Assembly: GCA_963818965.1 (NCBI GenBank)
Contig: CAWFUG010000009.1
Location: 416,001-480,000, forward strand
From: an uncultured Verrucomicrobiae bacterium
GTDB lineage: Bacteria; Chlamydiota; Chlamydiia; Chlamydiales; Rhabdochlamydiaceae
Direction: 5' to 3'
Length of the DNA stretch: 64,000 nt
Shown here: positions 1-64,000 of the stretch, piece by piece
Numbering within the stretch: the first letter of the stretch is position 1
Layout of the letters: each line of letters begins with the position of its first letter
Program-made: the position numbers and the translations under genes
The notes under the pieces: generated by a model
What the model was told of the DNA's origin: nothing
What the model saw: only the letters and a program-made list of their open reading frames with translations
Databases searched by the model: none

Positions 1-288
1 CGCGATCTTCGCGTGGCTCTTTGCAAAATCGATCCGCTGCGACGCCCCATCGATCGTCGGGTTCTCCTCGAGAGCCAATCCGATGAGGTCATTGAGCTCC
101 GTAGAGCCATACTGGACCCACCAGTTTTCTTCTGGCCACGCATCGAGAGTGAAAAAAGAGCTATCGAGCGCTGCTGTGAGGCTCGAATCGAGCGAAGGGG
201 TGGGGAGAATGCTCTGCATCCTCTCTTGCTCAGAGAGTGAAAACGTGCATCCCGCTAGTAATAAAAAGAAAAAAGATGCCGTTCTCAT
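1..288 (-). CDS. Outer-membrane efflux lipoprotein (NodT/OprM/TolC family), 5' part; runs off the window start
   Basis: Not in the ORF track. Manual translation from ATG 288 gives MRTASFFFLLLAGC (lipobox) ... KNWWVQYGSTELNDLIGLALEENPTIDGASQRIDFAK, the typical WW..L..LI..AL..NP motif. Confidence 0.8.
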   Translation of the reverse strand, partial: MRTASFFFLLLAGCTFSLSEQERMQSILPTPSLDSSLTAALDSSFFTLDAWPEENWWVQYGSTELNDLIGLALEENPTIDGASQRIDFAKSHAKIA

Positions 289-368
289 GGGCCCCCTCAT
301 TTCTTTTTAAGAAAATGGCATTAATGAGTCAAGTGTAGAGGGGGTACTTCTTGTCTTAGGTCGGGCTT

Positions 369-767
369 TTATTTTTTCTTTTTAGATTCTCCCTCAGGTT
401 TTGGCTGATTAGACGGGCAGTTCGGATTAGAACATTTGAAGGCGCCACTGATTCTTTCCCATCCGCAGAGAGGACAAGGAGACGTTATACTTCTTCTGAA
501 AATTTTTTGAATGTAAACACCCTGTGCATCAGAATATAAGGCGGGAATTTCGACATATTCCTCATTAATATTAAGGAATAATCCGTATTCTGTTACAGCT
601 AGTTTGTTTGGATGAACGTATATTTTGTCATTGACGCACCCAACAACGCAATCGCAATCGTTTGCAAGAATTTTATTAATTAGGGTATCATGCATTTCAA
701 GCTCATGAGCGAATCCACTGACACTGCAGAACACCAGAAATAAGACGGAAAAAACACGTGCTAACAT
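369..767 (-). CDS. Exported hypothetical protein with C-terminal Cys4 zinc-ribbon-like motif
   Basis: Start taken at ATG 767 (AGGAG upstream; signal-like MLARVFSVLFLVFCSVSGFA). CPLCGW...CSNPNCP near the C-terminus. Confidence 0.6.
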   Translation of the reverse strand: MLARVFSVLFLVFCSVSGFAHELEMHDTLINKILANDCDCVVGCVNDKIYVHPNKLAVTEYGLFLNINEEYVEIPALYSDAQGVYIQKIFRRSITSPCPLCGWERISGAFKCSNPNCPSNQPKPEGESKKKK

Positions 768-804
768 ACTCAATATCTCCTGTAAGGACAAAAAAGTTAG
801 AGAC

Positions 805-1650
805 ATGTTAAAACAAATTCTTATTTTTTCAATTATTTTTTTTCTCTCCACTGCGCATGTAGACGCTGCCTCCTTCGAATTAAGTCAGCAAGAACGAAAA
901 TGGATGCAGAAATTTTTCCATGATTTGCTTTTTGTAGAAGGGGGCATTTATACTTTGTGGGGATCGAAACCGATTACTGAAATTGTGTTAGTTCATTACA
1001 CAGAGGAAGAAGTAGAAGCAATCCTAAAAGGAGCCCCCGAAGAAGAAACAAGAAACTGTTACGTGAATGACTGTTACGATTTGCCAGAGAACTGGGAAAA
1101 ATGGGAGGGGATCAAAAATCGGTTTCCCATAAAGAAGTACTTGCTCTTCCGCTCCCATTTTGGGGCCGATGAAAAGATCTCTTTCGTGTATTTTGTCGAT
1201 ATCTTAAAAACTGCCACAGTTATTCAATCCAACTATGCGCTTTTTCAAAAAGCCGTTGGGTTTGATTTTCACCCGTTCGAAGCTGTTCTGAGCATGCCGG
1301 ATAATACATCCGTTTTTTGGCAAAAAGTCAGAGAGTCAAAAGAAAGTCCTCTTTTGTGGGGGGTGCTATTTGGTTACGGGGAGATCAATGCCTCTGCCTT
1401 TCATTGGAAATATTTTGACTGCCCGCAATCTTGCAAAAAAAACATCGAGGCGTATTCTTTCCAATTTAGTAATCCTCCACCCAAAGGACAAACGCGCCTT
1501 TCGAGCGACAATTTCATCCTTCCTTCCTTCGCCTCTTTCACCAATGAGGATCAAGTGGTAAAACGCTATGAAAAAGAACGAAAAAAGATCAAGAAAACCT
1601 ACAAAGGAAAGGACCTCCTCCAGCTGACATTGCAAAAATTAACGAGTTAG
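805..1650 (+). CDS. Exported hypothetical protein
   Basis: 281-aa ORF with signal peptide MLKQILIFSIIFFLSTAHVDA; divergent from the 369..767 gene. Confidence 0.7.
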   Translation: MLKQILIFSIIFFLSTAHVDAASFELSQQERKWMQKFFHDLLFVEGGIYTLWGSKPITEIVLVHYTEEEVEAILKGAPEEETRNCYVNDCYDLPENWEKWEGIKNRFPIKKYLLFRSHFGADEKISFVYFVDILKTATVIQSNYALFQKAVGFDFHPFEAVLSMPDNTSVFWQKVRESKESPLLWGVLFGYGEINASAFHWKYFDCPQSCKKNIEAYSFQFSNPPPKGQTRLSSDNFILPSFASFTNEDQVVKRYEKERKKIKKTYKGKDLLQLTLQKLTS

Positions 1651-1942
1651 AGAGCTGTTGTAAACCGCCCTCAGAATTTTTGGGTTGTGCCGCTTTTGCT
1701 TTCTGCGCATTTTCCCCTCCAAACAGCGTCTCGAAAATATAAAACAACACAGATTTTGGTTTGAAATTACCTTGTGATGCGCCATTTTTCTCCTAGTGAA
1801 ATAGGAAAATGGGCTGTTTTAAACCAAAATGTAGGTTGGTTTTCGGCCTAAGTCGCATTGAAAAAAAGCGCGGGGGTTGTCAGAATGCTTCCCATCAAGC
1901 GATTTTCGTTTGAAACTAAAACTCAGAACAAGAGGTTTTTAA

Positions 1943-2284
1943 ATGGCAACTTCAGCGATTCGAACGGCGACTATTCATGTGGCCCATCCCACCATTCGAG
2001 TGACCTACCCATCCATTATGAAAATGGAAATGAGCTCAGAGCATCCTATGAAAGGGAGGAGTGTACAGGAGATAAAACGAGAGATCTTCCGAACGGTGTG
2101 GGCGCAGCTTGGAGAAATCTATCCGCTGATTACCCAGCACGGAACACCAGAAGATGTCGTCCTAAAGGCGGATGACACTGTCATCCTCACAGATGAAGAT
2201 TTGGAGGAAGGCGCTGAGGCGGGAAGGATTTTTACCGCAGTATTTGGTCGTGGTGGACAAGGACCGTCCGATGCAAAAAATTGA
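1943..2284 (+). CDS. Hypothetical protein
   Basis: 113-aa ORF with GAGG upstream; overlaps the start of the next gene as in an operon. Confidence 0.5.
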   Translation: MATSAIRTATIHVAHPTIRVTYPSIMKMEMSSEHPMKGRSVQEIKREIFRTVWAQLGEIYPLITQHGTPEDVVLKADDTVILTDEDLEEGAEAGRIFTAVFGRGGQGPSDAKN

Positions 2285-2615
2285 ATTAGGCGGTGTTATT
2301 GTCTATGGGGTGAATCTCAGCGCTTGTACCGGATGTAAGCATTACGCTTCTCCTCTCGACATCGTTGCAATTCAGTTCAAGTGTTGTGGCGCCTATTTTG
2401 CCTGCTACTCTTGCCATCTCGAGATCTGCTCCCATGCGATCGAGCGATGGACGCCCGCTGAGTTTAATCAGCGGGCGATTCTATGCGGCCGGTGTACCCA
2501 TCTGTTGACCATCACAGAGTACCTTGCCAGCGGCTTTCACTGCATCTACTGCCAAGCGCCTTTCAATCCCAAGTGTCAAGGACACTGGGATCTTTATTTT
2601 GAACTAGGAACTTAG
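2271..2615 (+). CDS. CHY zinc-finger protein
   Basis: CKHY...IQFKCC..YFACYSCH...ILCGRC...CIYCQAPFNPKCQGHWDLYF is the CHY-type pattern; start ATG 2271. Confidence 0.85.
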   Translation: MQKIELGGVIVYGVNLSACTGCKHYASPLDIVAIQFKCCGAYFACYSCHLEICSHAIERWTPAEFNQRAILCGRCTHLLTITEYLASGFHCIYCQAPFNPKCQGHWDLYFELGT

Positions 2616-2721
2616 AGTCGTCTACACTCTCGGCTATTTCACTTTTCGCTTGGATTTGATTCCCTTGATTCCTTTTAAAAAAAACAGTATCAACATATCA
2701 AGCGCACAGGAGGCTAGAGCT

Positions 2722-3489
2722 ATGTCATTAAAGGGAAAGGTCGCCATCGTAACGGGGGGTAACAGCGGAATCGGTAAAGCAATCGTATTGGCGCTTGCTA
2801 AACAAGGGGCTAACATCGTCATCGATTATCTCGTCGGACAAAAAGAGTTAGATGATCTAGAAAAGCAGATTGTAGCCCTCGGGGATCAAGCGATCGGTGT
2901 GCAGGCCGATGTCAGCAAAGTCGCAGAACTCCAGAAAATCATCGATGCGGCAGTCGCTCGCTTTGGAAAAATCGACATCATGGTGAACAACGCGGGGGTC
3001 GAGACGCGGACTTCGATTTTGGATACGACAGAGCAGCAATATGAAAAAGTGCTCAGCATCAACTTGAAGAGCGCCTTTTTTGGCACTCAGCTCGCTGCCA
3101 AGCAGATGATCAAGCAGGGGAATGGGGGGCGGATCATCAATGTCACCTCCGTTCACGAAGACTGGCCGATGCCGGGGAACATCGCTTATTGCCTTTCCAA
3201 AGGGGGGATGCGCATGCTGACCCGTACAGCAGGGGTCGAGCTCGGGCCCCATAACATCTGCGTCGTCGGCATTGGGCCGGGCGCTGTCGCTACGCCGATC
3301 AATCTGACGACGATGCAAAATCCTGCGCTGATGCAAAAACTAGATACGGCGATTCCGTTGGGGCGAATGGCAAAGCCAGAGGAGATCGCCGCAGTCGCTG
3401 CCTTTGTAGCAGGGGAGGGGGGATCTTACATCACGGCGACGACGATCTTTGCCGATGGCGGGATCATGCAACAAGGACCTGGTCTATGA
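2722..3489 (+). CDS. SDR oxidoreductase, glucose 1-dehydrogenase-like
   Basis: TGGNSGIG, NNAG, SVHE and YCLSK motifs; start ATG 2722 after AGGAGG. Confidence 0.9.
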   Translation: MSLKGKVAIVTGGNSGIGKAIVLALAKQGANIVIDYLVGQKELDDLEKQIVALGDQAIGVQADVSKVAELQKIIDAAVARFGKIDIMVNNAGVETRTSILDTTEQQYEKVLSINLKSAFFGTQLAAKQMIKQGNGGRIINVTSVHEDWPMPGNIAYCLSKGGMRMLTRTAGVELGPHNICVVGIGPGAVATPINLTTMQNPALMQKLDTAIPLGRMAKPEEIAAVAAFVAGEGGSYITATTIFADGGIMQQGPGL

Positions 3490-6176
3490 CAACACAAGAA
3501 GAAAAGCGACTTCAAGAGGCAAAAGAGGGTACTGCGCCCTGGCGCCTCTTCGGCCCTTATCTCAGCGAACGGCAATGGGGTACGGTGCGCGAAGACTACA
3601 GTGGAAATGGAGATGCGTGGAACTATCTCCCGCACGATCATGCCCGCTCGCGCGCCTACCGCTGGGGAGAAGAGGGGATCGCGGGGATTTCTGACAATCG
3701 ACAACAGCTCTGCTTTGCCCTGTCTCTTTGGAATGGAAAGGATCCCATCCTTAAAGAGCGCCTCTTCGGTTTGACAGGACATGAGGGAAACCATGGAGAA
3801 GATGTCAAGGAGTACTACTTCTATCTCGATAATCTCCCTTCCCACGCCTACATGAAGTACCTCTATAAGTACCCTCAGAGTGCCTATCCTTACGAAGCTC
3901 TTGTCGCAGAAAATCGCAGACGATCCCGCTCAGATCCTGAATACGAGCTGCTCGATACGGGGATCTTTAATGAGGATCGGTATTTCGATGTCTTTGTTCA
4001 CTACGCTAAGGCTTCTCCAGAGGACATGTTGATCGAGATTGAAGTGGTGAACCGAGGCCCAGAGCTCGCAGAGCTCCATCTCTTGCCGACGCTCTGGTTC
4101 CGTAATATGTGGAGCTGGGATGGAGAGGAAGCAAAACCCAAACTCACTCTCGAAGCCAATCAAGTGGTGCATGCGCATCACCCATCGCTCGGTGACTACT
4201 GGCTCTATTGCGAATCGCCCGAAAAGTTTTTCTTCACAGAGAATGAGACCAATTGCGAGAGGCTCTTCGGCACAAAAAATACATCCGCTTATGTCAAAGA
4301 TGGGATCGATACTTATGTCGTCCATGGCAAACCGGAAGCCATTAATCCCAAAAACGTCGGGACTAAAGTCGCAGCTTCCTACGTTCTTAAAATCGCTCCG
4401 GGAGAGACGGCGACGGTACGGCTGCGTCTCTGCAATACGGGGACGTTAAAAGACCCCTTCGGCAGGGAATTTACCGCTACGTTTCAAACCCGTCTTGCAG
4501 AAGCGGATGCCTTCTATCAGCGGATCTGCCCCTTTCCCCTCTCCGATGACATGCGCAATGTCCAGAGGCAGGCATTTGCGGGATTGCTCTGGAATAAACA
4601 GCTCTACCACTACAACGTCGAAACTTGGCTCAAGGGAGACCCAGGGGAGCCTGAGCCTCCGGAAACGCGAAAAGAGGGGCGCAACGCGAAGTGGTGGAAC
4701 CTCGATGCTTATGACATCTTCTCCATGCCAGATAAGTGGGAGTACCCTTGGTTTGCCTCCTGGGATTTAGGGTTCCATACGATTTCACTTGCCCTCTTAG
4801 ATCCTGAATTTGCAAAGAACCAATTGCTGCTTCTCGTGCGCGAGTGGTACATGCATCCCGATGGGCAGATTCCGGCTTATGAATGGTCGTTTGAAGATGT
4901 CAACCCTCCTGTCCACGCATGGGCAGCACTGCGCGTCTACCAAATCGAAGCCAATCGCTATGGGCGCAAAGATATCGATTTTCTCAAGAAAATCTTCCAC
5001 AAACTCTCTTTGAACTTCACCTGGTGGGTGAACCGAAAGGACAAGGATGGACGCAATATCTTCGACGGGGGATTTTTAGGACTCGATAACATCGGTGTCT
5101 TCGATCGCTCCAAAGAAGTGCCGATGGGAGGGGTTTTAGAACAGTGCGATGGGACGAGTTGGATGGGAATGTACTGCCTTAACCTCTTGCAGATCGCCCT
5201 TGAAATCGCACAGGAAGACTCTTCCTACGAAGACATGGCGGTCAAATTTTTCGAGCATTTCATCTACATCGCCGATGCGATCAATAACCTCGGTGGACAG
5301 ACGGATGGACTGTGGGATGAGGAGAGGGGCTTTTACTATGGAGTGCTGAACCTACCCGATGGAAGGCGGATCCAGCTGGACTGCGAGACGATCATCGGAG
5401 CGATTCCGCTCTTTGCTGTCGTCGTCAACGATCCTAGGAATTCAACCGGTTTTTCTGAATACAGGGAGCGATTTTTGTGGCTCGTCAAAAATCGCCCTGA
5501 GCTCGTGAAGCATATCGTTGCGACAGAAAAATGGACGGAAGAGGGGAAACTACTCATCGCCCTCGCGAGTCCTGAAAAGATGCGACGCATCTTGTCCAAG
5601 ATATTAGACGAACAGGTTTTCTTAAGTCCCTTTGGCCTCAGATCTGTCTCACGCCAGTTAAAAGACAACCCCTTCACTCTCCACTTAGGAGATGAGACCT
5701 ACAGCCTCAATTACGAACCGGCTGAAGCGACAGTGCCTCTCTATGGCGGGAATTCCAACTGGAGAGGGCCGATCTGGTTTCCGTTGAATTACCTCTTCAT
5801 CGAATCGCTGCAAAAATACCACTACTACCTCGGAGACAGCTTTCAAGTGGAGTGTCCGACAGGCTCTGGAAACCAAATGAGTTTATGGGACGTCACCTCT
5901 GAGCTCTCCTATCGACTGATGAAGATCTTCCTAAAGGATGAACAGGGAAGACGTCCTCTCTATGGCAATATCGAGAAATTTCAGACCGACCCTCACTGGC
6001 GCGACTACATCCTCTTTCACGAGTATTTTAACGGAGATACGGGAATGGGACTCGGCGCAAGCGCTCAGACAGGGTGGACGGGCCTCGTCGCTAAGCTCAT
6101 CCTCCAACACGGCGAATACGTCATGCAGCACAAATCTCCAATCCCTTACGAAAAAAAACGGGCAGGTAATGCGTGA
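3486..6176 (+). CDS. MGH1-like glycoside hydrolase (GH63 glucosidase family)
   Basis: GPYLSERQWGTVREDYS, MPDKWEYPWFASWDLGFH, NSNWRGPIWFP and GLGASAQTGWT motifs. Confidence 0.9.
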   Translation: MTTQEEKRLQEAKEGTAPWRLFGPYLSERQWGTVREDYSGNGDAWNYLPHDHARSRAYRWGEEGIAGISDNRQQLCFALSLWNGKDPILKERLFGLTGHEGNHGEDVKEYYFYLDNLPSHAYMKYLYKYPQSAYPYEALVAENRRRSRSDPEYELLDTGIFNEDRYFDVFVHYAKASPEDMLIEIEVVNRGPELAELHLLPTLWFRNMWSWDGEEAKPKLTLEANQVVHAHHPSLGDYWLYCESPEKFFFTENETNCERLFGTKNTSAYVKDGIDTYVVHGKPEAINPKNVGTKVAASYVLKIAPGETATVRLRLCNTGTLKDPFGREFTATFQTRLAEADAFYQRICPFPLSDDMRNVQRQAFAGLLWNKQLYHYNVETWLKGDPGEPEPPETRKEGRNAKWWNLDAYDIFSMPDKWEYPWFASWDLGFHTISLALLDPEFAKNQLLLLVREWYMHPDGQIPAYEWSFEDVNPPVHAWAALRVYQIEANRYGRKDIDFLKKIFHKLSLNFTWWVNRKDKDGRNIFDGGFLGLDNIGVFDRSKEVPMGGVLEQCDGTSWMGMYCLNLLQIALEIAQEDSSYEDMAVKFFEHFIYIADAINNLGGQTDGLWDEERGFYYGVLNLPDGRRIQLDCETIIGAIPLFAVVVNDPRNSTGFSEYRERFLWLVKNRPELVKHIVATEKWTEEGKLLIALASPEKMRRILSKILDEQVFLSPFGLRSVSRQLKDNPFTLHLGDETYSLNYEPAEATVPLYGGNSNWRGPIWFPLNYLFIESLQKYHYYLGDSFQVECPTGSGNQMSLWDVTSELSYRLMKIFLKDEQGRRPLYGNIEKFQTDPHWRDYILFHEYFNGDTGMGLGASAQTGWTGLVAKLILQHGEYVMQHKSPIPYEKKRAGNA

Positions 6177-7726
6177 ATACAGAATACGACTTCATCATCA
6201 TCGGTAGCGGAGCGGGAGGAGGCACCCTCGCGCAACACCTCGCCCCTTCTGGAAAGCGGATTCTTATCCTAGAGCGGGGCGATTGGTTGCCACGCGAGGT
6301 GCAGAATTGGGATGCGCGCGCCGTTTTTATGGAAAATCGATACGTCTCCAAGGAGACCTGGTACGACGATAAGGGCAAACCCTTCCAACCTCAAGTCCAC
6401 TACTACGTCGGTGGTGCTACGAAAATGTACGGCGCAGCGCTCTATCGCCTGCGCAAAGAGGACTTCCAAGCCTTAAAACACCACGACGGGATCTCTCCTG
6501 CCTGGCCGATTAGCTATGAGGAATTGGAACCTTACTACACAAAAGCAGAGCAGCTCTATCAGGTACACGGAGAGAGGGGAATCGATCCGACAGAACCTCC
6601 GTCCAGCGCTCCTTACCCTTACCCACACGTATCGCATGAGCCGCGTATCCAAAAACTCTACGACAATCTGAAAAAAGCGGGTTATCATCCCTTTCCCGCT
6701 CCCTGTGCCATCATGCTCAATGAACAAAATAGGGCATTTAGCCGCTGCATTCGCTGTAACACGTGCGACGGCTTTCCGTGTCTCGTTCAAGCCAAAGCCG
6801 ATGCAGAGATGGTAGGCATTCGGCCTGCACTCTCTTTTCCCAACGTCACCCTTCTCACTCATGCCTGCGCTGTCAAACTCAACACCGATCCTTCAGGGCG
6901 CGTAGTGACCGAAGTCGTGGCAGATGTCGACGGTAAAAGAGAGAATTTCCGCGGCAAAATCGTCATCGTCTCCTGTGGGGCAGCGAACTCTGCGCAGCTG
7001 CTCCTCCGCTCTGCAAGCGACAAACATCCCAAAGGACTTGCCAACGGCTCCGATCAAGTCGGCCGCAATTACATGTTCCACAATAGCCAAGCCGTGCTGG
7101 CTCTCTCACTCGAACCTAATCCCACTCAATTCCAAAAGACCCTTTCCCTCAATGATTTTTACCTCGGCTCAGATGACTTTCCCTTCCCCATGGGCAATAT
7201 CCAAATGGTGGGAAAGTCCCTTGGACCCATGTATAAGGGAGAAAAGCCGCTCGAGACCCTGCTGGCACCGATGATGGCCCTCGATGAGATTGCCAAGCAC
7301 GCCGTCGACTTTTGGCTCTCTACAGAAGATCTCCCCGATCCCAATAACCGAGTCACTCTCGATGCAGAAGGGAAACTCACCCTCCACTACACCCCCAATA
7401 ATCAGGTTCCTAAGCAAAAACTCTACGAAAAACTCAAATCGATGCTCGGCCACCTCGAGATGAATCCCTACCACTTGATCCCGCGGCACGCTTACCTCAA
7501 GAGTGAAATCCCCTTGGCGGGAGTCGCCCACCAGGCAGGCACCTGCCGCTTTGGAAAGGACTCCACCACTTCCGTCCTCGATACGCACTGCAAGGCCCAC
7601 GAGCTCGATAACCTCTATGTCGTCGACACGAGTTTCTTCCCGAGCATCGGAGCGGTCAATCCCTCGCTCACTGCCATGGCAAACGCTTTGCGCGTGGGAG
7701 ACCATTTGTTAGGCGTTATTGCCTAA
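6173..7726 (+). CDS. GMC-family FAD oxidoreductase
   Basis: YDFIIIGSGAGGG FAD motif, CxxCxxCDGFPC, HQAGTCRFG, NPSLTAMANALRV. Confidence 0.9.
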   Translation: MNTEYDFIIIGSGAGGGTLAQHLAPSGKRILILERGDWLPREVQNWDARAVFMENRYVSKETWYDDKGKPFQPQVHYYVGGATKMYGAALYRLRKEDFQALKHHDGISPAWPISYEELEPYYTKAEQLYQVHGERGIDPTEPPSSAPYPYPHVSHEPRIQKLYDNLKKAGYHPFPAPCAIMLNEQNRAFSRCIRCNTCDGFPCLVQAKADAEMVGIRPALSFPNVTLLTHACAVKLNTDPSGRVVTEVVADVDGKRENFRGKIVIVSCGAANSAQLLLRSASDKHPKGLANGSDQVGRNYMFHNSQAVLALSLEPNPTQFQKTLSLNDFYLGSDDFPFPMGNIQMVGKSLGPMYKGEKPLETLLAPMMALDEIAKHAVDFWLSTEDLPDPNNRVTLDAEGKLTLHYTPNNQVPKQKLYEKLKSMLGHLEMNPYHLIPRHAYLKSEIPLAGVAHQAGTCRFGKDSTTSVLDTHCKAHELDNLYVVDTSFFPSIGAVNPSLTAMANALRVGDHLLGVIA

Positions 7727-7856
7727 ATAGCTGAATCTCACCACAGAGAGGAAAAACCACAGAATCTCACCACAGAGAGGAAATTTTTTAATATCAATTT
7801 TCTCTCTGTGGTTTTCCCTCTCTGTGGTGAAATTCAGCTATTTATGCAACAAATCC
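7712..7856. repeat. Palindromic repeat family A (CCACAGAGAG/CTCTCTGTGG), copy 1
   Basis: Arms GGCGTTATTGCCTAAATAGCTGAATCTCACCACAGAGAG ... CTCTCTGTGGTGAAATTCAGCTATTTATGCAACAAATCC; overlaps the GMC stop codon. Confidence 0.9.
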
Positions 7857-7945
7857 ATGCCCAATTGTCAACTCCACTTGGGTATAGACAAGTTACCTCT
7901 AGTGTCTTATGCTCTTTTTCGTAAAACAAACGGCAAGGGATATAA

Positions 7946-8455
7946 ATGAGAAAGTTAATTTTGTTTTTGTTGGGGATTTGCTCTGTCTGGACGGCTCCTA
8001 TTTTGGCTGCAAGTGCTCCTCAAGCGCCTAAGGCACTAGAGCGCACATTTGCGATGATCAAGCCAGAGGCGGTTCAGAGCAACAAGAGTGGCCATATCAT
8101 CGCGCGGATCGAGACGGAAGGGCTCTCTGTTGTGGCGATAAAAATGGTTTCCCTTTCCAAAGCAGAAGCGGGTAAATTTTACGACGTCCATAAAGGGCGC
8201 CCCTTTTACCAAGAGCTCGTCGACTACATCTCCTCAGGTCCCGTCATCGTTATGGTCATCGAAGGAGAAAATGCCGTAGAGGGGTATCGCAAACTGATGG
8301 GATCTACCGATCCTAGAAAAGCGCCTCCGGGCACTTTGCGCGGCGACTTTGGAACCAACATCCAAAAAAATGCCGTCCATGGCTCGGATTCGGGAGAAAA
8401 CGCAGATAAAGAAGTCGCTTTTTTCTTTGCTGAAGAACAGATTTATAAGCGTTAA
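7946..8455 (+). CDS. ndk: Nucleoside diphosphate kinase with N-terminal signal-peptide-like extension
   Basis: ERTFAMIKPEAV, GTLRGDFG, NAVHGSDS (catalytic His); about 30 extra N-terminal residues MRKLILFLLGICSVWTAPILAA. Confidence 0.92.
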   Translation: MRKLILFLLGICSVWTAPILAASAPQAPKALERTFAMIKPEAVQSNKSGHIIARIETEGLSVVAIKMVSLSKAEAGKFYDVHKGRPFYQELVDYISSGPVIVMVIEGENAVEGYRKLMGSTDPRKAPPGTLRGDFGTNIQKNAVHGSDSGENADKEVAFFFAEEQIYKR

Positions 8456-8460
8456 AACTA

Positions 8461-8502
8461 TTCATTTTATATCCAAGTAATATTACTTGGATGTAAAATG
8501 AA
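8461..8502. repeat. Near-perfect 42-bp palindrome downstream of ndk (possible terminator)
   Basis: TTCATTTTATATCCAAGTAAT|ATTACTTGGATGTAAAATGAA, one T.G mismatch. Confidence 0.6.
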
Positions 8503-8524
8503 AAAAAAAGTGATGTGAAAAAGT

Positions 8525-9163
8525 ATGCAAGTACCATTTGGCGAACTCGTTCATTATTTCTTTTCGCTTTTCTTTATTTGCAGCCCCTTTTCTGCACTTT
8601 CTGCTTATTTAACCCTTACCCAAGACCTTCCTCTAGAAGAGAAAAAGCGGACGGGAATCTTGGCAGGGGTTGCAGTCGGAGTGATTCTCGTCTTAATGAC
8701 CTGGATCGGCGCCGGATTCCTCTCTGTCTTGGGGATCTCATTGCCCTCGTTTCAGCTAGCGGGAGGAGCGATCGTATTTCTACTCGCTCTATCGATGCTA
8801 AATGCGGAAACGAGCCCGATGAAACAATCGCGCGAGGACCGCAAAGATGCGATGCAAAAGCAATCGATTGCCATCGTTCCTCTCGCCATTCCCCTCATGG
8901 CAGGTCCCGGAGGGATAAGCGCTGTCATCTTCACCGTTAGCAGCCACCCCGGCATCGTCAACCAGATCTATTTCAGCATCTGTGCACTCCTCGTCGCCTT
9001 TATTGCAGGCCTCATCCTCTATACCGCTACCCACCTCGAGCGGATGATCGGCGTGACAGGCATTAACATCGTCAACCGCATCGGCGGTCTTATCCTAGCG
9101 GCCATCGCCGTCGAGACCATGGCCAAGGGGGCCACTGGTCTGTTCCCTGGGCTGTTGCATTAG
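8525..9163 (+). CDS. MarC family inner-membrane protein
   Basis: GISLPSFQLAGG, IVPLAIPLMAGPGGIS and RIGGLILAAIAVE motifs. Confidence 0.9.
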   Translation: MQVPFGELVHYFFSLFFICSPFSALSAYLTLTQDLPLEEKKRTGILAGVAVGVILVLMTWIGAGFLSVLGISLPSFQLAGGAIVFLLALSMLNAETSPMKQSREDRKDAMQKQSIAIVPLAIPLMAGPGGISAVIFTVSSHPGIVNQIYFSICALLVAFIAGLILYTATHLERMIGVTGINIVNRIGGLILAAIAVETMAKGATGLFPGLLH

Positions 9164-9176
9164 AAGCTCTAGAACC

Positions 9177-9211
9177 GATATACCCAACTTTTGAGTCTAC
9201 TTGGGTATATC
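9177..9211. repeat. Repeat family B (TATACCCAAGTGGACTCAAAAGT-type) copy
   Basis: GATATACCCAACTTTTGAGTCTACTTGGGTATATC; related copies at about 7872, 10915, 15630, 15810, 18904 and 60021. Confidence 0.8.
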
Positions 9212-9385
9212 TGCCTCTCGCTCAGTTTTTAGTTTCTCAGTCTTAAGCGTGTCCTATTTAGTGACTTGGGTTTTTTTGCAGGTCCAGCTGGGTGGCCATT
9301 TTTTTTGTGTTGCGCTTTTTTAATTATGTTTTTGATATAATTAAATTCAGTTTAGTTTATTTTTAATATCAAATATGGTTTATTT

Positions 9386-9862
9386 ATGTTTTTTATGAGT
9401 CCATTTTTATTCACTTATCAGATTTATCCAGTTCTTAATGCCTCTCGTAGTTCTTCAGTTCCTAATACCCCTAACCAGAACGAATTGAGCGAGGCTAAGT
9501 ATATCCAGCTCTATGCGAGGATCCCTAGCTCGACACTGACAAGTAGCTCTGAGATGACATGCAGCTCTGTTTGGAGCGAGCCCTTTGATGAAATCAGACC
9601 TTTTGAGAAGGATGCTATCAGTGCAGAGAATGAGGTTCATGGAAATTCAGAAGCCGCTTTTGAGGATAGTGGAGAAGGAGCTAGCAGCCTACCTGAAGGA
9701 AAAGAAAGGGGTTCCACGAAAGGGTACATTGCCAACGATTCAATGGAGAGTTCTGAGTGTCGTCGACTGACGATTTCAGAGGAAGTGGCTCTGATGAAGG
9801 AGACTCAATTGTTAAAGCATACGTTGTATATCTGGAATAAGACTTTAACTAACTCGAAATGA
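9386..9862 (+). CDS. Ser/Glu-rich hypothetical protein, candidate secreted effector (paralog 1)
   Basis: Low-complexity ORF after an AT-rich upstream region; shares a 41-aa block with 10142..10807. Confidence 0.6.
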   Translation: MFFMSPFLFTYQIYPVLNASRSSSVPNTPNQNELSEAKYIQLYARIPSSTLTSSSEMTCSSVWSEPFDEIRPFEKDAISAENEVHGNSEAAFEDSGEGASSLPEGKERGSTKGYIANDSMESSECRRLTISEEVALMKETQLLKHTLYIWNKTLTNSK

Positions 9863-9949
9863 GGGCAAAAGGGCTGTGTCAGGGTGGGCTAGGACCTAGA
9901 TTTTCCTCCGCCCACGACAAAAAATCGTCGTTCGAGGCAAATCGGGAAG

Positions 9950-9982
9950 AAAATGAACGGGATATTATCCTGTTCATTTTTT
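9950..9982 (+). terminator. Putative intrinsic terminator
   Basis: AAAATGAACGGGAT-ATT-ATCCTGTTCATTTT hairpin ending in a T-run. Confidence 0.45.
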
Positions 9983-10141
9983 GTGGTGTACAGAGTCAAT
10001 TTTCAAGCTCCAAGTCTCAATTGTCTTATAATTAGCGATTTGCGTCTTTTAAAGCGCGTTGTTTTATATTTCCATCCTTTTAATGTTTATTTTAGTTATA
10101 ATTAATATTATATAATTATCATTAATAATAAAAATTGAGGG

Positions 10142-10807
10142 TTGTTTATGTCTTTGTGTTTAGGTTTAGGGCATAGTGCGGGAGAGCTGAATTCTGTTCC
10201 ATTACCCGGGCTAGCTCAATCGCGTTGGATGAAGTTCTGTGAAGAAAACCATATATTTAGTGGTTTTGAAGTAGGGAATAAATCGACAGAGGAAAAATCT
10301 GCTAGAGTGTATGCAAGCACAGATAAATCGACATCTACTAGTAGCTCTGGATTTGTGATTATCGAGAGACCCCAATTGTGTGATTCTCATTACGAGGCCC
10401 CTTGTCCATCCAGGGAATCGAGTCTTTCAAAGGAATTGAGCGAGGCTAAATATATCCAACTCTATGCGAGGATCCCTAGCTCGACACTGGCAAGTAGCTC
10501 TGAGATGACATGCAGTTCTGTCTGGAGCGAGCCCTTTGATGAAATCAGACCTTTTCAGACGATCAGTACAGAGAGTGAAGTTTCTTTAGGATATATTCCA
10601 GATGATGCGGGGGAAGAACCTGAGGATGTAAAACAAGAAGCTTCTGAAGTAGGTTATTCTCCCACTGATGCGGGGGAGATTTCTAGGTATTCTCCACCCA
10701 CCCTCGCAGAAGAATATGATCTCCGAATTCAGGCGCAATTTTTACAGCATGCATCGCCTTTGTGGGGTCAGCCCTTAAATACCTGGCAAATCCCCATCGC
10801 ATTCTAG
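10142..10807 (+). CDS. Ser/Glu-rich hypothetical protein, candidate secreted effector (paralog 2)
   Basis: Shares ELSEAKYIQLYARIPSSTL.SSSEMTCSSVWSEPFDEIRPF with the upstream ORF. The true start may be ATG 10148. Confidence 0.6.
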   Translation: MFMSLCLGLGHSAGELNSVPLPGLAQSRWMKFCEENHIFSGFEVGNKSTEEKSARVYASTDKSTSTSSSGFVIIERPQLCDSHYEAPCPSRESSLSKELSEAKYIQLYARIPSSTLASSSEMTCSSVWSEPFDEIRPFQTISTESEVSLGYIPDDAGEEPEDVKQEASEVGYSPTDAGEISRYSPPTLAEEYDLRIQAQFLQHASPLWGQPLNTWQIPIAF

Positions 10808-10983
10808 CTCTGAAGGCAATGGCGCCACCAGCACAGAGGTCACGGCTTCGATTCATTGATGTTGTTTTTTGCGCATTCAGGGGAGATTATCTCTCCTGAA
10901 TACCTATCTGTTTTACTTTTGAGTCTACTTGGGTATATACCCCTTCCACCTCAATCGTACCCAAGAAAACCGAATGAAAAGTT

Positions 10984-11057
10984 CTCAAAATTCGAATCAA
11001 AGGTCGGGGTTAATATTAAATTCAATATTGACCCCGACCTTTGGTTCGAATTTTGAG
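10984..11057. repeat. 34-bp-stem inverted repeat between convergent genes
   Basis: CTCAAAATTCGAATCAAAGGTCGGGGTTAATATT / AATATTGACCCCGACCTTTGGTTCGAATTTTGAG, 2 mismatches. Confidence 0.85.
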
Positions 11058-11061
11058 GCTT

Positions 11062-12066
11062 TTAATCGGTTTGCTTGTGGTTACGATTGAGGTGGAAGGG
11101 GTATATATCCCGTATTCGCTCTGTAACAGCCTCTTCGAGATAAGGGAGGAGCTCAGGGTATTCTTTTTGAAGCCATCTTTTCAGTTCCAATGTCCCATAG
11201 AAGAGCTCCTGTCTATAGACGAAGGGCTCGCGCATTCTCTCATTTTCCAGGAAGGAGCCCGAATCGATTTCGACTGCTTGGGTGCCGATGAATCCCAAAT
11301 TGCGATCGACGATATCCCGATCGGCAAATCCCTTCGTGCAGCGCACGAGGATCAATTGGAGCAGGGAGTCGATGCACTCCTTTGCAGCTGCGTGGTTTTC
11401 CTCCTGTTTCAAGGCGGCGAGGTGTGTTTCGATCGGGACTGCCTTTTTTTGGAGGAAAAACTTGGCAGTATCGAGATCGATCGTATGAGCGATACCACAG
11501 CTATCGTAGAGGTTAAGGCTCCGCTGGAGGTGCTCTGTCGGGTTAAGGTGAAGATAGAGAAGCCCTGCTTCCTCTTTTAGCTGAGTATAGGCCAGTTTGA
11601 GGCTCGTGAAGGTCCGCAGCAGCCGGTATTCGCGCATGCCAAACAGGCGCTTGAGCGCTTTATCGAAAAAAGAGTGACTCTCCCCCTTCGCGTAGGAGAG
11701 ATCGGAAAGAGTCCCCGCATAGCTACTGTAATCTTCTAGAAAGATCCCCCGATGGATGTAGACAGGTCGTAACAGGTCCAACTTGAAGAATTTGATGACC
11801 GTCGATTCATCTGCGCTCAAAAAGGCGAAGCATTCGCTGCCAGCTCCCAAAAAGGTGTAGCTTTGCGAGAGGAGCGCATCGACTGCTTTTTCCGTTTCTG
11901 CAGAAAGAGGCGGGGTTTGCCAGTCAGAGTGGAAAGGAAGGTCTTGCGCGCGGATCCTCTCGATACAAAAGCCGCGGGTTTGCCGTTCGATGAGTTGCTG
12001 TAACCCTAAAAACAACCCGATAGCGCAACAGAATTTAAAAAAAGTTTTCACAAAACGTTGAATCAT
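11062..12066 (-). CDS. Membrane-anchored kinase-like protein, paralog 5 of 5
   Basis: N-terminal hydrophobic anchor; LGAGSECFAF, VIKFF, KGFADRDIVDRN, IDSG. Start ATG 12066. Confidence 0.7.
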   Translation of the reverse strand: MIQRFVKTFFKFCCAIGLFLGLQQLIERQTRGFCIERIRAQDLPFHSDWQTPPLSAETEKAVDALLSQSYTFLGAGSECFAFLSADESTVIKFFKLDLLRPVYIHRGIFLEDYSSYAGTLSDLSYAKGESHSFFDKALKRLFGMREYRLLRTFTSLKLAYTQLKEEAGLLYLHLNPTEHLQRSLNLYDSCGIAHTIDLDTAKFFLQKKAVPIETHLAALKQEENHAAAKECIDSLLQLILVRCTKGFADRDIVDRNLGFIGTQAVEIDSGSFLENERMREPFVYRQELFYGTLELKRWLQKEYPELLPYLEEAVTERIRDIYPFHLNRNHKQTD

Positions 12067-12958
12067 CCTCACATGATAATCGCTCCTGCAATTCTCGATC
12101 AAGAGGGGGGATGAGAGAGGGCGCATTTTTTGTCAGCCAAAATTTTAAGCTGGCAAAGACGCGTTCGCTCTCTTTTTGTCGGTACTGTTGGGAGCAGACT
12201 GCCCCGTCCTTCGAGAGGGGGCCGATGTCGATTTGGATTGCTTTCCCCTCGAGGAAGCCATAATTGGTGCGGATCAGGGGGTCGTTGTCTGCAATGCCGT
12301 GCCCGTACTTCCAAAAGAAGAGATCGAGCAGGGAAGACAGCGCCTGGCTCGCCTCAGATGTCTTCCCCTCATCGATCATTTTTTTGAGCGCCGGATAGGC
12401 GAGCTCGACCTTTTTTTGGATGACGAACCCGATCCCATTCAGATCGATCGGATGCGCGATATTGAGCCGATCGATGAGGAAGAGGGGAGCGGGGAGTTCT
12501 GCGCCTTTTTGCAGATGTACGTAGAGCAGCGCTGTCTGCTCCTGCATCTCCTCAAAAGCGATCGCGTAGCTCGTGAATGTCCGCTGGAGCTTCTGCTCGA
12601 AGAAGTTCCGTTTTGCCTCTGCCCATGTGTTTAAAAAGGGGAAGTGGGAAAAGAATCTAAAGAGGGAAATTTTAGAGGGATAGGCGTTATTGAAGATCTT
12701 GAGGACATATTCTCCATCTTCAGAGAGAAACGCAAAGCTCTGTTTCCCCCGCCCGAAGTAGCGGAATTTTTGCTGCAGAAGCGAAAGTGGCGCGTGAGGT
12801 GTTTGAGGTAGGAGAGCCTCTGAGGTTTTTTTGGGGGGTAAGTTATCTCTGATTTTCCACAGCGCAAACCCTTTGGTCTCGTGGTGGCAAAAGCGGGCCG
12901 TTCCATAACAGAGGAGCGGGATGAGGAGGAGGGTAAGTATTCTAGACTTTAGCATCAT
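12035..12958 (-). CDS. Membrane-anchored kinase-like protein, paralog 4 of 5
   Basis: FGRGKQSFAF, VLKIF, HGIADNDPLIRTN, IDIG. Confidence 0.7.
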   Translation of the reverse strand: MMLKSRILTLLLIPLLCYGTARFCHHETKGFALWKIRDNLPPKKTSEALLPQTPHAPLSLLQQKFRYFGRGKQSFAFLSEDGEYVLKIFNNAYPSKISLFRFFSHFPFLNTWAEAKRNFFEQKLQRTFTSYAIAFEEMQEQTALLYVHLQKGAELPAPLFLIDRLNIAHPIDLNGIGFVIQKKVELAYPALKKMIDEGKTSEASQALSSLLDLFFWKYGHGIADNDPLIRTNYGFLEGKAIQIDIGPLSKDGAVCSQQYRQKESERVFASLKFWLTKNAPSLIPPLDRELQERLSCEDDSTFCENFF

Positions 12959-12980
12959 TTGACAAGTTGTTTTCTCTACA

Positions 12981-13066
12981 AACCTTTTTTCTCTCTGTGG
13001 TTTCCCCTCTCTGTGGTTAAAAAAATTTCACCACAGAGAGGGGAAACCACAGAGAGAAAAAAGGTT
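12981..13066. repeat. Repeat family A, copy 2 (perfect 37-bp stem, 12-nt loop)
   Basis: 12981-13017 is the exact reverse complement of 13030-13066; it contains the intact IS110 target CACCACAGAGAGGGGAAACC. Confidence 0.95.
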
Positions 13067-13070
13067 CTAT

Positions 13071-13934
13071 TCATGCATAAATTTTCATCTCTTCATCGAG
13101 AAGATCTACGAGTTCAGGGTGACACTCTTCTAACCAGTGGCGGAAGCGTTTCATGATCAGGCGGAGATCTTCTCGGTAGACGTCGGGGTTTTTGCGCTGA
13201 TCGTCCCTCACAAAACGCCCCACGTCGATGAAGATCGGCGCTTCTTCGATAAATCCCAAATTGCGATGGATCTTCGGATCCTCGTCGAAAATCCCCTTTT
13301 CACAGCGGGAGACGATCCCTTTTAAGATGGCGGCAAATCCTGCGCGGAGCTTAGTGAGATTTTGTTCTTCTACGAGGGTGTCGATGTAATCATAAGCCAA
13401 GATCGCTCTTTTTTGCAGGACGAATTCGACATCATTAAGGGGGATCTCATGGGAGATGCCGAGTTTATCGATGATATGGGCCGTGAGATCGAGGGGCACA
13501 TCTTTGTTGAGGTGGATGTAGAGCAGACCCGATTCCTCTTTTAGCTCTTCGTAGGCGAGTTTGTAGCTCGTGAAATCGCGGCGCATTTTAAGGAGTGATT
13601 TCTGCAATTTCTTTTCAGAGAGATAGGGGTAAAGGTAAGAGTAGGGCTTGCGGAAGCGGTGTTTGAAGAATTTAATCACGTAGCGTTCATCATGTGAGGC
13701 AAAGGCGAAGGCTTGACCCCCACAGGCTAAATAGTGAAAGGGTTGGGAGAGGATCTCTCGGAGCTGTTCTCTTTGTGCGGTTTCGATCGGCTCTATTTCC
13801 CATTCAGGAGAAGGAGCGAATTCAGAATGGATTCTAGCGACGGAAAACCCATCGGTCTGAGCGTCGCAAAAGGTTTTAGCGAGGTAGAAGATCAGCATTA
13901 CAGCGCTTAAAAGTGTTAAAAATCTGAATTTCAT
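13071..13934 (-). CDS. Membrane-anchored kinase-like protein, paralog 3 of 5
   Basis: LACGGQAFAF, VIKFF, KGIFDEDPKIHRN, IDVG. Confidence 0.7.
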   Translation of the reverse strand: MKFRFLTLLSAVMLIFYLAKTFCDAQTDGFSVARIHSEFAPSPEWEIEPIETAQREQLREILSQPFHYLACGGQAFAFASHDERYVIKFFKHRFRKPYSYLYPYLSEKKLQKSLLKMRRDFTSYKLAYEELKEESGLLYIHLNKDVPLDLTAHIIDKLGISHEIPLNDVEFVLQKRAILAYDYIDTLVEEQNLTKLRAGFAAILKGIVSRCEKGIFDEDPKIHRNLGFIEEAPIFIDVGRFVRDDQRKNPDVYREDLRLIMKRFRHWLEECHPELVDLLDEEMKIYA

Positions 13935-14716
13935 AGGAAGCTGGCCACAGTTTGATCAAAATGTTCGAGGAGCTCTTCGTGATGGGTAGCGAGCCAGTTG
14001 CGAAAGCGGGGAGTGATCCGCGCGATCTCTTTCTTGTAATTCTCCTGGTTTTTGATCTCTTCTGAATAGACGACTCGCCCGATGTCGAAGAGGATTGGTT
14101 CCCCTGCGATAAAGCCGCAGTTCGACTGGAAGTTGGCATCCCGATTTCGGAATCCTTTTTTGAAGAGATCGACATGGAGCAAGAGGAGGCGTTCGATTCC
14201 TTCTTTGGCGAGATCTTCTCGACCTTGGCTTACCCACGCATCGATTTGATCATAAGTGAGAATGGCTCTTTTTTGCAGCAAAAAGAGATGCTCCTCTAAA
14301 TCGAGGTCAAGGGGTATTCCTTCCGGTCCGAACAGGCGCGCGGTTCGGGGCAGGGGGGTGCGTTTTAGATGGGCGTAGAGAACCCCTGTTTCTTGGGCAA
14401 AGTGTTCAGAGCAGAGCTGAAAGGCGTAAAGGACCTTGTTTTTTTGAAGTGCTGCCTTCGCTTTATTTTTCGAGAATTTGGGTTTTAAGAATTTCAAAAC
14501 AAACTGCCCATCTGCGCTGAAAAAGACATGGGATTGTCCTCCTCTGCCGAAGTAGTGATACTCTTGCGAGAGGGCCTCTTCGACAATTGCCTTTTCTCGT
14601 TCAGAGAGCTGGCCAGAAGGGGCTGTGGCGGAGATTTTTTCCACTGAAAACGAGCGGCTCTCTTGTGTCGTACAAGCGAAAAGAAGCGTCAAGCTCATCA
14701 AGAGAACGTACCACAT
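13931..14716 (-). CDS. Kinase-like putative lipoprotein, paralog 2 of 5
   Basis: Lipobox-like LLFAC; FGRGGQSHVF, VLKFL, KGFRNRDANFQSN, FDIG. Confidence 0.7.
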   Translation of the reverse strand: MWYVLLMSLTLLFACTTQESRSFSVEKISATAPSGQLSEREKAIVEEALSQEYHYFGRGGQSHVFFSADGQFVLKFLKPKFSKNKAKAALQKNKVLYAFQLCSEHFAQETGVLYAHLKRTPLPRTARLFGPEGIPLDLDLEEHLFLLQKRAILTYDQIDAWVSQGREDLAKEGIERLLLLHVDLFKKGFRNRDANFQSNCGFIAGEPILFDIGRVVYSEEIKNQENYKKEIARITPRFRNWLATHHEELLEHFDQTVASFL

Positions 14717-15610
14717 CTAAATTTCCGATTCTAATCGATGGATTTCATGCATCAGATGCTCAGAGAGGGGAGGACAGCTTTGATCGAGCCACTGGCGAAA
14801 ATGGTCTGTAGTCCGGATGATCTCATCCCGATAATTCTCTTCCGTCCCTTTTTCTTCACGGGGGCGGAACCTGCCGATATCGATTTGCAGCGGCTTTTGA
14901 CCAATGAAGCCGAAATTTGTATTGAGATCGGGATCTTTGTCGAAGATTCCCCTTTCACAGCGCACAGCGAGCAGGCGGACCAATGCAGAAATCGCTTCTT
15001 TCGCTTCGGAGATCTCTCCTTTTTGTACCAGCGCATCGATCGCAGGGTAGACCAACTGCGCCCGTTTTTGTACCAAAAATTCCATGTCATCGAGACAGAT
15101 GCGATGAGCGATATTCAGTTTATCGTAGAGGATGAGTTCTTTGTCGAGGTGCTTTGTCTTATTCAGATGCAGATAGAGCAATCCCGTCTCATCGCGCAAT
15201 TGATCATAGGCGATGACGTAACTCTGGAAGTCCTTGCGGAGCTCTTCTCTCTTCTGTAGCCATTTTCTCAATTGAAAGGCCTGTAAAAAAGGGGGGAACT
15301 GCAGCTGAGAAATCCAAAAAGGAGGGAGCAAATGGTTGAGGCGGAAAAATTTGATGACCGACTCTCCATCTTCTGAAACAAAGACGAAAGACTGCGCCCC
15401 TTTGGCCAAATAAAAATAGGGCTGATCGAGTGTTTTTAAGACGGCAGAGCACTCGTTTTCAGGAAGTAGTTCCACTTCCCAATCGGGATTAAACGGCAGG
15501 GAAGATTGGATTTTATGAGGGGAAAACCCTTCCGTTCTCTTGTAGCAAAATCGCTTGACAAGAGGCAAAGACCCTACGACGAGAAGAATGAAAAGGATGC
15601 GTCTTAACAT
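14717..15610 (-). CDS. Membrane-anchored kinase-like protein, paralog 1 of 5
   Basis: LAKGAQSFVF, VIKFF, RGIFDKDPDLNTN, IDIG. Confidence 0.7.
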   Translation of the reverse strand: MLRRILFILLVVGSLPLVKRFCYKRTEGFSPHKIQSSLPFNPDWEVELLPENECSAVLKTLDQPYFYLAKGAQSFVFVSEDGESVIKFFRLNHLLPPFWISQLQFPPFLQAFQLRKWLQKREELRKDFQSYVIAYDQLRDETGLLYLHLNKTKHLDKELILYDKLNIAHRICLDDMEFLVQKRAQLVYPAIDALVQKGEISEAKEAISALVRLLAVRCERGIFDKDPDLNTNFGFIGQKPLQIDIGRFRPREEKGTEENYRDEIIRTTDHFRQWLDQSCPPLSEHLMHEIHRLESEI

Positions 15611-15937
15611 GTGGCTACAATGTAGCCTCTATACCCAATTTAGCTCAAGAACCTATCCCTTAACTGGACTCAAAAGTCGGTGGTCCTCATCGCTAGAAAA
15701 ATAGAATCTTAAGCAAAAAATAGTAAGGTGGACCCCAATGTCTAGACAAAAAAATCAGATCATTTTGCGCGTCTTGACGCTTGCTCCAAAAACCTTACCA
15801 AAAGCTCCTTATACCCAAGTGGACTCACGAGTTGCCAGATCTTGAGCTTGGTCTGGCACAACTTTTGTTTATAGAAATTAACGAAATGTCTATAGTAGAC
15901 GCTCGCATTGATTTTTTTAACAAAAAACAGGAGTTTT

Positions 15938-17695
15938 ATGGCTTCCTCTTTAGGTGGTGTACCCCAACGCAACTCAATTCAGCCCATTCCAGAACATGCC
16001 GCCTCAACGAAGCTAGCTCTCCCCAGCGAGCTATGGAAGCTCATTTGGCACTATTTGCCTGTGCAAGCGCGATTGAGCTGGGGATCTACAGCAAAAGCGA
16101 TGCGCGGCGATCCTGAGATTTGGGAGCTCTTTTTAACGCGCTGTTATCCCGGCATTTATGCAAGACACCACGCGCAGGTTCCTGAATGGCAACTTTCTTC
16201 TCTTTTTTTTCAAATCAAGAAAGAGATCGCAGCCATCGGTCCTCATATCAGCCAGGGAAAATGCACCATTCGCACTTTGGATTGGATCGAGGGGAACCCG
16301 ATTGCCAAATACGTCTTTGAGGGGCAGATCTATACCTGCTTTTGTAATGGAGCAATCAGGGTGTGGGATCTGATCCAGAAAAAAGAGCTCTATACGCTAT
16401 GTGAGGGGGATGAGACTGTGCATTGGACTCGATCAGATGTGGCTCTTACAGCTTCTGCGCGGTTCCTCATCCTTTCTCAAAAACAGGTAGTAGCGGAGCG
16501 AAAGACGCTGATGATTTGGGATCTCGAGGAGCGGGAAAAAAGCCCTTCCCTTCTCATTGACTGTGCTGCGTACCAATTGCTCCATGATCAACTCTATTAT
16601 GTCACTGCACAGAATCTAATCCAGGTGATCGATTTAAAGACACTAGAGGAGAAGGTCTGTTTTGCTTTTCCAAGCGAAAAATCACAGCTTGGCTATAATT
16701 TTCAGTTTTTTGTGGGTCCGGGACAGGTTCTTTACTTATTCATGGGCGGAGAGATTATAGAATGGGATTTGAAAGTAGGGAAGGAGCGCAGTCGCTTTCC
16801 TCACAGGCTTCCCGCGGAAGCGCGGATTGAATGGTATGAAGGGGGGCAGTTTTTGCGGTTGGTCGCAGATGGTAAATATCTTTGCCTATACCCCGATTCC
16901 TTGGAGAGAAACGACTTGATTTATTTCTGCGATCTCCGCCGCGAATCAAAACAATGGCTTTGTACTGAGTGCAATGTCCCTGCGGCAGATTGTGAGATGG
17001 CTGAGGGGGGATTCTTCTATAGAAGTCGAAACAGGTTGGTGAACTTCTACTCTTTTGAGGGCAAAAAGACATATTCTTGGCCTCTTGGAACAGATGTGGA
17101 GATCGACTATTTTTGGATCGAACCGGAACCCCGTTCGATTCAATGTCAATGGGATGGGTATGAACGGTTTTGCCTGCCTTATTCTCAATCATCCATTAGC
17201 GTGAGAGACTTTAGCTTCTCTTGTCAGGCGTCCTATGCAGAAGAAGTGCTCGATCAGAGTCTAGAAGTTGTAGAGTCGATGCAACATGCAGAGAATGAAG
17301 AAGCGTGGAAAGATCTTTTTCAAAAGCTACACCTCGATTTTCAAGCCGAGTGGGAGAGTGCTGCTTATCTAGACCCCCTAACGATTAAAAGAATGCAAAC
17401 AGACATTTACTTCCAGCAAATGCTCCATATGCTTCACAGGGAAGATTTACAGATCGTAAGAGAGCTTTTGTACAAATGGATAGAGATCGATCCGGGGAAT
17501 CAGGAGAGACTGAGGTGTTGTATCAATGCTACCATAAGAAGGGGTTGTCCTTTGCAAGAGGAAGAAAATAGCATCGATGCCTTTTTCCACCTAAACCCGG
17601 GCCGACCCAATCTCGTAAAGACGCCGATCGGATATCAGGCGTATATGATTCAGAAGTTGCAGATCCTAAAAACTAATACCAATCCTCGAAAATAA
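15938..17695 (+). CDS. F-box-like protein with WD40/beta-propeller-like region (candidate effector)
   Basis: LPSELWKLIWHYLPVQARLSWGSTAK F-box pattern; repeated IRVWDL, LMIWDL, IEWDL; start ATG 15938 after AGGAG. Confidence 0.75.
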   Translation: MASSLGGVPQRNSIQPIPEHAASTKLALPSELWKLIWHYLPVQARLSWGSTAKAMRGDPEIWELFLTRCYPGIYARHHAQVPEWQLSSLFFQIKKEIAAIGPHISQGKCTIRTLDWIEGNPIAKYVFEGQIYTCFCNGAIRVWDLIQKKELYTLCEGDETVHWTRSDVALTASARFLILSQKQVVAERKTLMIWDLEEREKSPSLLIDCAAYQLLHDQLYYVTAQNLIQVIDLKTLEEKVCFAFPSEKSQLGYNFQFFVGPGQVLYLFMGGEIIEWDLKVGKERSRFPHRLPAEARIEWYEGGQFLRLVADGKYLCLYPDSLERNDLIYFCDLRRESKQWLCTECNVPAADCEMAEGGFFYRSRNRLVNFYSFEGKKTYSWPLGTDVEIDYFWIEPEPRSIQCQWDGYERFCLPYSQSSISVRDFSFSCQASYAEEVLDQSLEVVESMQHAENEEAWKDLFQKLHLDFQAEWESAAYLDPLTIKRMQTDIYFQQMLHMLHREDLQIVRELLYKWIEIDPGNQERLRCCINATIRRGCPLQEEENSIDAFFHLNPGRPNLVKTPIGYQAYMIQKLQILKTNTNPRK

Positions 17696-17727
17696 CTTGC
17701 ATTTCAGCTGCGTCTTATTTTCAAAGA

Positions 17728-18036
17728 TTAAAATCTTCGGGAGCGCTGGAAAAAAAGATAAGAGAAAAAGGCGCCGGCAAGCGTTAAAAGTCCTCCAATG
17801 ATGATGTAAATCAAGGAAGCTTTGTGGATTATTGGGGGGACTTCTTTGGGAGGAGTGGGAGTTCCTCCGAAGAATTTAACGACGGGATCCCAGACTTTAT
17901 ATACGAAAAAGTCGGAAGTTTTTTCCCAGGTGCTTTGGGGAATCTCAATAGGATGAAGCGTGTTTATCCCATAGATAACTAGGTAAATACCCACTGCCAA
18001 GAGAACCAAACTGCCCACGCGTTTGAAATAAATCAT
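17728..18036 (-). CDS. Small two-TM membrane protein
   Basis: 102 aa with hydrophobic segments at both ends. Confidence 0.65.
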   Translation of the reverse strand: MIYFKRVGSLVLLAVGIYLVIYGINTLHPIEIPQSTWEKTSDFFVYKVWDPVVKFFGGTPTPPKEVPPIIHKASLIYIIIGGLLTLAGAFFSYLFFQRSRRF

Positions 18037-18050
18037 GATTTGCTCTTTGC

Positions 18051-18884
18051 TTATTTCAGCGTGATGGTGCGCTCTACGTCGTTGAAGAGGCCGGGGACGC
18101 GCTTATTTTTGGGGTCGAGTAGCTCCAAACGGATCTTGTGCATTCCCTTTTTGAGCCCGTAGATGTAGTGGGGCTGCCAAGAGGTCAACTGCCTTTGTAT
18201 ATTACCATCGATAGTCAGCCGTACCTTGTACCCATCCTTGGAGAGGGTGCAATGGGTCAGATAGAAGTCGAGCAGCACGGGCTTGGGTTTCTTTTCATTA
18301 TAGGGGATGTCCCCTTGAGGAAAATTGTAGGTGAGATAGGGAGCTGAGAGATCGACTTTCGGGTTGTCTTTCTTCTCTTGGAAATAAAAGATGCTGGCCG
18401 TGAAGGCATTTGCCGCTTTGATGCTCTCGTGGTAGGAGCGGCAGGGGTAGGCGCGGATGACGTGCATTCCCGGTTGTAGCTTGAAGGGGATTTCAAAATT
18501 AGCGGTTTGATCGAAGTAGTTTTCGATGTCATCTAGGGCGTCGAGAAAGGCCTCGCTGACGGAGAAGTAGGGCTCATTGTCGATCATGATATGGACCGAT
18601 TGCCCTTCTGGGTCATTCCAAACCTCATTCCTTCTGGGATTATCTTCTGTGTCTACCCCTAATGCGATCCCATCGACCCGGATCTGTCCTTTGATGGGGG
18701 CCGATTTTTTGAGCTCGCCGTATTTGGGAAAGAGGATTTTCGTTTCCACCGCGTTCGGATCGGGAGAGGGATCGACAGGAACGACGCGTATGCTGTGCGG
18801 ATTAGCCTGTTGTTCTTTCAGTTCTGCGGCAAAGTTTGAAGAAAAGAGCAGTGAGAAGACGGTAGTAAGTAGGCTTAGGCGCAT
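18051..18884 (-). CDS. Exported conserved hypothetical protein
   Basis: Signal peptide MRLSLLTTVFSLLFSSNFAA (start 18884, AGGAG upstream); GQSVHIMIDNEPY...PVLLDFYL motifs. The longer ORF-track start lies inside a repeat. Confidence 0.75.
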   Translation of the reverse strand: MRLSLLTTVFSLLFSSNFAAELKEQQANPHSIRVVPVDPSPDPNAVETKILFPKYGELKKSAPIKGQIRVDGIALGVDTEDNPRRNEVWNDPEGQSVHIMIDNEPYFSVSEAFLDALDDIENYFDQTANFEIPFKLQPGMHVIRAYPCRSYHESIKAANAFTASIFYFQEKKDNPKVDLSAPYLTYNFPQGDIPYNEKKPKPVLLDFYLTHCTLSKDGYKVRLTIDGNIQRQLTSWQPHYIYGLKKGMHKIRLELLDPKNKRVPGLFNDVERTITLK

Positions 18885-18898
18885 AAGGATTCTCCTAG

Positions 18899-18965
18899 TA
18901 TACACCCAAGTGAACTCAAAAGGTGGCGCAGTCCTATCGCCAACGTTTGAATTCACTTGGGTATA
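18899..18965. repeat. Repeat family B, full two-arm copy in a divergent promoter region
   Basis: ACCCAAGTGAACTCAAAAGGTGGCG / CGCCAACGTTTGAATTCACTTGGGT, 22/25 complementary. Confidence 0.85.
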
Positions 18966-19010
18966 AAATTTGTGTTTACAGTTTTTCTTTTTTTTCGTCT
19001 ATTGATAAGT

Positions 19011-20006
19011 ATGTCGATTGAGATTCTGATTCTGATTATTTTCTTGGGGCTGTTGTTCGATTATACGAACGGCTTTCACGATGCCGCTAATGTGGTCTCC
19101 ACAGTCATTGCCACGCGCGTACTCGCTCCTTTTACTGCCATTACTCTAGCAGCCCTGCTCAACTTCATCGGAGCGACGCACATCAGCGGGGTTGCCCAGA
19201 CGATCGCAACGGGTCTGGTTAATTCCCAAGACGCCTCTCAACTCGTCATTCTCTGTGCACTGATCGGGGCCATCGTCTGGAATTTTGCGACGTGGTATTT
19301 CGGGATCCCGAGCAGCTCTTCCTACGCTCTTGTCGGAGGGCTGGTCGGCGCCGCTTGGATCGCTCAAGGGTCGGAGAGTGTCATTTGGGGAGGGGTGATC
19401 TATAAAGTGATGATCCCGATGGTCGTTTCCCCTCTAGCAGGATTCCTCCTCGCCTTTTGTCTGATGAAAGGGCTGAGTCGGTTGTTGCGCTCTCCCTGGC
19501 TCCACCGTCGGAAGAAGATCTTCTCCCACCTTCAGATCGCCTCTGCGAGTTTAGTCGCCCTCGCTCACGGGCTCAACGATGCTCAAAAGAGCATGGGGAT
19601 CATCACATTAGGGCTTTTTACGGCAAATGTGATCTCGACCACGCACATCCCCCTCTGGGTGATTTTGGCGTGCGCGGTCATGATGGGGATAGGGACAGCC
19701 TCGGGAGGGTTTCGGGTCATCCGGACTGTCGGATTCGAAATCACAAAACTCGAACCCTTTCAGGGATTCGCCTCAGAGATGAGCGCCTCTTGTGTCATCT
19801 TGGTCGCCAGCTTCTTAGGATTCCCCATCAGCTCTACCCACATGATCGTAGGTTCGATCACAGGGGTGGGAGCTGCCAAGGGGATGAGACGGGTGCGTTG
19901 GACGACATTCAAAAAACTCACCCTCACCTGGATCTTCACCCTGCCGGGAGCTGCCCTGGTCGCAGGCGGGTTTTTAAAGCTATTTACAATGTTGAATCTG
20001 TTTTAG
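19011..20006 (+). CDS. Inorganic phosphate transporter (PiT family)
   Basis: NGFHDAANVVST, GIPSSSSYALVGG, HGLNDAQKSMG, GFPISSTH motifs. Confidence 0.92.
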   Translation: MSIEILILIIFLGLLFDYTNGFHDAANVVSTVIATRVLAPFTAITLAALLNFIGATHISGVAQTIATGLVNSQDASQLVILCALIGAIVWNFATWYFGIPSSSSYALVGGLVGAAWIAQGSESVIWGGVIYKVMIPMVVSPLAGFLLAFCLMKGLSRLLRSPWLHRRKKIFSHLQIASASLVALAHGLNDAQKSMGIITLGLFTANVISTTHIPLWVILACAVMMGIGTASGGFRVIRTVGFEITKLEPFQGFASEMSASCVILVASFLGFPISSTHMIVGSITGVGAAKGMRRVRWTTFKKLTLTWIFTLPGAALVAGGFLKLFTMLNLF

Positions 20007-20085
20007 TTTCGTTTTATTTTTAATTTTATTGATTATTTAATCTTTTTGATTAAAAATAAAATAAGATCGAAACTAAGGTGGTTCC

Positions 20086-22230
20086 ATGCGACGGCGTAAA
20101 GGTCAAGAGGGGCTCTCTGTTGTGCAAGCAGTTGATCATCTGTCTTCTATGGCAGAGATCGATACGTATGCTCCTTTAAATGAGCCGCCTCTCTCCAAAA
20201 AGCGAATACAAACCCTAACGCAGGATGATCCTGAGTATTTTCTCTATCATCGAGACCAGATAAAAGAGACCTTCAGGACGATCCTCAACTATCTCAAAGA
20301 GTTGCATCAAAAAGATAAGGGAAAGCTGCGCGAAGACGAGGTGCAGCGAGGGCTCAAGGCCGTCATTCTCTTAGCCACAGAGGCAGCGGAGAAGCTCGAT
20401 AAGTACGCGGAAGTGGAACAACAGGGAAAGATTACAGAGCTCAAAGAGTACCAGGATCTGATGAAGTTCTACCAGAGCAAGGTATTCCACCGCTTCCAAG
20501 CCCCTCAAGAGGGCACAGAACACTGGCCAGAACAATGGGGATCTCTTGCAGTAGAAAACGCTCAAAAGGGGAGCTTAAAAGGATTAGAGTCTGTGCGCTC
20601 TGATCGAGAATACGAGCTCTTTTACATCAAAAAAGAGGATGGAACGCCCTATTTTAACCGCTCTTTGTTGCGCCATCTTCAGCTTGTCGGGAAATTCGAT
20701 ACGCTGCTCATCGATCCCAAATCGGATGATCTCTTTGGACGCTTGAAAATCATGCAAGATAGAGACTCTCATCACGCCGCCCAAAAAATCTTAAGTGCTG
20801 TATGGGATCAAATCGAAGAGTATTTTAAAGAGGCGATGAAACACAAAGAGATTCCCTATGTCGCAGCAGTCAACCAAGCGATCATGGCCCTCATGCTCAG
20901 TGCCAATACAGCGAATCTCTTGCAAAATACGACAGGAAAGAGCTCTTTGCGCTATTATGCTGATTTCCTCTTATACCTACGCCAAGCGCTCCACTCAGAA
21001 GAATACCGACGTTACCTAACGCACCCTCCGAAGACAGCCGAGCGTTTTTTTTCCCTCGCCTTTAAATTGACCCATCAGCTCAGCGCCCTTGTCTTCTTGC
21101 GATCAGGCTATCAAAAAGAGATGCAGCTGTTCATCCGCCAATTGATCGAAAGGGGGATGGCAGATAGCATAACAGAGAAAGAGAAGAAAAGCCCCTTGGC
21201 CTCTTGGAACATCTTACGCGATGAAGACGCCGCCTTGCGCTCTTTGTTACAAAAGTATCCCAATGGTCCTCTCATAAAGACCCTTTCCCTATTTCAAGAC
21301 GATCTTCCCATGAGCGGCTTTGATCCGATCAAATCGACGCATCTGCCTGCGCAGCTTTACACGCTGGTCAATAACGACATGCATGTGAGTTGCTTGAGAA
21401 TCCCCAGTCCTATCCTCCAAAAAGTAATCCGCAAAGCAGAGATCGCTGAAGAATTTTACGGGTTTTTAAGGAGTCTTAGCTCCAAAGGAACCCATCAACA
21501 CCATCTTCTCATCAACCTTCAGGACCGCACCTCGTGGCAGGAGCACACGCGCTGTGTCGCTCTAGAAGAGATCCCTGAAAAAGAAGATTTTTCAGCCGTA
21601 TTGAGCGTCGTGACCCTTCCCAAAAGTGGCGATTTTTACTGGCAGAGCGCCGAATATCTCGATCGCGACGATGCGAGCGAATTCATCCAACAGTTTAAGA
21701 GTCAAATTGCAAGCGGAGAGCAGTGCGGCTTTTTCTTCCCTAAAACGATCGACAAAAAGCAACTGGCTACATTTTCCACTCAAGCATTCCAAACGATCCA
21801 TACCCTCTTCTTCGGCGGAAAAAAGATGTTGACCCATCGCAACCGACTCGATTTCATCGAGATCTTCTACATCCTGTTAACTCTCAAGCTCATCGAAGAG
21901 AGCTCCCCAGATAGTATGAGCTTCACCTGTAAGGACGCCCTCGATACAGGCATCGTCCACAGCGCCGAGCTCTTCGCCTTCCTGCGGTTGCTCAATGACC
22001 CTTCCCCCTGTACCAAGGAAGAGCGCGACTTCTTCGTCTGGATGCTCTATGCCCCTGCTTTGGAGGCCCGTTTCCGGGCGATCGAGCCCAAGGCCTTGGA
22101 TCGGATGCTCGGGGCCATCAGCCTCATCCACGGCGAGCTCGAGGCCCACCGCACCGCCATTGTGGCCGGCTGCGGCCAGCTCTACAAGCGGCAGTTCTTT
22201 AAAGACTTGATTATCAAGGACTTCGTTTAG
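20086..22230 (+). CDS. Large conserved hypothetical protein (Chlamydiae-type)
   Basis: 714-aa intact ORF; DREYELFYI, LINLQDRTSWQE and SFTCKDALD segments; no function recognised. Confidence 0.75.
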   Translation: MRRRKGQEGLSVVQAVDHLSSMAEIDTYAPLNEPPLSKKRIQTLTQDDPEYFLYHRDQIKETFRTILNYLKELHQKDKGKLREDEVQRGLKAVILLATEAAEKLDKYAEVEQQGKITELKEYQDLMKFYQSKVFHRFQAPQEGTEHWPEQWGSLAVENAQKGSLKGLESVRSDREYELFYIKKEDGTPYFNRSLLRHLQLVGKFDTLLIDPKSDDLFGRLKIMQDRDSHHAAQKILSAVWDQIEEYFKEAMKHKEIPYVAAVNQAIMALMLSANTANLLQNTTGKSSLRYYADFLLYLRQALHSEEYRRYLTHPPKTAERFFSLAFKLTHQLSALVFLRSGYQKEMQLFIRQLIERGMADSITEKEKKSPLASWNILRDEDAALRSLLQKYPNGPLIKTLSLFQDDLPMSGFDPIKSTHLPAQLYTLVNNDMHVSCLRIPSPILQKVIRKAEIAEEFYGFLRSLSSKGTHQHHLLINLQDRTSWQEHTRCVALEEIPEKEDFSAVLSVVTLPKSGDFYWQSAEYLDRDDASEFIQQFKSQIASGEQCGFFFPKTIDKKQLATFSTQAFQTIHTLFFGGKKMLTHRNRLDFIEIFYILLTLKLIEESSPDSMSFTCKDALDTGIVHSAELFAFLRLLNDPSPCTKEERDFFVWMLYAPALEARFRAIEPKALDRMLGAISLIHGELEAHRTAIVAGCGQLYKRQFFKDLIIKDFV

Positions 22231-22419
22231 TGTTTTTCTTTCTTTTCCTCTGCTCAGCTTCTGGCGATTGATCGTAAGTGGTTTGTAGTCAATCGTTTGC
22301 GGTTTTTAGCTGGTTTAGCTTCTTTTAATTAATTGTTTTATTTAACTTTTGTTTTTTATATAATTATGTTTAGTAGGTTTTTTGTTTTTTTAATTAATTT
22401 AATAAAATGTGAGGTTTTT

Positions 22420-23058
22420 ATGGCGTTTGGTATTGATGGCGTCCAGTCCATGTCCTATAATAGAACAAAATTAACTAGTGGAGCAACTAGAGGAGGGGCG
22501 GGGCATACAGGAGGCGAAGTAATCAACAGAGGTCAGTTTGTTAGTAGTACACAGCCTTATAATAGAGGGAATTCAAAGGTAAATACTCGTGTGACAGTAG
22601 TTGCCTTAAAAGTTACTGCAGAAAAAAAACCGGTTCAGAGAGCACAAACTCTACCTTCTACTCAATCCAATGAAAGGGCTGCTTTTTTTAAAAGATATGA
22701 TGGGGTACGCGCACAGCAATTATCCAAACCGCAAGATATATCCAAAGCTCAAACGATGGAAAATGAAGAGCCGAGAGATCATTTGAATTCCAATCCATTC
22801 TCTGTAACTGCCTTGACTCTAACACAACCCTCTCCATCGCAAGCCATAGCTATACCCGAACCTCAAAAGAAAGAAGGTGAAGAATCGAGCAATGGTTCAA
22901 GTCCTGAGTTATACTCTGTAACAGACCCAACTATAACAAAAGCGCGGAACTTTATGGATCGTGTTATAAACCGGGCGGGGCAGACTCCTGAAGTCTCTTT
23001 TGGGTCTTCAGATTCAGGGTCTTCTGTTGATGAGAAAGATAAGGACTACTACTGCTAA
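22420..23058 (+). CDS. Ser/Thr-rich disordered hypothetical protein (candidate T3SS substrate)
   Basis: GAGG then ATG 22420; low complexity; AT-rich upstream region. Confidence 0.6.
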   Translation: MAFGIDGVQSMSYNRTKLTSGATRGGAGHTGGEVINRGQFVSSTQPYNRGNSKVNTRVTVVALKVTAEKKPVQRAQTLPSTQSNERAAFFKRYDGVRAQQLSKPQDISKAQTMENEEPRDHLNSNPFSVTALTLTQPSPSQAIAIPEPQKKEGEESSNGSSPELYSVTDPTITKARNFMDRVINRAGQTPEVSFGSSDSGSSVDEKDKDYYC

Positions 23059-23061
23059 TAG

Positions 23062-23253
23062 TTATACTCTGCCCGCTATAAAAATCCCTGCCGCCAGGTT
23101 GGGTATAACCACAGAGATGGAAAACCACAGAGAGGAAATTTTTTAATATGAATTTCCTCTCTGTGGTTTTCCATCTCTGTGGTGAGATTGCATATATTCA
23201 GAATGGAGTGATGGGGAGCTAGATTAGGTCCTCATGAATTACGCAACAACGCC
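23062..23253. repeat. Repeat family A, copy 3, abutting a degenerate TATACC palindrome
   Basis: TTATACTCTGCCCGCT...GGGTATA|ACCACAGAGATGG ... GCAACAACGCC end. Confidence 0.85.
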
Positions 23254-23535
23254 TAAGGATTACCCCACTTCATCCCTACATACCTTCCCAGTTTCTAAGT
23301 AATTTTTCACCTTCAGAAGGGGTCATTTCTAAAAAATACTTACACATGGAAAAAGTATTAGCGGGAATTGTTAAAAAAAAAGTTAACATTTTTCGCAGGC
23401 GAAAAAATGAAGTTACGACAGGAATGAGTTGTGAAATATTTTAAACTTACCTCAATATTGACAATATAGATAAAATATATGAAAATATGTACATGAAATA
23501 ACGGTTTTTTTAACAAAAAGTAGTAAGGTGGTTTT

Positions 23536-24835
23536 ATGTCTTTTCTTAGTTCGATCGGAAAATCCAAGGTAATTGACAGTTCCTCATCCTCCTCGTCCTC
23601 ATCAGACGTAGCACCCACACAAACCCGTTCAAAAATGGGGAAGACGTCAAACCCCAGACAATACACCACAAGCCGAGCAACTACTACTACGACTACTACT
23701 AAAACCGCTAATGCATTCTTGGAGTCATCATCCTCATCAGACTCAGCACCCACACAAACCCGCTTAAAAAGTACGAGGGACGTCAAATCCTAGACAATAC
23801 ACCGCAAGCCGAGGAACCTCTTCGAATAAGCCCACCACTACTACGACTACTACTAAAATCAGTAAGGCGTTCTTTGAGTCATCTTCCTCATCGTCTGACT
23901 CAGGACCTACTAGCGCATTATCCTCATCAACCCGTTCAAAACTTTGGGATGTTTCAGATCTCAGTCGATCCAAGACGAGCCAAGCGAGCTCTTCGAATAA
24001 GTCCAATACCACTAAACCCCGTGCATTCTTCGATAGTTCCTCCTCATCATCAAGCGAAAGCACCTCTTCTTCAAGTTCAGAAGACCTTCAAGCACGACGA
24101 CGCACTCCACAAAAAACCAAGAAGCAGAGTTCAGCTTCTAAGTCTAGTAAATCGGCTTCTAAGCCTACTAAGTCAGATGAAAAAAAACTGGCCGCAGAGT
24201 TGGCAGCGTTGGCTAAGATCGAAAAATTAGCTCAGAGAGGTGTGATTATTTTTTATGATGATAGCTTTACACCGTTAACAGGATGTTTTGGTAATTTTCA
24301 TATTTGCGAAAATCCGATTGAATTCGAAGGTCACTCTTATTCCAATTCTGAGGCGGCTTTTCAGGCTCAAAAATTCGCTAATAACAAAGATCTGCAAGCG
24401 ACGTTTAAGAAATTCAATCGAAACACTACTGGCAAAGAAGCTCTTGCGCTAGGTAAAACTCGTCTCTCCCCAGAACAAGTCGCTAAGTGGGATAGGTCTA
24501 AGTTCGATGTCATGTACGATATTTTGCAAGCAAAATTCGATTGTAACGAAGCTCTCCAGAAAAAATTGCTGGCTACTGGAGATGCCCTACTCGTCGAACA
24601 CTTACCCGATCCTCACAGGAGCGATACATTTTGGAGCGATGGATTCTATGGACCCGGAGGGGAGCATGGAACAGAAACTGAAAAAGGAGGAAACAATCTG
24701 GGGATGTGCCTAATGTGGGTGCGCCATGGCTATCAAGATCAAATGCAGGGCACTAAGACTCAATTTGATCAAGCGCGTTACGAGGCGCAATATCGAAAGC
24801 TAGACTTTCCAAATTTGGGTGACTTGCGAGCCTAG
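23536..24835 (+). CDS. Ser/Thr-repeat protein fused to a C-terminal NADAR (YbiA/DUF1768) domain; one +1 frameshift at about 23770
   Basis: Removing one A at 23766-23770 restores the repeat TSNPRQYT and reads in frame into 24200..24835. NADAR motifs: GNF..SEAAFQAQKF, KF..NEALQKKLLATG..LVE, D.FW.DG, NNLG..LM.VR. Confidence 0.75.
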
Positions 24836-24865
24836 GGGCCTGTTTAAACGCTCCGCACTCGATAG

Positions 24866-24900
24866 AAAGGGGAGACCTCATCAGAGGCTCCCCTTTTTTT
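24866..24900. terminator. Bidirectional intrinsic terminator
   Basis: GGGAGACCTC-ATCA-GAGGCTCCC hairpin plus T-run between convergent genes. Confidence 0.7.
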
Positions 24901-26101
24901 ATTCCCCTTCCGCATCCAGCAGCTGCTGGTTATAGAGCTTAAGGCTGCTAGAGAGCGCCTCAGCTTGTCTCAAGAGCTCGGCGAAGTCGCGGCGGAAGGC
25001 GTCGTCACTGAGGATCTCTTCTTTTTTCGGGTTATATTGGGCTCTGTCGATGAGTTGAGAGAGGCGGGACATCGCCGTATTGATGTCGTCCACTTCTGTT
25101 TCGAAGTAGTGTTTAAAGCTTTGTGGGGTATCGAGGGCATTCATCGTGGTGATTTGTTGGGAGCGTAGACGCTGCCAGGTCTTGTTGAGGTGGAAGAGGA
25201 TGCCGTAGTTATTGATGTCGTTCATCATGGTGTTGACCTTGCTCATGATGGCGGTGACTCTCAGGTAGAGGTCATCCCCTTTGATCAATTTGCCAAGCGT
25301 TCCTGTGCCACTTGCGATATCGCAGGTGATTGAATTGATGTAGGAAGAAGCGCTTTTTAGGTTGTTCATCATGACGCCAGCATTTGCAAACACCTGGGCA
25401 TTTTCGAGCTCATCGATTGCATTGTGGATGCTGACAACGGTATCTTTTGCCTCATTGACCATCGATTGAATATCGAGGATCACTTCTGAATCATTGACTG
25501 TTTGGACGGCTTCTTTAATCTCATCCATCGCATTGGCAAAGCTCGTGACGGCATAGCCCATCTCGTCGGAATTTTTCCGCAGCCACTGATTGACCTGTTG
25601 GAAGGTGGTCTGCATCTCTGTGGCGAGGTCGGATAGTTCGGTGAAGGCCTGTTCGATCGGATCTGCCGACTCGGCGTAGATCGGTTGGTTGGTGATGAGT
25701 TTAGGAACGACCCCTTTAGGGGGGGCTTTGGGCATGATGGCGATCGATTTTTCACCGAGAAGGCCAGAGGTTTGGATGATCACATCATCTGTGTCATAGA
25801 CTTTGATGTGAGAATCGACTTTTAAGACGAGTTGGTAGTAATAGACGTCGCCCATCACGTCGATTAGGGGTTTTTGCCTTGCGTTATAGATCTCATCGAT
25901 CGCGACGACTTCTCCGACGGGTTTTCCCGCAAAGAGCACGCGCGTGCCGACATTAATGCGGTTGATATTGGCAAAGCGGACGTAGAGGGTTTCTTTTCCA
26001 TCTCCTACAGAGGGTTTTAAGAAGAGGGTCAGCCAGACGATCAGGGCACAGGCAGCGATGACAAAGACCCCGATCAGCATGTTTTTGGTCTGTTCACCCA
26101 T
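24899..26101 (-). CDS. mlaD: MlaD/MCE family protein
   Basis: N-terminal TM, GTRVLFAGKPVGEV, TSGLLGEKSIAI; follows mlaF. Confidence 0.88.
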   Translation of the reverse strand: MGEQTKNMLIGVFVIAACALIVWLTLFLKPSVGDGKETLYVRFANINRINVGTRVLFAGKPVGEVVAIDEIYNARQKPLIDVMGDVYYYQLVLKVDSHIKVYDTDDVIIQTSGLLGEKSIAIMPKAPPKGVVPKLITNQPIYAESADPIEQAFTELSDLATEMQTTFQQVNQWLRKNSDEMGYAVTSFANAMDEIKEAVQTVNDSEVILDIQSMVNEAKDTVVSIHNAIDELENAQVFANAGVMMNNLKSASSYINSITCDIASGTGTLGKLIKGDDLYLRVTAIMSKVNTMMNDINNYGILFHLNKTWQRLRSQQITTMNALDTPQSFKHYFETEVDDINTAMSRLSQLIDRAQYNPKKEEILSDDAFRRDFAELLRQAEALSSSLKLYNQQLLDAEGE

Positions 26102-26876
26102 GGTGGTTTTTCTCCTTTAAGGTTCTGGGATCTTGAGAGATCGTACAATAGAGGAATTTAATAAGGGGATCGTCGATCTTCAAGAAAGCGTCTGGTTCTG
26201 CGATGTGTGCGATTTTTCCATCGCGAATGAGTGCGAGCCGGTCTCCGACGTAGAGAGCAGAGAACATGTCGTGTGTGACTACGATACTCGTCGCTTTGAG
26301 CTCTTCTTTGGTTTTGACGATGAGTTCATTGATCTGCATGGCGATGATTGGGTCTAGACCTGTCGTCGGTTCATCGTAGAGGATGATTTTAGGACGGTAG
26401 ACGATGACACGCGCGAGTGCTGCTCTTTTGCGCATCCCTCCAGAAAGCTCTGAGGGCATTTTTTTATGCGTTCCCTGAAGGCCGACGAGTTCGAGAGCAT
26501 AGGAGACGCGGTCTGCGATCTCTTTCTTTGAGAGTCTTTTTCCCGTTTCTAAATCGCCGTGTTCTGTCAGGTAGAAGCCGGTATTTTCTTCCACATTCAT
26601 CGAATCGAAGAGGGCGCCTCCTTGAAAGAGCATTCCCATTTGGTGGATGAATTTAAAGAGTTCTGATCGGTCGAGGTCGGTGATGCGCAAGCTGTCGATG
26701 TCAATCGTCCCTGCATCGGGTTTTAAGAGGCCGATGATGTGCTTGAGCAGCACACTCTTGCCGATTCCCGAAGGGCCGAGGATGACGACGGTCTCTCCTT
26801 CTTCAATCTGGAGGTCGAGCCCGCTTAAGACCTGTACTTTTCCAAATTTCTTCCACAAGTTGCAAATCTTAATCAT
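26094..26876 (-). CDS. mlaF: ABC transporter ATPase MlaF
   Basis: GPSGIGKS, LFQGGALFDSM, LSGGMRKR, YDEPTTGLDP. Confidence 0.92.
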   Translation of the reverse strand: MIKICNLWKKFGKVQVLSGLDLQIEEGETVVILGPSGIGKSVLLKHIIGLLKPDAGTIDIDSLRITDLDRSELFKFIHQMGMLFQGGALFDSMNVEENTGFYLTEHGDLETGKRLSKKEIADRVSYALELVGLQGTHKKMPSELSGGMRKRAALARVIVYRPKIILYDEPTTGLDPIIAMQINELIVKTKEELKATSIVVTHDMFSALYVGDRLALIRDGKIAHIAEPDAFLKIDDPLIKFLYCTISQDPRTLKEKNHHG

Positions 26877-27697
26877 AGAAACCTAGAGATTTGGTCGTGG
26901 AGGATATTGAGAGAGACGGTGAGGAAGAAATTAATCAATAGAATGGCGCAATAGGTGATGACGACGCTACTGGTCGTAGCTCTCCCGACACCAGCGGCCC
27001 CGCCCGTGGTGCGCAGCCCCTTAAAACAGGCGATGGTGAGGATGAGGATGCCGAAGATGAATCCCTTGATGATTCCCGTCATAAAGTCGAAATAAGTCAC
27101 GTGAGTCGGGATCGGATCGAAATAGGTATTCGGCGCCATGCCGAAGAAATAGACAGCGATGAGATAGCCCCCAAAAATGCCCATGACGATCCCGAAGATC
27201 GTGAGAAGGGGCATCATGAGGATCCCAGAGATGAATCGAGGCGCTAGAAGGTAGCGATTCGGATTGACGGACATCGTCTGGAGCGCGTCGATCTGTTCTG
27301 AGACGCGCATCGTTCCGAGTTCTGCACACATCGCAGCGCCCACACGCCCTGTCACCATGAATGCCGTCAATACAGGCCCGAGCTCTGTCATCATCGCCTT
27401 AGCGACCATGAGCCCTGTGACAGAAGCGAGGCCTTTATCGGATAATTGATAAAAAGATTGTGCAGCGAGTACGAGCCCTGTCGAAAATCCCGTGATTGCG
27501 ACGACGGGAAGCGACGCGACCCCGATGTCATAGAGCTGTTGAAGGATGAGACGGAGGTGGGGAGGACGCTGCAGTGTCGCTTTAGCGACCTGTAAAATGA
27601 GAGTGATGTATTCCCCGAGGGCGATCACGATCCCCATTCTCTGGAGAACTTTGACCCACGTCGAATGGTTATTCTGATTTTCTACACTAGCTTCCAT
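26873..27697 (-). CDS. mlaE: ABC permease MlaE
   Basis: ELGPVLTAFMVTGRVGAAMCAELGTMRVSEQIDAL, GGAAGVGRATT. Confidence 0.93.
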   Translation of the reverse strand: MEASVENQNNHSTWVKVLQRMGIVIALGEYITLILQVAKATLQRPPHLRLILQQLYDIGVASLPVVAITGFSTGLVLAAQSFYQLSDKGLASVTGLMVAKAMMTELGPVLTAFMVTGRVGAAMCAELGTMRVSEQIDALQTMSVNPNRYLLAPRFISGILMMPLLTIFGIVMGIFGGYLIAVYFFGMAPNTYFDPIPTHVTYFDFMTGIIKGFIFGILILTIACFKGLRTTGGAAGVGRATTSSVVITYCAILLINFFLTVSLNILHDQISRFL

Positions 27698-27750
27698 ATC
27701 CGCATTGTAGAAAAAATACTATTTTTAGGGACATATCTAATTGATATCCC

Positions 27751-27824
27751 TTCCCTCTCTGTGGTTTTCCCTCTCTGTGGTTAAAAAATTTTCACCACAG
27801 AGAGTGGAAACCACAGAGAGGGAA
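27751..27824. repeat. Repeat family A, copy 4
   Basis: TTCCCTCTCTGTGGTTTTCCCTCTCTGTGG...CCACAGAGAGTGGAAACCACAGAGAGGGAA hairpin. Confidence 0.92.
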
Positions 27825-27830
27825 AAGACC

Positions 27831-28253
27831 TTATATCCCTAGGGAATCGAGGTAATTTTGGAGGATGACGACTGCGGAGAGGCTGTCACTGAGCTGAGCG
27901 CGTTTTTTGCGAGAGACTTCAGCGTCTTTGAGCATCCGATCGACTTGGGAGGAGGTGAGTCTTTCATCCCAAAACAGCACGGGGATGGCGAGGGCTTCGC
28001 CTAGAGCCGTTCCAAAGGCTTTTGCCAAAAGCGCCATGTCTCCCTCTTTGCCGCTGAGCAACAGGGGATGTCCGACGATGATTTTTTCGATAGGACCGAG
28101 GGGGGCAAGCTCTTTTTGGATGAGGGCGATGGTGGCCGTCTTCTCTTTAGCGACGCGAATGGTCGGAAGGCTACGTGCGATGATCTTCCTCTCATCAGAA
28201 ACCGCGAGCCCGATCCGTACCGTTCCAAAATCAACTCCGACAATTCTTCCCAA
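27831..28253 (-). CDS. ruvX: Putative pre-16S rRNA nuclease / Holliday junction resolvase YqgF
   Basis: GVDFGTVRIGLAVSD, WDERLTS, DSLSAVVILQNYLD. Confidence 0.93.
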   Translation of the reverse strand: MGRIVGVDFGTVRIGLAVSDERKIIARSLPTIRVAKEKTATIALIQKELAPLGPIEKIIVGHPLLLSGKEGDMALLAKAFGTALGEALAIPVLFWDERLTSSQVDRMLKDAEVSRKKRAQLSDSLSAVVILQNYLDSLGI

Positions 28254-29877
28254 CGGGCTCTCTCATTTTATTTTTTAGGACAGCGCCGATAAACTCTCGA
28301 AAAAGGGGATGGGGCTCGGCGGGTTTTGATTTGAATTCGGGATGGAACTGGACCCCGAGCATCCACGGATGGTCTTTGATCTCAGCGATCTCGCAGAGAT
28401 CTCCTTCTTCGAAAATGCCCGATAGGATGAGTCCGTTGTCTTCGCAGGCTTGTTTGTAGGTGTTATTGAATTCGAAGCGATGGCGGTGGCGCTCTGAGAT
28501 CTTATTTGTGCCATACGCCAGCTCTGCTTTTGTGCCGGGAAGGACGCGACAAGAAAAGGCGCCGAGGCGCATCGTGCCTCCGAGTTCCTCAACCCCTCTT
28601 TGTTCACTGAGCAAAGAGATGATCGGGTGGGAAGTCGCAGGATCGATTTCTGTCGAGTTCGCATCGTGTAGGTCGAGCACGTGTCTCGCGAATTCGACAC
28701 AGAGCACTTGCATGCCTAGACACAGACCAAAATAGGGGATGTTATTTTCCCTGCAGTACTTCGCCGTCATGATCTTGCCCATCCAGCCCCGCTCTCCAAA
28801 GCCTCCAGGGACGAGATAGCCATCACAGCCACCGATCACCTTTTCGACAGAACCGAGATCGAGTACTTTATCCGATTCGAATCGGCGGATTTCGATCTCG
28901 ACTTGATTAGCGAGAGCCCCATGGTAGAGGGCCTCGAAGACAGATTTATAGGCATCTTGATGCTGTAAATACTTACCGACGATCCCGATGACCACTTTCC
29001 CCTTGGGATTTTTTAAAGTGTGGAGCATCGCTTCCCATTTTAAGAGGTCAGCGCGCTGGGAAGGGAGATTCAGGAGCTGGCAGATTTTATCGTCTAAGTG
29101 TTGGCGGTGTAGATTGAGGGGCACCTCGTAGATGCAAGGGACGTCGGGGATATCGATAACGCCTTCTTTAGAGACGCTGCAAAAGAGACTGATCTTATCC
29201 TTGAGCTCTTCAGAAAGGCTCTCTTCACAACGACAGAGGATCAGATTGGGGATGATCCCGATACTGCGCAATGTCTGTACAGAGTGTTGGGTGGGTTTTG
29301 TCTTGAGCTCTCCTGCCGCTTTTAGAAAGGGGACATAGGTCAGGTGGATGTTGAGACAATCGGAGGGTCTTTCATGGCAGAATTGACGAATCGCTTCAAA
29401 GAAGGGCAAAGATTCGATATCGCCGACGGTCCCGCCGATCTCGACAAGAACGACATCAGTCTGGGGCATTTGTCGTGAGCAAGCGATGATCCTCTGTTTG
29501 ATCTCATCGGTGACATGGGGGATGACTTGCACTGTCTTACCGAGATAATCCCCACGCCGTTCCGATTTGATGACAGCATCATAGATCTGGCCCGAAGTGG
29601 CATTAGAAAGGCGGGAAAGAGGGGTATTGGTCAGGCGGTGGTAATGGCCTAAATCCAAGTCGGTTTCCGCTCCATCGTCTGTGACGTAGACCTCTCCATG
29701 CTGGAAGGGGTTCATCGTGCCTGGATCGACGTTGAGGTAAGGATCGAGCTTTAACATCGCAATTTTGAGGCCTCTGGACTCTAAAAGCATCGCGATGGAA
29801 GCTGAGGTAAGCCCCTTGCCCAGGGAAGAGACCACGCCCCCGCTAATAAAAATATATTTTGTCGATTGCATGCACAA
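28231..29877 (-). CDS. pyrG: CTP synthase
   Basis: GGVVSSLGKG, DPYLNVDPGTMNPFQHGEV, GLCLGMQ, QFHPEF. Confidence 0.98.
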   Translation of the reverse strand: MCMQSTKYIFISGGVVSSLGKGLTSASIAMLLESRGLKIAMLKLDPYLNVDPGTMNPFQHGEVYVTDDGAETDLDLGHYHRLTNTPLSRLSNATSGQIYDAVIKSERRGDYLGKTVQVIPHVTDEIKQRIIACSRQMPQTDVVLVEIGGTVGDIESLPFFEAIRQFCHERPSDCLNIHLTYVPFLKAAGELKTKPTQHSVQTLRSIGIIPNLILCRCEESLSEELKDKISLFCSVSKEGVIDIPDVPCIYEVPLNLHRQHLDDKICQLLNLPSQRADLLKWEAMLHTLKNPKGKVVIGIVGKYLQHQDAYKSVFEALYHGALANQVEIEIRRFESDKVLDLGSVEKVIGGCDGYLVPGGFGERGWMGKIMTAKYCRENNIPYFGLCLGMQVLCVEFARHVLDLHDANSTEIDPATSHPIISLLSEQRGVEELGGTMRLGAFSCRVLPGTKAELAYGTNKISERHRHRFEFNNTYKQACEDNGLILSGIFEEGDLCEIAEIKDHPWMLGVQFHPEFKSKPAEPHPLFREFIGAVLKNKMREPVGKNCRS

Positions 29878-30037
29878 TCCCCTTACACGTTAAAGAGTAA
29901 AGCTGCATTTTAGGGAGGTGGCGCTCGCTAGTCAATTAAAATAAAAATTTAACAGTTTTAAGGCTTTGGTGCGTTGTTTTTTATTTCCACGTTTTATATA
30001 ATATAATTAAAAACAATATGTATTTTAAATTAATTCT

Positions 30038-32254
30038 ATGAATTCTGTTTTCTTTTCTGATCACACTTTTGTAACGCATCTATTCAGCATTTTTCAGGAA
30101 GATGCGCGACATATGCAGGGCACCGATGCTGCTGGACTGCTCGAAATCGAGCGTCTGAAAAATTGCTCGCAGGTGTGTGAATTGTGGCGCAAATACGCAC
30201 TGGAGCTCTCTTTAGAAGTAAAGGTCCAAGGGACCCGATTCATCCCTATCGCCGATTATACTCCTCGACTCTATGCTGTAGAATATGAGCGTTTTGATTT
30301 GCTCCCCTTTATCGATCGATTAGAGCATGGTTTTACGCTAAAAATGGCCAAAATGAAGCTGAGTGCATTGCATCGGTACGAGATCGATGGGCATTATAAA
30401 GTAGACCAAATCACATTTAATCCCGCCGTAGACCACGTCACGCATCACCACTACTTAGCTCAATGGCTTTATCAGTCTCTGCATCTCTTTTTTTATCACT
30501 TCCCCGTCGACGAAACATGGAATGCTTCCTGTAGAGATAAGGCTTTGCGTGCAGTGAATGATTTTCGTGAGAACAGTTTCTACTGTACCACTTGTTCTGA
30601 GAGTTTTCGAGAATGTAAGCTCGGAGAGGTTCAGAAGGTTTTTGGGAACAAGGCAATCATGTGCGTAGACAGTGCCAGTCAAGTGTGTGGGAATACCCAT
30701 TGGGTGAATTTCCTTATTTATGGAAATCAAATCGCCCTTGCAAACCGGGGGAAAAACTCAGATGATTTACCCGGGGCGTGTATCTATTCCCTGTCAGAGG
30801 TCGATCCTTCAATGCCCATGAATCAATTAATCGATTTTTTTCAATATGTCGAGCCAGACGTTCATCTAAAGCTATCTCATCAAAGGAGTGGCTCTTGTTC
30901 GCGCACTAGTTTTGAGGGAGATTTTCTCAGCCTCATTTTTTTCATTCTAGAGGAGGAACATGCTTTACACGGATTGAAAGACAATAAGACCATCTACCGG
31001 GTTTTCAATGCATGGAGACAAGCGGATCATTCTCAGGGATTATATGAAATCATGCATGAGGATCTGTCGATAAATTATGATCCTCATCTGCTCGTTCGCG
31101 TGCTTGCAGCATTTAATGGATCCCCAGAAGAGGTAGAAACATTTTACGATTTTCTAAGGGATACAAAACAAGTCGATTGGGATTTGATCAATAAAACGGA
31201 AGATACGGCGGGGAAGGTTCCTGTCAATTACATCCCGCTTGAGGATTTTCCTAAGAAAGAGAGGCTTTTTGCTCGAGAACTCATAGCTGCTTATCGCAAT
31301 CAAGCTTTGAAGGAGATTTGGAGAGCCTGCCATTCTCTCTTTGCAAAGAGAGCTGCACCTAAGGTAAACGCTTCCATCGATGAAATTAGGGCCTTTTTTC
31401 TCGATCTGAACAACGCACCTTTATTCGATCGGTGTAGGACCCTCACATTAGCGGGATCTGAGTTAAAGGAGCTGCCTCAAGAGGAAATGAGGATTTTACG
31501 AAAGGTAGATAAGCTGAATCTTTCTTATAATGCATTTAGCCATTTTCCAAAATGGGAGTTTTCCAATTTAAAATGGTTAAATATGGATGTGAATTTGATC
31601 GAGAGCTTTGAAGGGTTTCAAAACGACTCTATTGAGCATCTGTCTGCTAATGGGAATACGATTTCTGTTGTTTCAGATCTAGTTTTTTTAAATCTAAAAA
31701 TTCTCAGTCTTAAAAGGAATGGGTTGTCGGATTTCTCAAATATGAACCTGCCTAATTTAATCATTTTGAATCTTCGTTCTAATGAGATTGAGAAAATTGA
31801 AAATTGTTTTTTTCCAAAACTGAAGAAGCTCTCTTTGGATGAGAATCTGTTAACCGAGATTCCCGATTCTATCCGCAATCTCTCTGAATTGGAAATACTC
31901 TCGCTGTCTGAAAATGATATTTCTGAAGTCAATGGCTTGAACTTTCCCAATTTGTCTTGGTGGGATCTTTCAGCAAATCAACTGACTGCAGTTCCCGATC
32001 TAAAGCTGCGCAACTTAAAGTACTGGGATTTAGGAAGCAATCGATTGCGTTCGGTGCCCAACTTTACAGGTCTTGAAAATTTGATCGAATTGAATCTATC
32101 TCTGAATGAGATCCAATCAGTACCCGATTTTAAAGACCTGGCTCGATTAAGATCCCTGTCGCTCAGCTGCAACAGGCTCAGAGAAAAGCCCGTCTTCACA
32201 CGCCTACACCCCACCATGACCATCGATCTGACTAGCAACCCGTTCAAAAGATAA
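30038..32254 (+). CDS. Leucine-rich repeat protein with uncharacterised N-terminal domain (candidate effector)
   Basis: About 12 C-terminal LxxLxLxxN repeats; N-terminal HWV...NRG...QRSGSC. Confidence 0.85.
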   Translation: MNSVFFSDHTFVTHLFSIFQEDARHMQGTDAAGLLEIERLKNCSQVCELWRKYALELSLEVKVQGTRFIPIADYTPRLYAVEYERFDLLPFIDRLEHGFTLKMAKMKLSALHRYEIDGHYKVDQITFNPAVDHVTHHHYLAQWLYQSLHLFFYHFPVDETWNASCRDKALRAVNDFRENSFYCTTCSESFRECKLGEVQKVFGNKAIMCVDSASQVCGNTHWVNFLIYGNQIALANRGKNSDDLPGACIYSLSEVDPSMPMNQLIDFFQYVEPDVHLKLSHQRSGSCSRTSFEGDFLSLIFFILEEEHALHGLKDNKTIYRVFNAWRQADHSQGLYEIMHEDLSINYDPHLLVRVLAAFNGSPEEVETFYDFLRDTKQVDWDLINKTEDTAGKVPVNYIPLEDFPKKERLFARELIAAYRNQALKEIWRACHSLFAKRAAPKVNASIDEIRAFFLDLNNAPLFDRCRTLTLAGSELKELPQEEMRILRKVDKLNLSYNAFSHFPKWEFSNLKWLNMDVNLIESFEGFQNDSIEHLSANGNTISVVSDLVFLNLKILSLKRNGLSDFSNMNLPNLIILNLRSNEIEKIENCFFPKLKKLSLDENLLTEIPDSIRNLSELEILSLSENDISEVNGLNFPNLSWWDLSANQLTAVPDLKLRNLKYWDLGSNRLRSVPNFTGLENLIELNLSLNEIQSVPDFKDLARLRSLSLSCNRLREKPVFTRLHPTMTIDLTSNPFKR

Positions 32255-32574
32255 GTCTTAATACGAAGCCTTGTAAAAAACGAACTCAGTGCTTTTGTTT
32301 TCCTTTAATGAAGTGTATAGAATTTCTTCATCTTTTCCTTTTGGGATTTTTATTACTCCGAAATTAGGATCAAAAAAGAAATTTTGTCCTTTGTTTTTGA
32401 AGTAGACGCAAGTATGGCCTTCATCTTTTTTTGGATCGCCCTGCTTGAAAATATAGAATCCATTTGGTTGGATTTTGCTTTGTTGCTGAAATTCACCACA
32501 GAGCCTTGGGAAGGGGGGCGTCTCGGTCCTTAATTTTATACTCTACCCCTTCCATCATCTAGATGTAACTTGGG

Positions 32575-32760
32575 TCAAAATCGGATCCAATCTATAATTC
32601 CTCCTCGTAATGTAGAGGCCGAGCTATCATTGGCGCTTGTAAGCCCGGCACAGAGAATGGCACGCAAAAGGTCACGTAAGCATCGCTGGTGAGATCGTAA
32701 GATCATCCCGTTTAGGAGAATGTTGGCTTAACACCTTTTGCACATTGCACTTAACCCAAG
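32575..32760 (+). ncRNA. Putative IS110 bridge RNA (left non-coding end); boundaries approximate
   Basis: CACAGAG-AATG (32649) matches target flank plus core; TTAGGAG-AATG (32712) matches IS right end plus core; 9-bp stem 32664-72/32733-41; GATC-GTAA-GATC hairpin. Confidence 0.65.
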
Positions 32761-32768
32761 GAATTTTC

Positions 32769-34126
32769 ATGAACACCGAAATCGTGAATCAATCATCATC
32801 CATTAAAATTATCAATCCGAACGCTGCAGGAATAGACATAGGGGCTTCCTCCCATTTCGTTGCAGTGCCCGAAAACAGAAGTAAAGAGTTTGTTAAAGAA
32901 TTTGGGTGCTTTACCCCAGATATTGAAAACATGATTACATGGTTAAGGGAATGCAAAATCAAAACAATAGTTATGGAATCGACTGGATCCTATTGGATAC
33001 CGGTCTTTGAAATGCTGGATCAAGCCGGATTTGAGGTAAAATTGGTAGATGCCCACCATGTAAAGAATGTAAGAGGACGCAAGTCAGATGTAATAGACTG
33101 TCAGTGGCTTCAACAATTGCACACCCACGGCCTACTCTCGGCAGCTTTCCGTCCAGAAAATGAGATAGTAGAGCTAAGAAGTTTCCTCAGACAAAGGTCC
33201 ATGCTCATTGAAACAGCCTCTATGCATATCCAACACATGCAAAAGGCACTCGTTCAAATGAACCTACACCTGAACAATGTGATAAGTGACATCACTGGAG
33301 CAACAGGTATAGCTATAATAAGAGCGATTGTGTCAGGGGAAAGAAACCTCGATAATTTGGCAAAACTAAGAGACCCTCGGTGTAAACAACCTGAATCTGT
33401 AATCAGGAAATCTCTTCAAGGCAACTACCGACCAGAACACCTATTTGCCTTAAAACAAGCCCTTGAAGCCTACGACTTTTTCCAAAAAAAAATCGCCGAA
33501 TGCGACAACGAGATAAAAAAAAACTCGAAGTGCTCTCCCCAATAAAAGAGACACCCTCACTGACAAAAAAGCCAAAAAAGCTAAAAAAATACGAATACGC
33601 TTTTAATGTAGCCGACCACCTAAAACAGCTCATAGGAACGGACCTAACAACGGTACCCGGGATAGACGTAAGCACTGCTCTGAAGTTAATCTCGGAAATA
33701 GGAACAAATATAAGAAAATGGCCAACAGAAAAACACTTCTGTGCCTGGCTAGGATTATGTCCTGGCACCAGAATATCCGGAGGAAGGCGAATTAGTAGCC
33801 ACACCTCGCATTGTACCAATAAGGCAGCGATTGCATTGAGAATGGCAGCAAGCTCATTATACAAAAGCAAAACAGCACTTGGAGCTCACTTAAGACGCAT
33901 GAAAGCACGTATGGGTCCTGTTGAAGCAGTGACGGCAACAGCCCACAAAATGGCAAGGGCCCTTTATCAGATGATACTGCGAAAAGAAGACTTTAGAGAA
34001 GCTGGCTCAGACTTTTACGATAAACTACACCAAGACAAAACACTGAAATTTTTGAAGAAGAGAGCCGCCTCCATGGGATATGTCCTAACTGAAATGGAAA
34101 AAATGAAAAGCGCTGTGCACCAATAA
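32769..34126 (+). CDS. IS110 transposase/recombinase, split by a frameshift in an A9 run (33515-33523)
   Basis: GIDIG, MESTG, KSDVID (DEDD) in ORF1; VPGID...LGLCPGTRISGG (catalytic Ser), ATAHKMAR in ORF2. Confidence 0.92.
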
Positions 34127-34423
34127 CTTAGCTTGAAGTTACTTAGGAGAGGGGAAACCACAGAGAGGAAATTCATATTAAAAAGTTTCCTCTCTGTGGT
34201 TTTTCCTCTCTGTGGTGAAATTGCATCTATTCAGAATGGAATAATGGGGAGCTAGATTAGCTCCTCATGGATGATGCAACAACGCCGAGACCGTCTCTAA
34301 TCGCTTGACTTCTTTACCTCGCTTCGCATAAAAGTGGGTATGAACCTATCCTTATAAAAAATTTCAGTCGATTTTCGGGGATGGTTTTGTAGCACTTTTG
34401 TTTTTGCGGGGGCTTTAAAGTTT

Positions 34424-35860
34424 ATGTCTATTCAGGAACTCGTCGCGCGCAAGTATGTACCTGTCAGCGTCTTTCAACTCTTTTCAATCGGAATCGGTCC
34501 TTCTAGTTCGCACACGGTAGGCCCCATGCGGGCAGCGCGGACTTTTGCAGAAGACCTCCTTTCCAAGGGGTTGATGCCCATCGTCAAGTCTCTTAATATC
34601 GAATTATTCGGGTCGCTCGCTATGACGGGAAAGGGACATGGGACAGATATCGCCGTACTGCTCGGAATGGAAGGAGAGCGCCCAGAAGCCGTTGATCCCA
34701 ATTGTGTCCAAGGGCGTGTCGCTGCAATTTCAAGAGCAAAAGTGCTCAATATCTTAGGGACCCATCCCATTGCTTTCGACGTCGATACGCATCTCATTTT
34801 TCATAGGGGTAAGCGGTTTACCTATCATTCCAATGGACTGCGCTTTAAAGCGTACGACGCGCGGGGAGATGTGGTGCATTCTGATATCTATTATTCTGTG
34901 GGAGGAGGGTTTGTCGTCTCTCAAGATGAAGCGTTAGGGGGGATCAGTGCAGGGCATAACGTCTTCAGAGATTCTGCTCCCTATCCTTTTCAGACTTGTG
35001 CGGAGCTCTTAGAGCATTGCAGAGAAACGGGTCTATCGATTGCCGAGCTCGTCTTAGAGAATGAGAAGGTGTGGCGGAAAGAGGGAGAGGTCCGCTCAGG
35101 GATTTTGAAAATTTGGCAGATCATGCAAGAGTGTGTGCAGAGGGGCTTGAGTCAAGAGGGGATTTTGCCGGGAGGGCTCAATGTGAGGCGCAGGGCCAAA
35201 CAGATGTATGAGACTTTGACGTGGGACGGGCCTTTGCTAAAAGACCCTTCTGAAATTTTCGATTGGGTGAGCCTTTTTGCGCTAGCGGTCAATGAAGAAA
35301 ATGCGGCAGGGGGGCGTGTGGTAACGGCTCCTACAAATGGGGCTGCGGGAATCATCCCCGCTGTTTTGCACTATTATCAAAAATTCACTCCTCAGCCTAC
35401 GGAAGAGGGGATTGTGACATTTTTTCTAACGGCGACTGCGGTTGGGATTCTCTACAAAGAGGGAGCTTCCCTCTCTGCGGCGGAGATGGGGTGTCAAGGG
35501 GAGGTGGGCGTTGCGACATCGATGGCAGCAGCAGGCCTTGCAGCAGCGCTTGGAGCCACCAATGAGCAGATCGAAAATGCTGCAGAAATCGGGATGGAGC
35601 ATAATTTGGGCTTGACGTGTGATCCGGTTGGGGGCCTGGTGCAAATTCCCTGTATCGAGCGGAATACGATGGGCGCGATCAAGGCGATCAATGCGGCGCG
35701 CTTAGCCAGAATTCATGGGGATGGCCACTCTCACTGTGTCTCTTTAGATCAGGTCATCGGGGCGATGCGAGAGACGGGAGAGGATATGCAGGCAAAGTAC
35801 AAAGAGACCTCAGAAGGGGGGCTTGCCCTTCAGGTGCCCGTCAATCTACCAGAGTGTTAA
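34424..35860 (+). CDS. sdaA: L-serine dehydratase (Fe-S)
   Basis: [48 protein letters not shown]. Confidence 0.96.
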
Positions 35861-35863
35861 GCG

Positions 35864-37459
35864 ATGTCTACCCCATTACAAAAGGCACGCAGGGATGCTC
35901 CCTTAAAATCCCCTAAAATCCTCTCTTCTGCCATCGATTGGGATGAACTAGCGCTCTCCCAAGAAAAAGAATCGATTCGTTCGCTTTTCCCCAAGACAGG
36001 GGGGCAACCTCTTCTAAGAGGGATACCCCACTCGGGCAAGAACAAAAGCTCTTCCCCAATGCGCGTAGGAGTCGTCTTTTCAGGAGGTCAAGCATCTGGA
36101 GGACATAACGTCATTATCGGCCTCTTCGAAGCACTTAAAACCCTACACACCGATTCGCAGCTATTTGGTTTTTTAGATGGACCCTCTGGGATTTTATTGC
36201 AGAAGACAGCGGAATTGACAGCAGATCGATTAAAAGAGTACCGCAATCAGGGAGGGTTTGATCTTCTGGGATCGGGGCGCACGAAAATTGAGACCTCAGA
36301 CCAGCTCAATACATGTCTCAGTACAATGCAGAAGATGCAGCTAGATGGATTAGTGATCATCGGGGGAGATGATTCGAATACCAATGCCGCTGTTTTGGCG
36401 GAGTATTTTATGCAGCACAACTGCTCCACCAAAGTCATCGGTGTGCCTAAGACGATCGATGGCGATTTACAAAATGAGTATGTCGCGATCTCTTTTGGTT
36501 TTGATACCGCCTCCAAGACCTATTCTGAGATCATTGGCAATATCGCAAGAGATGCCATTTCAGCTAAAAAATACACCCATTTTATCAAATTGATGGGGCG
36601 TTCTGCTTCCCATGTCGCTTTGGAATGCGCTCTTTCTACCCATCCTAATTTAACGTTCATCAGCGAAGAAGTGCGCGAGAAAGGACAGACGCTCTCCGAT
36701 TTGACACGAGAGATCGCCGATCTCATCTGCGCCCGTTCTAGTTTGGGGAAAAACTTTTCGATCCTATTGATCCCTGAAGGATTGATCGAATTCATCCCCG
36801 AAGTCTCCCTTTTAATCCAAGAGCTGAACCAGCTTGTATCCTCCACTCCTAATGCCAATCCGTCTACAGCTTTAAGCGAATCGGCGCGCACCTGTTTTTG
36901 CTCGCTTCCCGAATCGATTCAGAAGCAACTGCTGCTCAATCGCGATCCGCATGGAAATGTCCAAGTTTCCCTGATCGAAACAGAACAGCTCTTCATCCAA
37001 ACCGTTTCTCATGAGCTCGAAAAAAGAAAAAGAGAAGGGGGCTTTTCCGGTGTGTTCACGCCGATGCACCATTTTCTCGGCTACGAGGGACGGGCCGCAT
37101 TTCCCACTCTTTTTGATTGTCACTATTGCTATGCACTTGGACAAACAGCTGCGCTACTGCTCGACCGCGGATGTTCAGGCTATATGGCCTTTATCGATCG
37201 ACTCGATGAGACTGTGGAACACTGGGGAATCGGAGGCGTGCCGCTCACTCAGCTGATGCATCTCGAAATGAGGAAGGGTAAAGAAAAAGCAGTCGTCAAG
37301 AAGTGTTTTATCGACTTGAAAGGAGCGCTCTTCTCTCAGTTTCAGCAAGAGAGAAAATCCTGGGAATTAGAAGACCATTACCTCTTCCCCGGTCCCATTC
37401 AATTCAGTGGAGACCCTTCTTTAACCGCCAACCCCCCGCTGTCCATTGCTCTTTCTTAA
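35864..37459 (+). CDS. pfp: Pyrophosphate-dependent phosphofructokinase
   Basis: SGGQASGGHNV, GGDDSNTNAA, PKTIDGDL, MGRSASH. Confidence 0.93.
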   Translation: MSTPLQKARRDAPLKSPKILSSAIDWDELALSQEKESIRSLFPKTGGQPLLRGIPHSGKNKSSSPMRVGVVFSGGQASGGHNVIIGLFEALKTLHTDSQLFGFLDGPSGILLQKTAELTADRLKEYRNQGGFDLLGSGRTKIETSDQLNTCLSTMQKMQLDGLVIIGGDDSNTNAAVLAEYFMQHNCSTKVIGVPKTIDGDLQNEYVAISFGFDTASKTYSEIIGNIARDAISAKKYTHFIKLMGRSASHVALECALSTHPNLTFISEEVREKGQTLSDLTREIADLICARSSLGKNFSILLIPEGLIEFIPEVSLLIQELNQLVSSTPNANPSTALSESARTCFCSLPESIQKQLLLNRDPHGNVQVSLIETEQLFIQTVSHELEKRKREGGFSGVFTPMHHFLGYEGRAAFPTLFDCHYCYALGQTAALLLDRGCSGYMAFIDRLDETVEHWGIGGVPLTQLMHLEMRKGKEKAVVKKCFIDLKGALFSQFQQERKSWELEDHYLFPGPIQFSGDPSLTANPPLSIALS

Positions 37460-38114
37460 GGTAAAGTGGTTTTTCTTCAAAGAAAAGCAGTTCATCAAGA
37501 AACACGCTCCCTTTTTCCTTCCGATCGAACGTTCCTTGAAGCGCGCCTACCGATTTCAGAGTCCTTTTCGCGTCAGTAAGGCCTATTTACAGAAAAAAGG
37601 GGAGCGCGACGTCCATCAGTATGGAGAGACGCCGCTGCCTGCACTCGTCACTATCGCAACGGAATGCGATCTAGGTCCTGATGATTATATCATCGATTTG
37701 GGGTGTGGTACGGGGCGTGGGGTTTTGTTTTGGGCGGAATGGCTCGGCTGTTCTGTAAAAGGCGTCGACCAGATCCCTCTTTTCATCGAAAAGGCCCGGC
37801 AAATTATACCCCGCCCGCTTGAGGATTGCGAATTTGAGCGGCATGAGAGCTCCCGCGCGACCTTTACCTGCGAAGATATCGAGCAGACAGATCTTCAGGA
37901 CGCTACCGTCATTTACCTCTATGGGACCTGTCTTCCAGAAGAGGTCATCGAACGCCTCGTTCGGCGATTCGAAACTCTAAAAAGGGGAACGAAAATCATC
38001 ACCGTGAGCTTCCCTCTCGATGCTTACTCCTCCCAGTTCCATGTTCAAAAGCAATTTTCTGTCACGTTTCCCTGGGGAGAGGGTGAAGTATACCTAACTA
38101 CAGTATGTTCTTGA
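37446..38114 (+). CDS. Class I SAM-dependent methyltransferase (DOT1-like YGE motif); start uncertain
   Basis: YGETP, IIDLGCGTG, ATVIYLYGTC, GTKIITVS. Confidence 0.8.
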   Translation: MLFLKVKWFFFKEKQFIKKHAPFFLPIERSLKRAYRFQSPFRVSKAYLQKKGERDVHQYGETPLPALVTIATECDLGPDDYIIDLGCGTGRGVLFWAEWLGCSVKGVDQIPLFIEKARQIIPRPLEDCEFERHESSRATFTCEDIEQTDLQDATVIYLYGTCLPEEVIERLVRRFETLKRGTKIITVSFPLDAYSSQFHVQKQFSVTFPWGEGEVYLTTVCS

Positions 38115-38976
38115 ACTCCGCTTGCAAGATCGCATAGGCGAGAAAGGGATCTCGGCACTGGGCTTTAATGAGCTTGCCTTTAATGAGTACTTCGATGTAG
38201 CCACGGCCTAAACCTGCTTTGAGTTCCTCTTTAGTGAAGGCGGGATTCGTCGCAATCGCTTCGGAAAACTCTCGGTAAGATTCTCCAGAGTGGTTGACTT
38301 CTCCGCAGAGGATCGGCACATCTCCCATCAATGTTCCTGCATCGGGAGCTACAGCGCCGAGCACACTGCACTTGTTGATATAATAGCCCGTCTCTTCTTC
38401 CAATTCACGCGTGGCAGCGGCTTCAATCGTCTCCCCTTCTTTGCGTTGGCCGCGGGGGAGTTCGATTTCCCAGCTGCGCGTCGCATGACGGTAGTTAACA
38501 TTGACGATGATCTTCTTGTTCGAAAGCAATGGGAGGATCGCTACTCCAGGGCTCCCTGTCATTCCACTTTTCCAGAGCAACCGATCATAAGTTCCATAGA
38601 CGCCAGAGGGGAAAATGACTGCATCTCGGATCCACATCCAGTAATTATCTTCAGCGACAATTCCGACAGAACTCCATTCCTTCGCCTCTTTTTCTGAAGC
38701 TCCTTTGGAGATGAGGCGCAGACGGGTCTGATTTTCGATTCGCTTGATCATTTCAGGGGAGGAAGCGACTTCAATTTCCCCATTTTCCCAATTGCCAAAG
38801 GGACCGAATGCCTTCGGGTGTTCTTCGAATAAGCGTAGATAGCGGGAGAGGGCTTGAGGGAGTTCCACCTTTTGTGGTTTTTCTTGAGAAGGAGCGGTTT
38901 TTGTCTTTCCATCCGCAGCAGACAAAGCGAGGGAGATACAAAGAACGGGGACGAGAACTGTCGTGATCTTCCACAT
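38098..38976 (-). CDS. Nudix hydrolase (ADP-ribose pyrophosphatase-like) with signal peptide
   Basis: Nudix box ELPRGQRKEGETIEAAATRELEEETG, YRHA; N-terminus MWKITTVLVPVLCISLALSAA. Confidence 0.85.
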   Translation of the reverse strand: MWKITTVLVPVLCISLALSAADGKTKTAPSQEKPQKVELPQALSRYLRLFEEHPKAFGPFGNWENGEIEVASSPEMIKRIENQTRLRLISKGASEKEAKEWSSVGIVAEDNYWMWIRDAVIFPSGVYGTYDRLLWKSGMTGSPGVAILPLLSNKKIIVNVNYRHATRSWEIELPRGQRKEGETIEAAATRELEEETGYYINKCSVLGAVAPDAGTLMGDVPILCGEVNHSGESYREFSEAIATNPAFTKEELKAGLGRGYIEVLIKGKLIKAQCRDPFLAYAILQAEFKNIL

Positions 38977-39075
38977 AATTTTTTCTCCGTGAAGAATCGT
39001 TGGGCAGAAGGGTATACGCTTTGATTTTTTTTTGCAAGTAAGGGTATTCTAAAAATTTTAATCAATGGAGGGGTA

Positions 39076-39876
39076 ATGGATCTACCAGATATAGGACTAG
39101 GGACTTGGGAACTTAAAGGGGAGGAGTGTACGAAGATCGTAGAGATGGCTTTAGACCTGGGGTATCGGCATATCGATACGGCTCATTTGTATGGGAACCA
39201 TGGAGCCATCAAGAAGGCGATGAAGGGGTTTGATCGAAGAGAGCTCTATCTCACTTCGAAATTATCTGTGGATGAAGAGATCGATAGCGCAAAGCCGAAG
39301 GCGTCTGTTCAAAAGGCTTGCGAGCGAGCACTCAAAGAGCTCGGCACAGATTACCTCGATCTCTATCTGATCCATTGGCCAGATGAGAAGTTCCCTTTGG
39401 AAGAGATTTTTTTTGCGATGGAAGAACTCGTAAAAGAAGGGAAAATTCGACATGCCGGTGTGAGCAATTACAATACCCACCATCTCGAAGATCTCCGCAA
39501 AGCGGGTAAGACCCCCTTTGCCAATCAAGTCGAATTTCACCCCTATTTGAACCAAAAAGAGCTGCTCGCATACTGCCAGTCGCATCAGATCCGACTCATC
39601 GCCTTTCGCCCTTTTGGCAAGGGGAAATTACTCCAAGAGGAACCACTCTTTAGCAAAATCGGCGCTCGCTATGGCAAAACAGGGGCCCAGGTGATTTTGC
39701 GGTGGTTGATTCAAAAGAAGGTTCCCGTGATCCCTAAGGCTTCTTCTAAAGAGCATCTTAGGGGCAACTTAGAGGTCTTTGATTTTGCGCTCACCCAGGA
39801 AGAAATGGGGCAGTTGGAGGATCTAGACCAGAATAAACGCTACTGTCAACCCGATCATCCTGCTTATGATTATTGA
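39076..39876 (+). CDS. Aldo/keto reductase (DkgA/B-like)
   Basis: GLGTW, GYRHIDTA, DLYLIHWP, NQVEFHP, IPKAS. Confidence 0.92.
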   Translation: MDLPDIGLGTWELKGEECTKIVEMALDLGYRHIDTAHLYGNHGAIKKAMKGFDRRELYLTSKLSVDEEIDSAKPKASVQKACERALKELGTDYLDLYLIHWPDEKFPLEEIFFAMEELVKEGKIRHAGVSNYNTHHLEDLRKAGKTPFANQVEFHPYLNQKELLAYCQSHQIRLIAFRPFGKGKLLQEEPLFSKIGARYGKTGAQVILRWLIQKKVPVIPKASSKEHLRGNLEVFDFALTQEEMGQLEDLDQNKRYCQPDHPAYDY

Positions 39877-39931
39877 TTATTTTAAAAAATAACTGTATTT
39901 GTAAAACAAGCGGATCAATTGTGGGGTTTTT

Positions 39932-40312
39932 GTGGATCTTTCTATGTTTTTGGCGAAATTCTTAGGGTTCTATTTTTTGCTCAGCGCTCTTTTGTGGCTG
40001 TCTAGAAAACGGCAGATAGAAGCTGCCTGCAAAGATGTCGTCGCTTCCAAGGGTCTTTTAGCGGTGTCTGGAGAGATTAGCTTTATCATCGGTCTTGCGA
40101 TTGCGATCGATCACCCTATCTGGGAATACAATTGGAAGGGGTTGATTACCCTGATAGGATACCTCTTGATCCTAAAAGGGATCCTACGTTTTGCGTTTCC
40201 CAATCACGTGAAAAAATGGGTCTCCAAGATGATGAAAGGAATGGGGTTTTGGCTGACGATTATCATCATGCTAGCGATCGGGATCTACCTAATCTACTGT
40301 GGCTTTAACTAG
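39932..40312 (+). CDS. Small four-TM membrane protein
   Basis: Hydrophobic 126 aa; HPIW..NWKGLITLIG..LILKG..R..FP pattern. Confidence 0.75.
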   Translation: MDLSMFLAKFLGFYFLLSALLWLSRKRQIEAACKDVVASKGLLAVSGEISFIIGLAIAIDHPIWEYNWKGLITLIGYLLILKGILRFAFPNHVKKWVSKMMKGMGFWLTIIIMLAIGIYLIYCGFN

Positions 40313-40324
40313 GCCCTAACACGG

Positions 40325-40356
40325 GTTCAAAAGTGGACGTCGGTCCACTTTTGAAC
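40325..40356. terminator. Hairpin between convergent genes
   Basis: GTTCAAAAGTGGAC-GTCG-GTCCACTTTTGAAC perfect 14-bp stem; shares words with repeat family B. Confidence 0.6.
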
Positions 40357-40363
40357 ACTTCCT

Positions 40364-41756
40364 CTAACCCTGTATGAGCTGGATTCCGTATTGTTCATCA
40401 GCCACACGCCTATGTTCTGTGTAAATCATCGCAAAGCCTCCTGGGATAGAGCAGGCTTCTGGCCGGGCTATTATTCCTGTAAAAAGGGAGTCCTCTAGAA
40501 AGCTTGAATCTGTGGATATCATTAATTGTTTTCCCGTCGTTAGATCCCAAAGACAGCGATTTCCATAGCTGAATTGTCCCAGAAGATAATTTCCCTTTAT
40601 ATCGATAGGAGTGATTTTATCTTCTAAGCGCGTCTTCAAACGTTCGTGTAGTTCATTTCCATCGATTTCCCAACTATAAAAATCCGTTTCGATGATCCCA
40701 AGAATGGGGACGGTTACTACGTGGTTACAAAGGTAAAGTTCAGAATTTCTCGCTATAAAAGCCGTATCCAAATTGAATCCAATGTCACAGTCGATGGTAT
40801 AGATTCTCTCTGGGTCATCGATCTTTAACGGCGCTGATTCCGTCTCATCTTGCCGATTCTTAGATAAATCGATCACCTGGATCTTGTGTAGACTTTTTTT
40901 ATAGCTAGAGTTGCCTATTTGTGAAGAGGACAAGAAGACATAAAGACATTCTTTTTTTTCATCTACACTAAAAGTGGTAATGGAAGAAGGTTCTCCGCTT
41001 CGACGAAAGAATAGCCGAAAAATCCCACTGGCCTATGAGTTTTCCTGTGTGACGGCAATGAATCTGTATCGGTGAGGCTCTATTTCTATTATCCATAATA
41101 AATAGATGATCTTCGAAAGCTTTGAATGCAAAAAAATCATAGGGAACACCCATTCCAAACTCTAGATTTCCTGATTCCAAATCGAACATTTGAAGAGTAC
41201 TGGGTGCCCCTGAGTAGAGATCTCCCTTGTATTCTAATAAAGGAAAACGATTCCCATTCTTTACGGTAGATTTAAATAGATTCGGCCCACATTGGAGAAT
41301 GTTTCCTTTTTTCATCTCAGGCATCTCGTACCACTGAATGAATCCTCCTGCACACTGGACGTAGAGATGCTTATTTGCATAATAGATTCCCGTAGGTTCC
41401 CTTTGATGGGGGAGCGGGATCTTAGTCTCTTTATACTCACAGCGGCGCATGTTCTTTCCAGTCATTTTGTAGCTGTAACACATCTCGTAAAAGGTCTGAT
41501 TGATATGCTCTGCGTATTCGATATTCGGGCATTCATGCTGCACGATGTATTTCCAATAAGGCTTTTTTTCGATATCGATATGCCATAGACCATAGAGGTA
41601 GGTATTGACCCGAATGAATTGAGACAAATCTCGCAGAGGCAGATTCTCGATGATGTTAGACCAGACATCGTCAGGCATAGAGGAGTGGCCCGCACGGCCA
41701 GTATTAGCATCGTGAAAAAAAAGAGCTGGAGTAGTTGTAGTTGTTATCGTCGACAT
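40364..41756 (-). CDS. F-box-like/beta-propeller protein, interrupted by one frameshift near 41000 (candidate effector)
   Basis: MPDDVWSNIIENLPLRDLSQFIRVN F-box-like. The downstream frame reads open across the first stop (SGEPSSITTFSVDEKKECLYVF...CLWDLTTGKQ). Confidence 0.65.
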
Positions 41757-41886
41757 AATGTTGCTCCATAGTTGTGTTAAAAAAAGTAATTATAAAAATA
41801 TATAATCATTTATGGTTTTATATAATAATATTATACATTTATCTTGTGTTGTTTTCACTCTAATTTTTTTAAATAAAGAATTTACA

Positions 41887-43084
41887 CTTTGTACCGGACA
41901 AAATTTTTATGACATTTCCTAACACACTAACCTACAAGTGTTTAGAATCTTAAGGATTTTTCGAAATTCATCGATTTTCTTCTCTATGGAAAGAATCACA
42001 GACCTTAACCAATCCAATCCCAGCCGAAATAGGCTTTTAAGACAACCTCCCATGAGTCTTTCTGGGGATAGCCTCTTCAGCATCTTTTATGACCCCAAGC
42101 CTGTAAGACCAGCAGAAGGCTATAGCCAGAACAAAAAGCAGCTTTTCTATTTTCTCAGGTGCCGTCATATGGGTATCTTCCATTCTAAAACCCCGAGTTT
42201 TTAAGCAGCCAAATAAAGTCTCTATTTCCCACCTTCTTCGGTACAGACCAATGGCATCCTCGAATTGAACATTAGCGACTACGATCATCGGCTCTTTCGC
42301 ACCTTTCGCCTGATGTATTGAAACATAAAGCAGTTGCCCCCAAATGAGAACAGGGCGATTGATAATCGATTTGGATCTACCCCTATTTTTCCAAAGTTCT
42401 AGAATAGGAACTTGATAGTAGTTTCGAAGCCCTCCTGCCATAGTGTTTTTCTTAATACGAATGACGAAGGGGATTTTTGCTCTTTTCAAAAACCTAAACC
42501 AGTCCTCTCCTATGAACTCACGGTCTGCCAAAAACGCATATATGCGCCTATGCCCGATCTGTTGTAGAATCTTCTTCAGAATGGATATTCGATCCGAAGT
42601 AGATGAGGAGCCAGAAGAATTAGACACACTCCAGAAAATAGGAATACCAATTCCTCTATAAGCGACCGAGAGAAGAAGAATGTTAATATCTCGCTTTCCC
42701 CATTTCCAATTGGTGCGATCAAGAATTAGGATCAGTTGTCCTTTAAGACAAAAAAGAGAGAGTATTAGAGGGATAATAACAGTGATATCGAAAGAAAATC
42801 CTGAGAAAAATCGCCGGACTCTTCTATAGGAAGAGTCCTGCTTTGCGTTCGATTGAAAAAAAGAAGAAATTTGGGTGAGGTTTACTGTTCTTGCGCAAAT
42901 TAGTGCTTGTAAAATTTGGGCAAGACAGGCAATCCTTGCCTTATTCCAATGCAAATTCTGAACCAAAAGTCTTTGTAACTCGTTGACGTGATGCATAGCT
43001 ACTCCTAAGTTGGCTAAACTCAGGTAGATATAATTCACGCTCAACGAGTTCTTTTCACCTCATTAAATTTTGTCCTGTACAAAG
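41887..43084 (-). mobile_element. IS4-family insertion sequence with 20-bp TIRs and 9-bp TSD
   Basis: TIRs CTTTGTACCGGACAAAATTT / AAATTTTGTCCTGTACAAAG (19/20); direct repeat GAATTTACA at 41878-86 and 43085-93. Confidence 0.95.
41919..42996 (-). CDS. IS4-family DDE transposase; +1 frameshift at about 42039 separates the C-terminal tail
   Basis: LDRTNWKWG, LADREFIG, YRRRWEIETLF; after the shift the frame continues KSLFRLGLDWLR...LVC*. Confidence 0.85.
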
Positions 43085-43170
43085 GAATTTACAATTTAAG
43101 CTGCGTTAAAGTCTTGAGGCTTTGGGACTAAAAGGAATAAAAAAAAGTTTTATCTATGAACGCTTGAAAG

Positions 43171-43199
43171 GAGCCTGGATGCTAGGAGCATCCAGGCTC
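43171..43199 (-). terminator. Intrinsic terminator of the porin gene
   Basis: GAGCCTGGATGCT-AGG-AGCATCCAGGCTC 13-bp stem just after the stop. Confidence 0.7.
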
Positions 43200-43207
43200 T
43201 GTTTTTC

Positions 43208-44383
43208 TTAGAATGCGAATTTTAGGGACGCATACGGACCGGTTAGGATGTAATTGCTGAGTGTCCGTTCAAACCCAACCGCAAAGACACCTACGTCTGG
43301 AGTGAAAGCAGCGCCAGCGGGTAATACCTGCGGAGCGGTCATGTCGACGCTCTGAACAGCATCCCAATAAATTTGACATTGGTATCCAATTTCGAGGGTC
43401 ATTTCTAGGCATTTCCATGCGGCGATGTAAGAAAAGCCGAACTTCTGCTGGAGTCCTGGAACGAGCTGAGCTCTATTAGGCACATGGGTGCTTTGCACGT
43501 TTGGCTGTGCAATGCCGAGTGCTGCTAATTCCGGTGTCCATGACTTGAAAGTGGTGTGATTTTTCATCTGTCCCATGAAGAGAGAAAGATAGGTAGTACC
43601 CGTGAAAAAGACATGGTCGAACATGCGGTAATCATAATCGATTGTGATTTCAGGGCCTGCACCAATGAATTCTGAAGAAGTTTTCACAGAGCGGGCAATC
43701 GCTAATACATTGTTAGAATAAGTCGATTGAAGCGATTGTTTAATCCGCCCAAAGCCGACACCTGCTCCAAAATTCATAAATAGTCTGTTGAAAAAACACA
43801 TTTTTTTTCCAAACATCAGATTCACTTGATCGAAATGAGAGCGTAGTTTTCCTCTAGCGTTTACATAGGCGAAAGAGTTAGGACCTATGTCGAAGAAAGG
43901 TCCTACCATATCTCCACTCACTTTAGAAGTATTGACGGAGGTCCCATCGTGTCCATGCAATCTCTCCCAATTCACATCGATATTGATCCCTGTATTGCGA
44001 AATAGAAAATTAGTGCCAACTTCAAACCCTGAATGGTAATTAGGGCTTATTTCATGGATCTTCCAATTGGGAGAAGCTGCTGGGATTGTGATATCGGGAT
44101 CTAGAGCGTTTGCCTCGGCGGCGTAGTAAAGGTTACTGCCGTTTGGTTGCAGAAAGAGCCAATTGCCATAAAGGGCATACGTCACACCACACCACTTGTC
44201 TGCTTTATGACAGCATTCATGCAGAGTGGGACATCGATCTGTCTCAGGGGCTTCTTGAGGGCATTGAACGGCTTGAGAGGCATGCCGATTGACTTTGCAC
44301 TGGTTTGATATACCACAATGGTTTGCTGAGAGCGTCGATAACGAAAACAGGGAACAGGCGATGGCGACAAAGGTTGTCTTCAT
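43208..44383 (-). CDS. MOMP-like outer-membrane beta-barrel (Lpg1974-type porin) with Cys-rich N-terminus
   Basis: Signal peptide, WLFLQP, PNYHSGFEVG, FIGAGP, EIGYQ, C-terminal GPYASLKFAF. Confidence 0.8.
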   Translation of the reverse strand: MKTTFVAIACSLFSLSTLSANHCGISNQCKVNRHASQAVQCPQEAPETDRCPTLHECCHKADKWCGVTYALYGNWLFLQPNGSNLYYAAEANALDPDITIPAASPNWKIHEISPNYHSGFEVGTNFLFRNTGINIDVNWERLHGHDGTSVNTSKVSGDMVGPFFDIGPNSFAYVNARGKLRSHFDQVNLMFGKKMCFFNRLFMNFGAGVGFGRIKQSLQSTYSNNVLAIARSVKTSSEFIGAGPEITIDYDYRMFDHVFFTGTTYLSLFMGQMKNHTTFKSWTPELAALGIAQPNVQSTHVPNRAQLVPGLQQKFGFSYIAAWKCLEMTLEIGYQCQIYWDAVQSVDMTAPQVLPAGAAFTPDVGVFAVGFERTLSNYILTGPYASLKFAF

Positions 44384-44460
44384 GGGATCTCCTCATTTTT
44401 AAATACGGTGTGTAAACCTCAGAAAGTAGTGTATTTAAATTTTTATAACAAGTCTTCATT

Positions 44461-45510
44461 CTACTCCCTAAATTTTACTGGCCAGCCTTGAGCCGCCCTT
44501 TTCTTTGCCTGCTCAAAGGCCTGTACTAGATCATCCTGGAGTTCTGTCAGTCGAACGATAGCGCCATCCTGAAGGATCCATGGATCGATGCCACGAAATC
44601 TGGATCTCACCACGACATCTGCCTCCTCTAATGCGACAAAATGATAGTACTCATCAGGATGCAAGATTTTGTGCATTCTGTTTTGGATCAAACCATCTTT
44701 GCTGGCACACAATTTTTCCCAAATGGCATTATCGATCCCGAAATGGAATTCATCCCAAGAGAGGATTCCCGTTCTTAATCCTTGTAAAATGGCATCGGCA
44801 AACCAGCGAGATAAGACGTAGTTAACGGGGCTTCCCCAGCAATCTTCCGTCATGAAGAGGGAAAACAGGACTAATTTTGTAGCTAGATCCGCCCGCGTCA
44901 TGAGCCACCGTCCTTCCACAAAACGTAAGTCCTTTAGAAATTCGCGCGTTTCTTCTAGGGTGAGAAAATTTTGAAAGTAGGCGCCTTGGATATTGTAATC
45001 GATTCGGTCGGCGCAGAGATTGGGCAATGACTGTTCTAACATGATGAAATTGTTCTTTTTGGGAAGGACCTGCTCTATTGTGAATCCATATTTATGTAAA
45101 ATTTTCTCCACGCCAGAGGTCGCCAAATACAGTCTTTGGATGGTCGTTTGGTAATCATTTTCTTGGTATTCCTTATTGAAAACCCAGTCTCCTACATGGG
45201 AAAATACAGTATGAGAGACATCGTGTAAGAGTCCAGAGATCTGCTCTTCCAGAGAAGCCCCATAGAACCTCAGGATCGCAAAAACACCCAGCGAGTGGTC
45301 GAACCGATTATACTCCTCGCGATGCGTCGTATAGTAAGCGATCCCATATTGGTGAATTTCTTTGAGCCTTTGCATAGCAGGACAGTGGATCAATTCGAGG
45401 AGGACAGGCTCCTCGACGTCAAGCGGGCCATAAAAGGTCTCGATTTTTTCAGCGAACAGATTGAGCGTTAGGCAGAGAAAGAAAAGTAAGCAGCGCGATA
45501 GAAAAAGCAT
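44461..45510 (-). CDS. HD-domain phosphohydrolase (dNTPase/SAMHD1-like motifs) with signal peptide
   Basis: QRLKEIHQYG, RFDHSLGV, LLHDVSHTVFSH, ADRIDY. Confidence 0.88.
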   Translation of the reverse strand: MLFLSRCLLFFLCLTLNLFAEKIETFYGPLDVEEPVLLELIHCPAMQRLKEIHQYGIAYYTTHREEYNRFDHSLGVFAILRFYGASLEEQISGLLHDVSHTVFSHVGDWVFNKEYQENDYQTTIQRLYLATSGVEKILHKYGFTIEQVLPKKNNFIMLEQSLPNLCADRIDYNIQGAYFQNFLTLEETREFLKDLRFVEGRWLMTRADLATKLVLFSLFMTEDCWGSPVNYVLSRWFADAILQGLRTGILSWDEFHFGIDNAIWEKLCASKDGLIQNRMHKILHPDEYYHFVALEEADVVVRSRFRGIDPWILQDGAIVRLTELQDDLVQAFEQAKKRAAQGWPVKFRE

Positions 45511-45726
45511 GGTTCATCTCCAGTGGTGCAATGAGTTAACTTAGGTAGAAATCGACCGGGGGAATTTAGACTTTTCGCTTCAAAAACGCAAGAGTTTAAT
45601 CGTAAGTAATTGTATATAAGTTGGTTGCGGGAACATTATCTCTCCCATAAAAATCAATGCCTGAAATTCGGCGGCATCCTTCTTCTCGATTTGGTAGAAT
45701 GAAAGACAACAAAAAGAGGTAAGCTC

Positions 45727-46767
45727 ATGCTGACACATCAAAAAAAGAAGGAATACTACCGGGCGCTCGTCGAGAAGAACAAGGCCTACGAGGGAGTTTT
45801 CTTTGTGGGGGTCAAGACAACAGGTGTCTTCTGCCGCCCGAGTTGTCCTGCTAGGAAGCCGAAAATAGAAAATTGTGAATTTTTTGCAACGGCCCAAGAG
45901 GCGCTTTTGGCGTCGTTTCGGCCCTGTAAGCGGTGCAAGCCGTTATCTCATCCAAATGTCGTTTCTAAGCTTGTACAAATACTGGTAGACGCGGTAGAAG
46001 ATAACCCGGAAAAGCGGTGGAAAGAGAGCGATTTTAGAAAGCTCTCCGTGGATGCCTCGACGGCGCGGCGTCAGTTTAACAAGCGGTTTGGGATGACCTT
46101 TGTCGCCTATGCGCGAGCGAGGCGAATGGGTCTTGCCCTAAAAGAAATCAGGGAGGGGGGGAAAGTGATTGAAGCACAGCTTTCGAGCGGCTATGAATCG
46201 GGAAGTGGGTTTAGGGATGCGTTTTCGCGGATTATGGGGGCTCCGCCTTCGCTCTGCGAAGGGCATGCGGTCCTAAAAGCATCGTGGATCGATACTCCTT
46301 TGGGGCCGATGCTCGCGGTCGCAGATGAAGAGGCTCTCTATCTGCTCGAATTCGTCGACCGGCGGGGCCTAGAAAAAGAGATCGAGCGACTCAGAAAAAG
46401 AGCCAAATTGCCGATCATTCCCGGAAAAACAGCACCGATCGAGCAAATCGAAGCAGAGCTAAAAGAGTACTTCTCTGGCAACCTACGGGAATTCAAAACC
46501 CCGCTTTGTCCCATCGGCTCTCCCTTTCAAAAAAGAGTGTGGGAAGAACTGCAAAAAATCCCGTTTGGGCAAACGCGCTCTTATGCGAAAATTGCGGCTG
46601 CGATCGAGAAGCCTACTGCTTTTCGCGCTGTAGCTCTAGCAAACGGCGCCAATCAATTCGCAATCGTCATTCCCTGCCATCGCGTGATCAATAGCGATGG
46701 GGCACTCGGAGGCTATGGCGGCGGCATTCAGAGAAAGGAGTGGCTTTTAAAACATGAACGACGCTAA
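45727..46767 (+). CDS. ada: Ada bifunctional regulator / O6-methylguanine methyltransferase
   Basis: FCRPSCPAR..FRPCKRC zinc site, AraC HTH, PCHRV active site. Confidence 0.94.
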   Translation: MLTHQKKKEYYRALVEKNKAYEGVFFVGVKTTGVFCRPSCPARKPKIENCEFFATAQEALLASFRPCKRCKPLSHPNVVSKLVQILVDAVEDNPEKRWKESDFRKLSVDASTARRQFNKRFGMTFVAYARARRMGLALKEIREGGKVIEAQLSSGYESGSGFRDAFSRIMGAPPSLCEGHAVLKASWIDTPLGPMLAVADEEALYLLEFVDRRGLEKEIERLRKRAKLPIIPGKTAPIEQIEAELKEYFSGNLREFKTPLCPIGSPFQKRVWEELQKIPFGQTRSYAKIAAAIEKPTAFRAVALANGANQFAIVIPCHRVINSDGALGGYGGGIQRKEWLLKHERR

Positions 46768-47329
46768 AAAACGGTGTTTTGGTTCGGCTCCAGGTAAAGA
46801 ATTCTACGCAGACTACCACGATCGGGAATGGGGAATTCCCGTTCACGACGATCGGAAATTATTCGAGATGCTGATCCTCGAAGGGGCTCAGGCGGGCTTG
46901 AGCTGGGAGACGATTCTCAAAAGGCGAGAGGCTTATCGGAAGGCATTTTTCCATTTCGATCCCGCTAAAGTTGCCGAAATGAGCGATGAAGCATTAAATG
47001 ATCTCCTTAAAAATGAGGGGATTATCCGCAATCGCCTAAAAATTTACGCTGCTCGCCAAAATGCACGCGTGTTTTTGCACATTCAGAAGGAATTTGGGTC
47101 GTTTGATCGGTATGTCTGGCAATTTGTCCAGGGAAAGCCGATCGTAAAGCGGCGCAAACACCTCAAGGACCTTCCTGCGACGACTCCCGAAAGCGACGCT
47201 CTCTCGAAAGATCTAAAGAAGAGAGGGATGACCTTTGTCGGCTCGACGATTATGTACGCCTTTATGCAGGCAGTGGGGCTCGTCGATGATCATCTTGCCG
47301 ATTGTTGGTGCGTGCTCAATTCAATTTAA
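46754..47329 (+). CDS. tag: DNA-3-methyladenine glycosylase I
   Basis: YHDREWG, LEGAQAGLSW, IIRNRLKI, GLVDDH..C. Confidence 0.95.
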   Translation: MNDAKKRCFGSAPGKEFYADYHDREWGIPVHDDRKLFEMLILEGAQAGLSWETILKRREAYRKAFFHFDPAKVAEMSDEALNDLLKNEGIIRNRLKIYAARQNARVFLHIQKEFGSFDRYVWQFVQGKPIVKRRKHLKDLPATTPESDALSKDLKKRGMTFVGSTIMYAFMQAVGLVDDHLADCWCVLNSI

Positions 47330-47404
47330 AGAAAAAAGACGGTAAGCTATAACCTATCCGCAGTGCATTTTTGAAACGACTTAAGAATATACCGGGAGTT
47401 GAAA

Positions 47405-48196
47405 ATGAAGCGGGTTTTTTGTTTTTTGCTGTGTAGTGTTTTTTCTGTTTCGCTGTTAATGGGGCGGACAGTGGATTTAGCGGACTATGAAAAGAGGGTC
47501 TTCAGCCAAAATGGCGAAGATGGAGTTTTGGATGCTATATTCAATATCATAGGAGAGACAAATCGCTACTATGTCGAGTTTGGAACGCAAAATGCCTATG
47601 AGTGTAATACGAGATACCTCAGGGAACGGCAGAACTGGCATGGTCTATTGATGGATGGGGGATATGAGGATCCAAAGATCAATTTGCAGCAAGAATTCAT
47701 CACAGCCGAGAACATCACTTCCTTATTTCAGAAACACAAAGTGCCTGAGCAGTTCGACCTTCTCTCTATAGACATTGATTTTAATGATTGGCATGTGTGG
47801 CATGCCATTAATCCTTCTTACCAACCCCGAGTCGTCGTTGTCGAATATAATGCGAGCCATCTTCCCTACGAAGATCGGGTCAGTATGTATGAACCCTATG
47901 GATGCTGGGATGGAACGAACTACTATGGGGGAAGCATTTTAGCATTTTATAATTTAGGTCGCGCTAAGGGGTATTCCTTAGTGTATGCAGAAGCTAGAGG
48001 CGTGAACCTTTTCTTTATTCGCAATGATGTCATCGAAGACTGCAAGGCGAGGGGAATTGAGTTTCGCTCGATCAATGAAGTGAATGAAATTTACCACTTG
48101 CCCACCTACGGTTGGGGCCCCATGGGAGGGCATACGGACGATCATTTAAAACGGATCTATATCGACTCCGCTACGTTGCTCGGCCTATCCAATTGA
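47405..48196 (+). CDS. FkbM-like methyltransferase with signal peptide
   Basis: FSQNGEDG, YVEFG, LLSIDIDFND, PRVVVVEYN. Confidence 0.7.
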   Translation: MKRVFCFLLCSVFSVSLLMGRTVDLADYEKRVFSQNGEDGVLDAIFNIIGETNRYYVEFGTQNAYECNTRYLRERQNWHGLLMDGGYEDPKINLQQEFITAENITSLFQKHKVPEQFDLLSIDIDFNDWHVWHAINPSYQPRVVVVEYNASHLPYEDRVSMYEPYGCWDGTNYYGGSILAFYNLGRAKGYSLVYAEARGVNLFFIRNDVIEDCKARGIEFRSINEVNEIYHLPTYGWGPMGGHTDDHLKRIYIDSATLLGLSN

Positions 48197-48313
48197 TGTG
48201 GTAGCATCAAGCGGCCCCAGAATTTCTAGGGCCGCTTCCAAGCCAGCGAAATCACTTGATCTTTGATCCTGATACCCATACGCTGTCCATCCAAAAATTT
48301 TTAGGAGGAATGG

Positions 48314-48967
48314 ATGATTCGCGCTGTTTTGCTGTTTTGTCTCTTATCGGTATCCGCTTTTGCCAAACCGACCCTTTTTGTGGGGATTGCAGGGGGGACA
48401 GGTTCTGGAAAAACCACACTGGCAGAAAAAATTCATGAGGCATTTCCAGCAGCTGTGCTGATCAGCCAAGACTCTTATTATAAAGATCAAAGCCATCTAC
48501 CCATCGAAGAGCGAGAAAAGACGAATTTCGATCACCCCAATTCCTTGGAATTTTCTCTCTTGAAACAACACTTGATCGACTTGAAAAAGGGTCTGGCGAT
48601 TGAACAACCGATCTACAGTTTTCATACTCATACCCGAGAAGAGGGATCAAAGCGGGTGGAGCCTGTGGAAATCGTCCTAATCGAGGGGATTTTGCTCTTG
48701 GCTGTCCCAGAAATTAGAGATCTCTTGGACATCAAAATTTTCGTCGATACAGATGATGATATTCGTATCTTGCGTCGCATTGAGCGCGATATGAAAGAGC
48801 GCTCTCGCGATTTCGAAAGTATCAGAGAGCAGTATTTAAAGACTGTAAAGCCGATGCACGATGCCTTTGTAGAGCCGAGCAAAAAATATGCCGACGTGAT
48901 TGTCCCCAATGGAGGACGCAATAAGGTCGCAATCGGCCTCATCTTAGCTAAGCTCAATGAGCAGTGA
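48314..48967 (+). CDS. udk: Uridine kinase with signal-peptide-like N-terminus
   Basis: GIAGGTGSGKTT, QDSYY, NFDHP, VKPMH..FVEPSK.YADVIVP. Confidence 0.94.
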   Translation: MIRAVLLFCLLSVSAFAKPTLFVGIAGGTGSGKTTLAEKIHEAFPAAVLISQDSYYKDQSHLPIEEREKTNFDHPNSLEFSLLKQHLIDLKKGLAIEQPIYSFHTHTREEGSKRVEPVEIVLIEGILLLAVPEIRDLLDIKIFVDTDDDIRILRRIERDMKERSRDFESIREQYLKTVKPMHDAFVEPSKKYADVIVPNGGRNKVAIGLILAKLNEQ

Positions 48968-49800
48968 GGATGCACGTAAGAACACTGCTTTTTTCAATAG
49001 CGTTATTACTTGCGAATATCGGATTTGGAGAAGAAATGCAGCCGCTACCGATGCAGGATGTCCAGTTAAACCACATTTACTTGGTAGTCGATCGAAAGAC
49101 TTATGAGAGCATCAAGAATTCTGATTTTATCCACTCTCTGGTTTGTACCTATGAGCAAAAGAACAGTGCAGATGGCGAGGTGGAGTGGGAAGGATTTTAT
49201 ATGCGCGGTAAAAAGACGTTCATCGAGCTTTTCTGCCCACAAGAGCGGTATCCTGCCATTGGGATTGCTGGAATAGGATTAGGAGTGGATGTTCGAGGAG
49301 CACTAGACCTTCTTTTGGAAAAGGTTCCTCATTTTAAAAAAGGAACCTTTAGTCGAGAGGGAAAACCCTGGTTTTCCTTTTTGACAGTCGAGGATATTTA
49401 CTTTTATGAGCACAACGCTTGTTGGGTCATGGAATATGCCCCTGAATATTTTCCAGAAGAACCTGCGGATGTTTCCCGAGTGCGTTATAATGCGGACAGA
49501 TATGACCCTAACAAGCCTTTCTTGGACATCGATGGTTTTTCCATCGCTCTTAAACCAGAGGGACTTGAGCTCCTTTCTTCCTGTCTTAACAATTTTGGAC
49601 TGAAAGCAGCGGATGGGTCTTATGAAACGTCTGAAAAAATAGAGATCAGGCTATCTGAAGAAAGCTGTGAGCAAAAAGGGATCTATCAGATCGATTTTTC
49701 TCTGAGAGATGCTTGCCTAGATGGGTATTCTGGTCGTTTAGGGAATTCCTTGCTAACCATTCGAGGGGACAGGGCGAGCTGGATCTTTTTTGGGCAGTAG
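48964..49800 (+). CDS. Exported protein, VOC/glyoxalase-like (DUF5829-like)
   Basis: Signal peptide; LNHIYLVVD..TY..I, W.GFY.RG.KTFIELF. Confidence 0.6.
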   Translation: MRMHVRTLLFSIALLLANIGFGEEMQPLPMQDVQLNHIYLVVDRKTYESIKNSDFIHSLVCTYEQKNSADGEVEWEGFYMRGKKTFIELFCPQERYPAIGIAGIGLGVDVRGALDLLLEKVPHFKKGTFSREGKPWFSFLTVEDIYFYEHNACWVMEYAPEYFPEEPADVSRVRYNADRYDPNKPFLDIDGFSIALKPEGLELLSSCLNNFGLKAADGSYETSEKIEIRLSEESCEQKGIYQIDFSLRDACLDGYSGRLGNSLLTIRGDRASWIFFGQ

Positions 49801-50036
49801 AAGAGACATCAGGGGATTAGTCTTGTCAATTAAATAATTTACTCTCCACACCGTTTAAACCTTTTACCTCTCCCTTCAATGGGTTAAACACCTTCTTGCT
49901 CGTAAAATAAAATTTAATTAAGCTTGGCTCTTTACTGCTTTGTATAGCTTTGTTAAAATTATAAGTTTATTTTAATTAAATAATAAAAACAATATAATTA
50001 CATTAATAATTAAAAACAAGTATCGTGAGGTTTATC

Positions 50037-51522
50037 ATGCTGCCGACAGAAAATAGGCTTTGTTTAATTCCTGGTCAAACATTCGATGAGGTATTGGGGA
50101 CTCTCGGCTCATTGATCGAAGCTTCTCTTGAAAGAGAAAATTGCGAGGAGATTGAAAATTATGTTCAGCGGTTTCTGCGCACTTCTGGAAGATCCTGATG
50201 CAGATATGCTGGATTTATCCTATCGAGGGATAAATGAGGGGATAAGGAAACTACCCCTTGAGCTGTTTAATATCCCTAACATTGAGAAAATTACATCCCT
50301 CGACCTGTCTCACAACGAATTAACAACGCTACCCACTGAGATCGGGAATTTAAAAAATTTGGTTATGTTTTACTTGTGTGGGAACCGGCTTAAAGCGCTA
50401 CCCAGCGAGATCGGAAAATTAAGTAATTTGGTCACGCTATTCTTGTCTCAAAATCAGCTGAAAGAGCTACCAAACGAATTGTGGAAGCTAAATAATTTGC
50501 GTGTGCTCTCCCTGGCCGGTAATTCGTTAACAGTGTTGCCAACAGATGTGAATAATCTAGGCAATTTAGAGGTGCTCTATTTATTCCAAAATAGAGCAAC
50601 ACGGCTACCCCTTACCAAGTCTTGTGATACATCTGAGGATCTATCGACAGCGCTCGCTTTATGGGATGCTCCCCGTACAAGCGATTATCAGAAAATTGAG
50701 CGTCGCGTGCATGCACTTCTGGAAAATGCAGCTGAAAATAAACTGAATTTAAAAGGCGCAACATTAAGAGAGATACCTCCTAAGTTATTTAGCCTCTCTC
50801 AGCTCATTGAGCAAGTCACCATTCTCGATTTATCTAATAATAAACTAGCATGGATCCCAAGCGAGATCGGAAATCTCGTCCATTTGACTAAACTTTGTCT
50901 GAGGAAAAATAAGATAGCAGAACTCCCCAGAGAGCTCGGCAATCTAAGCAAATTGACTTGTATTGAAATAGACAACAATCCACTCGTAGAAGAGATCAAA
51001 GAGATCTGTTTAAACAGTTTTACCAAGTTATATCAAAAAGATGATCCGCTAATAGTGCTGCCGAATGGAATCTGGTTAAAATTACTTGCAAAAAACAACA
51101 AATGGATGAAAATAGAGCTCGGTAGCATAAAGGCTATGAAAGAATACCATGTTATTTGCTACACCCGCTTACCCAATCCTAAAATAAATCTACGAGGTGG
51201 CGTAACATTGCCACTAGTAGCGATCTCAGATCTGAGCTCTTTGGCTAAAGTTTATTGGTCGGAAAACCCACTCACAATGTTATCTGTCCAGCCCTGGATG
51301 CACCTACTTAAACGGTACTCGAAATACAAAATGGTTAAAGACGCAGTTGGTGGTCAGTGGGCTTTAAAAAAATACCACGTTGCTTTTCAGACTGCTTTGG
51401 AAATCTTCCCACAGGCAAGGGAACTCATGCCATTCTATCTTCCCTATGGTCTTAAGTGTACCCGTACCCAATTTACTGACTCAAGTTCCAGTTCAGATTC
51501 CAGCGATTCTTCCTCAGATTAG
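50037..51522 (+). CDS. Leucine-rich repeat protein; +1 frameshift near 50175
   Basis: LP.EIGNL.NL..L.L..N repeats. A frame from ATG 50037 (GAGG upstream) supplies an N-cap resembling the internal second module. Confidence 0.75.
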
Positions 51523-51538
51523 AGCGAATCCTAACGCT

Positions 51539-51949
51539 CTAATCTCGCAGGCTAATTACGATGCGGTTTAGAGCGTTCATGATCGCAATGCATGCTGTTA
51601 AATCAACGATTTCTCTTTCAGAATAGATTTGAGTTAGCTGTTCCCTAATTTTGCTTAAATCTTGGTTTAGATCAGTAATAGCTTCTGCCCATTGGAGAAC
51701 GATTTTTTCCTCTGAGGTGAAAGCGGTTGAGTTGTGCCATGCGGGAAGGAGGTCGAGTTTTTCTTGTTGTATCCCGAGCTTTCGCGCTTCATCCGTATGG
51801 AGACGACAACAATAAGCGCATCCGTTGATTTGTGAAACGCGCAATTCGGCCAAAATTCGAATGGTCGGACTTAGAGTGGATTTGTTTAAGCTGGCGCGGC
51901 TTTGGTACAAGAAGCTAATCGTTTCCTTGGAAATTTCAGCGTAATTCAT
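51539..51949 (-). CDS. Carboxymuconolactone decarboxylase / AhpD family protein
   Basis: LRVSQINGCAYC..LH, MNALNRI. Confidence 0.9.
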   Translation of the reverse strand: MNYAEISKETISFLYQSRASLNKSTLSPTIRILAELRVSQINGCAYCCRLHTDEARKLGIQQEKLDLLPAWHNSTAFTSEEKIVLQWAEAITDLNQDLSKIREQLTQIYSEREIVDLTACIAIMNALNRIVISLRD

Positions 51950-52000
51950 AGAAGAATGCCTCCAGATAAAAATTTATTATAAGAAAAAGACATTTTATAG

Positions 52001-52025
52001 AAAAGCCAGGTTTCTAAACCTGGCT
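52001..52025 (-). terminator. Intrinsic terminator after kynureninase
   Basis: AGCCAGGTTT-CT-AAACCTGGCT hairpin followed by TTT on the minus strand. Confidence 0.65.
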
Positions 52026-52041
52026 CGAATACATCTAAGGA

Positions 52042-53508
52042 TCAGTTGCAAATCTCCTTTAATGCGGCAGCAAAGTCTTCAACTTCTTGAAAGCTGATAT
52101 AGAGTGGATGAGGCATGACCCGGATATTTGCAGGGGGCCGTACATCGACGGAAAAGCCGCGGCGATTGAGTTCTTCCTCAATTTCTGCTGCTTGTCTGTT
52201 TGTATCTAGCTTGAACACCAACATAGCACCCCGCTCTTCAGGACTTAAGGGGGTGATCCATTCGATGGAATTCCCCAGGTGTTCTTTTAATTGTTTTATG
52301 AGGAATGCTGTGAGCTTTTCCGACTTCTCTTCTATTTGCGCAATGCCAAGGTCGTGATAGAGCTCTAGCATTGCCTGGGCATCGGCCATGGGGATAGGAG
52401 GCGGATTTCCTAGGCGAGTTCCTCTAGCATCTTGGTAAAAAATGGTGGGATCCCAACTGTGGATCGACTGGAATACGAGGTCTGAGCGCATCGCTTTCCA
52501 ACCTTGTGCTGGGAAGTAGTCGCGGAATGGGATATTGTCTTGGTGGATGAAATATCCGCCAACACCCCCTGCAGAAGCCGTCAGATATTTGTAGCCGCAC
52601 CATGTCGCATAGTCAACCCCATCTGCAGAGAGTTGTAGGCTTCGATTACCGATCATGTGAGCTAGGTCCCAGCCGATGCGGATACCGTGTTTTTTTAATA
52701 ATCGATTGGCTTCAGCTGTATAGAATCTCTGTCCTGTTGTAAAGGGAATCGCTTCTAGATGGGCTAAAGCGATTTCATGTCCCTGTTCTTCGAGAGTCTT
52801 TTGGAGGGTTTTTAAATCATACAGGCCATTTTCATCACTTTCCAACTCTACGACAAAAGCTTTTCTAAAGGCGATTGGATCTTCCGGGAGCTCTAATTCC
52901 ACTCCATTTTGTTTGAGTAAGTGGAGCTTTTGGCGCAGTACCGACATCACCACAGCCTGATCGGAAGCAAAACTGTGCTTCATGATGAGGATTTTGTAGC
53001 GGCCTGTTTTAAAGTTAGGGATATAGAATGCTTGGATCATCAAGGTGTTGTTTACGCTCAGACTATTGCCCATGACAATTTCATTAGCGGAAGCTCCGAC
53101 CATTTGCCCAAGGGCTTCTAACGCCTTGGCATTCCGATCACAGTCGAACCAATGACGACCGCGGTCGGCAATTCCTTCAGCAGCGGGGTGGGTGGCAGCA
53201 AAATGGCCTCCGAGGATTTGTCGATCCCTCACTTGATATTCATAGAGGACTCTTTCCACTGAGCCTTGATAAGTCGGGCCTAAAGAGTGTCCCCCTAAAT
53301 GGATGAGTCCTTCAGGGATATTAAAGAGGGATTTGATCTGGGATAATGGATCTTCTCGATCGAGTTGTGAGGCAGTTACGTTTAGTTCTGTGCTCGTCAG
53401 TGCTGTGGTGCAACATAGGTAGGTTAGAAGTATCGCTATTGATTTGATCATCGTTTGCAGTGCTCCATGGTGTTTTGGTATAGGTTCAGCTACAGGTGAA
53501 GAGAGCAA
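52042..53508 (-). CDS. kynU: Kynureninase-like PLP enzyme with hydrophobic N-terminal extension
   Basis: LDREDPL, GHSLGP, WDLAHMIGN, WCGYKYL (PLP Lys), DVRPP. Confidence 0.8.
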   Translation of the reverse strand: MLSSPVAEPIPKHHGALQTMIKSIAILLTYLCCTTALTSTELNVTASQLDREDPLSQIKSLFNIPEGLIHLGGHSLGPTYQGSVERVLYEYQVRDRQILGGHFAATHPAAEGIADRGRHWFDCDRNAKALEALGQMVGASANEIVMGNSLSVNNTLMIQAFYIPNFKTGRYKILIMKHSFASDQAVVMSVLRQKLHLLKQNGVELELPEDPIAFRKAFVVELESDENGLYDLKTLQKTLEEQGHEIALAHLEAIPFTTGQRFYTAEANRLLKKHGIRIGWDLAHMIGNRSLQLSADGVDYATWCGYKYLTASAGGVGGYFIHQDNIPFRDYFPAQGWKAMRSDLVFQSIHSWDPTIFYQDARGTRLGNPPPIPMADAQAMLELYHDLGIAQIEEKSEKLTAFLIKQLKEHLGNSIEWITPLSPEERGAMLVFKLDTNRQAAEIEEELNRRGFSVDVRPPANIRVMPHPLYISFQEVEDFAAALKEICN

Positions 53509-53565
53509 AATACCTCCATCTGTAACTGGGAGAAATATAACGTATCGTGGGTGAATCGGGATAGT

Positions 53566-54357
53566 TTAAAGCTGATGATCTAGACGGTCAAAGATAGACA
53601 AAGACTCTTCGAAAGCTCTGGGGGTCACGCACACTGAGCCTTCGAAGATATGGTCTAACGAAAAGACTAAGAACAGCATGAATGTGATATAGATGGTCAA
53701 AAGGGAGGTCATCAACATCTGCAATCGAAGGTTTTCCAGGCTGAAAAAGAACATAAAGCCGATTGTAATAATGCCGCCTAAAATCAGGATGGTCCACATC
53801 ATGCTGCTGAGATTTTCCCAGGAATAAAATTCTCTGGCCAGCCTCGCATTCATGAGGCAATCGAGTTTTGAGATTGTCTGTTTATACCAGATCTTGGTGC
53901 GCTCACTTTGTAGGTCGATCTCCCCGTAGCTTTTCCAAAGATCTTGCAAGATGGTATCTGCTTTTATACGGCGAGCCTCATCGCCGGGAAAACCCCATTC
54001 TCTGTGGATGACGTATTCCACATACTTTCTGATGTTCGCGCGGATGGCTGTTAAGCTGGCTTTGTCAAAGTAGGTGGCATCTCGGTAGAGGTCGGTCATG
54101 ATCGTAGCTTCCGTATACACGGTCTCGTCTGCTTTGTTGTAGCGATCTTGGACGTTGATTACAGTGAATCCGAGGATTACGCTATACAGAACTCCGATGA
54201 TACTAAAGAGATATCCCGCAACATCGTGGTGTTTGCGCAGCGTCACGTCTGAGACGTTTTTACGGATAATCCATAAAATAACGAGGGTTAAGAGTGTGAC
54301 GGGGATGATGATCAGGACGGATGGAAAGATCCAAGCAAAAGAGCCATGGGTGTGCAT
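53566..54357 (-). CDS. DUF4239 / bestrophin-like membrane protein
   Basis: HDVAG..FSIIGVLYSVILGFTV..V, LDHIFEG.V.V.P..F. Confidence 0.75.
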   Translation of the reverse strand: MHTHGSFAWIFPSVLIIIPVTLLTLVILWIIRKNVSDVTLRKHHDVAGYLFSIIGVLYSVILGFTVINVQDRYNKADETVYTEATIMTDLYRDATYFDKASLTAIRANIRKYVEYVIHREWGFPGDEARRIKADTILQDLWKSYGEIDLQSERTKIWYKQTISKLDCLMNARLAREFYSWENLSSMMWTILILGGIITIGFMFFFSLENLRLQMLMTSLLTIYITFMLFLVFSLDHIFEGSVCVTPRAFEESLSIFDRLDHQL

Positions 54358-54368
54358 ATATACCTATT

Positions 54369-54440
54369 TAGGGCCTGTCGTCACATGGGCTCAAAAGAAC
54401 CAGAAAATCGACAGAAGCTTAAGTTAATGACAGGCTCCTA
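54369..54440. repeat. Repeat family C (TAGGGCCTGTC ends), two-arm copy
   Basis: TAGGGCCTGTCGT...ATGACAGGCTCCTA; single arms at 2613, 24833, 57979, 58080 and 60710-60722. Confidence 0.7.
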
Positions 54441-54511
54441 GATCCAGGGTATAGAAAAAAGAGGGATTTTTGACCAGCGGGCTTTTTGATCGTAGAGCGC
54501 TTAGAGCTTTT

Positions 54512-55504
54512 CTATACCTTATCTCGGCTAGGAGGGGCCATAAATTCTGGTCCGATGGGAGAGGGGATTGTGTCCTGCAAAATCTGGTCGATTTCAATGA
54601 AGTCGGCTTCTTTTAATTTCCAGCCCCAAATGGTTTCTAAACCTTCCAGTTGGACAGAATTGCGGGCACCCCATAGCGCAACATTAATTCCCTTATCAAG
54701 GGCCCAGCGTACAGCGAGGGCAAGTAAAGGCTTTTGATACGCTTCTGAAGCCCACTGTTCTAATTTTTTTGCGCAACGAAGATAATTTGAATAGCGTGGC
54801 TCCACAAACTTTGGGTCTATTTTACGCAGGTCATCTCCCTTAAAATGCCTATTTTTATCCATTTTACCGCTTAAAAGCCCGCGACATAATGACCCATATC
54901 CTAAAGTAGCGACGCCTTTTTGAATGCAGTAGTTGAGTTGCATTTTTTCTATTTCCCTCTCAAAGAGGTTGAAAGGGGATTGAAGGGAATGAAGCGGGGC
55001 ATACTTTTGAAATTCGTCCATCTGTTCTACAGAAAAATTGCTGACTCCAATTGCGCCGATTTTCCCCTGATCTAATAGGTGTTTTAGAGCCTCTGCCGTC
55101 TCTGCAATCGGTGTCAATGGGTCGGGCCAATGAAGTTGATAGAGATCGATAAAGTCTACCCGGAGCCGTTTAAGAGATGCCTCGATTTCTTTGATCACAA
55201 CTTCTTTTCTCGCATCTCGATAAACTGCCTTGTTTTTCCAACTCATTCCTACCTTGGTGGCAATGACGATCTCTTCTCTTTTCCCATAGAGTTCAAGGGC
55301 CTTTCCTACAATTTCTTCAGAAACTCCAAACCCATAAACAGGGGCCGTATCTATTAAATTAATCCCAAGGTCCAATGCTTGATGGATGGTGGCGATTGCG
55401 TTTTTTTCATCCGTTCCTCCCCACATCCATCCCCCAATTGCCCAGGTTCCTAGGCCAACGCGTGAGATTTTTTTATCTAGATTAGGGATATAGGTAAAGT
55501 CCAT
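54512..55504 (-). CDS. Aldo/keto reductase (YhdN-like)
   Basis: GLGTWAIGGWMWGG, DTAPVYGFG.SEE, DLYQLHWPD. Confidence 0.9.
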   Translation of the reverse strand: MDFTYIPNLDKKISRVGLGTWAIGGWMWGGTDEKNAIATIHQALDLGINLIDTAPVYGFGVSEEIVGKALELYGKREEIVIATKVGMSWKNKAVYRDARKEVVIKEIEASLKRLRVDFIDLYQLHWPDPLTPIAETAEALKHLLDQGKIGAIGVSNFSVEQMDEFQKYAPLHSLQSPFNLFEREIEKMQLNYCIQKGVATLGYGSLCRGLLSGKMDKNRHFKGDDLRKIDPKFVEPRYSNYLRCAKKLEQWASEAYQKPLLALAVRWALDKGINVALWGARNSVQLEGLETIWGWKLKEADFIEIDQILQDTIPSPIGPEFMAPPSRDKV

Positions 55505-55641
55505 GAGATCTCCAAAAAGTAGTGGGTTATAGATTCGCCTGAACCCAATGCGCCATTGTTTTGATTAGGTTCTCTCTGATAGGCAGATAGGTAGTTGGGT
55601 TTTCTGGAAGATGGTCGAAATCATAATCCATTCTTCCTCTG

Positions 55642-55737
55642 CATATTAAAAAATTTCCTCTCTGTGGTTTTCCATCTCTGTAATGAAACTCAGCTATTTA
55701 TGCAATAACGCCATTCCTGACCGAGTTCAGTATAGCT
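55642..55737. repeat. Repeat family A, copy 6 (partial)
   Basis: TTTCCTCTCTGTGGTTTTCCATCTCTG...CAGCTATTTATGCAATAACGCC plus ATTCCTGACC module shared with copy 7. Confidence 0.85.
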
Positions 55738-55996
55738 TTTACTCAATCCGGGGCTTGGGCCGGACTCTAGGGCCCTTTCTTGGTTTTTTGGGATATACTG
55801 AACGGCAAAAAGAAAATCTAGGAGAATTTTTTAGCTTACTGCTCTCGGCATGAAAAATGGATTTTGGCGATGGAGGGGTGTTCTGAAAAAAAAGAAAAAT
55901 GGGTTGCGTGAAAGTTAAGATCGCGTTAAGGTTCGGTTTAGATTTAAGCGGATCCGTGTTTCCAAACCAAAACCAAACAAGCAAAAGGAGGTCTTT

Positions 55997-56608
55997 ATGA
56001 AAAACAGAAGGTATATGTCTATGATGACAGTTTGCCTGATGATTTTATCAGGAACGATGTACTGTAATGCTGGATGGGCAAAATCGGTTGAACATAAGGT
56101 AAAGGACTGGTTCCAAGATGCCTGGGACAGTCTTAAGAAAGGAGTGGATGACCTCGGAGATAATTTTGAGGATATCCAGGCTTATCTAGACGATTATGAT
56201 TGGAAAGGCATGATTGAACACAAGGCGACATCTGGACCAGCGATGTTGAAGCACCTGGAACTGAACGACAATGGCCGAGTCATTGTTGTGAAGCCAGGAG
56301 AAGAGATACATGCTGAAGTGAAATGCGAGCTAGACTCAGAAAAATGCTCGAATTTTGGTATGTACCGCGTCGTAGTGGGATTAAAAGATGACGGTCCTCA
56401 GGCAGTCCTCGGCAATGAACCTGGATTTGCCGCAGGAAAGAGCAGAGAAAAGTTCACCCTGGTTGCTCCAGAAAAACCTGGATTCTACCAAATCCGATTC
56501 AGAGCTGTGGATGCCTTTTTAAGGACAACAGCTAAGGATGCTTGGAAAGATGATGATGGGAATGAGCCCGATGCTAAAACAACGATTGGGATCATTTACG
56601 TGAAGTAA
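55997..56608 (+). CDS. Exported hypothetical protein
   Basis: AGGAGG RBS, signal peptide, amphipathic segment then an Ig-like beta-rich region. Confidence 0.7.
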   Translation: MKNRRYMSMMTVCLMILSGTMYCNAGWAKSVEHKVKDWFQDAWDSLKKGVDDLGDNFEDIQAYLDDYDWKGMIEHKATSGPAMLKHLELNDNGRVIVVKPGEEIHAEVKCELDSEKCSNFGMYRVVVGLKDDGPQAVLGNEPGFAAGKSREKFTLVAPEKPGFYQIRFRAVDAFLRTTAKDAWKDDDGNEPDAKTTIGIIYVK

Positions 56609-56626
56609 GGATGTCTGCCAATCTGT

Positions 56627-56658
56627 AAAAAAAGGCCAGGAATTTCCTGGCCTTTTTT
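56627..56658. terminator. Bidirectional intrinsic terminator
   Basis: A7-GGCCAGGAA-T-TTCCTGGCC-T6. Confidence 0.8.
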
Positions 56659-56700
56659 ATTTTACTCTTTGCCATAGGCGTGCAACGTTTTAGCTTGGGT

Positions 56701-57015
56701 TCAGGCCGCTTTGCGGTGGGTGCGCCTTTTGGCGATTCTGACCTTAGCCTTCACTCTTTTTAGCGGTTTTTTAGCCTTAGTTTTCATTAGGCGTTTCACT
56801 TTCTTCGCTGTCTCTGTCTTAAGAGCACTTTTAAGTGCTTGTCTCATGTGTTCTGGCACATGACCTAATTTTTTATATTGATGGACCAATTTTTTCTGGA
56901 GGTCTTTTCCTTTCTTCGTGCCAAATAGGAACGTTGCGGCAGCAGCAAGTGACCCACCGATGATGATCCCTTCGAATAAATCGACATAAGAATGGCTTGA
57001 TTTGACTTTAAACAT
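56701..57015 (-). CDS. YtxH-like protein with Lys/Arg-rich tail
   Basis: GIIIGGSLAAAATFLFGTKKGKDLQKKL; highly basic C-terminus. Confidence 0.7.
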   Translation of the reverse strand: MFKVKSSHSYVDLFEGIIIGGSLAAAATFLFGTKKGKDLQKKLVHQYKKLGHVPEHMRQALKSALKTETAKKVKRLMKTKAKKPLKRVKAKVRIAKRRTHRKAA

Positions 57016-57024
57016 ATTAAAAGC

Positions 57025-57315
57025 TCAACTTTTGATTTTTTTCCACAAACTAATTCCTGCAGCAATCCAATCGACGACTGCTCCTAGAGTATCTTCATTT
57101 TTATGCAACTTTTTCCCGAAATCCTTGACAGGACCAGGTTCCTCTATGTGGTGGCTCTCCAGAATTTCTCCCATGTTACTCATGACCTTTCCGACATGCT
57201 CCAACGAACTCTCTTTTTTTCGGACGGCTAAAAAAATAGCAAGAGCGCCCATTCCCACAAGTCCACCAATCAAAGCTCCTACTACGATTTTTGAGTCTGG
57301 ATCTGAATTTTTCAT
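57025..57315 (-). CDS. Small membrane-anchored protein (YtxH-like)
   Basis: IVVGALIGGLVGMGALAIF; in operon with the DUF948 gene. Confidence 0.65.
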   Translation of the reverse strand: MKNSDPDSKIVVGALIGGLVGMGALAIFLAVRKKESSLEHVGKVMSNMGEILESHHIEEPGPVKDFGKKLHKNEDTLGAVVDWIAAGISLWKKIKS

Positions 57316-57316
57316 C

Positions 57317-57679
57317 TTATTTCATCTCGTTTCTAATTTTATTAAACAGTCGAACCCCTTCTACTGCGCATTCCAAGAGTTCAGCTATTTTTTCATAACC
57401 CTTATGCCCCTCAGTTTTTTCTTTTTTTAGGTTATAAAGGGGGCGAAATAACACATCGAGTCCTTCTGATTTTTTCTTTATATCTACAACGAGCTTATTG
57501 GTATTGTGGAGGAGTTCTGCACTCGGTTCTGAAAGAGTGTGCACTAAACGATGGGTTTCGGTGAGAAGACGATCGGTTTTTTTCATGACCCGACGTAGCC
57601 TTTGCAAAGTCATAATCAAAAAAATGACTAGCAGGATAAAAGCGAGCCCCACTACTCCCACAATAATTTCCATGACCAT
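57317..57679 (-). CDS. DUF948 (YtxG-like) membrane-anchored coiled-coil protein
   Basis: N-terminal TM LAFILLVIFLIMTL, LLHNTNKLV.DIK.K. Confidence 0.7.
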   Translation of the reverse strand: MVMEIIVGVVGLAFILLVIFLIMTLQRLRRVMKKTDRLLTETHRLVHTLSEPSAELLHNTNKLVVDIKKKSEGLDVLFRPLYNLKKEKTEGHKGYEKIAELLECAVEGVRLFNKIRNEMK

Positions 57680-58202
57680 GTGTGTTACTCTGTCTGTCTG
57701 TTAAATACAACTTAAACTATTATTGCATTAATTTAAATAGTTATATATTTTATTTCTACCTTTAATTTGTTATTATAAGTTGTTTAGGTTATTTAAATCT
57801 TTTAAACTCCAAGCAGGCGGTTAGGCATGGTTTTTTCTGTAAATGCTTTACAATAAAGATTTTAAGCATTAACAGCAGCAGCGCAAGAGGGACACCTGTG
57901 GGAGGCTATGGAGGCTTCGGAGCGGGGGGGATGAGACAATGAGCGCTCCAGCAGGAGGCGGGGGTATTTCTCTAGCATTAGAGCCTGTCTACAATCTTGG
58001 CCCCTATCGTTTGTGGGTGGAAAGATAGATTCAAAATTTTTGTGGAGTAAAGAATGAGAGTTTCTGGTATCTTATGGCTTAGGGCCTGTCTATAATCTCG
58101 GCTATTTTGGTTTTCGTGTCTTTTAATTTTGGCCTCAAGCGCTCGGGGTATAGTTCGGTAGATAACTTTTTCGATACAGTTTTTAAGGGAAGCAGGGTAC
58201 TT

Positions 58203-59363
58203 ATGATTTCATATATGAAAAAACCAAACTTTGAGTGGATTATCTTTACCTACATTGTTGGGTATCACCTAGCGCTTATCATTGGGTTGCCTTTCTTTTT
58301 TATGAAACATAGCCCTTCCTGGGGGCTGTGGGTTGCTTCGGCGGTTCTTTTTTATGTCTCGGGAATTAGCGTGACGGCAGGTTATCATAGGCTCTATTCC
58401 CACCTCGCTTACAAGACTAACAAGGGTGTTGAAGCTGTCTTATTATTTTTTGCGACGATTGCCACCCAAGGGAGTGCTCTAAAGTGGTCGTGCGATCACC
58501 GCAGACACCACGCCTTTGTCGACACCGATCGAGACCCCTATTCCATCAATAAAGGCTTTTGGTTCGCTCATATCCTGTGGCTTTTTGAGAAGACGGAACC
58601 GATCGATCCGAAGGTCGTCGCCGATCTCTATAAAAATCGTCTGGTGATGTTCCAACACAAATATTATGCTTTCCTAATGGTCCTGACGAATCTTATGGCT
58701 GTCCTTTTCATAGGATATCTATTCAATGATTATCTGAGCGCATTTGTAATTGGTTGGGGGGTCCGCCTCTTCTTTTCTCACCACACGACGTGGTTTATTA
58801 ATTCTCTTGCCCACACTTGGGGGTCTAAACCCTTTAGTCAGGAACATACGGCTGTTAATAACTATGTTCTTTCCCTAGCGACTTTTGGCGAAGGCTATCA
58901 CAACTATCACCATACATTTGCACATGATTACCGTAATGGGACCCGCTGGTACCATTTTGATCCTACTAAATGGATGATCTGGATTCTGCATAAGTCGCGC
59001 TTGGCTTATGGGCTCCGACGAGTCAATACGATGCAGATTAAAGAACGGATTGTGACCGAGCGTAAGAGAGAGCTCATTGCCACCATGCGCAAATTCTTAT
59101 CGACGAATAGTTCATTGATCGAGGAAAAAATTGAACAAAAGACCAATGAGTTTCTAGCTCACTGTTCTCAGCTGAATCAGCTGCTCAAAGAATATCAAAT
59201 CCGCAAACAAGAAAAATTGATCGATAAGCACCTTTTAAAGAAGCTCAGTCTTGAAATTAGAACCATGAAAAAGCACCTCAGGCTCATCTGGAAAGACTGG
59301 AAAAGAACATCTAAAGAGGCGTTTTCAATTTTGAAAGTAGAGGCACGCATTCAGAACTTTTGA
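58203..59363 (+). CDS. Delta-9 type membrane fatty-acid desaturase
   Basis: His boxes HRLYSH, HRRHH, GEGYHNYHH; INSLAH. Confidence 0.93.
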   Translation: MISYMKKPNFEWIIFTYIVGYHLALIIGLPFFFMKHSPSWGLWVASAVLFYVSGISVTAGYHRLYSHLAYKTNKGVEAVLLFFATIATQGSALKWSCDHRRHHAFVDTDRDPYSINKGFWFAHILWLFEKTEPIDPKVVADLYKNRLVMFQHKYYAFLMVLTNLMAVLFIGYLFNDYLSAFVIGWGVRLFFSHHTTWFINSLAHTWGSKPFSQEHTAVNNYVLSLATFGEGYHNYHHTFAHDYRNGTRWYHFDPTKWMIWILHKSRLAYGLRRVNTMQIKERIVTERKRELIATMRKFLSTNSSLIEEKIEQKTNEFLAHCSQLNQLLKEYQIRKQEKLIDKHLLKKLSLEIRTMKKHLRLIWKDWKRTSKEAFSILKVEARIQNF

Positions 59364-59364
59364 C

Positions 59365-59569
59365 GGCGTTGTTGCGTAATTCCTGACCGGGCGCAGTATA
59401 GCTCCCCACCATTCCATTCTGAATATATGCAATCTCACCACAGAGAGGAAATTCTTTAATATGAATTTTCCCTCTGTGGTTTTCCATCTCTGTGGTTATA
59501 CCCCGCGCGCTCAAATGCACCATTCTTAAGCGCGCGGGGTATAAATTCAGCTATTTATGCAACAACACC
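59365..59569. repeat. Repeat family A, copy 7, with ends GGCGTTGTTGC...GCAACAACACC and a nested family-D palindrome
   Basis: Nested TTATACCCCGCGCGCT-17nt-AGCGCGCGGGGTATAA at 59496-59544. Confidence 0.9.
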
Positions 59570-59637
59570 CTTTTGACTGGAGAAAATTTAATGGTTGTCT
59601 TATGACTGAATCATAGGAATTCTTTATCCAGTATTAG

Positions 59638-59991
59638 GTGAAAATTGTGTCTGAAAAAGATCGTCATCTTCTAGTTCCTCTAAGTGTATTTCTCAGACGA
59701 GTCATCTTAAATTTTGTCCTCGGTGCTTTCATTATTTTATGTTCTCTGGGTCTGGGGATGGCAGGATATATTTATTTCGAAAAAATGAGCTTCGTGGATG
59801 CCTACCAAAATGCCGCAATGATTTTATCAGGCATGGGTCCAGTAGACACGATCAAGACGGTCCATGGAAAAATATTTGCCGGAACCTATGCACTCTTTAG
59901 TGGAGTCGTTTTCCTTGTAGTCATCGCGATTGTTTTTGCGCCCATTTTCCATCGTTTTTTTCATAATTTTTTGATTAAAGACCCTAAATAA
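59638..59991 (+). CDS. Small two-TM ion-channel-like membrane protein
   Basis: GMAGY...E.MSFVDA..NAAMILSGMGP...GKIFAG.YAL pore-loop-like pattern. Confidence 0.7.
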   Translation: MKIVSEKDRHLLVPLSVFLRRVILNFVLGAFIILCSLGLGMAGYIYFEKMSFVDAYQNAAMILSGMGPVDTIKTVHGKIFAGTYALFSGVVFLVVIAIVFAPIFHRFFHNFLIKDPK

Positions 59992-60070
59992 AAGAGCGAG
60001 AGCTTATCAAGCGGCCCTGCGGCCAACTTTTGAGTCCACTTGGGTATAAGTTTCAATTGGAGAGGAGCAA

Positions 60071-60622
60071 ATGAGTTTTCAACAAGAAGCGTTGATCATT
60101 GTCGATATGCAAAAAGATGTTTTAAAAAAAATGGTGAAAAGCGGGGTTGATATAGTGCCTGAAGTTAAAGCGGTGCTAGATATTTCCCGAAAAAAAAACA
60201 TGCCTATCATTTACCTTCTGAGAGTGCATCGAAAAAATGGGACGGATGTAGAGCGTTTTCGCTGTAATCTTTTCAAAGAGAGCCCCTTTTTGGTTGAGGG
60301 AACAAGTGGAGCGGAAATCGTAGAAGAGCTCAAACCTCTGCCTTCTGAGTATCTCGTAAACAAAAAGCGTTTCAGCGGTTTTTTCCAAAGTGATCTGTTG
60401 ATGATTCTAATGAGACTTAAGGTGACTTCATTGGTTATCTGTGGAGTTCAGACCCCCAATTGTATTCGAGCCACTGTAACCGATGCCCTTGCCTATGATT
60501 TCGATGTCACTATTTTAGAAGATGCTACAGCTGCTCAAACTTCTGAGGTTCATGTGGCTAATTTGTTTGATATGCGTAACATGGGCGCTTGTGTAAAAAC
60601 GGTGCAGGAGTTTTTTTCGTAA
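60071..60622 (+). CDS. Isochorismatase-family cysteine hydrolase
   Basis: ALIIVDMQKD, KKRFSGF, GVQTPNCIRAT. Confidence 0.9.
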   Translation: MSFQQEALIIVDMQKDVLKKMVKSGVDIVPEVKAVLDISRKKNMPIIYLLRVHRKNGTDVERFRCNLFKESPFLVEGTSGAEIVEELKPLPSEYLVNKKRFSGFFQSDLLMILMRLKVTSLVICGVQTPNCIRATVTDALAYDFDVTILEDATAAQTSEVHVANLFDMRNMGACVKTVQEFFS

Positions 60623-60719
60623 GGGAAAGATTCCCTACCCACTTGAAGCCTGCCTTGCAGAGGATAAGAACCCGACAGTCGACCGAAATTTTTTATCGGG
60701 ATAGGTTCAACGACAGGCC

Positions 60720-63700
60720 CTAAAAAGAATACCCGATTTTTCCGTAGAATTGATTGGAACTGTAACCGCTGCCAAATTCTCCGTCATAGCTAATGGATCC
60801 GTAACCGTTCCAGTTTGCTTGCCAAAAAAGTTCTACGCCAGGAGAAATGAGACTTTGCTGGGCGGTAAAGGCCTCGACAATCAAGGAGGAGGGGGCGCTG
60901 ACAATCGCCGCATTGAGATATCCTACGTGATGAGGCTTTTTGTAGACGTAGCTCAACTTTGCTTGTGCGATAAAAACTCCCCAACTGCAAGTCGTCGTAT
61001 GATATCCATTGAGGCCTGTTTCCAGTCGCAACATCCATGAAGTTCTAGAAGAGATCCTCATATTATAAGGAGCGGCTCCTTTTTCTGAATAGCTAGGGTC
61101 CCATTCAAAGACCCAGTCGAGTAAACCGAAGGGTTCGATCGTTCCGCTATTTATATTAAAATCGTACCCCATACCAAAATGGAGATCGATTTGTTCTGCA
61201 TGGAAGGAACTTTTCGCAGTCTCTTTAAATCCTGGAAAGGAGATGATCCGCTTTTGATCGACGCTCATGTATTCGCCCCAAATGGCAGCGTCGATGAAGA
61301 AATCGGAAAAACACCTCATTCCGTAGATGCTGAGGTAACCTGCGTTTAGGTGGCTATTTCCCATAGATTGATGTTCATGAATCGATGAATGTGCGTACCC
61401 CGCAAGGGCACCGATGCATCCCTGATCGGTATTGCCGTAATCATAGGCCAAAAAGACGCCGCCGCTGTTGAAATCAAAGCCGGGCGTTTGATCTTGAGCG
61501 TTTTGACTGCTAAATTGGCCAAAACCCATTCCCCAAATTTGAGAATTGGTGTTTTTTGGCGGAGTGTCCATCGTTTTACGAGGGGAACGATTGAAGGCTA
61601 GAAGTCCATTGTCCGCAAAGCTGCCCCTCTGGAAATCAAAGTCGGTATGATCTTGGCCAAAGTTCACCGCCAAAACCTGAGAATTTGTGTCTTTTGGCAG
61701 AGCATGGGTCGTGGTACGAGAAGAGGAGTTGGCTGCTAAAAATCCATTGTCTGTTACGAAGGCTGTTTTCTTTGTCTGACCCTTTTTGCTGTGATTGTGA
61801 GCCAAGCGTCTTTTGGTAAAATGAGAATCGAGCGATTCGGAAAACATGAACATGACATTTTGCGAGACAAATGTGGAAATCGAGTTTCTTGAGGGGCTAA
61901 TCGCTTTAAGAGCCTTTTGATACTGAGGAGAAGAAAGGTCGTTTAAAAGATCAAATTGATCGGTCAATCCCAAGGAATCGGCATCGGGGGCTAAACGATT
62001 GAGGTACTTAGCCACTTTTAAGTTATTACCGCGAAGGCCTTGTGTAGAAAGAGTGGGATTAGGAGGAGGGGGAGGCGGATAGCTTAAAAAGTCAAATTGC
62101 ACAAAGGTAGGAGCTCCGATCGGTAGATAAGAGAGCGAATAACTATTCGGGATAGTTCCCGTAAGCTCTACGGAATCAAAGGTACCTGTAATGCCAGCTG
62201 AAGTGAGAACGGTATAAGTTCCAGGCGTAGCGTTTGAATCTATCTCGATCTGCAAGATCCCAGCTAACGACGCGGCTCCAGTTACAGAGACTGAGGATGT
62301 GCCATTGGAACCGATTTCGATATGGACAAGGCTGCCGAGGGTGTTGTTAATGGGATCTGCTGAACTTAGAGTCAAACTGCCAAGGGTGAGCGTTCCTCCG
62401 GTGTCTGGCGAGATCGTTCCAGAATTGACAAAGACATTTCCGGTCAAGGTCCCTATCCCGCTCAACGTCCCTCTTTGCGCGCTAAGGCCGATATTTCTAC
62501 AGACGAAAATGGGTGCTTCATCGATCTGTCCATTCACTTTGAAATTCGCGTTATTGATGGTGACACTCCCTTGATAATCCGTCGTTCCGTTGTAAACCAC
62601 CGTTCCATTTCCCGTGACAAAGACACTTGTTCCAGTTCCCCCGAAAACGGTATCATCTGTAAATGAGACTTGGTCGCCGAGCGTCAAAAGATCACCTGCA
62701 TCTTCTGCTATAAGGGTAAGAGCAGAACCTGTGCGCAGAAAAATACTATTTCCCCATGCAGATCCATCAGTGCCATTCGCTCCCCCTGGGCCGCCTGTTC
62801 CAGCAGTTCCCGCTTGTGTCGTCGTGTTGGATGTATTGAAGAGGGTGGGAATCCCCGGCAGTGCCTGTAGGGTGAAATTCAAACCGGTATCCACAAAGAT
62901 AGCTCCTCCGAGACCGCTTCCGCCCCCGCCACCACCACCTGCCAAAGCCTGATCCAAAGCTATTGGCGCCCAGCTCCTCCAGATCCTCCTCCGAGGCTTC
63001 CGGTATCAGATCCACCCGAGGCATTGGGGCCATTAGAAGGCCCACCGCCACCACCTCCGCCGCCGCCTAGAGAATTTCCCCCGTCGCAGGCGTCAGACCC
63101 GATTGGTTGACTCCTCCGCCCCCGCCTCCACCGCCTACTCCTCCCGATCCTCCTTGCACGGTATAAGCAGTATCAGAAGCGCCTGTACCTGCACCGCCAC
63201 CACCACCACCGCCATAGCCACCGCTTCCCGCTTGTCCGTCTACTCCATTTGTACGATTGGTGATTACCAACGCCGCCGCCTCCACCACCACCGCCATCTC
63301 CTCCATTGCCTCCAGAAGGGACAGCGCTAGCCTCCGGGTGCTATTGAACCTTCAGCCTGTAGTCCCATTTGATCCCAGAGCTTCCACCGCCACCGCCTCC
63401 AGCAAAGTCCCATTTCTGTTATAGCGCCGCCGCCTCCACCGCCTCCCAAATTTTCTCCTCCATCGTTACCTCCTCCACCGAAACCAGCGCTAATGGCGGG
63501 ACCATAACCATTTCCATCCGGTCCCGGGCTCATGGTCTGCGCCTCCAGTTCCTAGATTTGAGGGCGTTCCTAAGGTGGCGCGAGATCCCCGACCTCCGCC
63601 TCCGCCGCCTCCGCCACCGAGCGGTTCGTCGGTCGAAGCAGTGACATCTCCACCATCTCCTCCAAAACCTCCTCCTCCGCCGCCGCCGGTGCTCCCAGTG

Positions 63701-64000
63701 GTCGTAATAGAACCCCCATTTCCGCTAAAACCGCCTCCACCACCGCCGCCTTCATCGCCTGTAGGGGAAGAGACGCCGAAATAACTTCCCCCATCTCCAC
63801 CGACAGCAGAGCAGTCATTGATCGATACATTCATCAAAGTGATAGAAGGATATGAGCCGTTTAAAAAAGTTTGAGGCGCATAAATAGCGCCTCCAGCGCC
63901 CATCCCCCCGCCGCCGCCTGAATTGCCGTCTCCTCCATCGCCTCCTTTTGCGGTCAGGTTTTGAAAGGTCATGTTTTGGATGATCACATTCCCCATCGGG
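60720..64000 (-). CDS. Autotransporter with Gly-rich passenger (5' end outside window); about 7-8 frameshifts in 62940-63530
   Basis: Intact C-terminal barrel ending GKIGYSF; GGAIF/GGAIY motifs; Gly-rich fragments alternate between frames. Confidence 0.8.

Follow-up and report, generated by a model that had tools for sequence, protein, structure and literature searches.

ATP and comparable cofactors are usually assumed to be missing from the periplasm; in the mitochondrial intermembrane space, AK2 and NME4 are coupled to the ADP/ATP carrier, an arrangement of adenylate and NDP kinases at the outer face of a translocase that may serve as a works-like analogy for the enzymes described here, but which is not homologous as a system. 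In Chlamydia trachomatis, glycogen metabolism takes place in the inclusion lumen (Gehre et al. 2016, PMC4829429). As proposed for the present case, cytosolic-type enzymes are exported and a host-derived activated substrate is used outside the bacterium, but the glycogen enzymes employ type III secretion, have no signal peptide and serve one pathway, whereas here Sec-type leaders are found on ~50 enzymes of many pathways. The microsporidian secreted hexokinase also represents export-tagging of a cytosolic kinase by an NTT-bearing nucleotide parasite, but concerns a eukaryote and one enzyme, for which action in the host cytosol is proposed (PMC5113988). Chromulinavorax destructans (Dependentiae) likewise lives as a parasite inside cells and tags many of its proteins for Sec, HAD hydrolases among them; however, it belongs to another phylum, the 44% given for it counts membrane proteins, and its Nudix hydrolases are called cytoplasmic (PMC6561590).

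An Ndk2 with a signal peptide has previously been described in Waddlia chondrophila (wcw_1545), and that part of our findings is not new. Like the Ndk2 described here, the Waddlia protein has a signal peptide, an intact HGSD motif and a leaderless Ndk1 in the same genome, but Waddlia has an ndk1-pabA-ndk2 operon, whereas here ndk1 is on contig C1 and ndk2 on contig C9, beside marC. The Waddlia Ndk2 leader has a SignalP 6 score of 0.999 and its deletion altered localization; when expressed heterologously, the protein reaches the host nucleus and the Golgi region in a signal-peptide dependent manner, localizations that the authors could not see in natural infection (PMC13318545). Mass spectrometry also recovered it from the cytosol of the host, where HtrA, Skp, Mip and PpiB were present as well (PMC7143554, table). 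The Waddlia Ndk2 paper states that ndk2 is missing from Rhabdochlamydiaceae (PMC13318545); contrary to this, we found ndk2 in 12/60 relatives from this family. The terms 'uridine' and 'adenylate' are absent from the main text of that paper, and our literature search, which covered few subscription journals, found no publication on a signal-bearing chlamydial Udk, SAMHD1-like HD hydrolase or the kinase-fold family (supplements or ChlamDB could list leaders).

The window analyzed here is a stretch of 64,000 nucleotides from the genome of an uncultured member of the Rhabdochlamydiaceae (Table 1). A sequence-only reading had proposed that six normally cytosolic enzymes (Ndk, a Nudix hydrolase, an HD hydrolase, uridine kinase (Udk), an FkbM-like protein and a kynureninase) and five kinase-like proteins begin with a basic-hydrophobic leader, followed by an intact catalytic domain. 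The leaders are borne out, with 11/11 genes present and each encoding a basic-hydrophobic N terminus before a family- or fold-assigned domain. In the six named enzymes the catalytic sites are preserved, and leaders were found in orthologs of all six, with their lengths and character kept and their sequences divergent. The Ala-type cleavage site attributed to most leaders is apparent in Ndk, Nudix, HD and Udk and ambiguous in the kynureninase, but is not seen in the FkbM-like protein (Gly end) or the kinase-like proteins (no A-x-A). True starts downstream of the leaders were also sought; upstream of the domain, the HD and kynureninase genes offer no other in-frame start, whereas the FkbM-like gene has one, which is the start used in the database gene call P0192. 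The upstream ATG of the FkbM-like gene is, however, preceded by a GGGAG site, and the leader is present in 78/120 homologs.

Table 1. Leader-bearing and context genes of the window
Feature	Coordinates	Strand	Remarks
ndk2, nucleoside diphosphate kinase	7946..8455	+	Sec-type leader ~22 residues (predicted); HGSD motif at residue 145
marC, context gene	8525..9163	+	separates ndk2 from kinase-like array in this genome and some relatives
K1 kinase-fold protein	11062..12066	-	probable start Met21 of ORF from 12126; signal-anchor-like N terminus
K2 kinase-fold protein	12035..12958	-	signal-anchor-like N terminus
K3 kinase-fold protein	13071..13934	-	invariant Lys, Asp, Asn, D-x-G at kinase catalytic positions; model pLDDT 94
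K4 kinase-fold protein	13931..14716	-	lipobox-like Cys15
K5 kinase-fold protein	14717..15610	-	signal-anchor-like N terminus
Nudix hydrolase, leader-bearing	38098..38976	-	full Nudix box at residue 176
HD-domain hydrolase, leader-bearing	44461..45510	-	H, HD, D metal ligands conserved
FkbM-like protein, class I SAM-methyltransferase fold, leader-bearing	47405..48196	+	alternative ATG at codon 19
udk, uridine/cytidine kinase	48314..48967	+	leader ~17 residues; P-loop and catalytic Asp intact
DUF5829 protein, leader-bearing	48964..49800	+	overlaps udk stop codon
kynureninase-like PLP enzyme, leader-bearing	52042..53451	-	DLAH and PLP-lysine motifs intact

Genes were called with a home-made caller (1613 genes; some window genes were missed), and leaders were detected by two home-made tests distinct from SignalP, i.e. 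a rule-based scan and a logistic model. The scan, with a false-positive rate of 4-5%, was positive for 384/1613 called genes versus 215/3945 shadow ORFs and 279/6566 internal ATGs; 278/1613 genes counted as soluble and leader-like before removal of false calls, a tally from which Udk was left out. The false calls removed or discounted include 11 Rossmann or P-loop starts, that of CTP synthase among them; calls for fumarase, a racemase and similar proteins were discounted, their domains starting already at residue 1-12, and the RpiB leader is probably false, with the true start probably at Met20. For the logistic model, 40 envelope proteins from this genome served as positive training examples and 4637 internal ATG starts as negatives. 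The leaders of the six named enzymes outscore all 4637 negatives, as do 4/5 kinase-like leaders, the fifth lying above 99.6% of negatives, but the test is partly circular because its 40 positives were drawn from the rule-filtered set. In both analyses the leaders of the six enzymes comprise a short basic n-region, an uncharged hydrophobic core and a subsequent polar stretch; as judged from sequence, the six bear Sec-type leaders that score like the envelope proteins of this genome. An Rfam search of the window gave zero matches.

Udk is the clearest case of a conserved, predicted leader among the window enzymes. A single udk copy was found in the genome; the leader occurs in 36/38 chlamydial relatives representing 11 families (200-genome sample of the phylum) and in 27/27 within the family, compared with 0/64 non-chlamydial homologs. 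In the Udk tree, with two rows relabelled by hand (L198 to none, L342 to leader), a branch with SH-aLRT 93 has 65/65 leader-bearing rows on the same side. The only alternative start is a TTG within the hydrophobic core. The protein scores 250.7 against the TIGR00235 profile (cut-off 220.3), and its His at the uridine-accepting position aligns with those of human UCK2 and PDB 3w8r, not with the Tyr of 3asy. With respect to Ndk, a check for leaderless paralogs identified one at G000:C1:274503-274928 (52% identity), and 12/12 relatives in the family with two copies have one leader-bearing copy. In the Ndk tree, the window Ndk2 shares a branch side, at a weak SH-aLRT of 88, with the Ndk2 copies from tandem pairs in four other chlamydial families; the named Waddlia sequence is not among the rows of this tree, L044 and 24/38 leaderless family rows were omitted, L033 and L029 were relabelled by hand (to leader and none, respectively), the leader call for L464 is false, and the extensions of L452 and L454 are too long for the range of the rule.

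The HD and Nudix proteins resemble nucleotide-degrading enzymes in sequence. The nearest solved relatives of the former, over its N-terminal half only, are PDB 2o6i (E 3e-12) and SAMHD1 (E 4e-8); it scores far under the dGTPase family cut-offs and is a putative SAMHD1/EF1143-like dNTP triphosphohydrolase, with a leader in 20/22 homologs (17/19 by rule). Those of the Nudix protein are NudF and NUDT5, which are ADP-sugar pyrophosphatases. The FkbM-like window protein has zero Pfam hits, PF05050 being a weak match in 24/77 homologs, but comparison of its fold gives matches to class I methyltransferases; a Criblamydia homolog is annotated 'Conserved putative secreted protein'. The kynureninase leader, which had been placed at TTG 53508, starts instead at ATG 53451 and is present in 16/23 close homologs versus 0/48 distant ones. 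The enzyme matches human kynureninase with E 6e-40, and its score of 192.9 is below the NCBIfam equivalog cut-off (246.4). Neither trpA nor trpD was found in the genome, so the kynureninase seems not to feed tryptophan synthesis here, and a role in tryptophan recycling was rejected on these grounds.

The five kinase-like genes form one tandem array, encoding a family that is probably membrane-anchored: their leader-like N termini and kinase fold are upheld, but they have no conserved site indicative of a cleavable signal and appear anchor-like. In the first gene the position of the leader is corrected, its start lying at about Met21. The K3 model has a protein-kinase-like bilobal fold with conserved catalytic positions, and the array members are putative kinases. 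The array shares fold and catalytic positions with the protein-kinase-like superfamily (AceK, Bud32/PRPK, RIO and eukaryotic protein kinases), but differs in its N-terminal anchor, and no single member family is clearly best (AceK, VIA Z 11.6, rmsd 4.2, 204 aligned; Bud32, Z 10.5, rmsd 3.2, 169 aligned). Searches of Pfam, NCBIfam and the PDB gave no sequence match to the family, nor did it fall in a named Atlas cluster. It occurs in 142/200 Chlamydiota genomes, in 0/28 genomes of a small-genome family resembling Chlamydiaceae, and in 11 copies in this genome, where some paralogs outside the window deviate at catalytic positions. Its predicted topology resembles that of Golgi-lumen kinases such as Fam20.

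The genome-wide scan yielded ~45 further leader-bearing cytosolic-type enzymes outside the window, including methyltransferases, glycosyltransferases, adenylate kinase (Adk) and HPRT, as well as SpeD with SpeE, for which a leaderless copy was not found, and a TrxB-Trx together with a peroxiredoxin. In these last two sets, functionally linked enzymes appear to be co-exported; this pairing, and the leaderless paralog kept for the essential enzymes Ndk, Adk, HPRT, TrxB, Prx and SOD, favor functional export. By rule, leaders are present in 15/32 HPRT and 10/22 Adk orthologs, some of the latter having an internal Met. That dozens of cytosolic-type enzymes appear export-tagged, here and in many relatives, suggests that part of metabolism may occur outside the cytoplasm with host cofactors.

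The explanation that we favor, with a probability of roughly 0.55, is that the leaders are functional Sec signals (uncleaved anchors in the kinase-fold array), reflecting a genome- and phylum-wide habit, among environmental chlamydiae, of positioning enzymes that depend on cofactors beyond the inner membrane. Sequence and conservation argue strongly for passage across that membrane via Sec. The site of action of the enzymes would then be the periplasm or the inclusion lumen, through which host ATP and small cofactors must pass en route to the inner-membrane NTT transporters, and some may leave for the host by type II secretion, genes for which are present, or in vesicles, as partly shown for Waddlia Ndk2. 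Udk, Ndk2, Adk, HPRT, HD and Nudix would be a patchy subset tuning the nucleotide pool at the outer NTT face, with no co-inherited system: Udk would convert host uridine or cytidine and ATP to UMP or CMP, while the balance among NTP, NDP and NMP would be adjusted by Ndk2 and Adk, which could also provide ATP for the anchored kinase-fold proteins. Several observations count against this explanation. Steps are missing from the exported salvage set, PyrH, Cmk, Gmk and Prs having no leader; a leaderless thymidine kinase implies that the cytoplasm is accessible to nucleosides, weakening the need for uridine phosphorylation outside; NADPH and acetyl-CoA are bulky molecules for passage through porins; HPRT and Adk have leaders in only about half of orthologs; and the heterologous targeting of Waddlia Ndk2 to nucleus and Golgi better fits an effector role.

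The sequence-only reading had instead envisaged a dedicated exported toolkit that turns host nucleosides and nucleotides into importable NTPs. Its premise of nucleotide parasitism is sound, since three full-length NTT/TLC transporters and one partial match are present and pyrF was not found; nor were the nucleoside transporters CNT, NupG and NCS2 in this 88% complete genome. The six leader-bearing nucleotide enzymes (Adk and HPRT being encoded outside the window) fit such a toolkit, as do the proximity (<=3 kb) of ndk2 and udk, in a block with the kinase-fold array, in one clade, and the location of the leader-bearing Adk gene 1.6 kb from an NTT gene. However, the ndk2-udk block is confined to that single clade (12/40 Udk loci), with udk of this genome outside it, so a fixed operon was rejected; conserved NTT-Adk adjacency was likewise rejected, an NTT being within ~1.5 kb of Adk in 2/30 relatives' loci. 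Nucleotide enzymes comprise about a fifth (~11 of ~51) of the leader-bearing cytosolic-type enzymes, the FkbM-like protein and kynureninase are not among them, and two members look degradative. Tmk and thymidine kinase, as well as PyrH, Cmk, Gmk and Prs, are without leaders, leaving monophosphate-kinase gaps in the pathway, and Ndk2, Udk, HD and Nudix occur together in 0/60 relatives, with every pairwise p > 0.1. As a fixed system the toolkit is largely refuted, and we regard it as improbable as an explanation of the leaders.

It is more doubtful still that the leaders are non-functional, inward-facing anchors or artefacts of start choice on cytoplasmic enzymes. The error rate and clear false calls of the rule scan, the internal ATG of the FkbM-like gene and the internal Met of some Adk orthologs are in keeping with this, but HD, kynureninase and Udk have no suitable downstream start, the leaders are open, hydrophobic and ~20 residues long across 11 families while absent in non-chlamydial homologs, and the Waddlia Ndk2 leader has the SignalP score and deletion phenotype noted above (PMC13318545). 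A weightier, if still rather unlikely, alternative is that the enzymes are host-directed effectors, exported via Sec, carried onward by type II secretion or in vesicles into the cytosol or nucleus of the host, and reshaping host metabolism with host cofactors; Udk would boost host pyrimidine salvage, the SAMHD1-like HD protein drain dNTPs, and the kynureninase, seemingly not serving tryptophan synthesis, remove kynurenine. Host monophosphate kinases would bridge the gaps in the exported set, the signal-peptide bearing microsporidian hexokinase is a precedent (PMC5113988), and Parachlamydia blocks giant-virus replication, presumably by effectors (PMC9457554). Also in accord with effectors are the mass-spectrometric detection of Waddlia Ndk2 in host cytosol and its targeting to the nucleus upon heterologous expression, but the latter localization eluded observation in natural infection. 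The host-cytosol fraction, moreover, also contained signal-peptide bearing chaperones and proteases; HtrA, Skp, Mip and PpiB are periplasmic residents, and passive periplasmic release thus explains the Ndk2 there. Anchored kinase-fold proteins would remain on the bacterial membrane, and a shared compartment accounts more simply for ~50 unrelated enzymes, glycosyltransferases and redox pairs among them, than do 50 separate host targets.

Returning to the favored explanation of functional Sec signals, it might tentatively be extended to a genuine metabolic compartment outside the cytoplasm, in which host-supplied ATP, SAM, NADPH and sugar nucleotides sustain salvage, polyamine, thioredoxin and glycosylation mini-pathways and near-universal anchored kinases phosphorylate envelope substrates. 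If true, this would amount to a bacterial equivalent of the mitochondrial intermembrane space or Golgi lumen. A further extension, in which an exported SAMHD1-like hydrolase lowers host dNTPs and so aids symbiont-mediated protection against giant viruses, appears very unlikely. The kinase-fold family is a candidate agent of bacterial phosphorylation outside the cytoplasm. Automated gene calls can lose the leader, and metabolic reconstructions placing these enzymes in the cytoplasm would need revision. The apparent export signal of Udk, kept across 11 chlamydial families and usually on the sole copy, may provide a handle on where host metabolites are processed by nucleotide parasites and on the traffic across the inclusion membrane.

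Gene calls in the window bore out all eleven genes for which the sequence-only reading had proposed export leaders, and Pfam and NCBIfam assigned the families of Ndk, Nudix, HD, uridine kinase (Udk) and kynureninase. In this genome (2.24 Mb, 88% complete), a home-made rule for Sec-type N-terminal leaders matched 384 of 1613 called genes, 278 of them without further membrane helices, the background being 215/3945 shadow ORFs and 279/6566 internal ATGs. All six enzymes outscored each of the 4637 internal-ATG starts used as negatives in a logistic leader model and fell at the 60th-93rd percentile of its positives, 40 envelope proteins of the same genome; the test is partly circular because these had already passed the rule scan. 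No alternative start ahead of the domain was found for HD or kynureninase; the sole alternative for Udk is a TTG within the hydrophobic core, and the FkbM-like gene has an ATG at codon 19, the start used in one database gene call. Of the proposed kynureninase leader, the presence stood and the start, placed at 53508, did not.

Conservation, as judged from ortholog N-termini, is the strongest evidence for these predicted leaders; together with the model scores it upholds them on the six enzymes, from which we infer export. Udk is present, single-copy, in 27 of 60 family genomes, always with a leader (27/27). The 200-genome Chlamydiota sample yielded 38 Udk relatives; among 29 new loci, the rule detects a leader in 26 and inspection by eye adds one, and the two leaderless loci, both from f4, a small-genome family resembling Chlamydiaceae, group apart. 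Among 64 non-chlamydial homologs, one spurious far-upstream leader call was relabelled by hand. In a quick tree that includes long branches, one branch (SH-aLRT 93) sets all 65 leader-bearing rows (11 families) to the same side. The named sequences nearest to the window's Udk are chlamydial records, including one titled Rhabdochlamydiaceae and another from Ca. Acheromyda pituitae, a member of that family according to NCBI; the genome is accordingly taken to be an environmental chlamydia, probably of the Rhabdochlamydiaceae. HD occurs in 21/60 relatives, with a leader by rule in 20/22 loci (self counted) and in 17/19 further phylum loci, and Nudix in 26/60, with a leader in 13/25 loci by rule and in the other 12 by eye. 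Kynureninase is rare in the family (2/60 genomes); of its close homologs, three of which are fragments or truncated, 16/23 carry a leader by rule, as against 0 of 48 distant ones. The nearest non-chlamydial kynureninases (P0144-P0178), several named from Legionella, lack a signal peptide and are longer, mostly ~500-530 residues. The FkbM-like leader recurs in 78/120 homologs.

The catalytic domains following the leaders look intact, as had been claimed. Udk exceeds the TIGR00235 cut-off and aligns a His with that of human UCK2; in HD the metal ligands are conserved, and its nearest relatives of known structure are PDB 2o6i and SAMHD1; Nudix, which has a complete Nudix box, is similar to NudF and NUDT5; the PLP motifs of kynureninase are present, and its score lies below the equivalog cut-off; the FkbM-like structure model matches class I methyltransferases.

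The five kinase-like genes form a tandem array, from a family of 11 copies in the genome without a match among Pfam, NCBIfam, PDB sequences or named Atlas clusters. A structure model (pLDDT 94) has a protein-kinase-like fold, with AceK the best match (Z 11.6, rmsd 4.2, 204 aligned) and many kinases close behind; 72 aligned sequences show no variation at the Lys, Asp, Asn and D-x-G positions. These proteins are probably membrane-anchored, because in 110/120 homologs a conserved Cys-x-Thr motif, rather than a cleavage site, follows the hydrophobic segment, and the domain probably lies outside, since basic residues precede that segment. The family is found in 142/200 phylum genomes and in 0/28 of f4.

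Two intact Ndk copies are present in 12/60 relatives, one of them leader-bearing in each; of 43 single-copy genomes, 26 were examined, and in each of these the one Ndk lacks a leader. The Ndk tree separates 13 leader-bearing from 38 leaderless rows at 99/97. A further tree, which took in Ndk2 of other chlamydial families, points weakly to a duplication of greater age. In two other families (L452, L454), Ndk2 has N-terminal extensions of >100 residues. PMC13318545 gives Waddlia Ndk2 a signal peptide of 18 residues and reports that Rhabdochlamydiaceae lack ndk2.

A Pfam search covered 238 of the 244 leader candidates outside the window, the other six being close paralogs or duplicates. By manual count, ~45 are enzymes of families normally cytosolic or needing cytosolic cofactors: seven nucleotide-related (Adk, HPRT, Ppx/GppA, RelA/SpoT-type HD, 2H phosphoesterase, HAD, ATP sulfurylase), ten SAM-related (including SpeD and SpeE), eight redox enzymes (including TrxB-Trx and peroxiredoxin), three GNATs, 13 glycosyl- or pyruvyltransferases and four others; the remaining candidates include ordinary envelope proteins. 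Of 39 scored, 38 exceed the 99% negative threshold of the logistic model, one of these being a doubtful RpiB. About half of the orthologs carry the leader by rule for HPRT (15/32) and Adk (10/22). Leaderless paralogs exist for Ndk, Adk, HPRT, TrxB, Prx, SOD and carbonic anhydrase; none was found in the genome for Udk, kynureninase, SpeE or ATP sulfurylase. Identical or near-identical leader-bearing genes are shared between contigs C4, C5, C6, C7, C8 and C12, as real repeats or assembly duplication.

Features in the window and elsewhere in the genome (window coordinates unless a contig is named)
Feature	Coordinates	Remark
Kynureninase start	53451	ATG
First kinase-like gene	near 12066	leader start
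Leader-bearing proteins	805-1650; 18051-18884; 55997-56608	no hit in Pfam; two genomic paralogs of the first
Ser-rich ORFs	9386-9862; 10142-10807	duplicated ~40-residue stretch in common; no Pfam match
Two LRR proteins (Pfam) and two others	15908-17695; 30038-32254; 40968-41756; 50128-51522	two N-termini presumably F-box-like
IS110 transposase	32745-34126	split across two frames
DDE transposase	42037-43044	adjoins outer-membrane protein gene
Gly-rich autotransporter region	60720-63996	two ORFs; passenger and beta-domain in separate pieces
gnat-tdk-tgt-yhhQ block	contig C9:403068-406166	before the window; no udk; tgt in two overlapping alignment pieces, apparently frameshifted
Leader-bearing Adk and NTT gene	contig C11:80747-84648 (locus L108:5595-9496)	1.6 kb apart; one gene between, which we take to be a sterol reductase, adjoins Adk in 7 relatives' loci

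LRR and F-box-like proteins are typical of the host-interacting proteins of environmental chlamydiae.

That the exported enzymes form a dedicated nucleotide toolkit, as first proposed, did not hold up and now appears improbable. Over 60 genomes, no two of Ndk2, Udk, HD and Nudix are associated with each other; the full set of four occurs in no genome, and 14 genomes lack every one of them, with the provisos that a gene can escape a single-protein query and that related genomes do not count as independent. Nucleotide enzymes make up ~11/51 of the predicted cargo, the window's six included. PyrH, Cmk, Gmk, Tmk and Prs are leaderless, and therefore the exported set alone cannot convert uridine to UTP. 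The genome has three full nucleotide transporters (NTTs) and type II secretion genes; pyrF and CNT, NupG and NCS2 transporters were not found in the 88% recovered. In one clade the kinase array, marC, ndk2, yhhQ, tgt, udk and tdk form a block; this genome retains the grouping of ndk2 and marC with the array, and its udk is at a different site and in another subclade. Among 40 Udk loci, tgt and yhhQ adjoin udk in 12, kinase genes in 11 and ndk in four; the yhhQ-tgt-udk run has a single orientation in 12 (L407, L409, L415-L423, L426).

The observation itself (leaders, their conservation, intact domains and the kinase-family fold, all of them shown) is real and conserved, and non-functional leaders are the least probable account. 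Host-directed effectors are a less favoured possibility: Ndk2 is among the proteins detected in host cytosol in PMC7143554. Nuclear localisation of Waddlia Ndk2 and the leaderless thymidine kinase both count against the model favoured below. Exported metabolic enzymes are already a known idea in chlamydiae, and Ndk2 is already published. Type III-secreted enzymes carry out luminal glycogen metabolism in C. trachomatis (PMC4829429), whereas the route proposed here is Sec; 44% of genes are signal-bearing in a Dependentiae parasite (PMC6561590); microsporidian hexokinase is covered in PMC5113988; Parachlamydia blocks giant viruses (PMC9457554); and leaders of this kind are not discussed in passages of PMC5381601, PMC8242063, PMC4333871 and PMC2878342. 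No account of the Sec route, the breadth of cargo, a phylum-wide exported Udk or an anchored kinase-fold family turned up in the literature searched, and supplements may list leaders. We favour, at a probability of about 0.55, a model in which the proteins would cross the inner membrane by Sec and function in the periplasm or inclusion lumen, through which host nucleotides have to travel to the inner-membrane NTTs, and some of the enzymes may be released further onward.

Follow-up and report, generated by a model that had tools for sequence, protein, structure and literature searches.

A conserved chlamydial gene array predicted to encode membrane-tethered proteins with a protein-kinase-like fold

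What do five related genes standing in a row on one strand of a chlamydial genome encode, and on which side of the membrane would their products act? The window, the whole 64,000-nucleotide stretch of DNA that we analysed, carries five paralogous open reading frames, K1 to K5, all on the minus strand between positions 11062 and 15610. K1, the first gene of the array (14717-15610, 297 aa), encodes an N-terminal anchor helix and a kinase-like domain. K2 (13931-14716, 261 aa) begins in frame right behind the K1 stop and bears a lipobox-type N-terminal signal (Cys15), and K3 (13071-13934, 287 aa) overlaps K2 by 4 nt; K4 (12035-12958, 307 aa) and K5 (11062-12066, 334 aa) follow. Read from its first ATG, at 12126, K5 would have 354 aa, but the family alignment begins only at about 12066-12072 (334 aa), making this the likely start. 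The intergenic distances along the array are 0, -4, +112 and -32 nt, in agreement with the preliminary description, by which the genes overlap or abut except where a repeat intervenes; the 112-nt gap between K3 and K4 holds a palindromic repeat with 41-bp arms (12981-13066). With about 159 loci genome-wide, this palindrome is ruled out as an operon-specific element. A nested palindromic element (10931-11110; 27-42 loci in the genome) overlaps the 3' end of K5, whose final 16 or so codons (11062-11110) lie inside its arm. Scanning for promoters and terminators gave counts no better than chance.

The five proteins share 26-38% pairwise identity over the trimmed core, and each matches a profile made from the five at E<=1e-107, whereas the best non-family ORF among the 19,096 of the genome reaches E=0.017; they are thus the five-paralogue operon that had been proposed. 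All five also show the motifs noted earlier in the same succession: a Gly loop, then V[IL]K, then G[IF]x[DN]xD-x4/5-N and finally [IF]D[IVS]G. Two further motifs had been called shared: FxxQK[KR] is indeed present in five of five, while LLYxHL reads VLYAHL in K2. Lysine, catalytic Asp, catalytic-loop Asn and metal-binding Asp therefore stand in canonical kinase order (K87, D226, N232 and D244 in K1, where the Gly loop includes G71; K75, D193, N199 and D211 in K2; K88, D219, N225 and D237 in K3; K87, D226, N232 and D244 in K4; K92, D251, N256 and D268 in K5). Across the family, this set is intact in 519 of 530 full-length members (98%); the 11 that lack at least one catalytic residue include two copies from this genome. 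The replacement of the usual His by Asp or Asn is real (85% and 12%, weighted, in the family alignment). In most members the catalytic loop is longer by one residue, although K5 keeps the canonical D-x4-N spacing, and where protein kinases carry their catalytic-loop Lys the residue varies (Thr 34%, Arg 27%, Lys 17%). No Glu is conserved within the predicted alphaC helix (107-137), where Ser130 is found in 91%; Glu141 (82%) lies just past the helix. HRD, DFG-activation loop-APE and a large C-lobe are all missing from the family. Family members are very probably active nucleotide-using enzymes.

The preliminary description had also suggested a cryptic kinase fold, and structure prediction bears this out. 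The AlphaFold model of K1 (pLDDT 95.2, pTM 0.90) matched protein-kinase-like structures in our searches, and all 50 of the 50 best matches listed in a wide structure search were kinase-fold chains. The best of those listed was AceK, the isocitrate dehydrogenase kinase/phosphatase (3eps; Z 10.6, rmsd 4.3 A, 207 aligned), by a narrow lead, as PINK1 (Z 10.1) and others lie within 1 of that score. Foldseek placed AceK at ranks 1 and 2 (E 1.5e-4), and an Atlas structure search with a homologue gave AceK as the best match outside the family (TM 0.65-0.66; next 0.59). Bud32/RIO-type chains scored Z 9.0-9.6, with Foldseek E values of 5e-4 to 1e-3. RIO, Kdo/WaaP and APH had been named earlier as folds for comparison; the closest known relative is AceK instead, by a small margin. 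The C-lobe of the K1 model is minimal, with two helices past the DxG and no activation segment, and the N-terminal helix is predicted to pack on a beta-hairpin insertion specific to the family. Given the model, we regard a protein-kinase-like fold for the K1-K5 family as almost certain; judging by the fold match, the K, D, N and D residues would come together in a single site.

How close is AceK? It is the top known-family match (PF06315; PDB 3eps, 6k5l) in three structure searches, and in the alignment family residues D226, N232 and D244 lie opposite AceK D457, N462 and D475. Both share Asn-Phe-Gly past the catalytic loop and Phe-Arg-x-Trp-Leu in the C-lobe and, by eye, a small residue plus Tyr at the usual site of the alphaC Glu. 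Identity is 10-14%, however, at an rmsd of 4.3 A, and hhalign gave probabilities of 8-16%, with two of the three AceK sequences on which the comparison rests falling within the shuffle range. The AceK regulatory domain of about 310 residues is missing from the family, whose members here (261-334 aa) have some 60 residues ahead of the Gly loop; unlike AceK, they carry an N-terminal membrane anchor and occur in multi-paralogue arrays. The AceK Lys461 site is variable in the family, and that of Asp477 (DYD) is Gly in 97%. According to the accessible text of PMC6591243, Asp477 is required for the phosphatase activity of AceK, so family members may behave as kinases only. AceK is thus, weakly and by a small margin, the closest known relative of a family that is not itself AceK, and the family may be its long-missing relative.

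Other kinases resemble the family in part. Bud32/PRPK and RIO1/RIO2 likewise have a minimal C-lobe without an activation segment, but the family has no sequence match to them (PF01163 and related) and no winged-helix or KEOPS context, and its anchor helix and hairpin are its own. WaaP, WaaY, Kdo kinase and YrbL combine a kinase-like fold with a similar size, but the family has an N-terminal anchor and no LPS gene neighbourhood. Chlamydial Hanks-type kinases (Pkn1/PknD type, PF00069) belong to the same superfamily; against the family profile they score within the shuffle range. The secretory-pathway kinases Fam20 and POMK are N-terminally anchored kinase-fold paralogues that act outside the cytoplasm. 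If the topology discussed below holds, they and the spore-coat protein CotH (PMC7821199) would be functional analogues of the family; no sequence relation was found, and neither Fam20 nor CotH was among the structure matches listed, which does not exclude unlisted families.

The family comprises 2,577 clusters at 50% identity and occurs in 219 of 300 sampled Chlamydiota genomes, from 1 to 11 copies per genome, which answers the earlier call to look across the phylum. None was found across one 29-genome family of small genomes, which we infer to be the Chlamydiaceae; presence of the proteins thus sharply separates environmental chlamydiae from a group of presumed pathogens. This genome carries 11 copies, outnumbering its seven Hanks-type (PF00069) kinase ORFs, and has no PF06315 (AceK) match. 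Searches of Pfam, NCBIfam and PDB sequences gave no significant match to the family. When 140 members were scanned with Pfam, the kinase profile of AceK (PF06315/PF20423) gave a single match (E 0.033), and LPS-kinase, RIO and PF00069 profiles gave none. Longer fusions of 624-2000 aa were not found, which is weak evidence. We found no published description in a literature search covering mostly papers open without subscription, supplements aside: the accessible portion of 10.64898/2026.09.18.752743 describes no such family, and 'Chlamyd' does not occur in the available text of PMC9758233, though the supplement of either could still list one. The term 'undescribed' thus stands for these databases and this literature: with more than 2,500 clusters, a presence in about three quarters of sampled genomes and conserved arrays, the family is unnamed in Pfam, NCBIfam and PDB.

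Are the paralogues interchangeable? The nearest neighbour lay within the same locus for just 3 of 187 proteins, and sequences grouped by array position, not by genome. Array order was non-decreasing in 24 of 32 arrays and strictly increasing in 14, against a shuffled mean of 1.9 and maximum of 5, and orthologues are 45-67% identical across genera with their order retained. Because paralogues sort by position rather than by genome, the array appears to be ancient and its members look specialised. Catalytic-loop signatures differ by array position, and many of the top covarying positions (the Gly-loop tip, the beta3-alphaC loop, the catalytic loop and DxG+1) ring the predicted substrate site.

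Collectively, we favour, at a probability of about 0.35, a reading in which K1-K5 are ancient paralogues acting as membrane-tethered, ATP-using kinases, probably facing the periplasm, that phosphorylate different envelope proteins. An uncleaved N-in/C-out anchor, or alternatively a lipid anchor in K2, would tether each protein, and the N-terminal helix, by its predicted packing on the beta-hairpin, would keep the N-lobe up against the membrane. Host ATP, which chlamydiae import across the periplasm, may be the phosphate source. By analogy with AceK Asp457, Asn462 and Asp475, Asp226 would be the catalytic base and Asn232 and Asp244 the metal ligands, with Ser or Thr of a protein as the putative acceptor; that the acceptor is a protein at all we consider only slightly the better bet. 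If the periplasm-facing orientation is true, energy parasitism would have enabled something seldom seen in a Gram-negative envelope, phosphorylation driven by ATP.

The orientation of the catalytic domain is the point on which this reading most directly meets a competitor, in which an inner-membrane anchor leaves the kinase domain in the cytoplasm, where it would spend cytoplasmic ATP on membrane proteins, lipids or lipid-linked precursors. K1-K5 were described as each having an N-terminal TM segment, signal or lipobox; a hydrophobic stretch of 14-17 residues is present in all five and a lipobox in K2 only, and the implied export to the envelope finds moderate support in a charge bias and rare lipoboxes. 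An h-region was found in 516 of 527 members. Its mean length is just 15 residues, and the mean net charge of +1.1 behind it (+2.0 ahead) fits a cytoplasmic domain, as does K1, where the bias is reversed (+4 after, +2 before); yet in 307 of the 527 the positive charge ahead of the h-region exceeds that behind it, with 122 equal and 98 the other way round. Strict lipoboxes are rare (4 of 566 sequences, about 1%; some 7 by eye), again as a cytoplasmic domain would predict, and occur in 4 of 16 K2-type proteins, two of the four near-identical. Against this, lipobox-type signals appear in at least two subfamilies at a constant distance from a conserved Phe, and in the natural K1-K2 fusions P0001, P0002 and P0004 the K2 signal is lost, so both domains act on the same membrane side, which places K1 in whatever compartment the clade with lipoboxes occupies. 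Mature-domain Cys columns show no disulfide-like covariation, so cysteines appear unpaired, as in the cytoplasm. The conserved N-terminal Cys was rejected both as part of a conserved disulfide, as it does not covary with other Cys columns, and as a general chlamydial sorting signal, its motif being confined here to family members (3 matches). A cytoplasmic domain would explain ATP supply without an extra assumption, and the nearest fold relatives, AceK, Bud32, RIO and COQ8/UbiB, are none of them periplasmic. Weighing these N-terminal features, we think it somewhat probable that the domain faces outward, and a cytoplasmic one less probable but a strong competitor.

Even outward-facing kinases need not modify proteins. 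They might work one after another, in a set order, on a glycan, a lipid or LPS of the envelope, like the sugar kinases POMK and Fam20B, and the conserved order and position-specific active-site signatures would fit such a pathway. So would the minimal C-lobe, POMK among the structure matches (5gza, Z 9.0) and the named Atlas clusters closest by features (YrbL, WaaY and Kdo, 0.86-0.89, as leads only). But when neighbouring genes were clustered at 84 loci and in 20 further regions, no conserved glycosyltransferase or LPS cluster emerged beside the array: a glycosyltransferase-like ORF, named by eye, stands at 2 of 84 loci, and 26 neighbours scanned with Pfam included one Kdo-hydroxylase. Against the family profile, the scores of WaaY, WaaP and YrbL stay inside the shuffle range, and a copy number of 1 to 11 is odd for a single fixed pathway, which leaves small-molecule substrates unlikely. 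The departures in the active site (no conserved alphaC Glu, Asp for His, the catalytic-loop insertion, and the 11 of 530 members with a missing residue) could instead signal other chemistry, such as ATPase activity or AMPylation, or a hetero-oligomer of fixed stoichiometry with catalytic turnover in only some of its subunits, and the apparent translational coupling (gaps of 0, -4 and -32) and six two-domain fusions among retrieved family proteins would suit the latter. The canonical residue order in 98% of members speaks against this, and genomes with a single copy show that no heteromer is needed; a K1+K2 complex prediction run without alignments scored 0.00 and weighs neither way. We hold this very unlikely. 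As effector kinases sent into the host cytoplasm or onto the inclusion membrane, the proteins would suit an obligate intracellular lifestyle, and the effector kinases Lpg2603 and NleH are among the Foldseek matches. Effector expansions are typically fast and lineage-specific, whereas these orthologues keep their order and identity between genera; each has a single short N-terminal anchor, and the viral contigs and plasmids searched held no relative. A chlamydial Ndk2 with a signal peptide is reported, in the accessible text of PMC13318545, to reach host compartments, but for K1-K5 such a destination is extremely unlikely.

Returning to envelope kinases, what surrounds the array? The gene c0 (18051-18884, minus strand) encodes a signal-peptide-like N terminus and predicted tandem Ig/FnIII-like domains; in relatives it usually lies directly 5' of the array, while here genes of 595 and 102 aa intervene. 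It was rejected as an obligate subunit, since a single-protein query found it in 0/32, 0/18 and 0/6 in three kinase-bearing families, and no candidate substrate gene co-occurs with the family. A second nucleoside-diphosphate kinase gene (Ndk; 7946-8455, plus strand), convergent with the array, also encodes a signal-peptide-like N terminus; it is an optional neighbour, and was dismissed as a required partner because only 10 of 63 genomes of the family to which this genome belongs carry the exported type. Tentatively, environmental chlamydiae might possess a periplasmic phosphorylation system of up to eleven ancient, position-specialised, AceK-related tethered kinases, fuelled by host ATP, with an exported Ndk alongside in certain lineages. 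It would modify proteins of the envelope, among them perhaps the exported Ig-like c0, and would play in bacteria the part of the secretory-pathway kinases, while the pathogenic Chlamydiaceae would lack it. The small-genome family also depends on host ATP yet shows no member of the kinase family, which counts against the favoured reading. This genome itself encodes three full-length TLC-family nucleotide translocases.

The preliminary description had presented K1-K5 as an operon of five paralogous kinase-like ORFs, and all five exist as described on the minus strand (K1, 14717-15610; K2, 13931-14716; K3, 13071-13934; K4, 12035-12958; K5, 11062-12066). They can be aligned over their full length, with a core identity of 26-38%, and each of the shared motifs attributed to them was found and the catalytic positions located. 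Their abutting or overlapping arrangement, interrupted only at a repeat, was likewise borne out: the gaps are 0, -4, +112 and -32 nt, K2 starts directly after the K1 stop in the same frame, and the likeliest start of K5 is at 12066-12072. The palindrome inside the K3-K4 gap (12981-13066) occurs at ~159 loci across the genome by blastn, and the K5 3' tail enters a second repeat element (10931-11110) with 27-42 loci. Blastn also placed a third repeat family (9187-9210, 10915-10938 and 15810-15832) at ~52 loci, so that the genome holds at least three dispersed, REP- or MITE-like families.

A kinase fold had been proposed for these proteins, with AlphaFold and Foldseek as the check. The AlphaFold model of K1, built with 56 sequences, is confident (pLDDT 95.2, pTM 0.90). 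It is predicted to have a single long N-terminal helix (residues 2-26), three N-lobe strands, an extended alphaC spanning 107-137, a beta-hairpin inserted at 158-172 and, after the catalytic loop, just two helices following the metal-binding DxG motif. In a wide structure search with this model, all 50 of the matches listed were kinase-fold chains. The best of them was the isocitrate dehydrogenase kinase/phosphatase AceK (Z 10.6, rmsd 4.3, 207 residues aligned, 10% identity), by a small lead, with PINK1 and others tied within 1; Foldseek placed AceK in the first and second ranks. The Atlas model of a homologue, P0121, matched clusters of the family at TM 0.81-0.91, AceK at 0.65-0.66 and then a Pkinase cluster at 0.59. 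The predicted kinase fold and the conservation of the family are firm.

AceK is the nearest known kind. Aligned with the E. coli enzyme, D226, N232 and D244 (K1 numbering) fall on AceK D457, N462 and D475. AceK uses D457 as its catalytic base and K336 to hold ATP (PMC3747045); N462 and D475 are its metal ligands, and its phosphatase activity depends on D477 (PMC6591243). The sequence libraries searched with the family gave no significant match, and the sequence signal linking it to AceK is weak: E. coli AceK scored 28.2, where 40 shuffles peaked at 19.6, but the Aeromonas (18.4) and Proteus (18.0) enzymes fell inside the shuffle range, as did 16 of 17 other kinase-fold proteins, SrkA lying slightly above (21.6). 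The family has Gly, not Asp, at the D477 position. We rejected the reading that the family is itself AceK.

The active site is strongly conserved. Among 534 distinct sequences, a set in which K1-like proteins and close kin are over-represented, the Gly-loop Gly, the beta3 Lys and a hinge Gln show little or no variation, and weighted conservation reaches 96% for the catalytic Asp, 99% for the Asn and 99% for the metal Asp. The usual catalytic-loop Lys of kinases varies across the family, and no conserved Glu was found within the predicted alphaC. All four catalytic residues are kept in 519 of 530 full-length members, and the 11 exceptions include two outlying copies of this genome; the own-genome copies L002:10024-10947 and L004:5525-6421 lack the catalytic Asp and are pseudokinase-like. 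The former precedes lipase-like and YejM/sulfatase-like genes (weak NCBIfam matches).

A profile of the five, run against 19,096 ORFs, recovered 11 full-length copies in this genome, K1-K5 and six more, and no further ORF below E 0.017. A database search gave 362 matches among 8,000 candidates; of these, all 120 listed lacked a Pfam domain and bore no name beyond 'hypothetical'. An exhaustive profile search with a cut-off of E<=1e-3 returned 2,577 clusters, and 2,403 remain when it is tightened to E<=1e-10; the family is therefore large and sharply bounded. None of the 30 nearest Atlas clusters has a Pfam family, and the three displayed are mostly Chlamydiota. Named loci come chiefly from MAGs of Chlamydiae, Rhabdochlamydiaceae and Parachlamydiales, others being titled Verrucomicrobia, Acidobacteria or uncultured bacterium. 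The survey across Chlamydiae that had been suggested found members in 219 of 300 phylum genomes, including 58 of 62 in this taxonomic family and 46/46, 32/32, 24/26 and 17/18 in others. None was found in several smaller families or in f4 (29 genomes of 1.0-1.4 Mb, 24 of them from one genus), and a 140-sequence profile found none in the five f4 genomes searched. From the genome sizes and the one large genus we infer that f4 is Chlamydiaceae; against this, and at variance with the f4 result, stands a MAG contig titled Chlamydia trachomatis with a member 48% to K1 (L036), a title we suspect to be a mislabel. Literature searches aimed at a published description of the family found none. This is a real, undescribed and very large family of predicted kinase fold, with ancient ordered paralogue arrays, predicted membrane anchors and intact active sites.

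Paralogues in a 212-protein tree cluster by array position, and every group has a catalytic-loop signature of its own; no more than 3 of 187 proteins have their nearest neighbour in the same locus. Best matches to K1-K5 follow a non-decreasing order in 24 of 32 arrays and a strict one in 14, compared with a mean of 1.9 and a maximum of 5 after shuffling. The loci were chosen by a K1-like match, a choice that gives the first position an advantage, and kin among them do not count as independent. A large share of the top covarying positions encircle the predicted substrate site, and others connect the N-terminal helix (F21, C22, T26, E27) with the hairpin. Helix and hairpin probably form a membrane-docking unit, and substrates probably differ between paralogues.

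An N-terminal h-region, averaging 15 residues, is present in 516 of 527 members; the flank preceding it has the higher net charge in 307 and the flank following it in 98, with no difference in 122. A strict lipobox occurs in 4 of 566 sequences (~7 by eye, two of them in another subfamily). Six fetched proteins are two-domain fusions (P0001, P0002, P0004, P0005, P0121, P0123), and in the three that join a K1-type to a K2-like domain (P0001, P0002, P0004) the K2 signal is missing. Because of the charge bias, lipoboxes and fusions we lean, at about 60:40, towards catalytic domains on the periplasmic side. Host ATP must cross the periplasm before reaching TLC nucleotide translocases, of which this genome has three at full length, and family kinases might use it in transit.

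The conserved gene c0 (18051-18884, minus strand) occurs in 45 of 84 loci, mostly immediately upstream of the array. It is unnamed, with 425 homologues (the best 120 at 58-75% identity), and is predicted to comprise a signal peptide and two tandem Ig/FnIII-like domains, with low TM to any one structure. In the 300-genome survey it was present in 141 genomes, all within one group of families, and several families that have the kinases gave no match. Between c0 and K1, a slot filled by variable genes in relatives, lies a 595-aa gene (15908-17695, plus strand) that by eye resembles an F-box N terminus plus a beta-propeller and has no Pfam or NCBIfam match. Beyond c0 are a phosphate transporter and an unnamed 714-aa gene (20086-22230, plus strand) without an NCBIfam match; its homologues, one of which was searched without a Pfam match, have family members nearby in 24 of 84 loci and 5 further loci, in several families. 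The remaining family copies adjoin unrelated housekeeping genes, and the neighbour comparison found no conserved glycan-synthesis cluster near members.

On the other side of the array, the window's nucleoside-diphosphate kinase gene ndk (7946-8455, plus strand; G000:C1:274506-274922) has a signal-like N terminus. The genome also has a second, plain ndk. Ten of 63 own-family genomes have a second ndk; apart from this genome, 8 of them have coordinates, which put it at a distance of 1-9 kb from the array. Of six ndk ORFs read beside arrays, five have a signal-like N terminus and the sixth is cut. In PMC13318545, Waddlia Ndk2 has a signal peptide, is encoded beside ndk1 and pabA and is taken as host-targeted; signal-bearing Ndk now extends beyond the families named there, and to another gene context.

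Two Ser-rich ORFs (9386-9862 and 10142-10807, plus strand), with no Pfam match, have in common a 130-nt duplication (95%) that occurs just twice in the genome. In four loci, proteins of 1,250-1,700 aa without a Pfam match adjoin a family member (L004:6504-10517, L111:92-5203, L119:1113-5213, L122:1481-5233), and by eye some look AsmA/TamB-like.

Follow-up and report, generated by a model that had tools for sequence, protein, structure and literature searches.

The locus studied here raises the question of how an insertion sequence came to lie exactly within a hairpin repeat of its host genome, and what directs it to such sites. The element, 1646 bp long and of the IS110 family, was delimited in the window (the whole stretch of 64,000 nucleotides that was analysed) from its two junctions (Table 1). 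The left junction, at 32503/32504, runs from ...GAAATTCACCACAGAG into CCTTGGGAAGG, and the right junction, at 34149/34150, from ...GAAGTTACTTAGGAG into AGGGGAAACCACAGAGAGG; since GAG is common to the left flank and the right end of the element, the boundaries can be shifted by up to 3 bases. When 32494-32503 was joined to 34150-34167, a script comparison showed the resulting 28-mer to be identical to an intact copy elsewhere in the window, which confirms the exact placement in the host's palindromic repeat, with the junctions described in the earlier note. The restored empty site, folded as DNA, forms a 33-bp hairpin (−33.7 kcal/mol). Removal of the element gives back the exact empty site, and there is no target duplication beyond the short core. 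The ends, CCTTGGG... and ...CTTAGGAG, are unrelated, and terminal inverted repeats are lacking; the left non-coding end comprises 265 nt before the ATG at 32769 and the right end 23 nt after the stop at 34126. The assignment to IS110 made earlier was borne out by Pfam profiles, PF01548 matching the first frame of the transposase (E 4.8e-21, 75.6 bits, cut-off 29) and PF02371 the second (E 9.5e-13).

Table 1. Features of the element and its target in the window (positions count from the first base of the window).
Feature	Position	Strand	Remarks
Intact copy of the empty-site 28-mer	13029..13056	+	
Left target flank CACCACAGAG	32494..32503	+	outer repeat unit in the left hairpin arm; also the left flank of the second copy; its final 7 bases, CACAGAG, are those of guide 1, with the terminal AG as probable core
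IS110-family insertion sequence, 1646 bp	32504..34149	+	exact restoration of the empty site on removal; domain matches
Terminal hairpin of the left end (GGGAAGGGG ... CCCCTTCC)	32508..32553	+	arms covary in relatives
GTAACTT	32565..32571	+	subterminal inverted repeat of right-end AAGTTAC; kept across the close clade
TATAAT, putative -10 box	32592..32597	+	just 5' of the conserved RNA; aligned by eye
Structured core of the bridge-RNA-like non-coding RNA	32618..32741	+	two similar internal loops
5' side of loop 1 (AGCUAUCAU), candidate second target guide	32622..32630	+	antisense to core G and right flank
Target guide CACAGAG, 3' side of loop 1	32649..32655	+	same sense as left flank and core
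5' side of loop 2 (AAGCAUCGC)	32678..32686	+	in relatives, same-sense covariation with the stretch of the left end that immediately follows the terminal hairpin
Donor guide TTAGGAG, 3' side of loop 2	32712..32718	+	matches, in the same sense, the element's final 7 bases
ORF1, 258 aa	32769..33545	+	DEDD RuvC-like domain (GIDIG, MESTG, SDVID); ends 7 codons past the A-run
A9 run (AT AAAAAAAAA CTC), candidate recoding site	33515..33523	+	frame overlap
ORF2, -1 frame, open from 33500	33515..34126	+	Transposase_20 domain, RISGG serine
Right end AAGTTAC-TTAGGAG	34136..34149	+	subterminal repeat and the 7 bases matched by the donor guide
Rest of the interrupted hairpin repeat (AGGGGAAACCACAGAGAGGAAA, loop, TTTCCTCTCTGTGGTTTTTCCTCTCTGTGGTG)	34150..34220	+	

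The repeat is abundant in the host. The 28-mer of the restored site occurs 18 times in the 2.24-Mb assembly, and CCACAGAGAG 377 times, compared with about 4 expected. The units are arranged in some 150 multi-unit clusters, 47 of them with an FFRR pattern and 17 with RRFF, and the AT-rich CCACAGAGAG hairpin belongs to a mobile palindrome of roughly 165 bp that is present inside genes too. Because this hairpin contains CACAGAG, the genome offers about 157 sites of the type used, of which 2 are occupied and about 155 are empty; CACAGAG as such is found at 903 sites, and both insertions lie in the outer repeat unit.

The second of these insertions is on another contig (G000:C2:48825-50470) and is 100% identical to the window copy over 1646 bp. 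It follows the same CACCACAGAG and precedes ATGGAAAACCACAGAGAGG, which makes it a different member of the repeat family, and full identity in different members indicates a recent move. The identical elements, together with the likeness of the left 10 bases and of the right hairpin, might also have arisen if a segment that already held the element had been duplicated. This is extremely improbable: the flanks outside the repeat are unrelated (the left flanks align at 84/163 columns), the right halves differ within the repeat itself (AGGGGAAACC vs ATGGAAAACC) and, relative to the outer arms of the repeat, the elements point in opposite directions. Two site-specific insertions, the reading that we prefer, give the same site in two independent copies. 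Chance is excluded, since the second copy sits at the same CACCACAGAG, a sequence with 168 sites on both strands of the 2.24 Mb (p ∼4e-5 for a random second insertion there). Copies with unrelated targets or different ends would have contradicted the earlier note, but the second copy has the same ends and the same repeat position; no further copy is present in the assembly, a draft in 12 contigs (87.85% complete) that could hide some. A possible third right junction at C9:412008, GGAG followed by ATGG, was rejected as a degenerate repeat unit (CACGACGGAGATGG). In a DNA search of 40 related genomes, one partial match of 66% was obtained (G036), and the remaining 39 gave no match to the element. 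Contigs from four soil or peat metagenome runs (151–261 nt) all fell inside the element and none crossed a junction, so that neither a circle nor an empty allele of the two sites was observed; among the sequencing runs found to contain the stretch there was none of RNA. Among relatives, CCACAGAG ends the left junction in 10 of the 13 that were readable, and the right flanks are mostly repeats of the CACAGAG type.

What selects the site appears to be encoded in the left end, which specifies a structured RNA with a target-binding and a donor-binding loop, as judged from comparative sequence analysis; its expression and its ends are predicted. Each loop consists of an outer stem, a 9-nt 5' side, an inner hairpin, a 7-nt guide followed by AA, and the closing strand of the outer stem. 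Across 19 close relatives 99.2% of the cells of the alignment pair, compared with 26–45% in slid controls, and 11 of the 28 pairs show compensatory changes. A covariance model found the RNA upstream of the transposase in further loci (88 matches over 100 loci), where 95.2% of the cells pair and 18/28 pairs have compensatory changes. Folded alone, the left end was no more stable than shuffled sequences (z −0.27); the minimum free energy structure of the single sequence was misleading and only the comparative structure was used. An Rfam scan of 32300-34400 returned no bridge RNA family, just sub-threshold miRNA-like matches to the hairpin repeat. A promoter scan found no full sigma-70 site; the relatives carry TAnnAT-like hexamers at the alignment position of the TATAAT.

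The two guides were compared with the DNA flanking and ending the elements in about 100 relatives. Within the close clade, target 7-mer and flank are identical in 10/13 loci, including L069 (ATAGAAG in both), and differ by one base in the remaining three (L053, L058 and L061); the donor 7-mer equals the right end in 16/16 loci, including the T-to-C change of L055, L059 and L069. For the distant clade, the donor 7-mer was present at the right end in 63 of the 67 testable loci (swapped control: mean 2.0, maximum 5), and the target 7-mer 30–260 nt upstream in 52 of 66 (control: mean 0.9, maximum 4), mostly 75–83 nt from the RNA. Counted as distinct guides, 17/26 target guides and 12/13 donor guides match, among the former ACATCAG, AACCGAG and AGGTGAG, which are unrelated to CACAGAG.

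These data bear on a simpler view, in which the recombinase mainly recognises the hairpin of the repeat, by protein-DNA contacts or by its structure, and the guide-like 7-mers are secondary or coincidental. The target is indeed a near-perfect 33-bp hairpin, palindromic CACAGAG repeats host most of the relatives too, and the outer unit was used by both insertions in spite of the 903 CACAGAG sites. Moreover, the targets of ISPpu10 and ISPpu9 are REP-like stem-loops, and for ISPpu10 the stem-loop has been reported as an extra determinant that may add specificity beyond base pairing, according to the available text of the two studies (10.64898/2026.03.19.712850; PMC12288879). We nevertheless consider recognition of the hairpin as the main determinant quite unlikely, as guide and flank change together over the 17 distinct target guides, some with no relation to CACAGAG, and swapped controls are near zero. 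Structure may supplement base pairing, not replace it.

Guide pairing also bears on the core. The GAG proposed in the earlier note stands as the maximal overlap at this locus; the dinucleotide that is exchanged is most likely AG, since the flank/end pairs of relatives share less than GAG (flank ...GAAG with end ...GGAG in L069, or ...AGAG with ...GAAG in the distant clade) and AG terminates every guide. Strand cleavage would then occur at AG. The candidate second target guide, on the 5' side of loop 1, pairs at 3/6 positions with the site in the window and at 4/6 with that of the second copy; over the relatives, pairing with the right flank of the same element is seen at 264 of 456 positions, compared with 209 after permutation (0/5000 permutations reach 264). 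Within the close clade by itself, the signal is weak (p ∼0.03–0.04, uncorrected for the 15 combinations of register and length that were tried). A second donor guide, antisense to the initial 1–6 bases of the left end, was sought as well. No RNA column covaried with these bases, and the 5' side of loop 2 is not a suitable candidate. This side resembles, in the same sense, the left-end segment beyond the DNA hairpin, which the IS621 model does not explain. The sequence CCCAAGG (left-end positions 252–258), complementary to the element's initial 7 bases, was rejected as second donor guide, as it is not conserved in relatives.

The transposase presents a second question. Instead of the single uninterrupted frame catalogued for IS110, two frames overlap at an A9 run, which is read AUA AAA AAA AAC in ORF1 and AAA AAA AAA CUC in the -1 frame of ORF2; one added A would fuse them. 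The run falls between the DEDD nuclease domain and the serine domain. When each half was searched with phmmer against the PDB there was no match, and a profile was needed: that of full-length relatives reached the IS621 transposase (8wt6_A) with an E of 7.8e-9. In the profile alignment MESTG and SDVID lie on the E and D..D of IS621 and the RISGG serine on its catalytic serine (YESGS); the first D (GIDIG) is part of an invariant motif.

The split is widespread. A9 is present in 18 of the 19 related DNA loci and A10 in one; 16/19 are split in the same -1 relation and 3/19 are in frame, and more distant relatives have a single frame without the A-run. Among the best 120 protein clusters, 107 are shorter than 300 aa, nearly all ending ...IKKN plus 0–20 residues, and 10 are 440–452 aa long with ...IKKKL.... 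The 13 split elements form 78 pairs, of which 12 gave a finite dS for ORF2, and for these dN/dS had a median of 0.12 and a maximum of 0.146; dS was saturated in the remaining 66, with dN at 0.19–0.31. Purifying selection on the downstream frame points to programmed slippage.

An element with a broken gene may of course be a dead relic: the A9 frameshift would be a deletion that inactivated the gene at a mutation hot spot, and both copies would be inert passengers. The gene is split in both copies, homopolymer runs easily lose bases, only two copies are found with about 155 sites of the used type free, and two of the related loci (L033 and L039) have additional breaks; some split copies could be dead, A-runs being mutation hot spots. 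This reading is unlikely, because the same split recurs in 16/19 diverged loci and, among the nearest protein clusters, in 107/120, both frames are fully open in 12 split loci, ORF2 is constrained (dN/dS ∼0.12) and the two copies are completely identical in different repeat members. Programmed slippage has precedents in IS elements that use slippage or -1 frameshifting at A-runs, which share with this one a run between overlapping frames, a fusion product that is the full transposase, and a site conserved in diverged copies, as far as the available text of two papers goes (Baranov et al. 2005, PMC1088944; Atkins et al. 2016, PMC5009743). The present case differs from those cited in that an RNA-guided recombinase is divided by the shift, with its nuclease domain on one side and its serine domain on the other. 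The term IS110 is absent from the available text of both papers, the second of which cites a Roseiflexus IS630, and our literature search found no paper that describes recoding in the IS110 family. In a survey of the IS elements of Amoebophilus, IS110 members are single-ORF (PMC3196728).

The likeness to IS621 of Escherichia coli, the IS110-group element for which a bridge RNA was described (Durrant et al. 2024, PMC11208160; Hiraizumi et al. 2024, PMC11208158), had been drawn from the REP elements in which it inserts. It holds and extends to the mechanism, since the left end contains a bridge-RNA-like structure with matching guides. From the text of these papers that was available, the shared features are a DEDD and serine recombinase, a long left and a short right end, and a left-end non-coding RNA whose two pseudo-symmetric internal loops serve the target and the ends of the element itself, respectively. 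Each DNA strand has its own guide, and pairing extends over the core; the 7+2 nt of the 3' side and the 9 nt of the 5' side equal the lengths of the extended RTG plus handshake guide and of the LTG of IS621; and insertion is in a repetitive extragenic palindrome, the empty site being restored without a scar.

There are also differences. The proteins are very distant (only the profile links them), the transposase is split at A9 and the host is an environmental chlamydia. In IS621, the text of the papers gives the loop order as stem, LTG (sense, 9 nt), stem-loop and RTG (antisense, 4–7 nt), with a CT core on the RNA-sense strand; here the inner hairpin is followed on its 3' side, not preceded, by the sense guides for left target and right end, and AG is on the coding, RNA-sense strand with CT on the other. 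The guide order within the loops thus appears to mirror that of IS621. No second donor guide that matches the first bases of the left end was found. ISPpu10 and ISPpu9 of Pseudomonas putida resemble the present case in that several insertions occur in copies of one conserved palindromic intergenic sequence, in the portions of those reports that were accessible; the repeat family (CCACAGAGAG hairpin) and the phylum are other ones. Landing of IS110 elements in palindromic repeats of the host by means of a bridge RNA is already known, and what the core point of the earlier note contributes is therefore another host and another family of repeats; the principle is not new.

Taken together, the element is probably a recently active member of the IS110 group, with its target set by a bridge RNA in the 265-nt left end and its enzyme produced by recoding at A9. 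The target 7-mer of loop 1 and the donor 7-mer of loop 2, which both end in the AG core, would guide recombination. The recombinase would be made only when A9 is read with a -1 shift, either because RNA polymerase adds one A or because the ribosome slips on A AAA AAA, and this probably holds the active enzyme at a low level. Transposition may proceed through a circular intermediate, for which the predicted circle junction is ...GTTACTTAGGAG followed by CCTTGGGAAGG; the element may still be active today.

A broader reading is tentative, and we hold it somewhat less probable than not: that a clade centred on environmental chlamydiae departs from IS621 in three linked ways. Slippage at A9, between the nuclease and serine domains, would serve as a natural dose limiter. 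In both loops the guides would follow a mirrored order, and the core would read AG. A second donor guide would read the left-end segment past the conserved DNA hairpin, which suggests that the donor, and perhaps the target, is recognised in a folded form (hairpin or cruciform). The mobile palindromes of the host would then provide a large set of harmless landing pads.

Bridge RNAs are under development for genome editing. Recoding at A9, if confirmed, would be a natural throttle on a bridge recombinase, in a family for which we found no recoding reported. The RNA retains the loop geometry of IS621, with an apparently reversed guide order and a putative contact to the donor beyond a DNA hairpin that the IS621 model leaves unexplained, and this extends the range of designs known for bridge RNAs. 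Genomes of obligate intracellular chlamydiae usually contain few insertion sequences. This chlamydial host holds an RNA-guided element that is aimed at the host's own mobile palindromes, and landing at the roughly 155 free sites should spare its genes.

The boundaries of the IS110-family element were read from the window sequence, in which the left junction is ...GAAATTCACCACAGAG|CCTTGGGAAGG (32503/32504) and the right junction ...GAAGTTACTTAGGAG|AGGGGAAACCACAGAGAGG (34149/34150), the same breakpoints as described in the earlier note. Its claim that removal of the element regenerates the sequence at 13029-13056 was borne out as well: joining the flanks by coordinate with a script yielded a 28-mer identical to that copy. 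Folded as DNA, the restored empty site forms a 33-bp hairpin (-33.7 kcal/mol). CCACAGAGAG was counted 377 times in 2.24 Mb (∼4 expected), and the hairpin repeat constitutes a true family in the host genome. The units are present in ∼150 multi-unit clusters, most commonly as two units, a loop and two inverted units, and many members have longer outer arms (...GCGTTGTTGC...TATGCAATTT / AAATTCAGCTA...). On another contig of the source assembly (C1:251227-251541), the arm of one hairpin repeat encloses another palindromic element, whose outer arms are long; hairpin repeats thus themselves insert into each other. At C9:1585-1916, a unit of ∼130 bp, composed of a degenerate hairpin repeat and flanking sequence, occurs three times in tandem. 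Rfam MIR6024 and other miRNA-precursor models match the hairpin repeat at window 34134-34223, all below threshold, and these matches are a false lead because of the long perfect stem.

One further copy of the element is present in the assembly (C2:48825-50470) and matches it at every one of the 1646 bp (100% identity); neither word-9 blastn nor a genome-wide Pfam search yielded others. The second copy is preceded by the same CACCACAGAG as the window copy but then has ATGGAAAACCACAGAGAGG on the right, and therefore sits in a different member of the repeat family. The outer flanks of the two copies are unrelated (84/163 aligned columns). The right outer arm in the window resembles the reverse complement of the left outer arm of the second copy (47/73), and the orientation of the element relative to the larger palindrome is thus opposite in the two copies. 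As the genome has 168 CACCACAGAG sites, the chance of a shared position is ∼4e-5; the two copies are independent, recent insertions at one position, and the precise placement in the genome's own palindromic repeat holds for both. The genome has 903 CACAGAG sites, and the type that was used (CACAGAG, then A[GT]GG[GA]AAACC) accounts for 155 unoccupied and two occupied sites. Because both copies lie in sites of this type, with a chance of ∼0.03 were any CACAGAG acceptable, the right flank or the hairpin context may count too, although the hint is weak. Context beyond base pairing is also reported to matter for ISPpu10 (10.64898/2026.03.19.712850).

Among 40 related genomes, a DNA match was found in one only (partial, 66%), and the protein search yielded thousands of homologues. 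Related DNA loci were taken from genome contigs (49) and metagenome contigs (80); the nearest with a named record come from two MAGs, one recorded as Parachlamydia sp. and one as Chlamydiae. Nineteen loci with 72-79% protein identity form the close clade. The left junction ends in CCACAGAG in 10 of the 13 close-clade loci with a readable junction, the exceptions being CCACGAAG (L053), CCACCGAG (L061) and ACATAGAAG (L069). All right ends read ...AAGTTACT(T/C)AGGAG, and most right flanks consist of CACAGAG-type units in tandem, an inverted partner lying further along. The search for copies in unrelated targets or with different ends, the refuting condition of the earlier note, did not refute its reading, the second copy and 10/13 relatives being in agreement. 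Overall, junctions, second copy and the relatives' sites agree with the reading in the earlier note, which is right, and the observation is real. Parts of the stretch were found in four metagenome runs, as contigs of 151-261 nt lying only inside the element or the flank, and a look for RNA runs containing it found none.

The features of the element are listed in the table. Its non-coding ends measure 265 nt (left) and 23 nt (right), the long-left, short-right layout of the IS110 group. A search of solved structures with each transposase half singly gave no match; a profile made from eleven full-length relatives matches the transposase of IS621, the E. coli IS110-group element with a bridge RNA (8wt6_A, E 7.8e-9). 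The alignment places MESTG, SDVID and the serine of RISGG, which is encoded in ORF2, on the catalytic E, D..D and serine of IS621.

Window coordinates of the element and its parts
Feature	Position	Description
Element	32504-34149	1646 bp, two overlapping frames
ORF1	32769-33545	DEDD_Tnp_IS110, PF01548, E 4.8e-21
ORF2	33500-34126	Transposase_20, PF02371, E 9.5e-13
Target 7-mer (loop 1, 3' side)	32649-32655	CACAGAG, last 7 bases of left flank
Donor 7-mer (loop 2, 3' side)	32712-32718	TTAGGAG, last 7 bases of element
Left-end hairpin, first arm	32508-32516	
Left-end hairpin, second arm	32546-32553	
Loop 2, 5' side	32678-32686	

When the left ends of 19 elements were aligned (A1), a conserved block of ∼150 nt appeared, finishing ∼15 nt upstream of the start codon, in which RNAalifold and inspection distinguish two similar modules. 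Each is closed by an outer stem; inside it, from 5' to 3', come a 5' side of 9 nt with CAU at its end, an inner hairpin (beginning with UGG and finishing with CYG), a single linker base, a motif of 7 nt, and AA. In A1, 99.2% of the cells pair and 11 of the 28 pairs show compensatory changes; when the partners were slid by 1-3 columns, 26-45% paired. A covariance model built from A1 gave 88 matches over 100 further loci, on the coding strand and upstream of the transposase. Compensatory changes are seen there in 18/28 pairs, and 95.2% of the cells pair; this alignment is biased towards the structure because it was fitted to the model. The covariation supports a predicted bridge RNA encoded in the left end.

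The target 7-mer is equal to the flank in 10 of 13 close-clade loci and differs by one base in the other three; in L069 both read ATAGAAG. The donor 7-mer is equal to the right end in 16/16 loci, including a T-to-C change common to L055, L059 and L069. For the distant clade, the donor 7-mer was found downstream of the gene, where it was expected, in 63 of the 67 loci that could be tested (mean 2.0, maximum 5, with guides swapped between loci) and the target 7-mer 30-260 nt upstream of the RNA, mostly 75-83 nt, in 52 of 66 (control mean 0.9, maximum 4); these locus counts overstate independence because many loci are near-copies of one another, and the fairer figure is the count of distinct guides, 17/26 for target and 12/13 for donor. 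Because every guide has AG at its 3' end, and flank and right end often have only AG in common (L069, distant clade), we take the exchanged core to be AG and the third shared base here to be incidental. The GAG proposed earlier stands as a three-base overlap at the window locus but probably not as the core, since flank and right end of relatives often share only AG. With the junctions fixed by the AG core, the 5' side of loop 1 was compared with the right flank. When the invariant C is placed opposite the core G, pairing with the element's own right flank is seen at 264 of 456 positions versus 209 when permuted (0/5000 permutations reached 264), and neighbouring registers gave no signal. The signal is weak in the close clade alone (p 0.03-0.04), and the window element forms 3/6 pairs at the window site and 4/6 at the second site.

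The distant loci (within L004-L132) have record titles that are mostly Acidobacteriota/Pyrinomonadaceae. Many of these soil acidobacterial relatives have CACAGAG, CGCAGAG or CACGGAG as target guide and lie inside tandem (A/G)CACAGAG-type repeats; similar short repeats are thus targets of the IS lineage in a second phylum. A Chloroflexales MAG contig (L015, 1-3609) holds a chain of three related elements: the target guide of the second (TTAGGAG) is identical to both donor guide and right end of the first, and that of the third (ATGAGAG) to both of these in the second. Each element seems to have inserted directly behind the end of the previous one. In the relative L063 (1618-1700), AG and a ∼75-nt fragment of another left end come directly after the right end, with the hairpin and GTAACTT but without a second RNA, which suggests that an occupied site was re-used, so that linear DNA now contains a right end-AG-left end junction.

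In the IS621 papers (PMC11208160, PMC11208158), the bottom strand is the pairing partner of the guides LTG and LDG, which have the sense of the left target and left donor (right end), and the top strand that of RTG and RDG; each loop is ordered stem, L-guide, stem-loop, R-guide, and the core is CT. Compared with this description, the parallel with IS621 drawn in the earlier note extends to the RNA: the loops carry guides matching left flank and right end, with one guide per strand and the core included in the pairing. The lengths are also the same, the 9-nt 5' side corresponding to LTG and the 7+2 nt of the 3' side to the extended RTG plus handshake guide. The 3' side ends in AG, as do RTG and RDG, opposite CT. 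Unlike in IS621, the guides for left flank and right end are located 3' of the inner hairpin, and the RNA-sense strand has AG as the putative core. Viewed from the opposite strand, the present system looks exactly like IS621, and the element body (RNA and gene) appears to be inverted relative to the recombination site. We infer this mirror arrangement from the IS621 order as worded in the text of the papers.

Relatives differ freely in the first 4-5 bases of their left ends, and covariation with these bases was not found for any RNA column. A hairpin with covarying arms follows. Directly after this hairpin lie 5-7 bases that are similar, in the same sense, to the 5' side of loop 2: the summed longest common substring was 300 with the own left end versus 266 when permuted (0/2000 reached 300), and the antisense comparison was not significant. 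The whole region is bracketed by a 7-bp inverted repeat, GTAACTT at left-end positions 62-68 and AAGTTAC at the right end. The same-sense match beyond the hairpin is not predicted by the IS621 model; the donor could be read in folded form.

The transposase gene is split at a run of A's, where ORF1 reads ...GAG AUA AAA AAA AAC UCG and stops 7 codons on, and ORF2 reads AAA AAA AAA CUC GAA in the -1 frame; one added A would join the two. Of the nearest protein clusters (n = 120, 71-100% identity), 107 are shorter than 300 aa, and nearly all of these end in ...IKKN followed by 0-20 residues; another ten have 440-452 aa and ...IKKKL..., and three are intermediate. The run is A9 in 18 of 19 related DNA loci and A10 in one. 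The same -1 split is present in 16/19, and the 3/19 that are in frame arrive there by three routes (A10; A9 then G; an extra T before the run). Of the split loci, twelve are open throughout in both frames; contig ends truncate two, and another two contain additional breaks. At 42-64% identity, the more distant relatives show a single frame without the A-run. For ORF2 of 13 split elements, synonymous sites were saturated in 66 of 78 pairs (dN 0.19-0.31), and the 12 pairs with finite dS gave a median dN/dS of 0.12 (maximum 0.146); the ORF1 median was 0.05. Because a never-translated frame would not stay conserved as ORF2 is, we conclude that A9 is a predicted programmed recoding site. Transcriptional slippage on the nine A's is the likely route, and ribosomal -1 slippage on A AAA AAA a possible one. 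A search of the open literature for IS110 transcriptional slippage, transposase frameshifting or a slippery site gave nothing relevant. 'IS110' is absent from Baranov et al. 2005 (PMC1088944) and from the part of Atkins et al. 2016 examined (PMC5009743), and the Amoebophilus IS survey gives IS110 members as single-ORF (PMC3196728).

IS110 insertion in a host palindromic repeat is of a known kind, and the element is a further member. Beyond the earlier note, the analysis adds a covariation-supported, predicted bridge RNA with apparently reversed guide order, a conserved predicted recoding site in the recombinase gene, and a putative donor hairpin contact that the IS621 model does not explain. 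Together, these would make the element a variant worth an experiment.

What the first reader, a model, noticed from the sequence alone, without database searches (positions are those of the whole stretch)
32575..32760. Candidate bridge RNA with visible target and donor guides
The 265-bp non-coding left end contains two parallel modules: CAT..hairpin(GCTTGTAAGC)..CACAGAG-AATG and CAT..hairpin(GATCGTAAGATC)..TTAGGAG-AATG. CACAGAG (32649-55) equals the left target flank plus core. TTAGGAG (32712-18) equals the IS right end plus core. The donor module is enclosed by a perfect 9-bp stem (GCAAAAGGT/ACCTTTTGC). This fits RNA-guided IS110 recombination. However, the guides lie 3' of the internal hairpins and I could not find clear right-hand guides. 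CCCAAGG at 32755 complements the IS left end but overlaps the RBS. The architecture may therefore differ from IS621 and could be a new programmable recombinase scaffold.
Basis: partly seen in the sequence, partly recalled or inferred. Interest (0 to 1): 0.9.

Follow-up and report, generated by a model that had tools for sequence, protein, structure and literature searches.

The report
Bridge RNA of an IS110-family element
The non-coding left end of this jumping gene encodes a two-loop guide ("bridge") RNA whose short guide stretches really do match its insertion site and its own right end, a known kind of RNA-guided recombination system in an unusual layout.

Summary
The window holds a 1,646-bp IS110-family element (32504-34149) inserted in a REP-like palindrome. 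Its left end encodes a two-loop RNA (about 32607-32748). The structure is backed by compensatory changes in 25 of 31 pairs across 35 homologues.

CACAGAG (32649-55) and TTAGGAG (32712-18) sit at fixed positions 3' of each inner hairpin. In homologues with other targets these positions change with the left flank and the right end: exact 7-mer matches in 32 of 48 and 32 of 42 loci, against 1-2% for swapped guides.

The RNA geometry is that of IS621, but the DNA polarity is reversed. This is the guide order reported for IS1111-type seekRNAs, although here the RNA lies upstream of the recombinase gene. Chlamydial relatives carry the same RNA downstream of the gene.

CCCAAGG (32755) is only the ribosome-binding site. 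The missing donor guide reads an internal left-end site (32554-59) beside a covarying sub-terminal inverted repeat. No target guide for the right flank is visible in this copy. The A9 frameshift is conserved in relatives and is probably programmed.

No RNA data exist. This is a known mechanism in a variant layout. The scan has met IS110 bridge RNAs before on other DNA.

The parts
32497..32503 (+). Left target half plus core (CACAGAG) in the flanking REP-like repeat
   Evidence: Filled and empty repeat copies compared. Identical to the target guide at 32649-55.
32504..34149 (+). IS110-family insertion sequence, 1,646 bp, counting one copy of the AG core at its right end
   Evidence: Two 100% identical copies in the genome sit in different copies of the repeat. 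Junctions come from empty sites. Pfam PF01548 and PF02371 match.
32509..32553 (+). Left-end hairpin (GGAAGGGG 32509-16 / CCCCTTCC 32546-53) between the left terminus and the internal donor site
   Evidence: Read from the sequence. A hairpin stands at the same place in relatives. A terminator-like call falls at 32514-31.
32554..32559 (+). Internal left-end site X (ATCATC), matched in sense by the donor-loop 5' guide
   Evidence: Fixed-register identity across the family. It is 5 of 6 in the window, 6 of 6 in L060 and L066, and at least 5 of 7 in 20 of 41 loci against 3.3% for swapped pairs. It also holds in relatives with the RNA downstream of the gene.
32565..32571 (+). Left copy of the sub-terminal inverted repeat (GTAACTT)
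   Evidence: It is the reverse complement of 34136-42. Such a repeat is found with at most 1 mismatch in 33 of 33 loci (16 exact), against 11.9% for swapped pairs.
32570..32598 (+). Putative internal promoter: -35 TTGGGT (32570-75), 17-nt spacer, -10 TATAAT (32593-98)
   Evidence: Read from the sequence. A -10-like hexamer at a similar distance is seen in most relatives. The tool's stricter scan did not call it. This is inferred, not shown.
32607..32748 (+). Bridge RNA core, from the outer helix P1 5' strand (GUAAUGU 32607-13) to its 3' strand (ACAUUGC 32742-48)
   Evidence: Consensus structure of 35 homologues: 91.2% of cells paired against 77.3% shuffled and about 45% slid; 25 of 31 pairs carry compensatory changes. 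The covariance model R1 finds it upstream of the recombinase gene in independent loci. P1 of the window row was placed by hand, because the chlamydial rows are offset in the alignment.
32618..32661 (+). Target-binding loop. Parts: P2 (GCCG 32618-21 / UGGC 32658-61); 5' side 32622-30; inner hairpin 32631-47; linker G 32648; guide CACAGAG 32649-55; handshake position AA 32656-57
   Evidence: In the family the handshake position equals the first two left-end bases in 16 of 36 cases (shuffled 3.6 +/- 1.7). In the window it does not (AA against CC).
32664..32741 (+). Donor-binding loop. Parts: P3 (32664-72 / 32733-41); 5' guide AGCATC 32679-84; inner hairpin 32687-32710 with a GUAA loop; linker U 32711; guide TTAGGAG 32712-18; handshake position AA 32719-20
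32755..32761 (+). CCCAAGG: ribosome-binding region, not a guide
   Evidence: It lies 8 nt before the ATG at 32769. It is replaced by AGGAGG (L060) and AAGGGG (L066) while their left-end starts differ, so there is no covariation.
32769..33545 (+). Recombinase ORF1 (RuvC-like DEDD domain)
   Evidence: PF01548 E 4.8e-21. It aligns weakly to the IS621 recombinase, including the MESTG and SDVID catalytic stretches (E 0.0017).
33515..33523 (+). A9 run: site of the -1 frame change between ORF1 and ORF2
   Evidence: The same A9 and the same -1 change occur in L066, L060, three copies in genome G245, and L105.
33500..34126 (+). Recombinase ORF2 (Tnp domain with the GLCPGTRISG serine motif)
   Evidence: PF02371 E 9.5e-13. 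Homology to intact 446-457-aa relatives resumes just after the A9 run.
34136..34142 (+). Right copy of the sub-terminal inverted repeat (AAGTTAC)
34143..34149 (+). Right end (TTAGG) plus core (AG), identical to the donor guide at 32712-18
34150..34250 (+). Right target half: the rest of the nested-palindrome repeat
   Evidence: The target motif occurs 225 times in the genome and 0 times in the reversed-pattern control.

Best explanation
The 265-nt left end of an IS110-family insertion sequence encodes a bridge RNA of about 140 nt (about 32607-32748).

Anatomy. An outer helix (P1) encloses two internal loops, each with its own inner hairpin. In the first loop, the 7 nt that start two bases after the hairpin (CACAGAG) are identical to the DNA left of the insertion point plus the AG core. 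[quoted passage not shown] The equivalent 7 nt of the second loop (TTAGGAG) are identical to the element's right end plus core.

Likely mechanism. A DEDD/serine recombinase, made from two reading frames through a -1 shift at an A9 run, would bind this RNA. It would use it to bring the circularised element and a CACAGAG site in the host's REP-like repeat together, then exchange strands at the core.

Relation to IS621. Guide, linker, hairpin and handshake positions correspond to those reported for IS621. [quoted passage not shown] This is the order reported for IS1111-type seekRNAs.

Second donor guide. The donor loop's 5' side (AGCATC, 32679-84) does not read the left terminus. It matches an internal left-end site (ATCATC, 32554-59), which lies beyond a hairpin and 5 nt before a sub-terminal inverted repeat.

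Shown here: the anatomy, the covariation and the boundaries. Inferred: transcription, protein binding, catalysis and the frameshift mechanism.
For: Element and enzyme.
- Boundaries and target come from two identical copies plus empty sites.
- Both recombinase domains are present.

Structure.
- In 35 homologues, 91.2% of cells are paired, against 77.3% shuffled and 38-46% slid.
- 25 of 31 pairs carry compensatory changes.
- The model built from them finds the RNA next to the recombinase gene in 9 of 9 independent plasmid loci of 50-58% protein identity. It also finds it in 20 of 25 chlamydial loci at E below 1e-16.

Guides.
- There are 29 distinct target 7-mers and 18 distinct donor 7-mers.
- Exact matches to the left flank occur in 32 of 48 loci, and to the right end in 32 of 42. 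Swapped guides match in 11 of 1152 and 7 of 372.
- The 2 nt after the target guide equal the first two left-end bases in 16 of 36 loci (shuffled 3.6 +/- 1.7). This is the position of the IS621 handshake guide as the paper describes it.
- The 5' side of the target loop is complementary to the right flank in a subset. Watson-Crick runs of at least 5 occur in 8 of 25 loci against 6.8% in controls. Exact 6-mers occur in 4 of 19 loci against 0.019 per swapped pair.
- The donor 5' guide matches the internal left-end site with per-position identity of 0.71-0.80, against 0.26-0.47 expected. At least 5 of 7 positions match in 20 of 41 loci, against 3.3% swapped. The same holds in relatives with the RNA downstream of the gene.

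Inverted repeat: 33 of 33 loci at 1 mismatch or fewer, against 11.9% swapped.

Polarity comparison rests on passages read in Durrant 2024 and Hiraizumi 2024 and Siddiquee 2024.

Frameshift: the same A9 run and -1 shift occur in four further chlamydial elements. One of them has three copies at different sites and no other defect.
Against: - No RNA data exist: no RNA run is listed for this sequence.
- Folding energy is no better than shuffled sequence.
- Rfam has no matching family.
- In the window's own copy the target loop's 5' side shows only 2 complementary bases to either version of the right flank.
- The window's handshake bases (AA) do not match the left-end start (CC).
- The donor 5' guide matches its site at 5 of 6 positions, not 6 of 6.
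- The register of the 5'-side pairing with the right flank varies between subfamilies by up to 3 nt.
- The donor 5' guide is identical to, not complementary to, the top strand of its site. Both donor guides would then pair with the same DNA strand. This does not fit a simple mirror image of IS621 and I cannot explain it.
- Only 2 copies exist although the target motif occurs 225 times.
- The recombinase cannot be made without recoding.
- Many homologues share descent, so locus counts overstate the number of independent events.
Confidence: 0.88

Rival explanations
1. The structured left end is only a 5' leader of the recombinase mRNA (translation control or stability), and the two 7-mers match the flanks by chance.
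For: Folding energy is not better than shuffled sequence. No RNA data exist. The element ends in GAG on both sides, which makes short matches easier.
Against: The same columns change with the flanks in 29 and 18 distinct versions. Exact matches occur in 32 of 48 and 32 of 42 loci, against 1-2% for swapped guides. In relatives the same RNA lies downstream of the gene, where it cannot be a 5' leader.
Confidence: 0.03
2. It is an ordinary IS621-type bridge RNA with canonical polarity. The apparent reversal comes from a wrongly drawn secondary structure or wrongly placed element ends.
For: The window row is offset in the P1 part of the alignment, so that helix was placed by hand. I saw no figure of the published structures, only text. 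I could not fetch an IS621 sequence to align directly.
Against: The inner hairpins that place the guides on the 3' side are the best-supported helices: 99.4% and 95.5% of cells paired, with compensatory changes. The ends are fixed by empty sites and by multi-copy relatives in different flanks. [quoted passage not shown] Siddiquee et al. describe both orders.
Confidence: 0.05
3. The RNA gene is real, but this element is a dead relic. The frameshift is a plain inactivating mutation, and the two copies arose by something other than its own transposition.
For: The recombinase is split into two frames. Only 2 copies exist against 225 target motifs. L066 and L060 carry further frameshifts. The window's handshake position and 5' target guide do not match its site.
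Against: The two copies are 100% identical and sit in different repeat copies with exact junctions. The same A9 run and -1 shift are kept at about 75% protein identity. They occur in a three-copy element whose only interruption is this shift. The catalytic motifs are intact.
Confidence: 0.15

Closest known systems
IS621 / IS622 / ISPpu10 bridge RNAs (IS110 group; Durrant et al. 2024 PMC11208160, Hiraizumi et al. 2024 PMC11208158, ISPpu10 preprint 10.64898/2026.03.19.712850)
   Same: - The RNA is encoded in the left end, upstream of a DEDD plus Tnp recombinase.
- It has two internal loops, each with an inner hairpin.
- The guide on the 3' side starts two bases after the hairpin, covers 5 nt plus a 2-nt core, and is followed by a 2-nt handshake position.
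- The core is AG on the top strand, which is CT on the other strand.
- The target is a REP-like palindrome, as for IS621 and ISPpu10.
   Different: - The polarity is reversed. Here the 3' side is identical to the left target or right end plus core. In IS621 that role belongs to the 5' side, according to the passages read.
- One outer helix encloses both loops.
- The donor 5' guide reads a site 51 nt inside the left end (22-29 nt in relatives), next to a 7-nt inverted repeat, and not the terminus.
[quoted passage not shown]
- The recombinase is about 466 aa and only faintly similar to IS621 (E 0.0017).
IS1111-type seekRNAs (ISEc11, ISKpn4, ISPa11; Siddiquee et al. 2024, PMC11187229)
   Same: - The guide order is the same: the segment complementary to the top strand comes first and the bottom-strand segment second.
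- Sub-terminal inverted repeats are present.
- Relatives at 53-57% protein identity carry the same RNA downstream of the gene, as IS1111 elements do.
   Different: - In the window the RNA is upstream of the gene.
- The inverted repeat is 7 nt, not 11-13.
- It lies 7 bp from the right end and 61 bp from the left end, not 3 and 7 bp.
- The recombinase is about 466 aa, not 330-350 (figures).
ISEc21 seekRNA (IS110 type; Siddiquee et al. 2024)
   Same: The non-coding region lies upstream, and a short RNA carries segments for both target strands.
   Different: ISEc21 has the bottom-strand match 5' of the top-strand match. Here the order is the opposite.

Membership tests
IS110-family bridge RNA system | Non-coding RNA gene inside the element, next to a recombinase with DEDD (PF01548) and Tnp (PF02371) domains | tested here: met
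   (E 4.8e-21 and 9.5e-13). The RNA lies directly upstream of the gene.
IS110-family bridge RNA system | Two internal loops, each closed by a stem and holding an inner hairpin, conserved by covariation | tested here: met
   5 helices, 25 of 31 pairs with compensatory change, 91.2% of cells paired.
IS110-family bridge RNA system | One loop covaries with the target flank and the other with the element's own end, both including the core | tested here: met
   exact matches in 32 of 48 and 32 of 42 loci, against 11 of 1152 and 7 of 372 for swapped guides.
IS110-family bridge RNA system | A second guide in each loop for the other half-site | tested here: inconclusive
   Target loop: complementarity to the right flank appears in a subset only, with a shifting register, and is absent in the window copy. 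Donor loop: the 5' side covaries with an internal left-end site in sense orientation, not with the terminus.
IS110-family bridge RNA system | The RNA is transcribed and bound by the recombinase, and guide changes redirect recombination | not testable with these tools
   No RNA run is listed.
IS621-type (IS110 group) arrangement | [quoted passage not shown] | tested here: not met
   Here the 3' side is identical to the left half plus core. The IS621 rule is taken from text read.
IS621-type (IS110 group) arrangement | [quoted passage not shown] | tested here: inconclusive
   By eye I found no such pair of hexamers across the joined ends. A plausible promoter lies inside the left end instead. The tool's scan of 32400-32900 called none.
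IS1111 group | Sub-terminal inverted repeats of 11-13 bp, with terminal extensions of 7 bp on the left and 3 bp on the right | tested here: not met
   There is a 7-nt repeat, 61 bp from the left end and 7 bp from the right end.
IS1111 group | The long non-coding region and guide RNA lie downstream of the recombinase gene | tested here: not met
   The RNA is upstream in the window. It is downstream in 9 related chlamydial loci.
IS1111 group | The top-strand-complementary segment lies 5' of the bottom-strand-complementary segment | tested here: met
   compared.

The most novel reading that the evidence does not exclude
This recombinase clade may be a third layout class linking the IS110 and IS1111 groups. 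It has IS1111-like guide polarity and inverted repeats, but members carry the RNA either upstream or downstream of the gene.

Its donor may be recognised as a split site. The donor loop would read the right terminus (5 nt plus core) and a left-end segment 22-51 nt inside the element. Both lie just outside the two inverted-repeat copies, and both would pair on the same DNA strand.

That would imply that the donor is bound in a folded form. The left-end hairpin could be looped out, or the two repeats could be brought together so that the RNA hairpin and a DNA stem form a four-way junction. This differs from the short linear duplex seen for IS621. Standard surveys that look only about 25 nt either side of the core would miss the second donor guide. 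In addition, recombinase supply would be set by a conserved A9 recoding site.
Probability: 0.3. Interest if true: 0.65.

Novelty: new variant of a known kind. Interest (0 to 1): 0.45.

Why it matters
Bridge RNA recombinases are being developed as programmable genome-writing tools, so layout rules matter for finding and reprogramming new ones. This family shows three things.

- Guide polarity is not tied to where the RNA gene sits in the element.
- The same RNA can lie on either side of the recombinase gene within one protein clade.
- One of the four guides can read a site well inside the element, next to an inverted repeat.

If the last point holds, donor design for such orthologues needs more than the roughly 14 bp used for IS621, and surveys centred on the core under-count guide length. 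The conserved A9 shift would be the first hint I have seen of programmed recoding in this transposase family; that statement rests on my own recall, not on a literature search. For the host genome itself the element is an ordinary low-copy insertion sequence.

Tried and rejected
- Rfam scan of 32400-34300 at E up to 10. It gave no bridge RNA family. The only hits were sub-threshold microRNA-like matches to the palindromic repeat at 34134-34223.
- Single-sequence folding. The z-scores were not significant.
- A first MAFFT run timed out. A second included a truncated locus by mistake and was unusable.
- CCCAAGG as a right donor guide. Rejected, because it shows no conservation or covariation.
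- Search for a guide complementary to the left terminus, in the donor loop's 5' region, in its distal 3' region and in the target loop. No signal above swapped controls.
- Sense matches of the target loop's 5' side anywhere within 60 nt of the junction: none.
- Public sequencing runs. No RNA holder is listed. Laying four DNA runs gave only short contig pieces, with no joint, no empty site and no circle junction.
- Phylogenetic placement against IS1111 and IS621 proteins. Not done, because I had no sequences of named IS1111 members, and the PDB hit to IS621 is too weak.
- Figures and supplements of the cited papers were not seen. Extended Data Fig. 10 of Durrant 2024, Supplementary Fig. 2 of Siddiquee 2024 and Fig. 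S12 of the 2026 preprint 10.64898/2026.10.21.760802 may already show this layout.
- My literature searches and the passages read contain no statement of an upstream RNA with reversed polarity or of an internal donor site. This is not proof that none is in print.
- Earlier notes of this scan. None lie near this place and none resemble this sequence.

Full report
**What is in the window.** Positions 32504-34149 are an insertion sequence of 1,646 bp. It encodes a recombinase in two overlapping frames (32769-33545 and 33500-34126). These match the two Pfam domains of IS110-family enzymes: PF01548 at E 4.8e-21 and PF02371 at E 9.5e-13.

The genome, a 2.24-Mb assembly in 12 contigs, holds a second, 100% identical copy. 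Both copies sit at the same point of a nested-palindrome repeat of about 100 bp. More than 25 empty copies of that repeat were read. Empty sites read ..CACCACAGAG|ATGGAAAACC.. or ..|AGGGGAAACC. Filled sites read ..CACCACAGAG|CCTTGGG...TTACTTAGGAG|A(G/T)GG...

The left flank and the right end share the suffix GAG. The exchange point therefore lies within those three bases. Across the family the conserved part is AG (AA in some members), so I call AG the core. A 23-nt version of the target motif occurs 225 times in the genome and never in the reversed-pattern control.

**The observation.** The family-wide test of chance is given under 'The guides' below.

**Related elements.** A search of one genome per species returned 49 loci with 42-76% protein identity, mostly Acidobacteriota, plus Chlamydiota, Planctomycetota, Bacteroidota and others. 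A tblastn search of plasmids found 403 records, and 13 stretches were fetched. A search of 301 genomes of the window's phylum found the protein in 18 of them.

**Structure.** I aligned 35 non-identical upstream regions. The consensus fold has five helices:
- an outer helix P1;
- a helix P2 that closes a first internal loop with an inner hairpin;
- a helix P3 that closes a second internal loop with its own inner hairpin.

Counted on the alignment, 91.2% of cells form pairs. This compares with 77.3% after shuffling (0 of 500 shuffles reach it) and 38-46% when partners are slid by 1-3 columns. Compensatory changes occur in 25 of 31 pairs. These sequences are related, so the shuffle control is generous; the slide control is the fairer one.

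In the window, P1 is GUAAUGU 32607-13 with ACAUUGC 32742-48. I placed it by hand because the chlamydial rows are offset in that part of the alignment. The single-sequence fold predicts the same helix.

A covariance model built from the alignment was run on loci not used to build it.
- It found the RNA directly upstream of the gene in 9 of 9 plasmid loci of 50-58% identity (L080-L088).
- It matched weakly in an ISArsp3-family element (E 4e-5) and in a Bacillus thuringiensis element (E 1e-4).
- It did not match in two others, L089 and L092.

**The guides.** In both loops the inner hairpin ends in CCCG. One linker base follows, and then come seven variable bases ending in AG. Across 51 loci there are 29 different 7-mers in the first loop and 18 in the second.
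- The first-loop 7-mer occurs exactly in the 85-nt window where the left junction should lie in 32 of 48 usable loci (44 of 48 with at most one mismatch). Guides taken from other loci do so in 11 of 1152 trials.
- The second-loop 7-mer occurs exactly at the expected right end in 32 of 42 loci, against 7 of 372 for swapped guides.
- In multi-copy elements the matched point is where the flanks start to differ.

The two bases after the first-loop guide equal the first two bases of the left end in 16 of 36 non-redundant cases (shuffled 3.6 +/- 1.7). The equivalent bases of the second loop equal the first two bases of the right flank in 6 of 32 cases (shuffled 2.0 +/- 1.25). In the window these positions read AA and AA. 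The left end starts CC, so the first does not match. The right flank starts AG or AT, so the second matches at one base.

**Comparison with IS621.** I read passages of Durrant et al. 2024 and Hiraizumi et al. 2024, but no figures. [quoted passage not shown] In the present family the 3' side has the same spacing: two bases after the hairpin, 5 nt plus core, then a handshake position. However, it is identical to the left half plus core, and its handshake position matches the left-end start. The RNA geometry is therefore conserved, and the DNA is read in the opposite polarity relative to the recombinase gene. On the other strand the core reads CT, as in IS621.

Siddiquee et al. 2024 state that in IS1111-type seekRNAs the segment complementary to the top strand precedes the one complementary to the bottom strand. 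In the IS110-type ISEc21 the order is reversed. They also state that the long non-coding region is usually downstream in IS1111 and upstream in IS110 types (passages read). The window's RNA has the IS1111 order but the IS110 position.

**Relatives with the RNA on the other side of the gene.** Among chlamydial relatives the model finds the RNA in two positions.
- Upstream of the gene in 11 loci, from six genomes.
- Downstream of the gene in 9 loci, from six genomes.

In the downstream cases the junctions were confirmed by exact matches of both guides: the target guide at the left flank before a short left end, and the donor guide 46-186 nt after the RNA. Both layouts therefore occur within one protein clade. 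They differ only in where the joint of the circular form lies.

**The other two guides.** The 5' side of the target loop (9 nt, 32622-30 in the window) is complementary to the right flank in some subfamilies. Examples are 8 nt in L036 and 6-9 nt in L035, L043/L048, L051 and L082.
- Watson-Crick runs of at least 5 occur in 8 of 25 loci, against 6.8% of mismatched pairs. Runs of at least 6 occur in 4 of 25, against 1.7%.
- Exact 6-mers near the junction occur in 4 of 19 loci, against 0.019 per swapped pair.
- The register differs by up to 3 nt between subfamilies.
- The window's own copy shows only 2 complementary bases.

Three copies of a 76%-identical element in another genome share only CACAGAG on the left and have unrelated right flanks. 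In this subfamily the 7-nt left guide thus seems to carry most of the specificity.

For the donor loop I found no complementarity to the left terminus. Instead, the donor loop's 5' side, at 8 to 3 bases before the hairpin, is identical to a left-end segment lying 11 to 6 bases before an inverted repeat.
- Per-position identity is 0.71-0.80, against 0.26-0.47 expected.
- At least 5 of 7 positions match in 20 of 41 loci, against 3.3% for swapped pairs, with at least a dozen different sequences.
- In the window, AGCATC (32679-84) faces ATCATC (32554-59).
- The two closest relatives read AACATC/AACATC and AACATT/AACATT.
- The relation also holds in elements with the RNA downstream, where the site and the RNA gene are 1.6 kb apart: AACATC, AATATC, AATATC. 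Local duplication is therefore not the cause.

**Inverted repeat.** The 7 nt directly before the donor match at the right end (AAGTTAC, 34136-42) recur as a reverse complement inside the left end (GTAACTT, 32565-71). Such a repeat is found with at most one mismatch in 33 of 33 loci (16 exact), against 11.9% for swapped pairs. Its sequence varies between subfamilies: AGTTTC/GAAACT, GCGTTTC/GAAACGC, GACGTCA/TGACGT. The donor is therefore laid out in this order:
1. repeat;
2. 5 nt;
3. core;
4. joint;
5. 5-7 variable nt;
6. hairpin;
7. internal site;
8. 5 nt;
9. repeat.

Both donor guides are in sense with the top strand, so both would pair with the bottom strand. That does not fit a plain mirror image of IS621, and I leave it unexplained. 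The folded-donor idea is given as the most novel reading.

**Expression signals.** A -35/-10 pair (TTGGGT, 17 nt, TATAAT; 32570-98) ends 9 nt before P1. A -10-like hexamer stands at a similar distance in most relatives. The tool's stricter scan called no promoter. This part is inference only.

**The frameshift.** ORF1 homology to intact relatives of 446-457 aa ends at ..CDNEIKK, and ORF2 homology resumes just after the A9 run at 33515-23. A -1 shift there gives a product of about 466 aa. The same run and the same shift occur in L066 and L060, which carry further defects. They also occur in three copies at three different sites in another genome whose only interruption is this shift, and in L105. 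A 63%-identical element has one continuous frame of 479 aa. Catalytic motifs are present: GIDIG, MESTG, SDVID and the ISG serine. I read the shift as programmed, either ribosomal -1 frameshifting or transcriptional slippage. This is not shown.

**What is known already.** Bridge RNAs were described in 2024. Durrant et al. predicted them in 85.7% of catalogued IS110 elements and noted diverse structures. A 2026 preprint built 86 models covering 32,190 loci and says many deviate from IS621 (section read). Earlier notes of this scan report IS110 bridge RNAs in at least 13 other genomes, some 'arranged differently'. The mechanism is therefore known.

In the texts I could read I did not find three things: an upstream RNA with reversed polarity, both gene orders within one clade, and a donor guide for an internal site beside an inverted repeat. 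Figures and supplements that I could not see may show them.

**Verdict.**
- The finding is a real bridge RNA in a variant layout.

Noticed in passing
window 34150-34250, and about 225 sites genome-wide (for example L003-L030): A REP-like nested-palindrome repeat of about 100 bp, with the core ..CACCACAGAG A(T/G)GG(A/G)AAACCACAGAGAGGAAA..loop..TTTCCTCTCTGTGG.. and two kinds of outer arm. The 23-nt target motif occurs 110 times forward and 115 times reverse, against 0 in the control. It gives sub-threshold microRNA-like Rfam hits.
   Followed up: partly
window 33515-33523; L096/L114/L121 2226-2234; L066 3233; L060 3224; L105 2290: A conserved A9 run at which the recombinase frame changes by -1 in five related chlamydial elements. 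One of them is a three-copy element with no other defect. This looks like programmed recoding in an IS110-family transposase.
   Followed up: partly
window 33484-33492: A second A9 run lies 22 nt upstream of the shift site, inside ORF1 (..FFQKKIAE..). It is not conserved in L066 or L060.
   Followed up: no
L042, L045, L059, L081 (left junctions): Some relatives sit directly after the right end of a sibling element. Their target guide equals, or nearly equals, a sibling's donor guide (for example TTAGGAG or TAAGGAG), which gives tandem arrays.
   Followed up: no
L080 (Citrobacter freundii plasmid) and 60 other Citrobacter records, plus Enterobacter and Klebsiella plasmids: A 55%-identical family member with the same RNA, an A-rich target guide (AAAAAAA) and an AA core is common on enterobacterial plasmids, where it lies among other insertion sequences.
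   Followed up: partly
L100-L103, L116, L117, L123, L098, L108: Chlamydial relatives carry the same bridge RNA downstream of the recombinase gene, 46-186 nt from the right end. Their left end of about 175 nt holds the internal donor site and the inverted repeat.
   Followed up: yes
window 30038-32254: A 738-aa ORF just upstream of the element has a C-terminal run of leucine-rich-repeat-like units (..LSLSENDISEVNGLNFPNLSWWDLSANQL..). This was judged by eye from the translation only.
   Followed up: no
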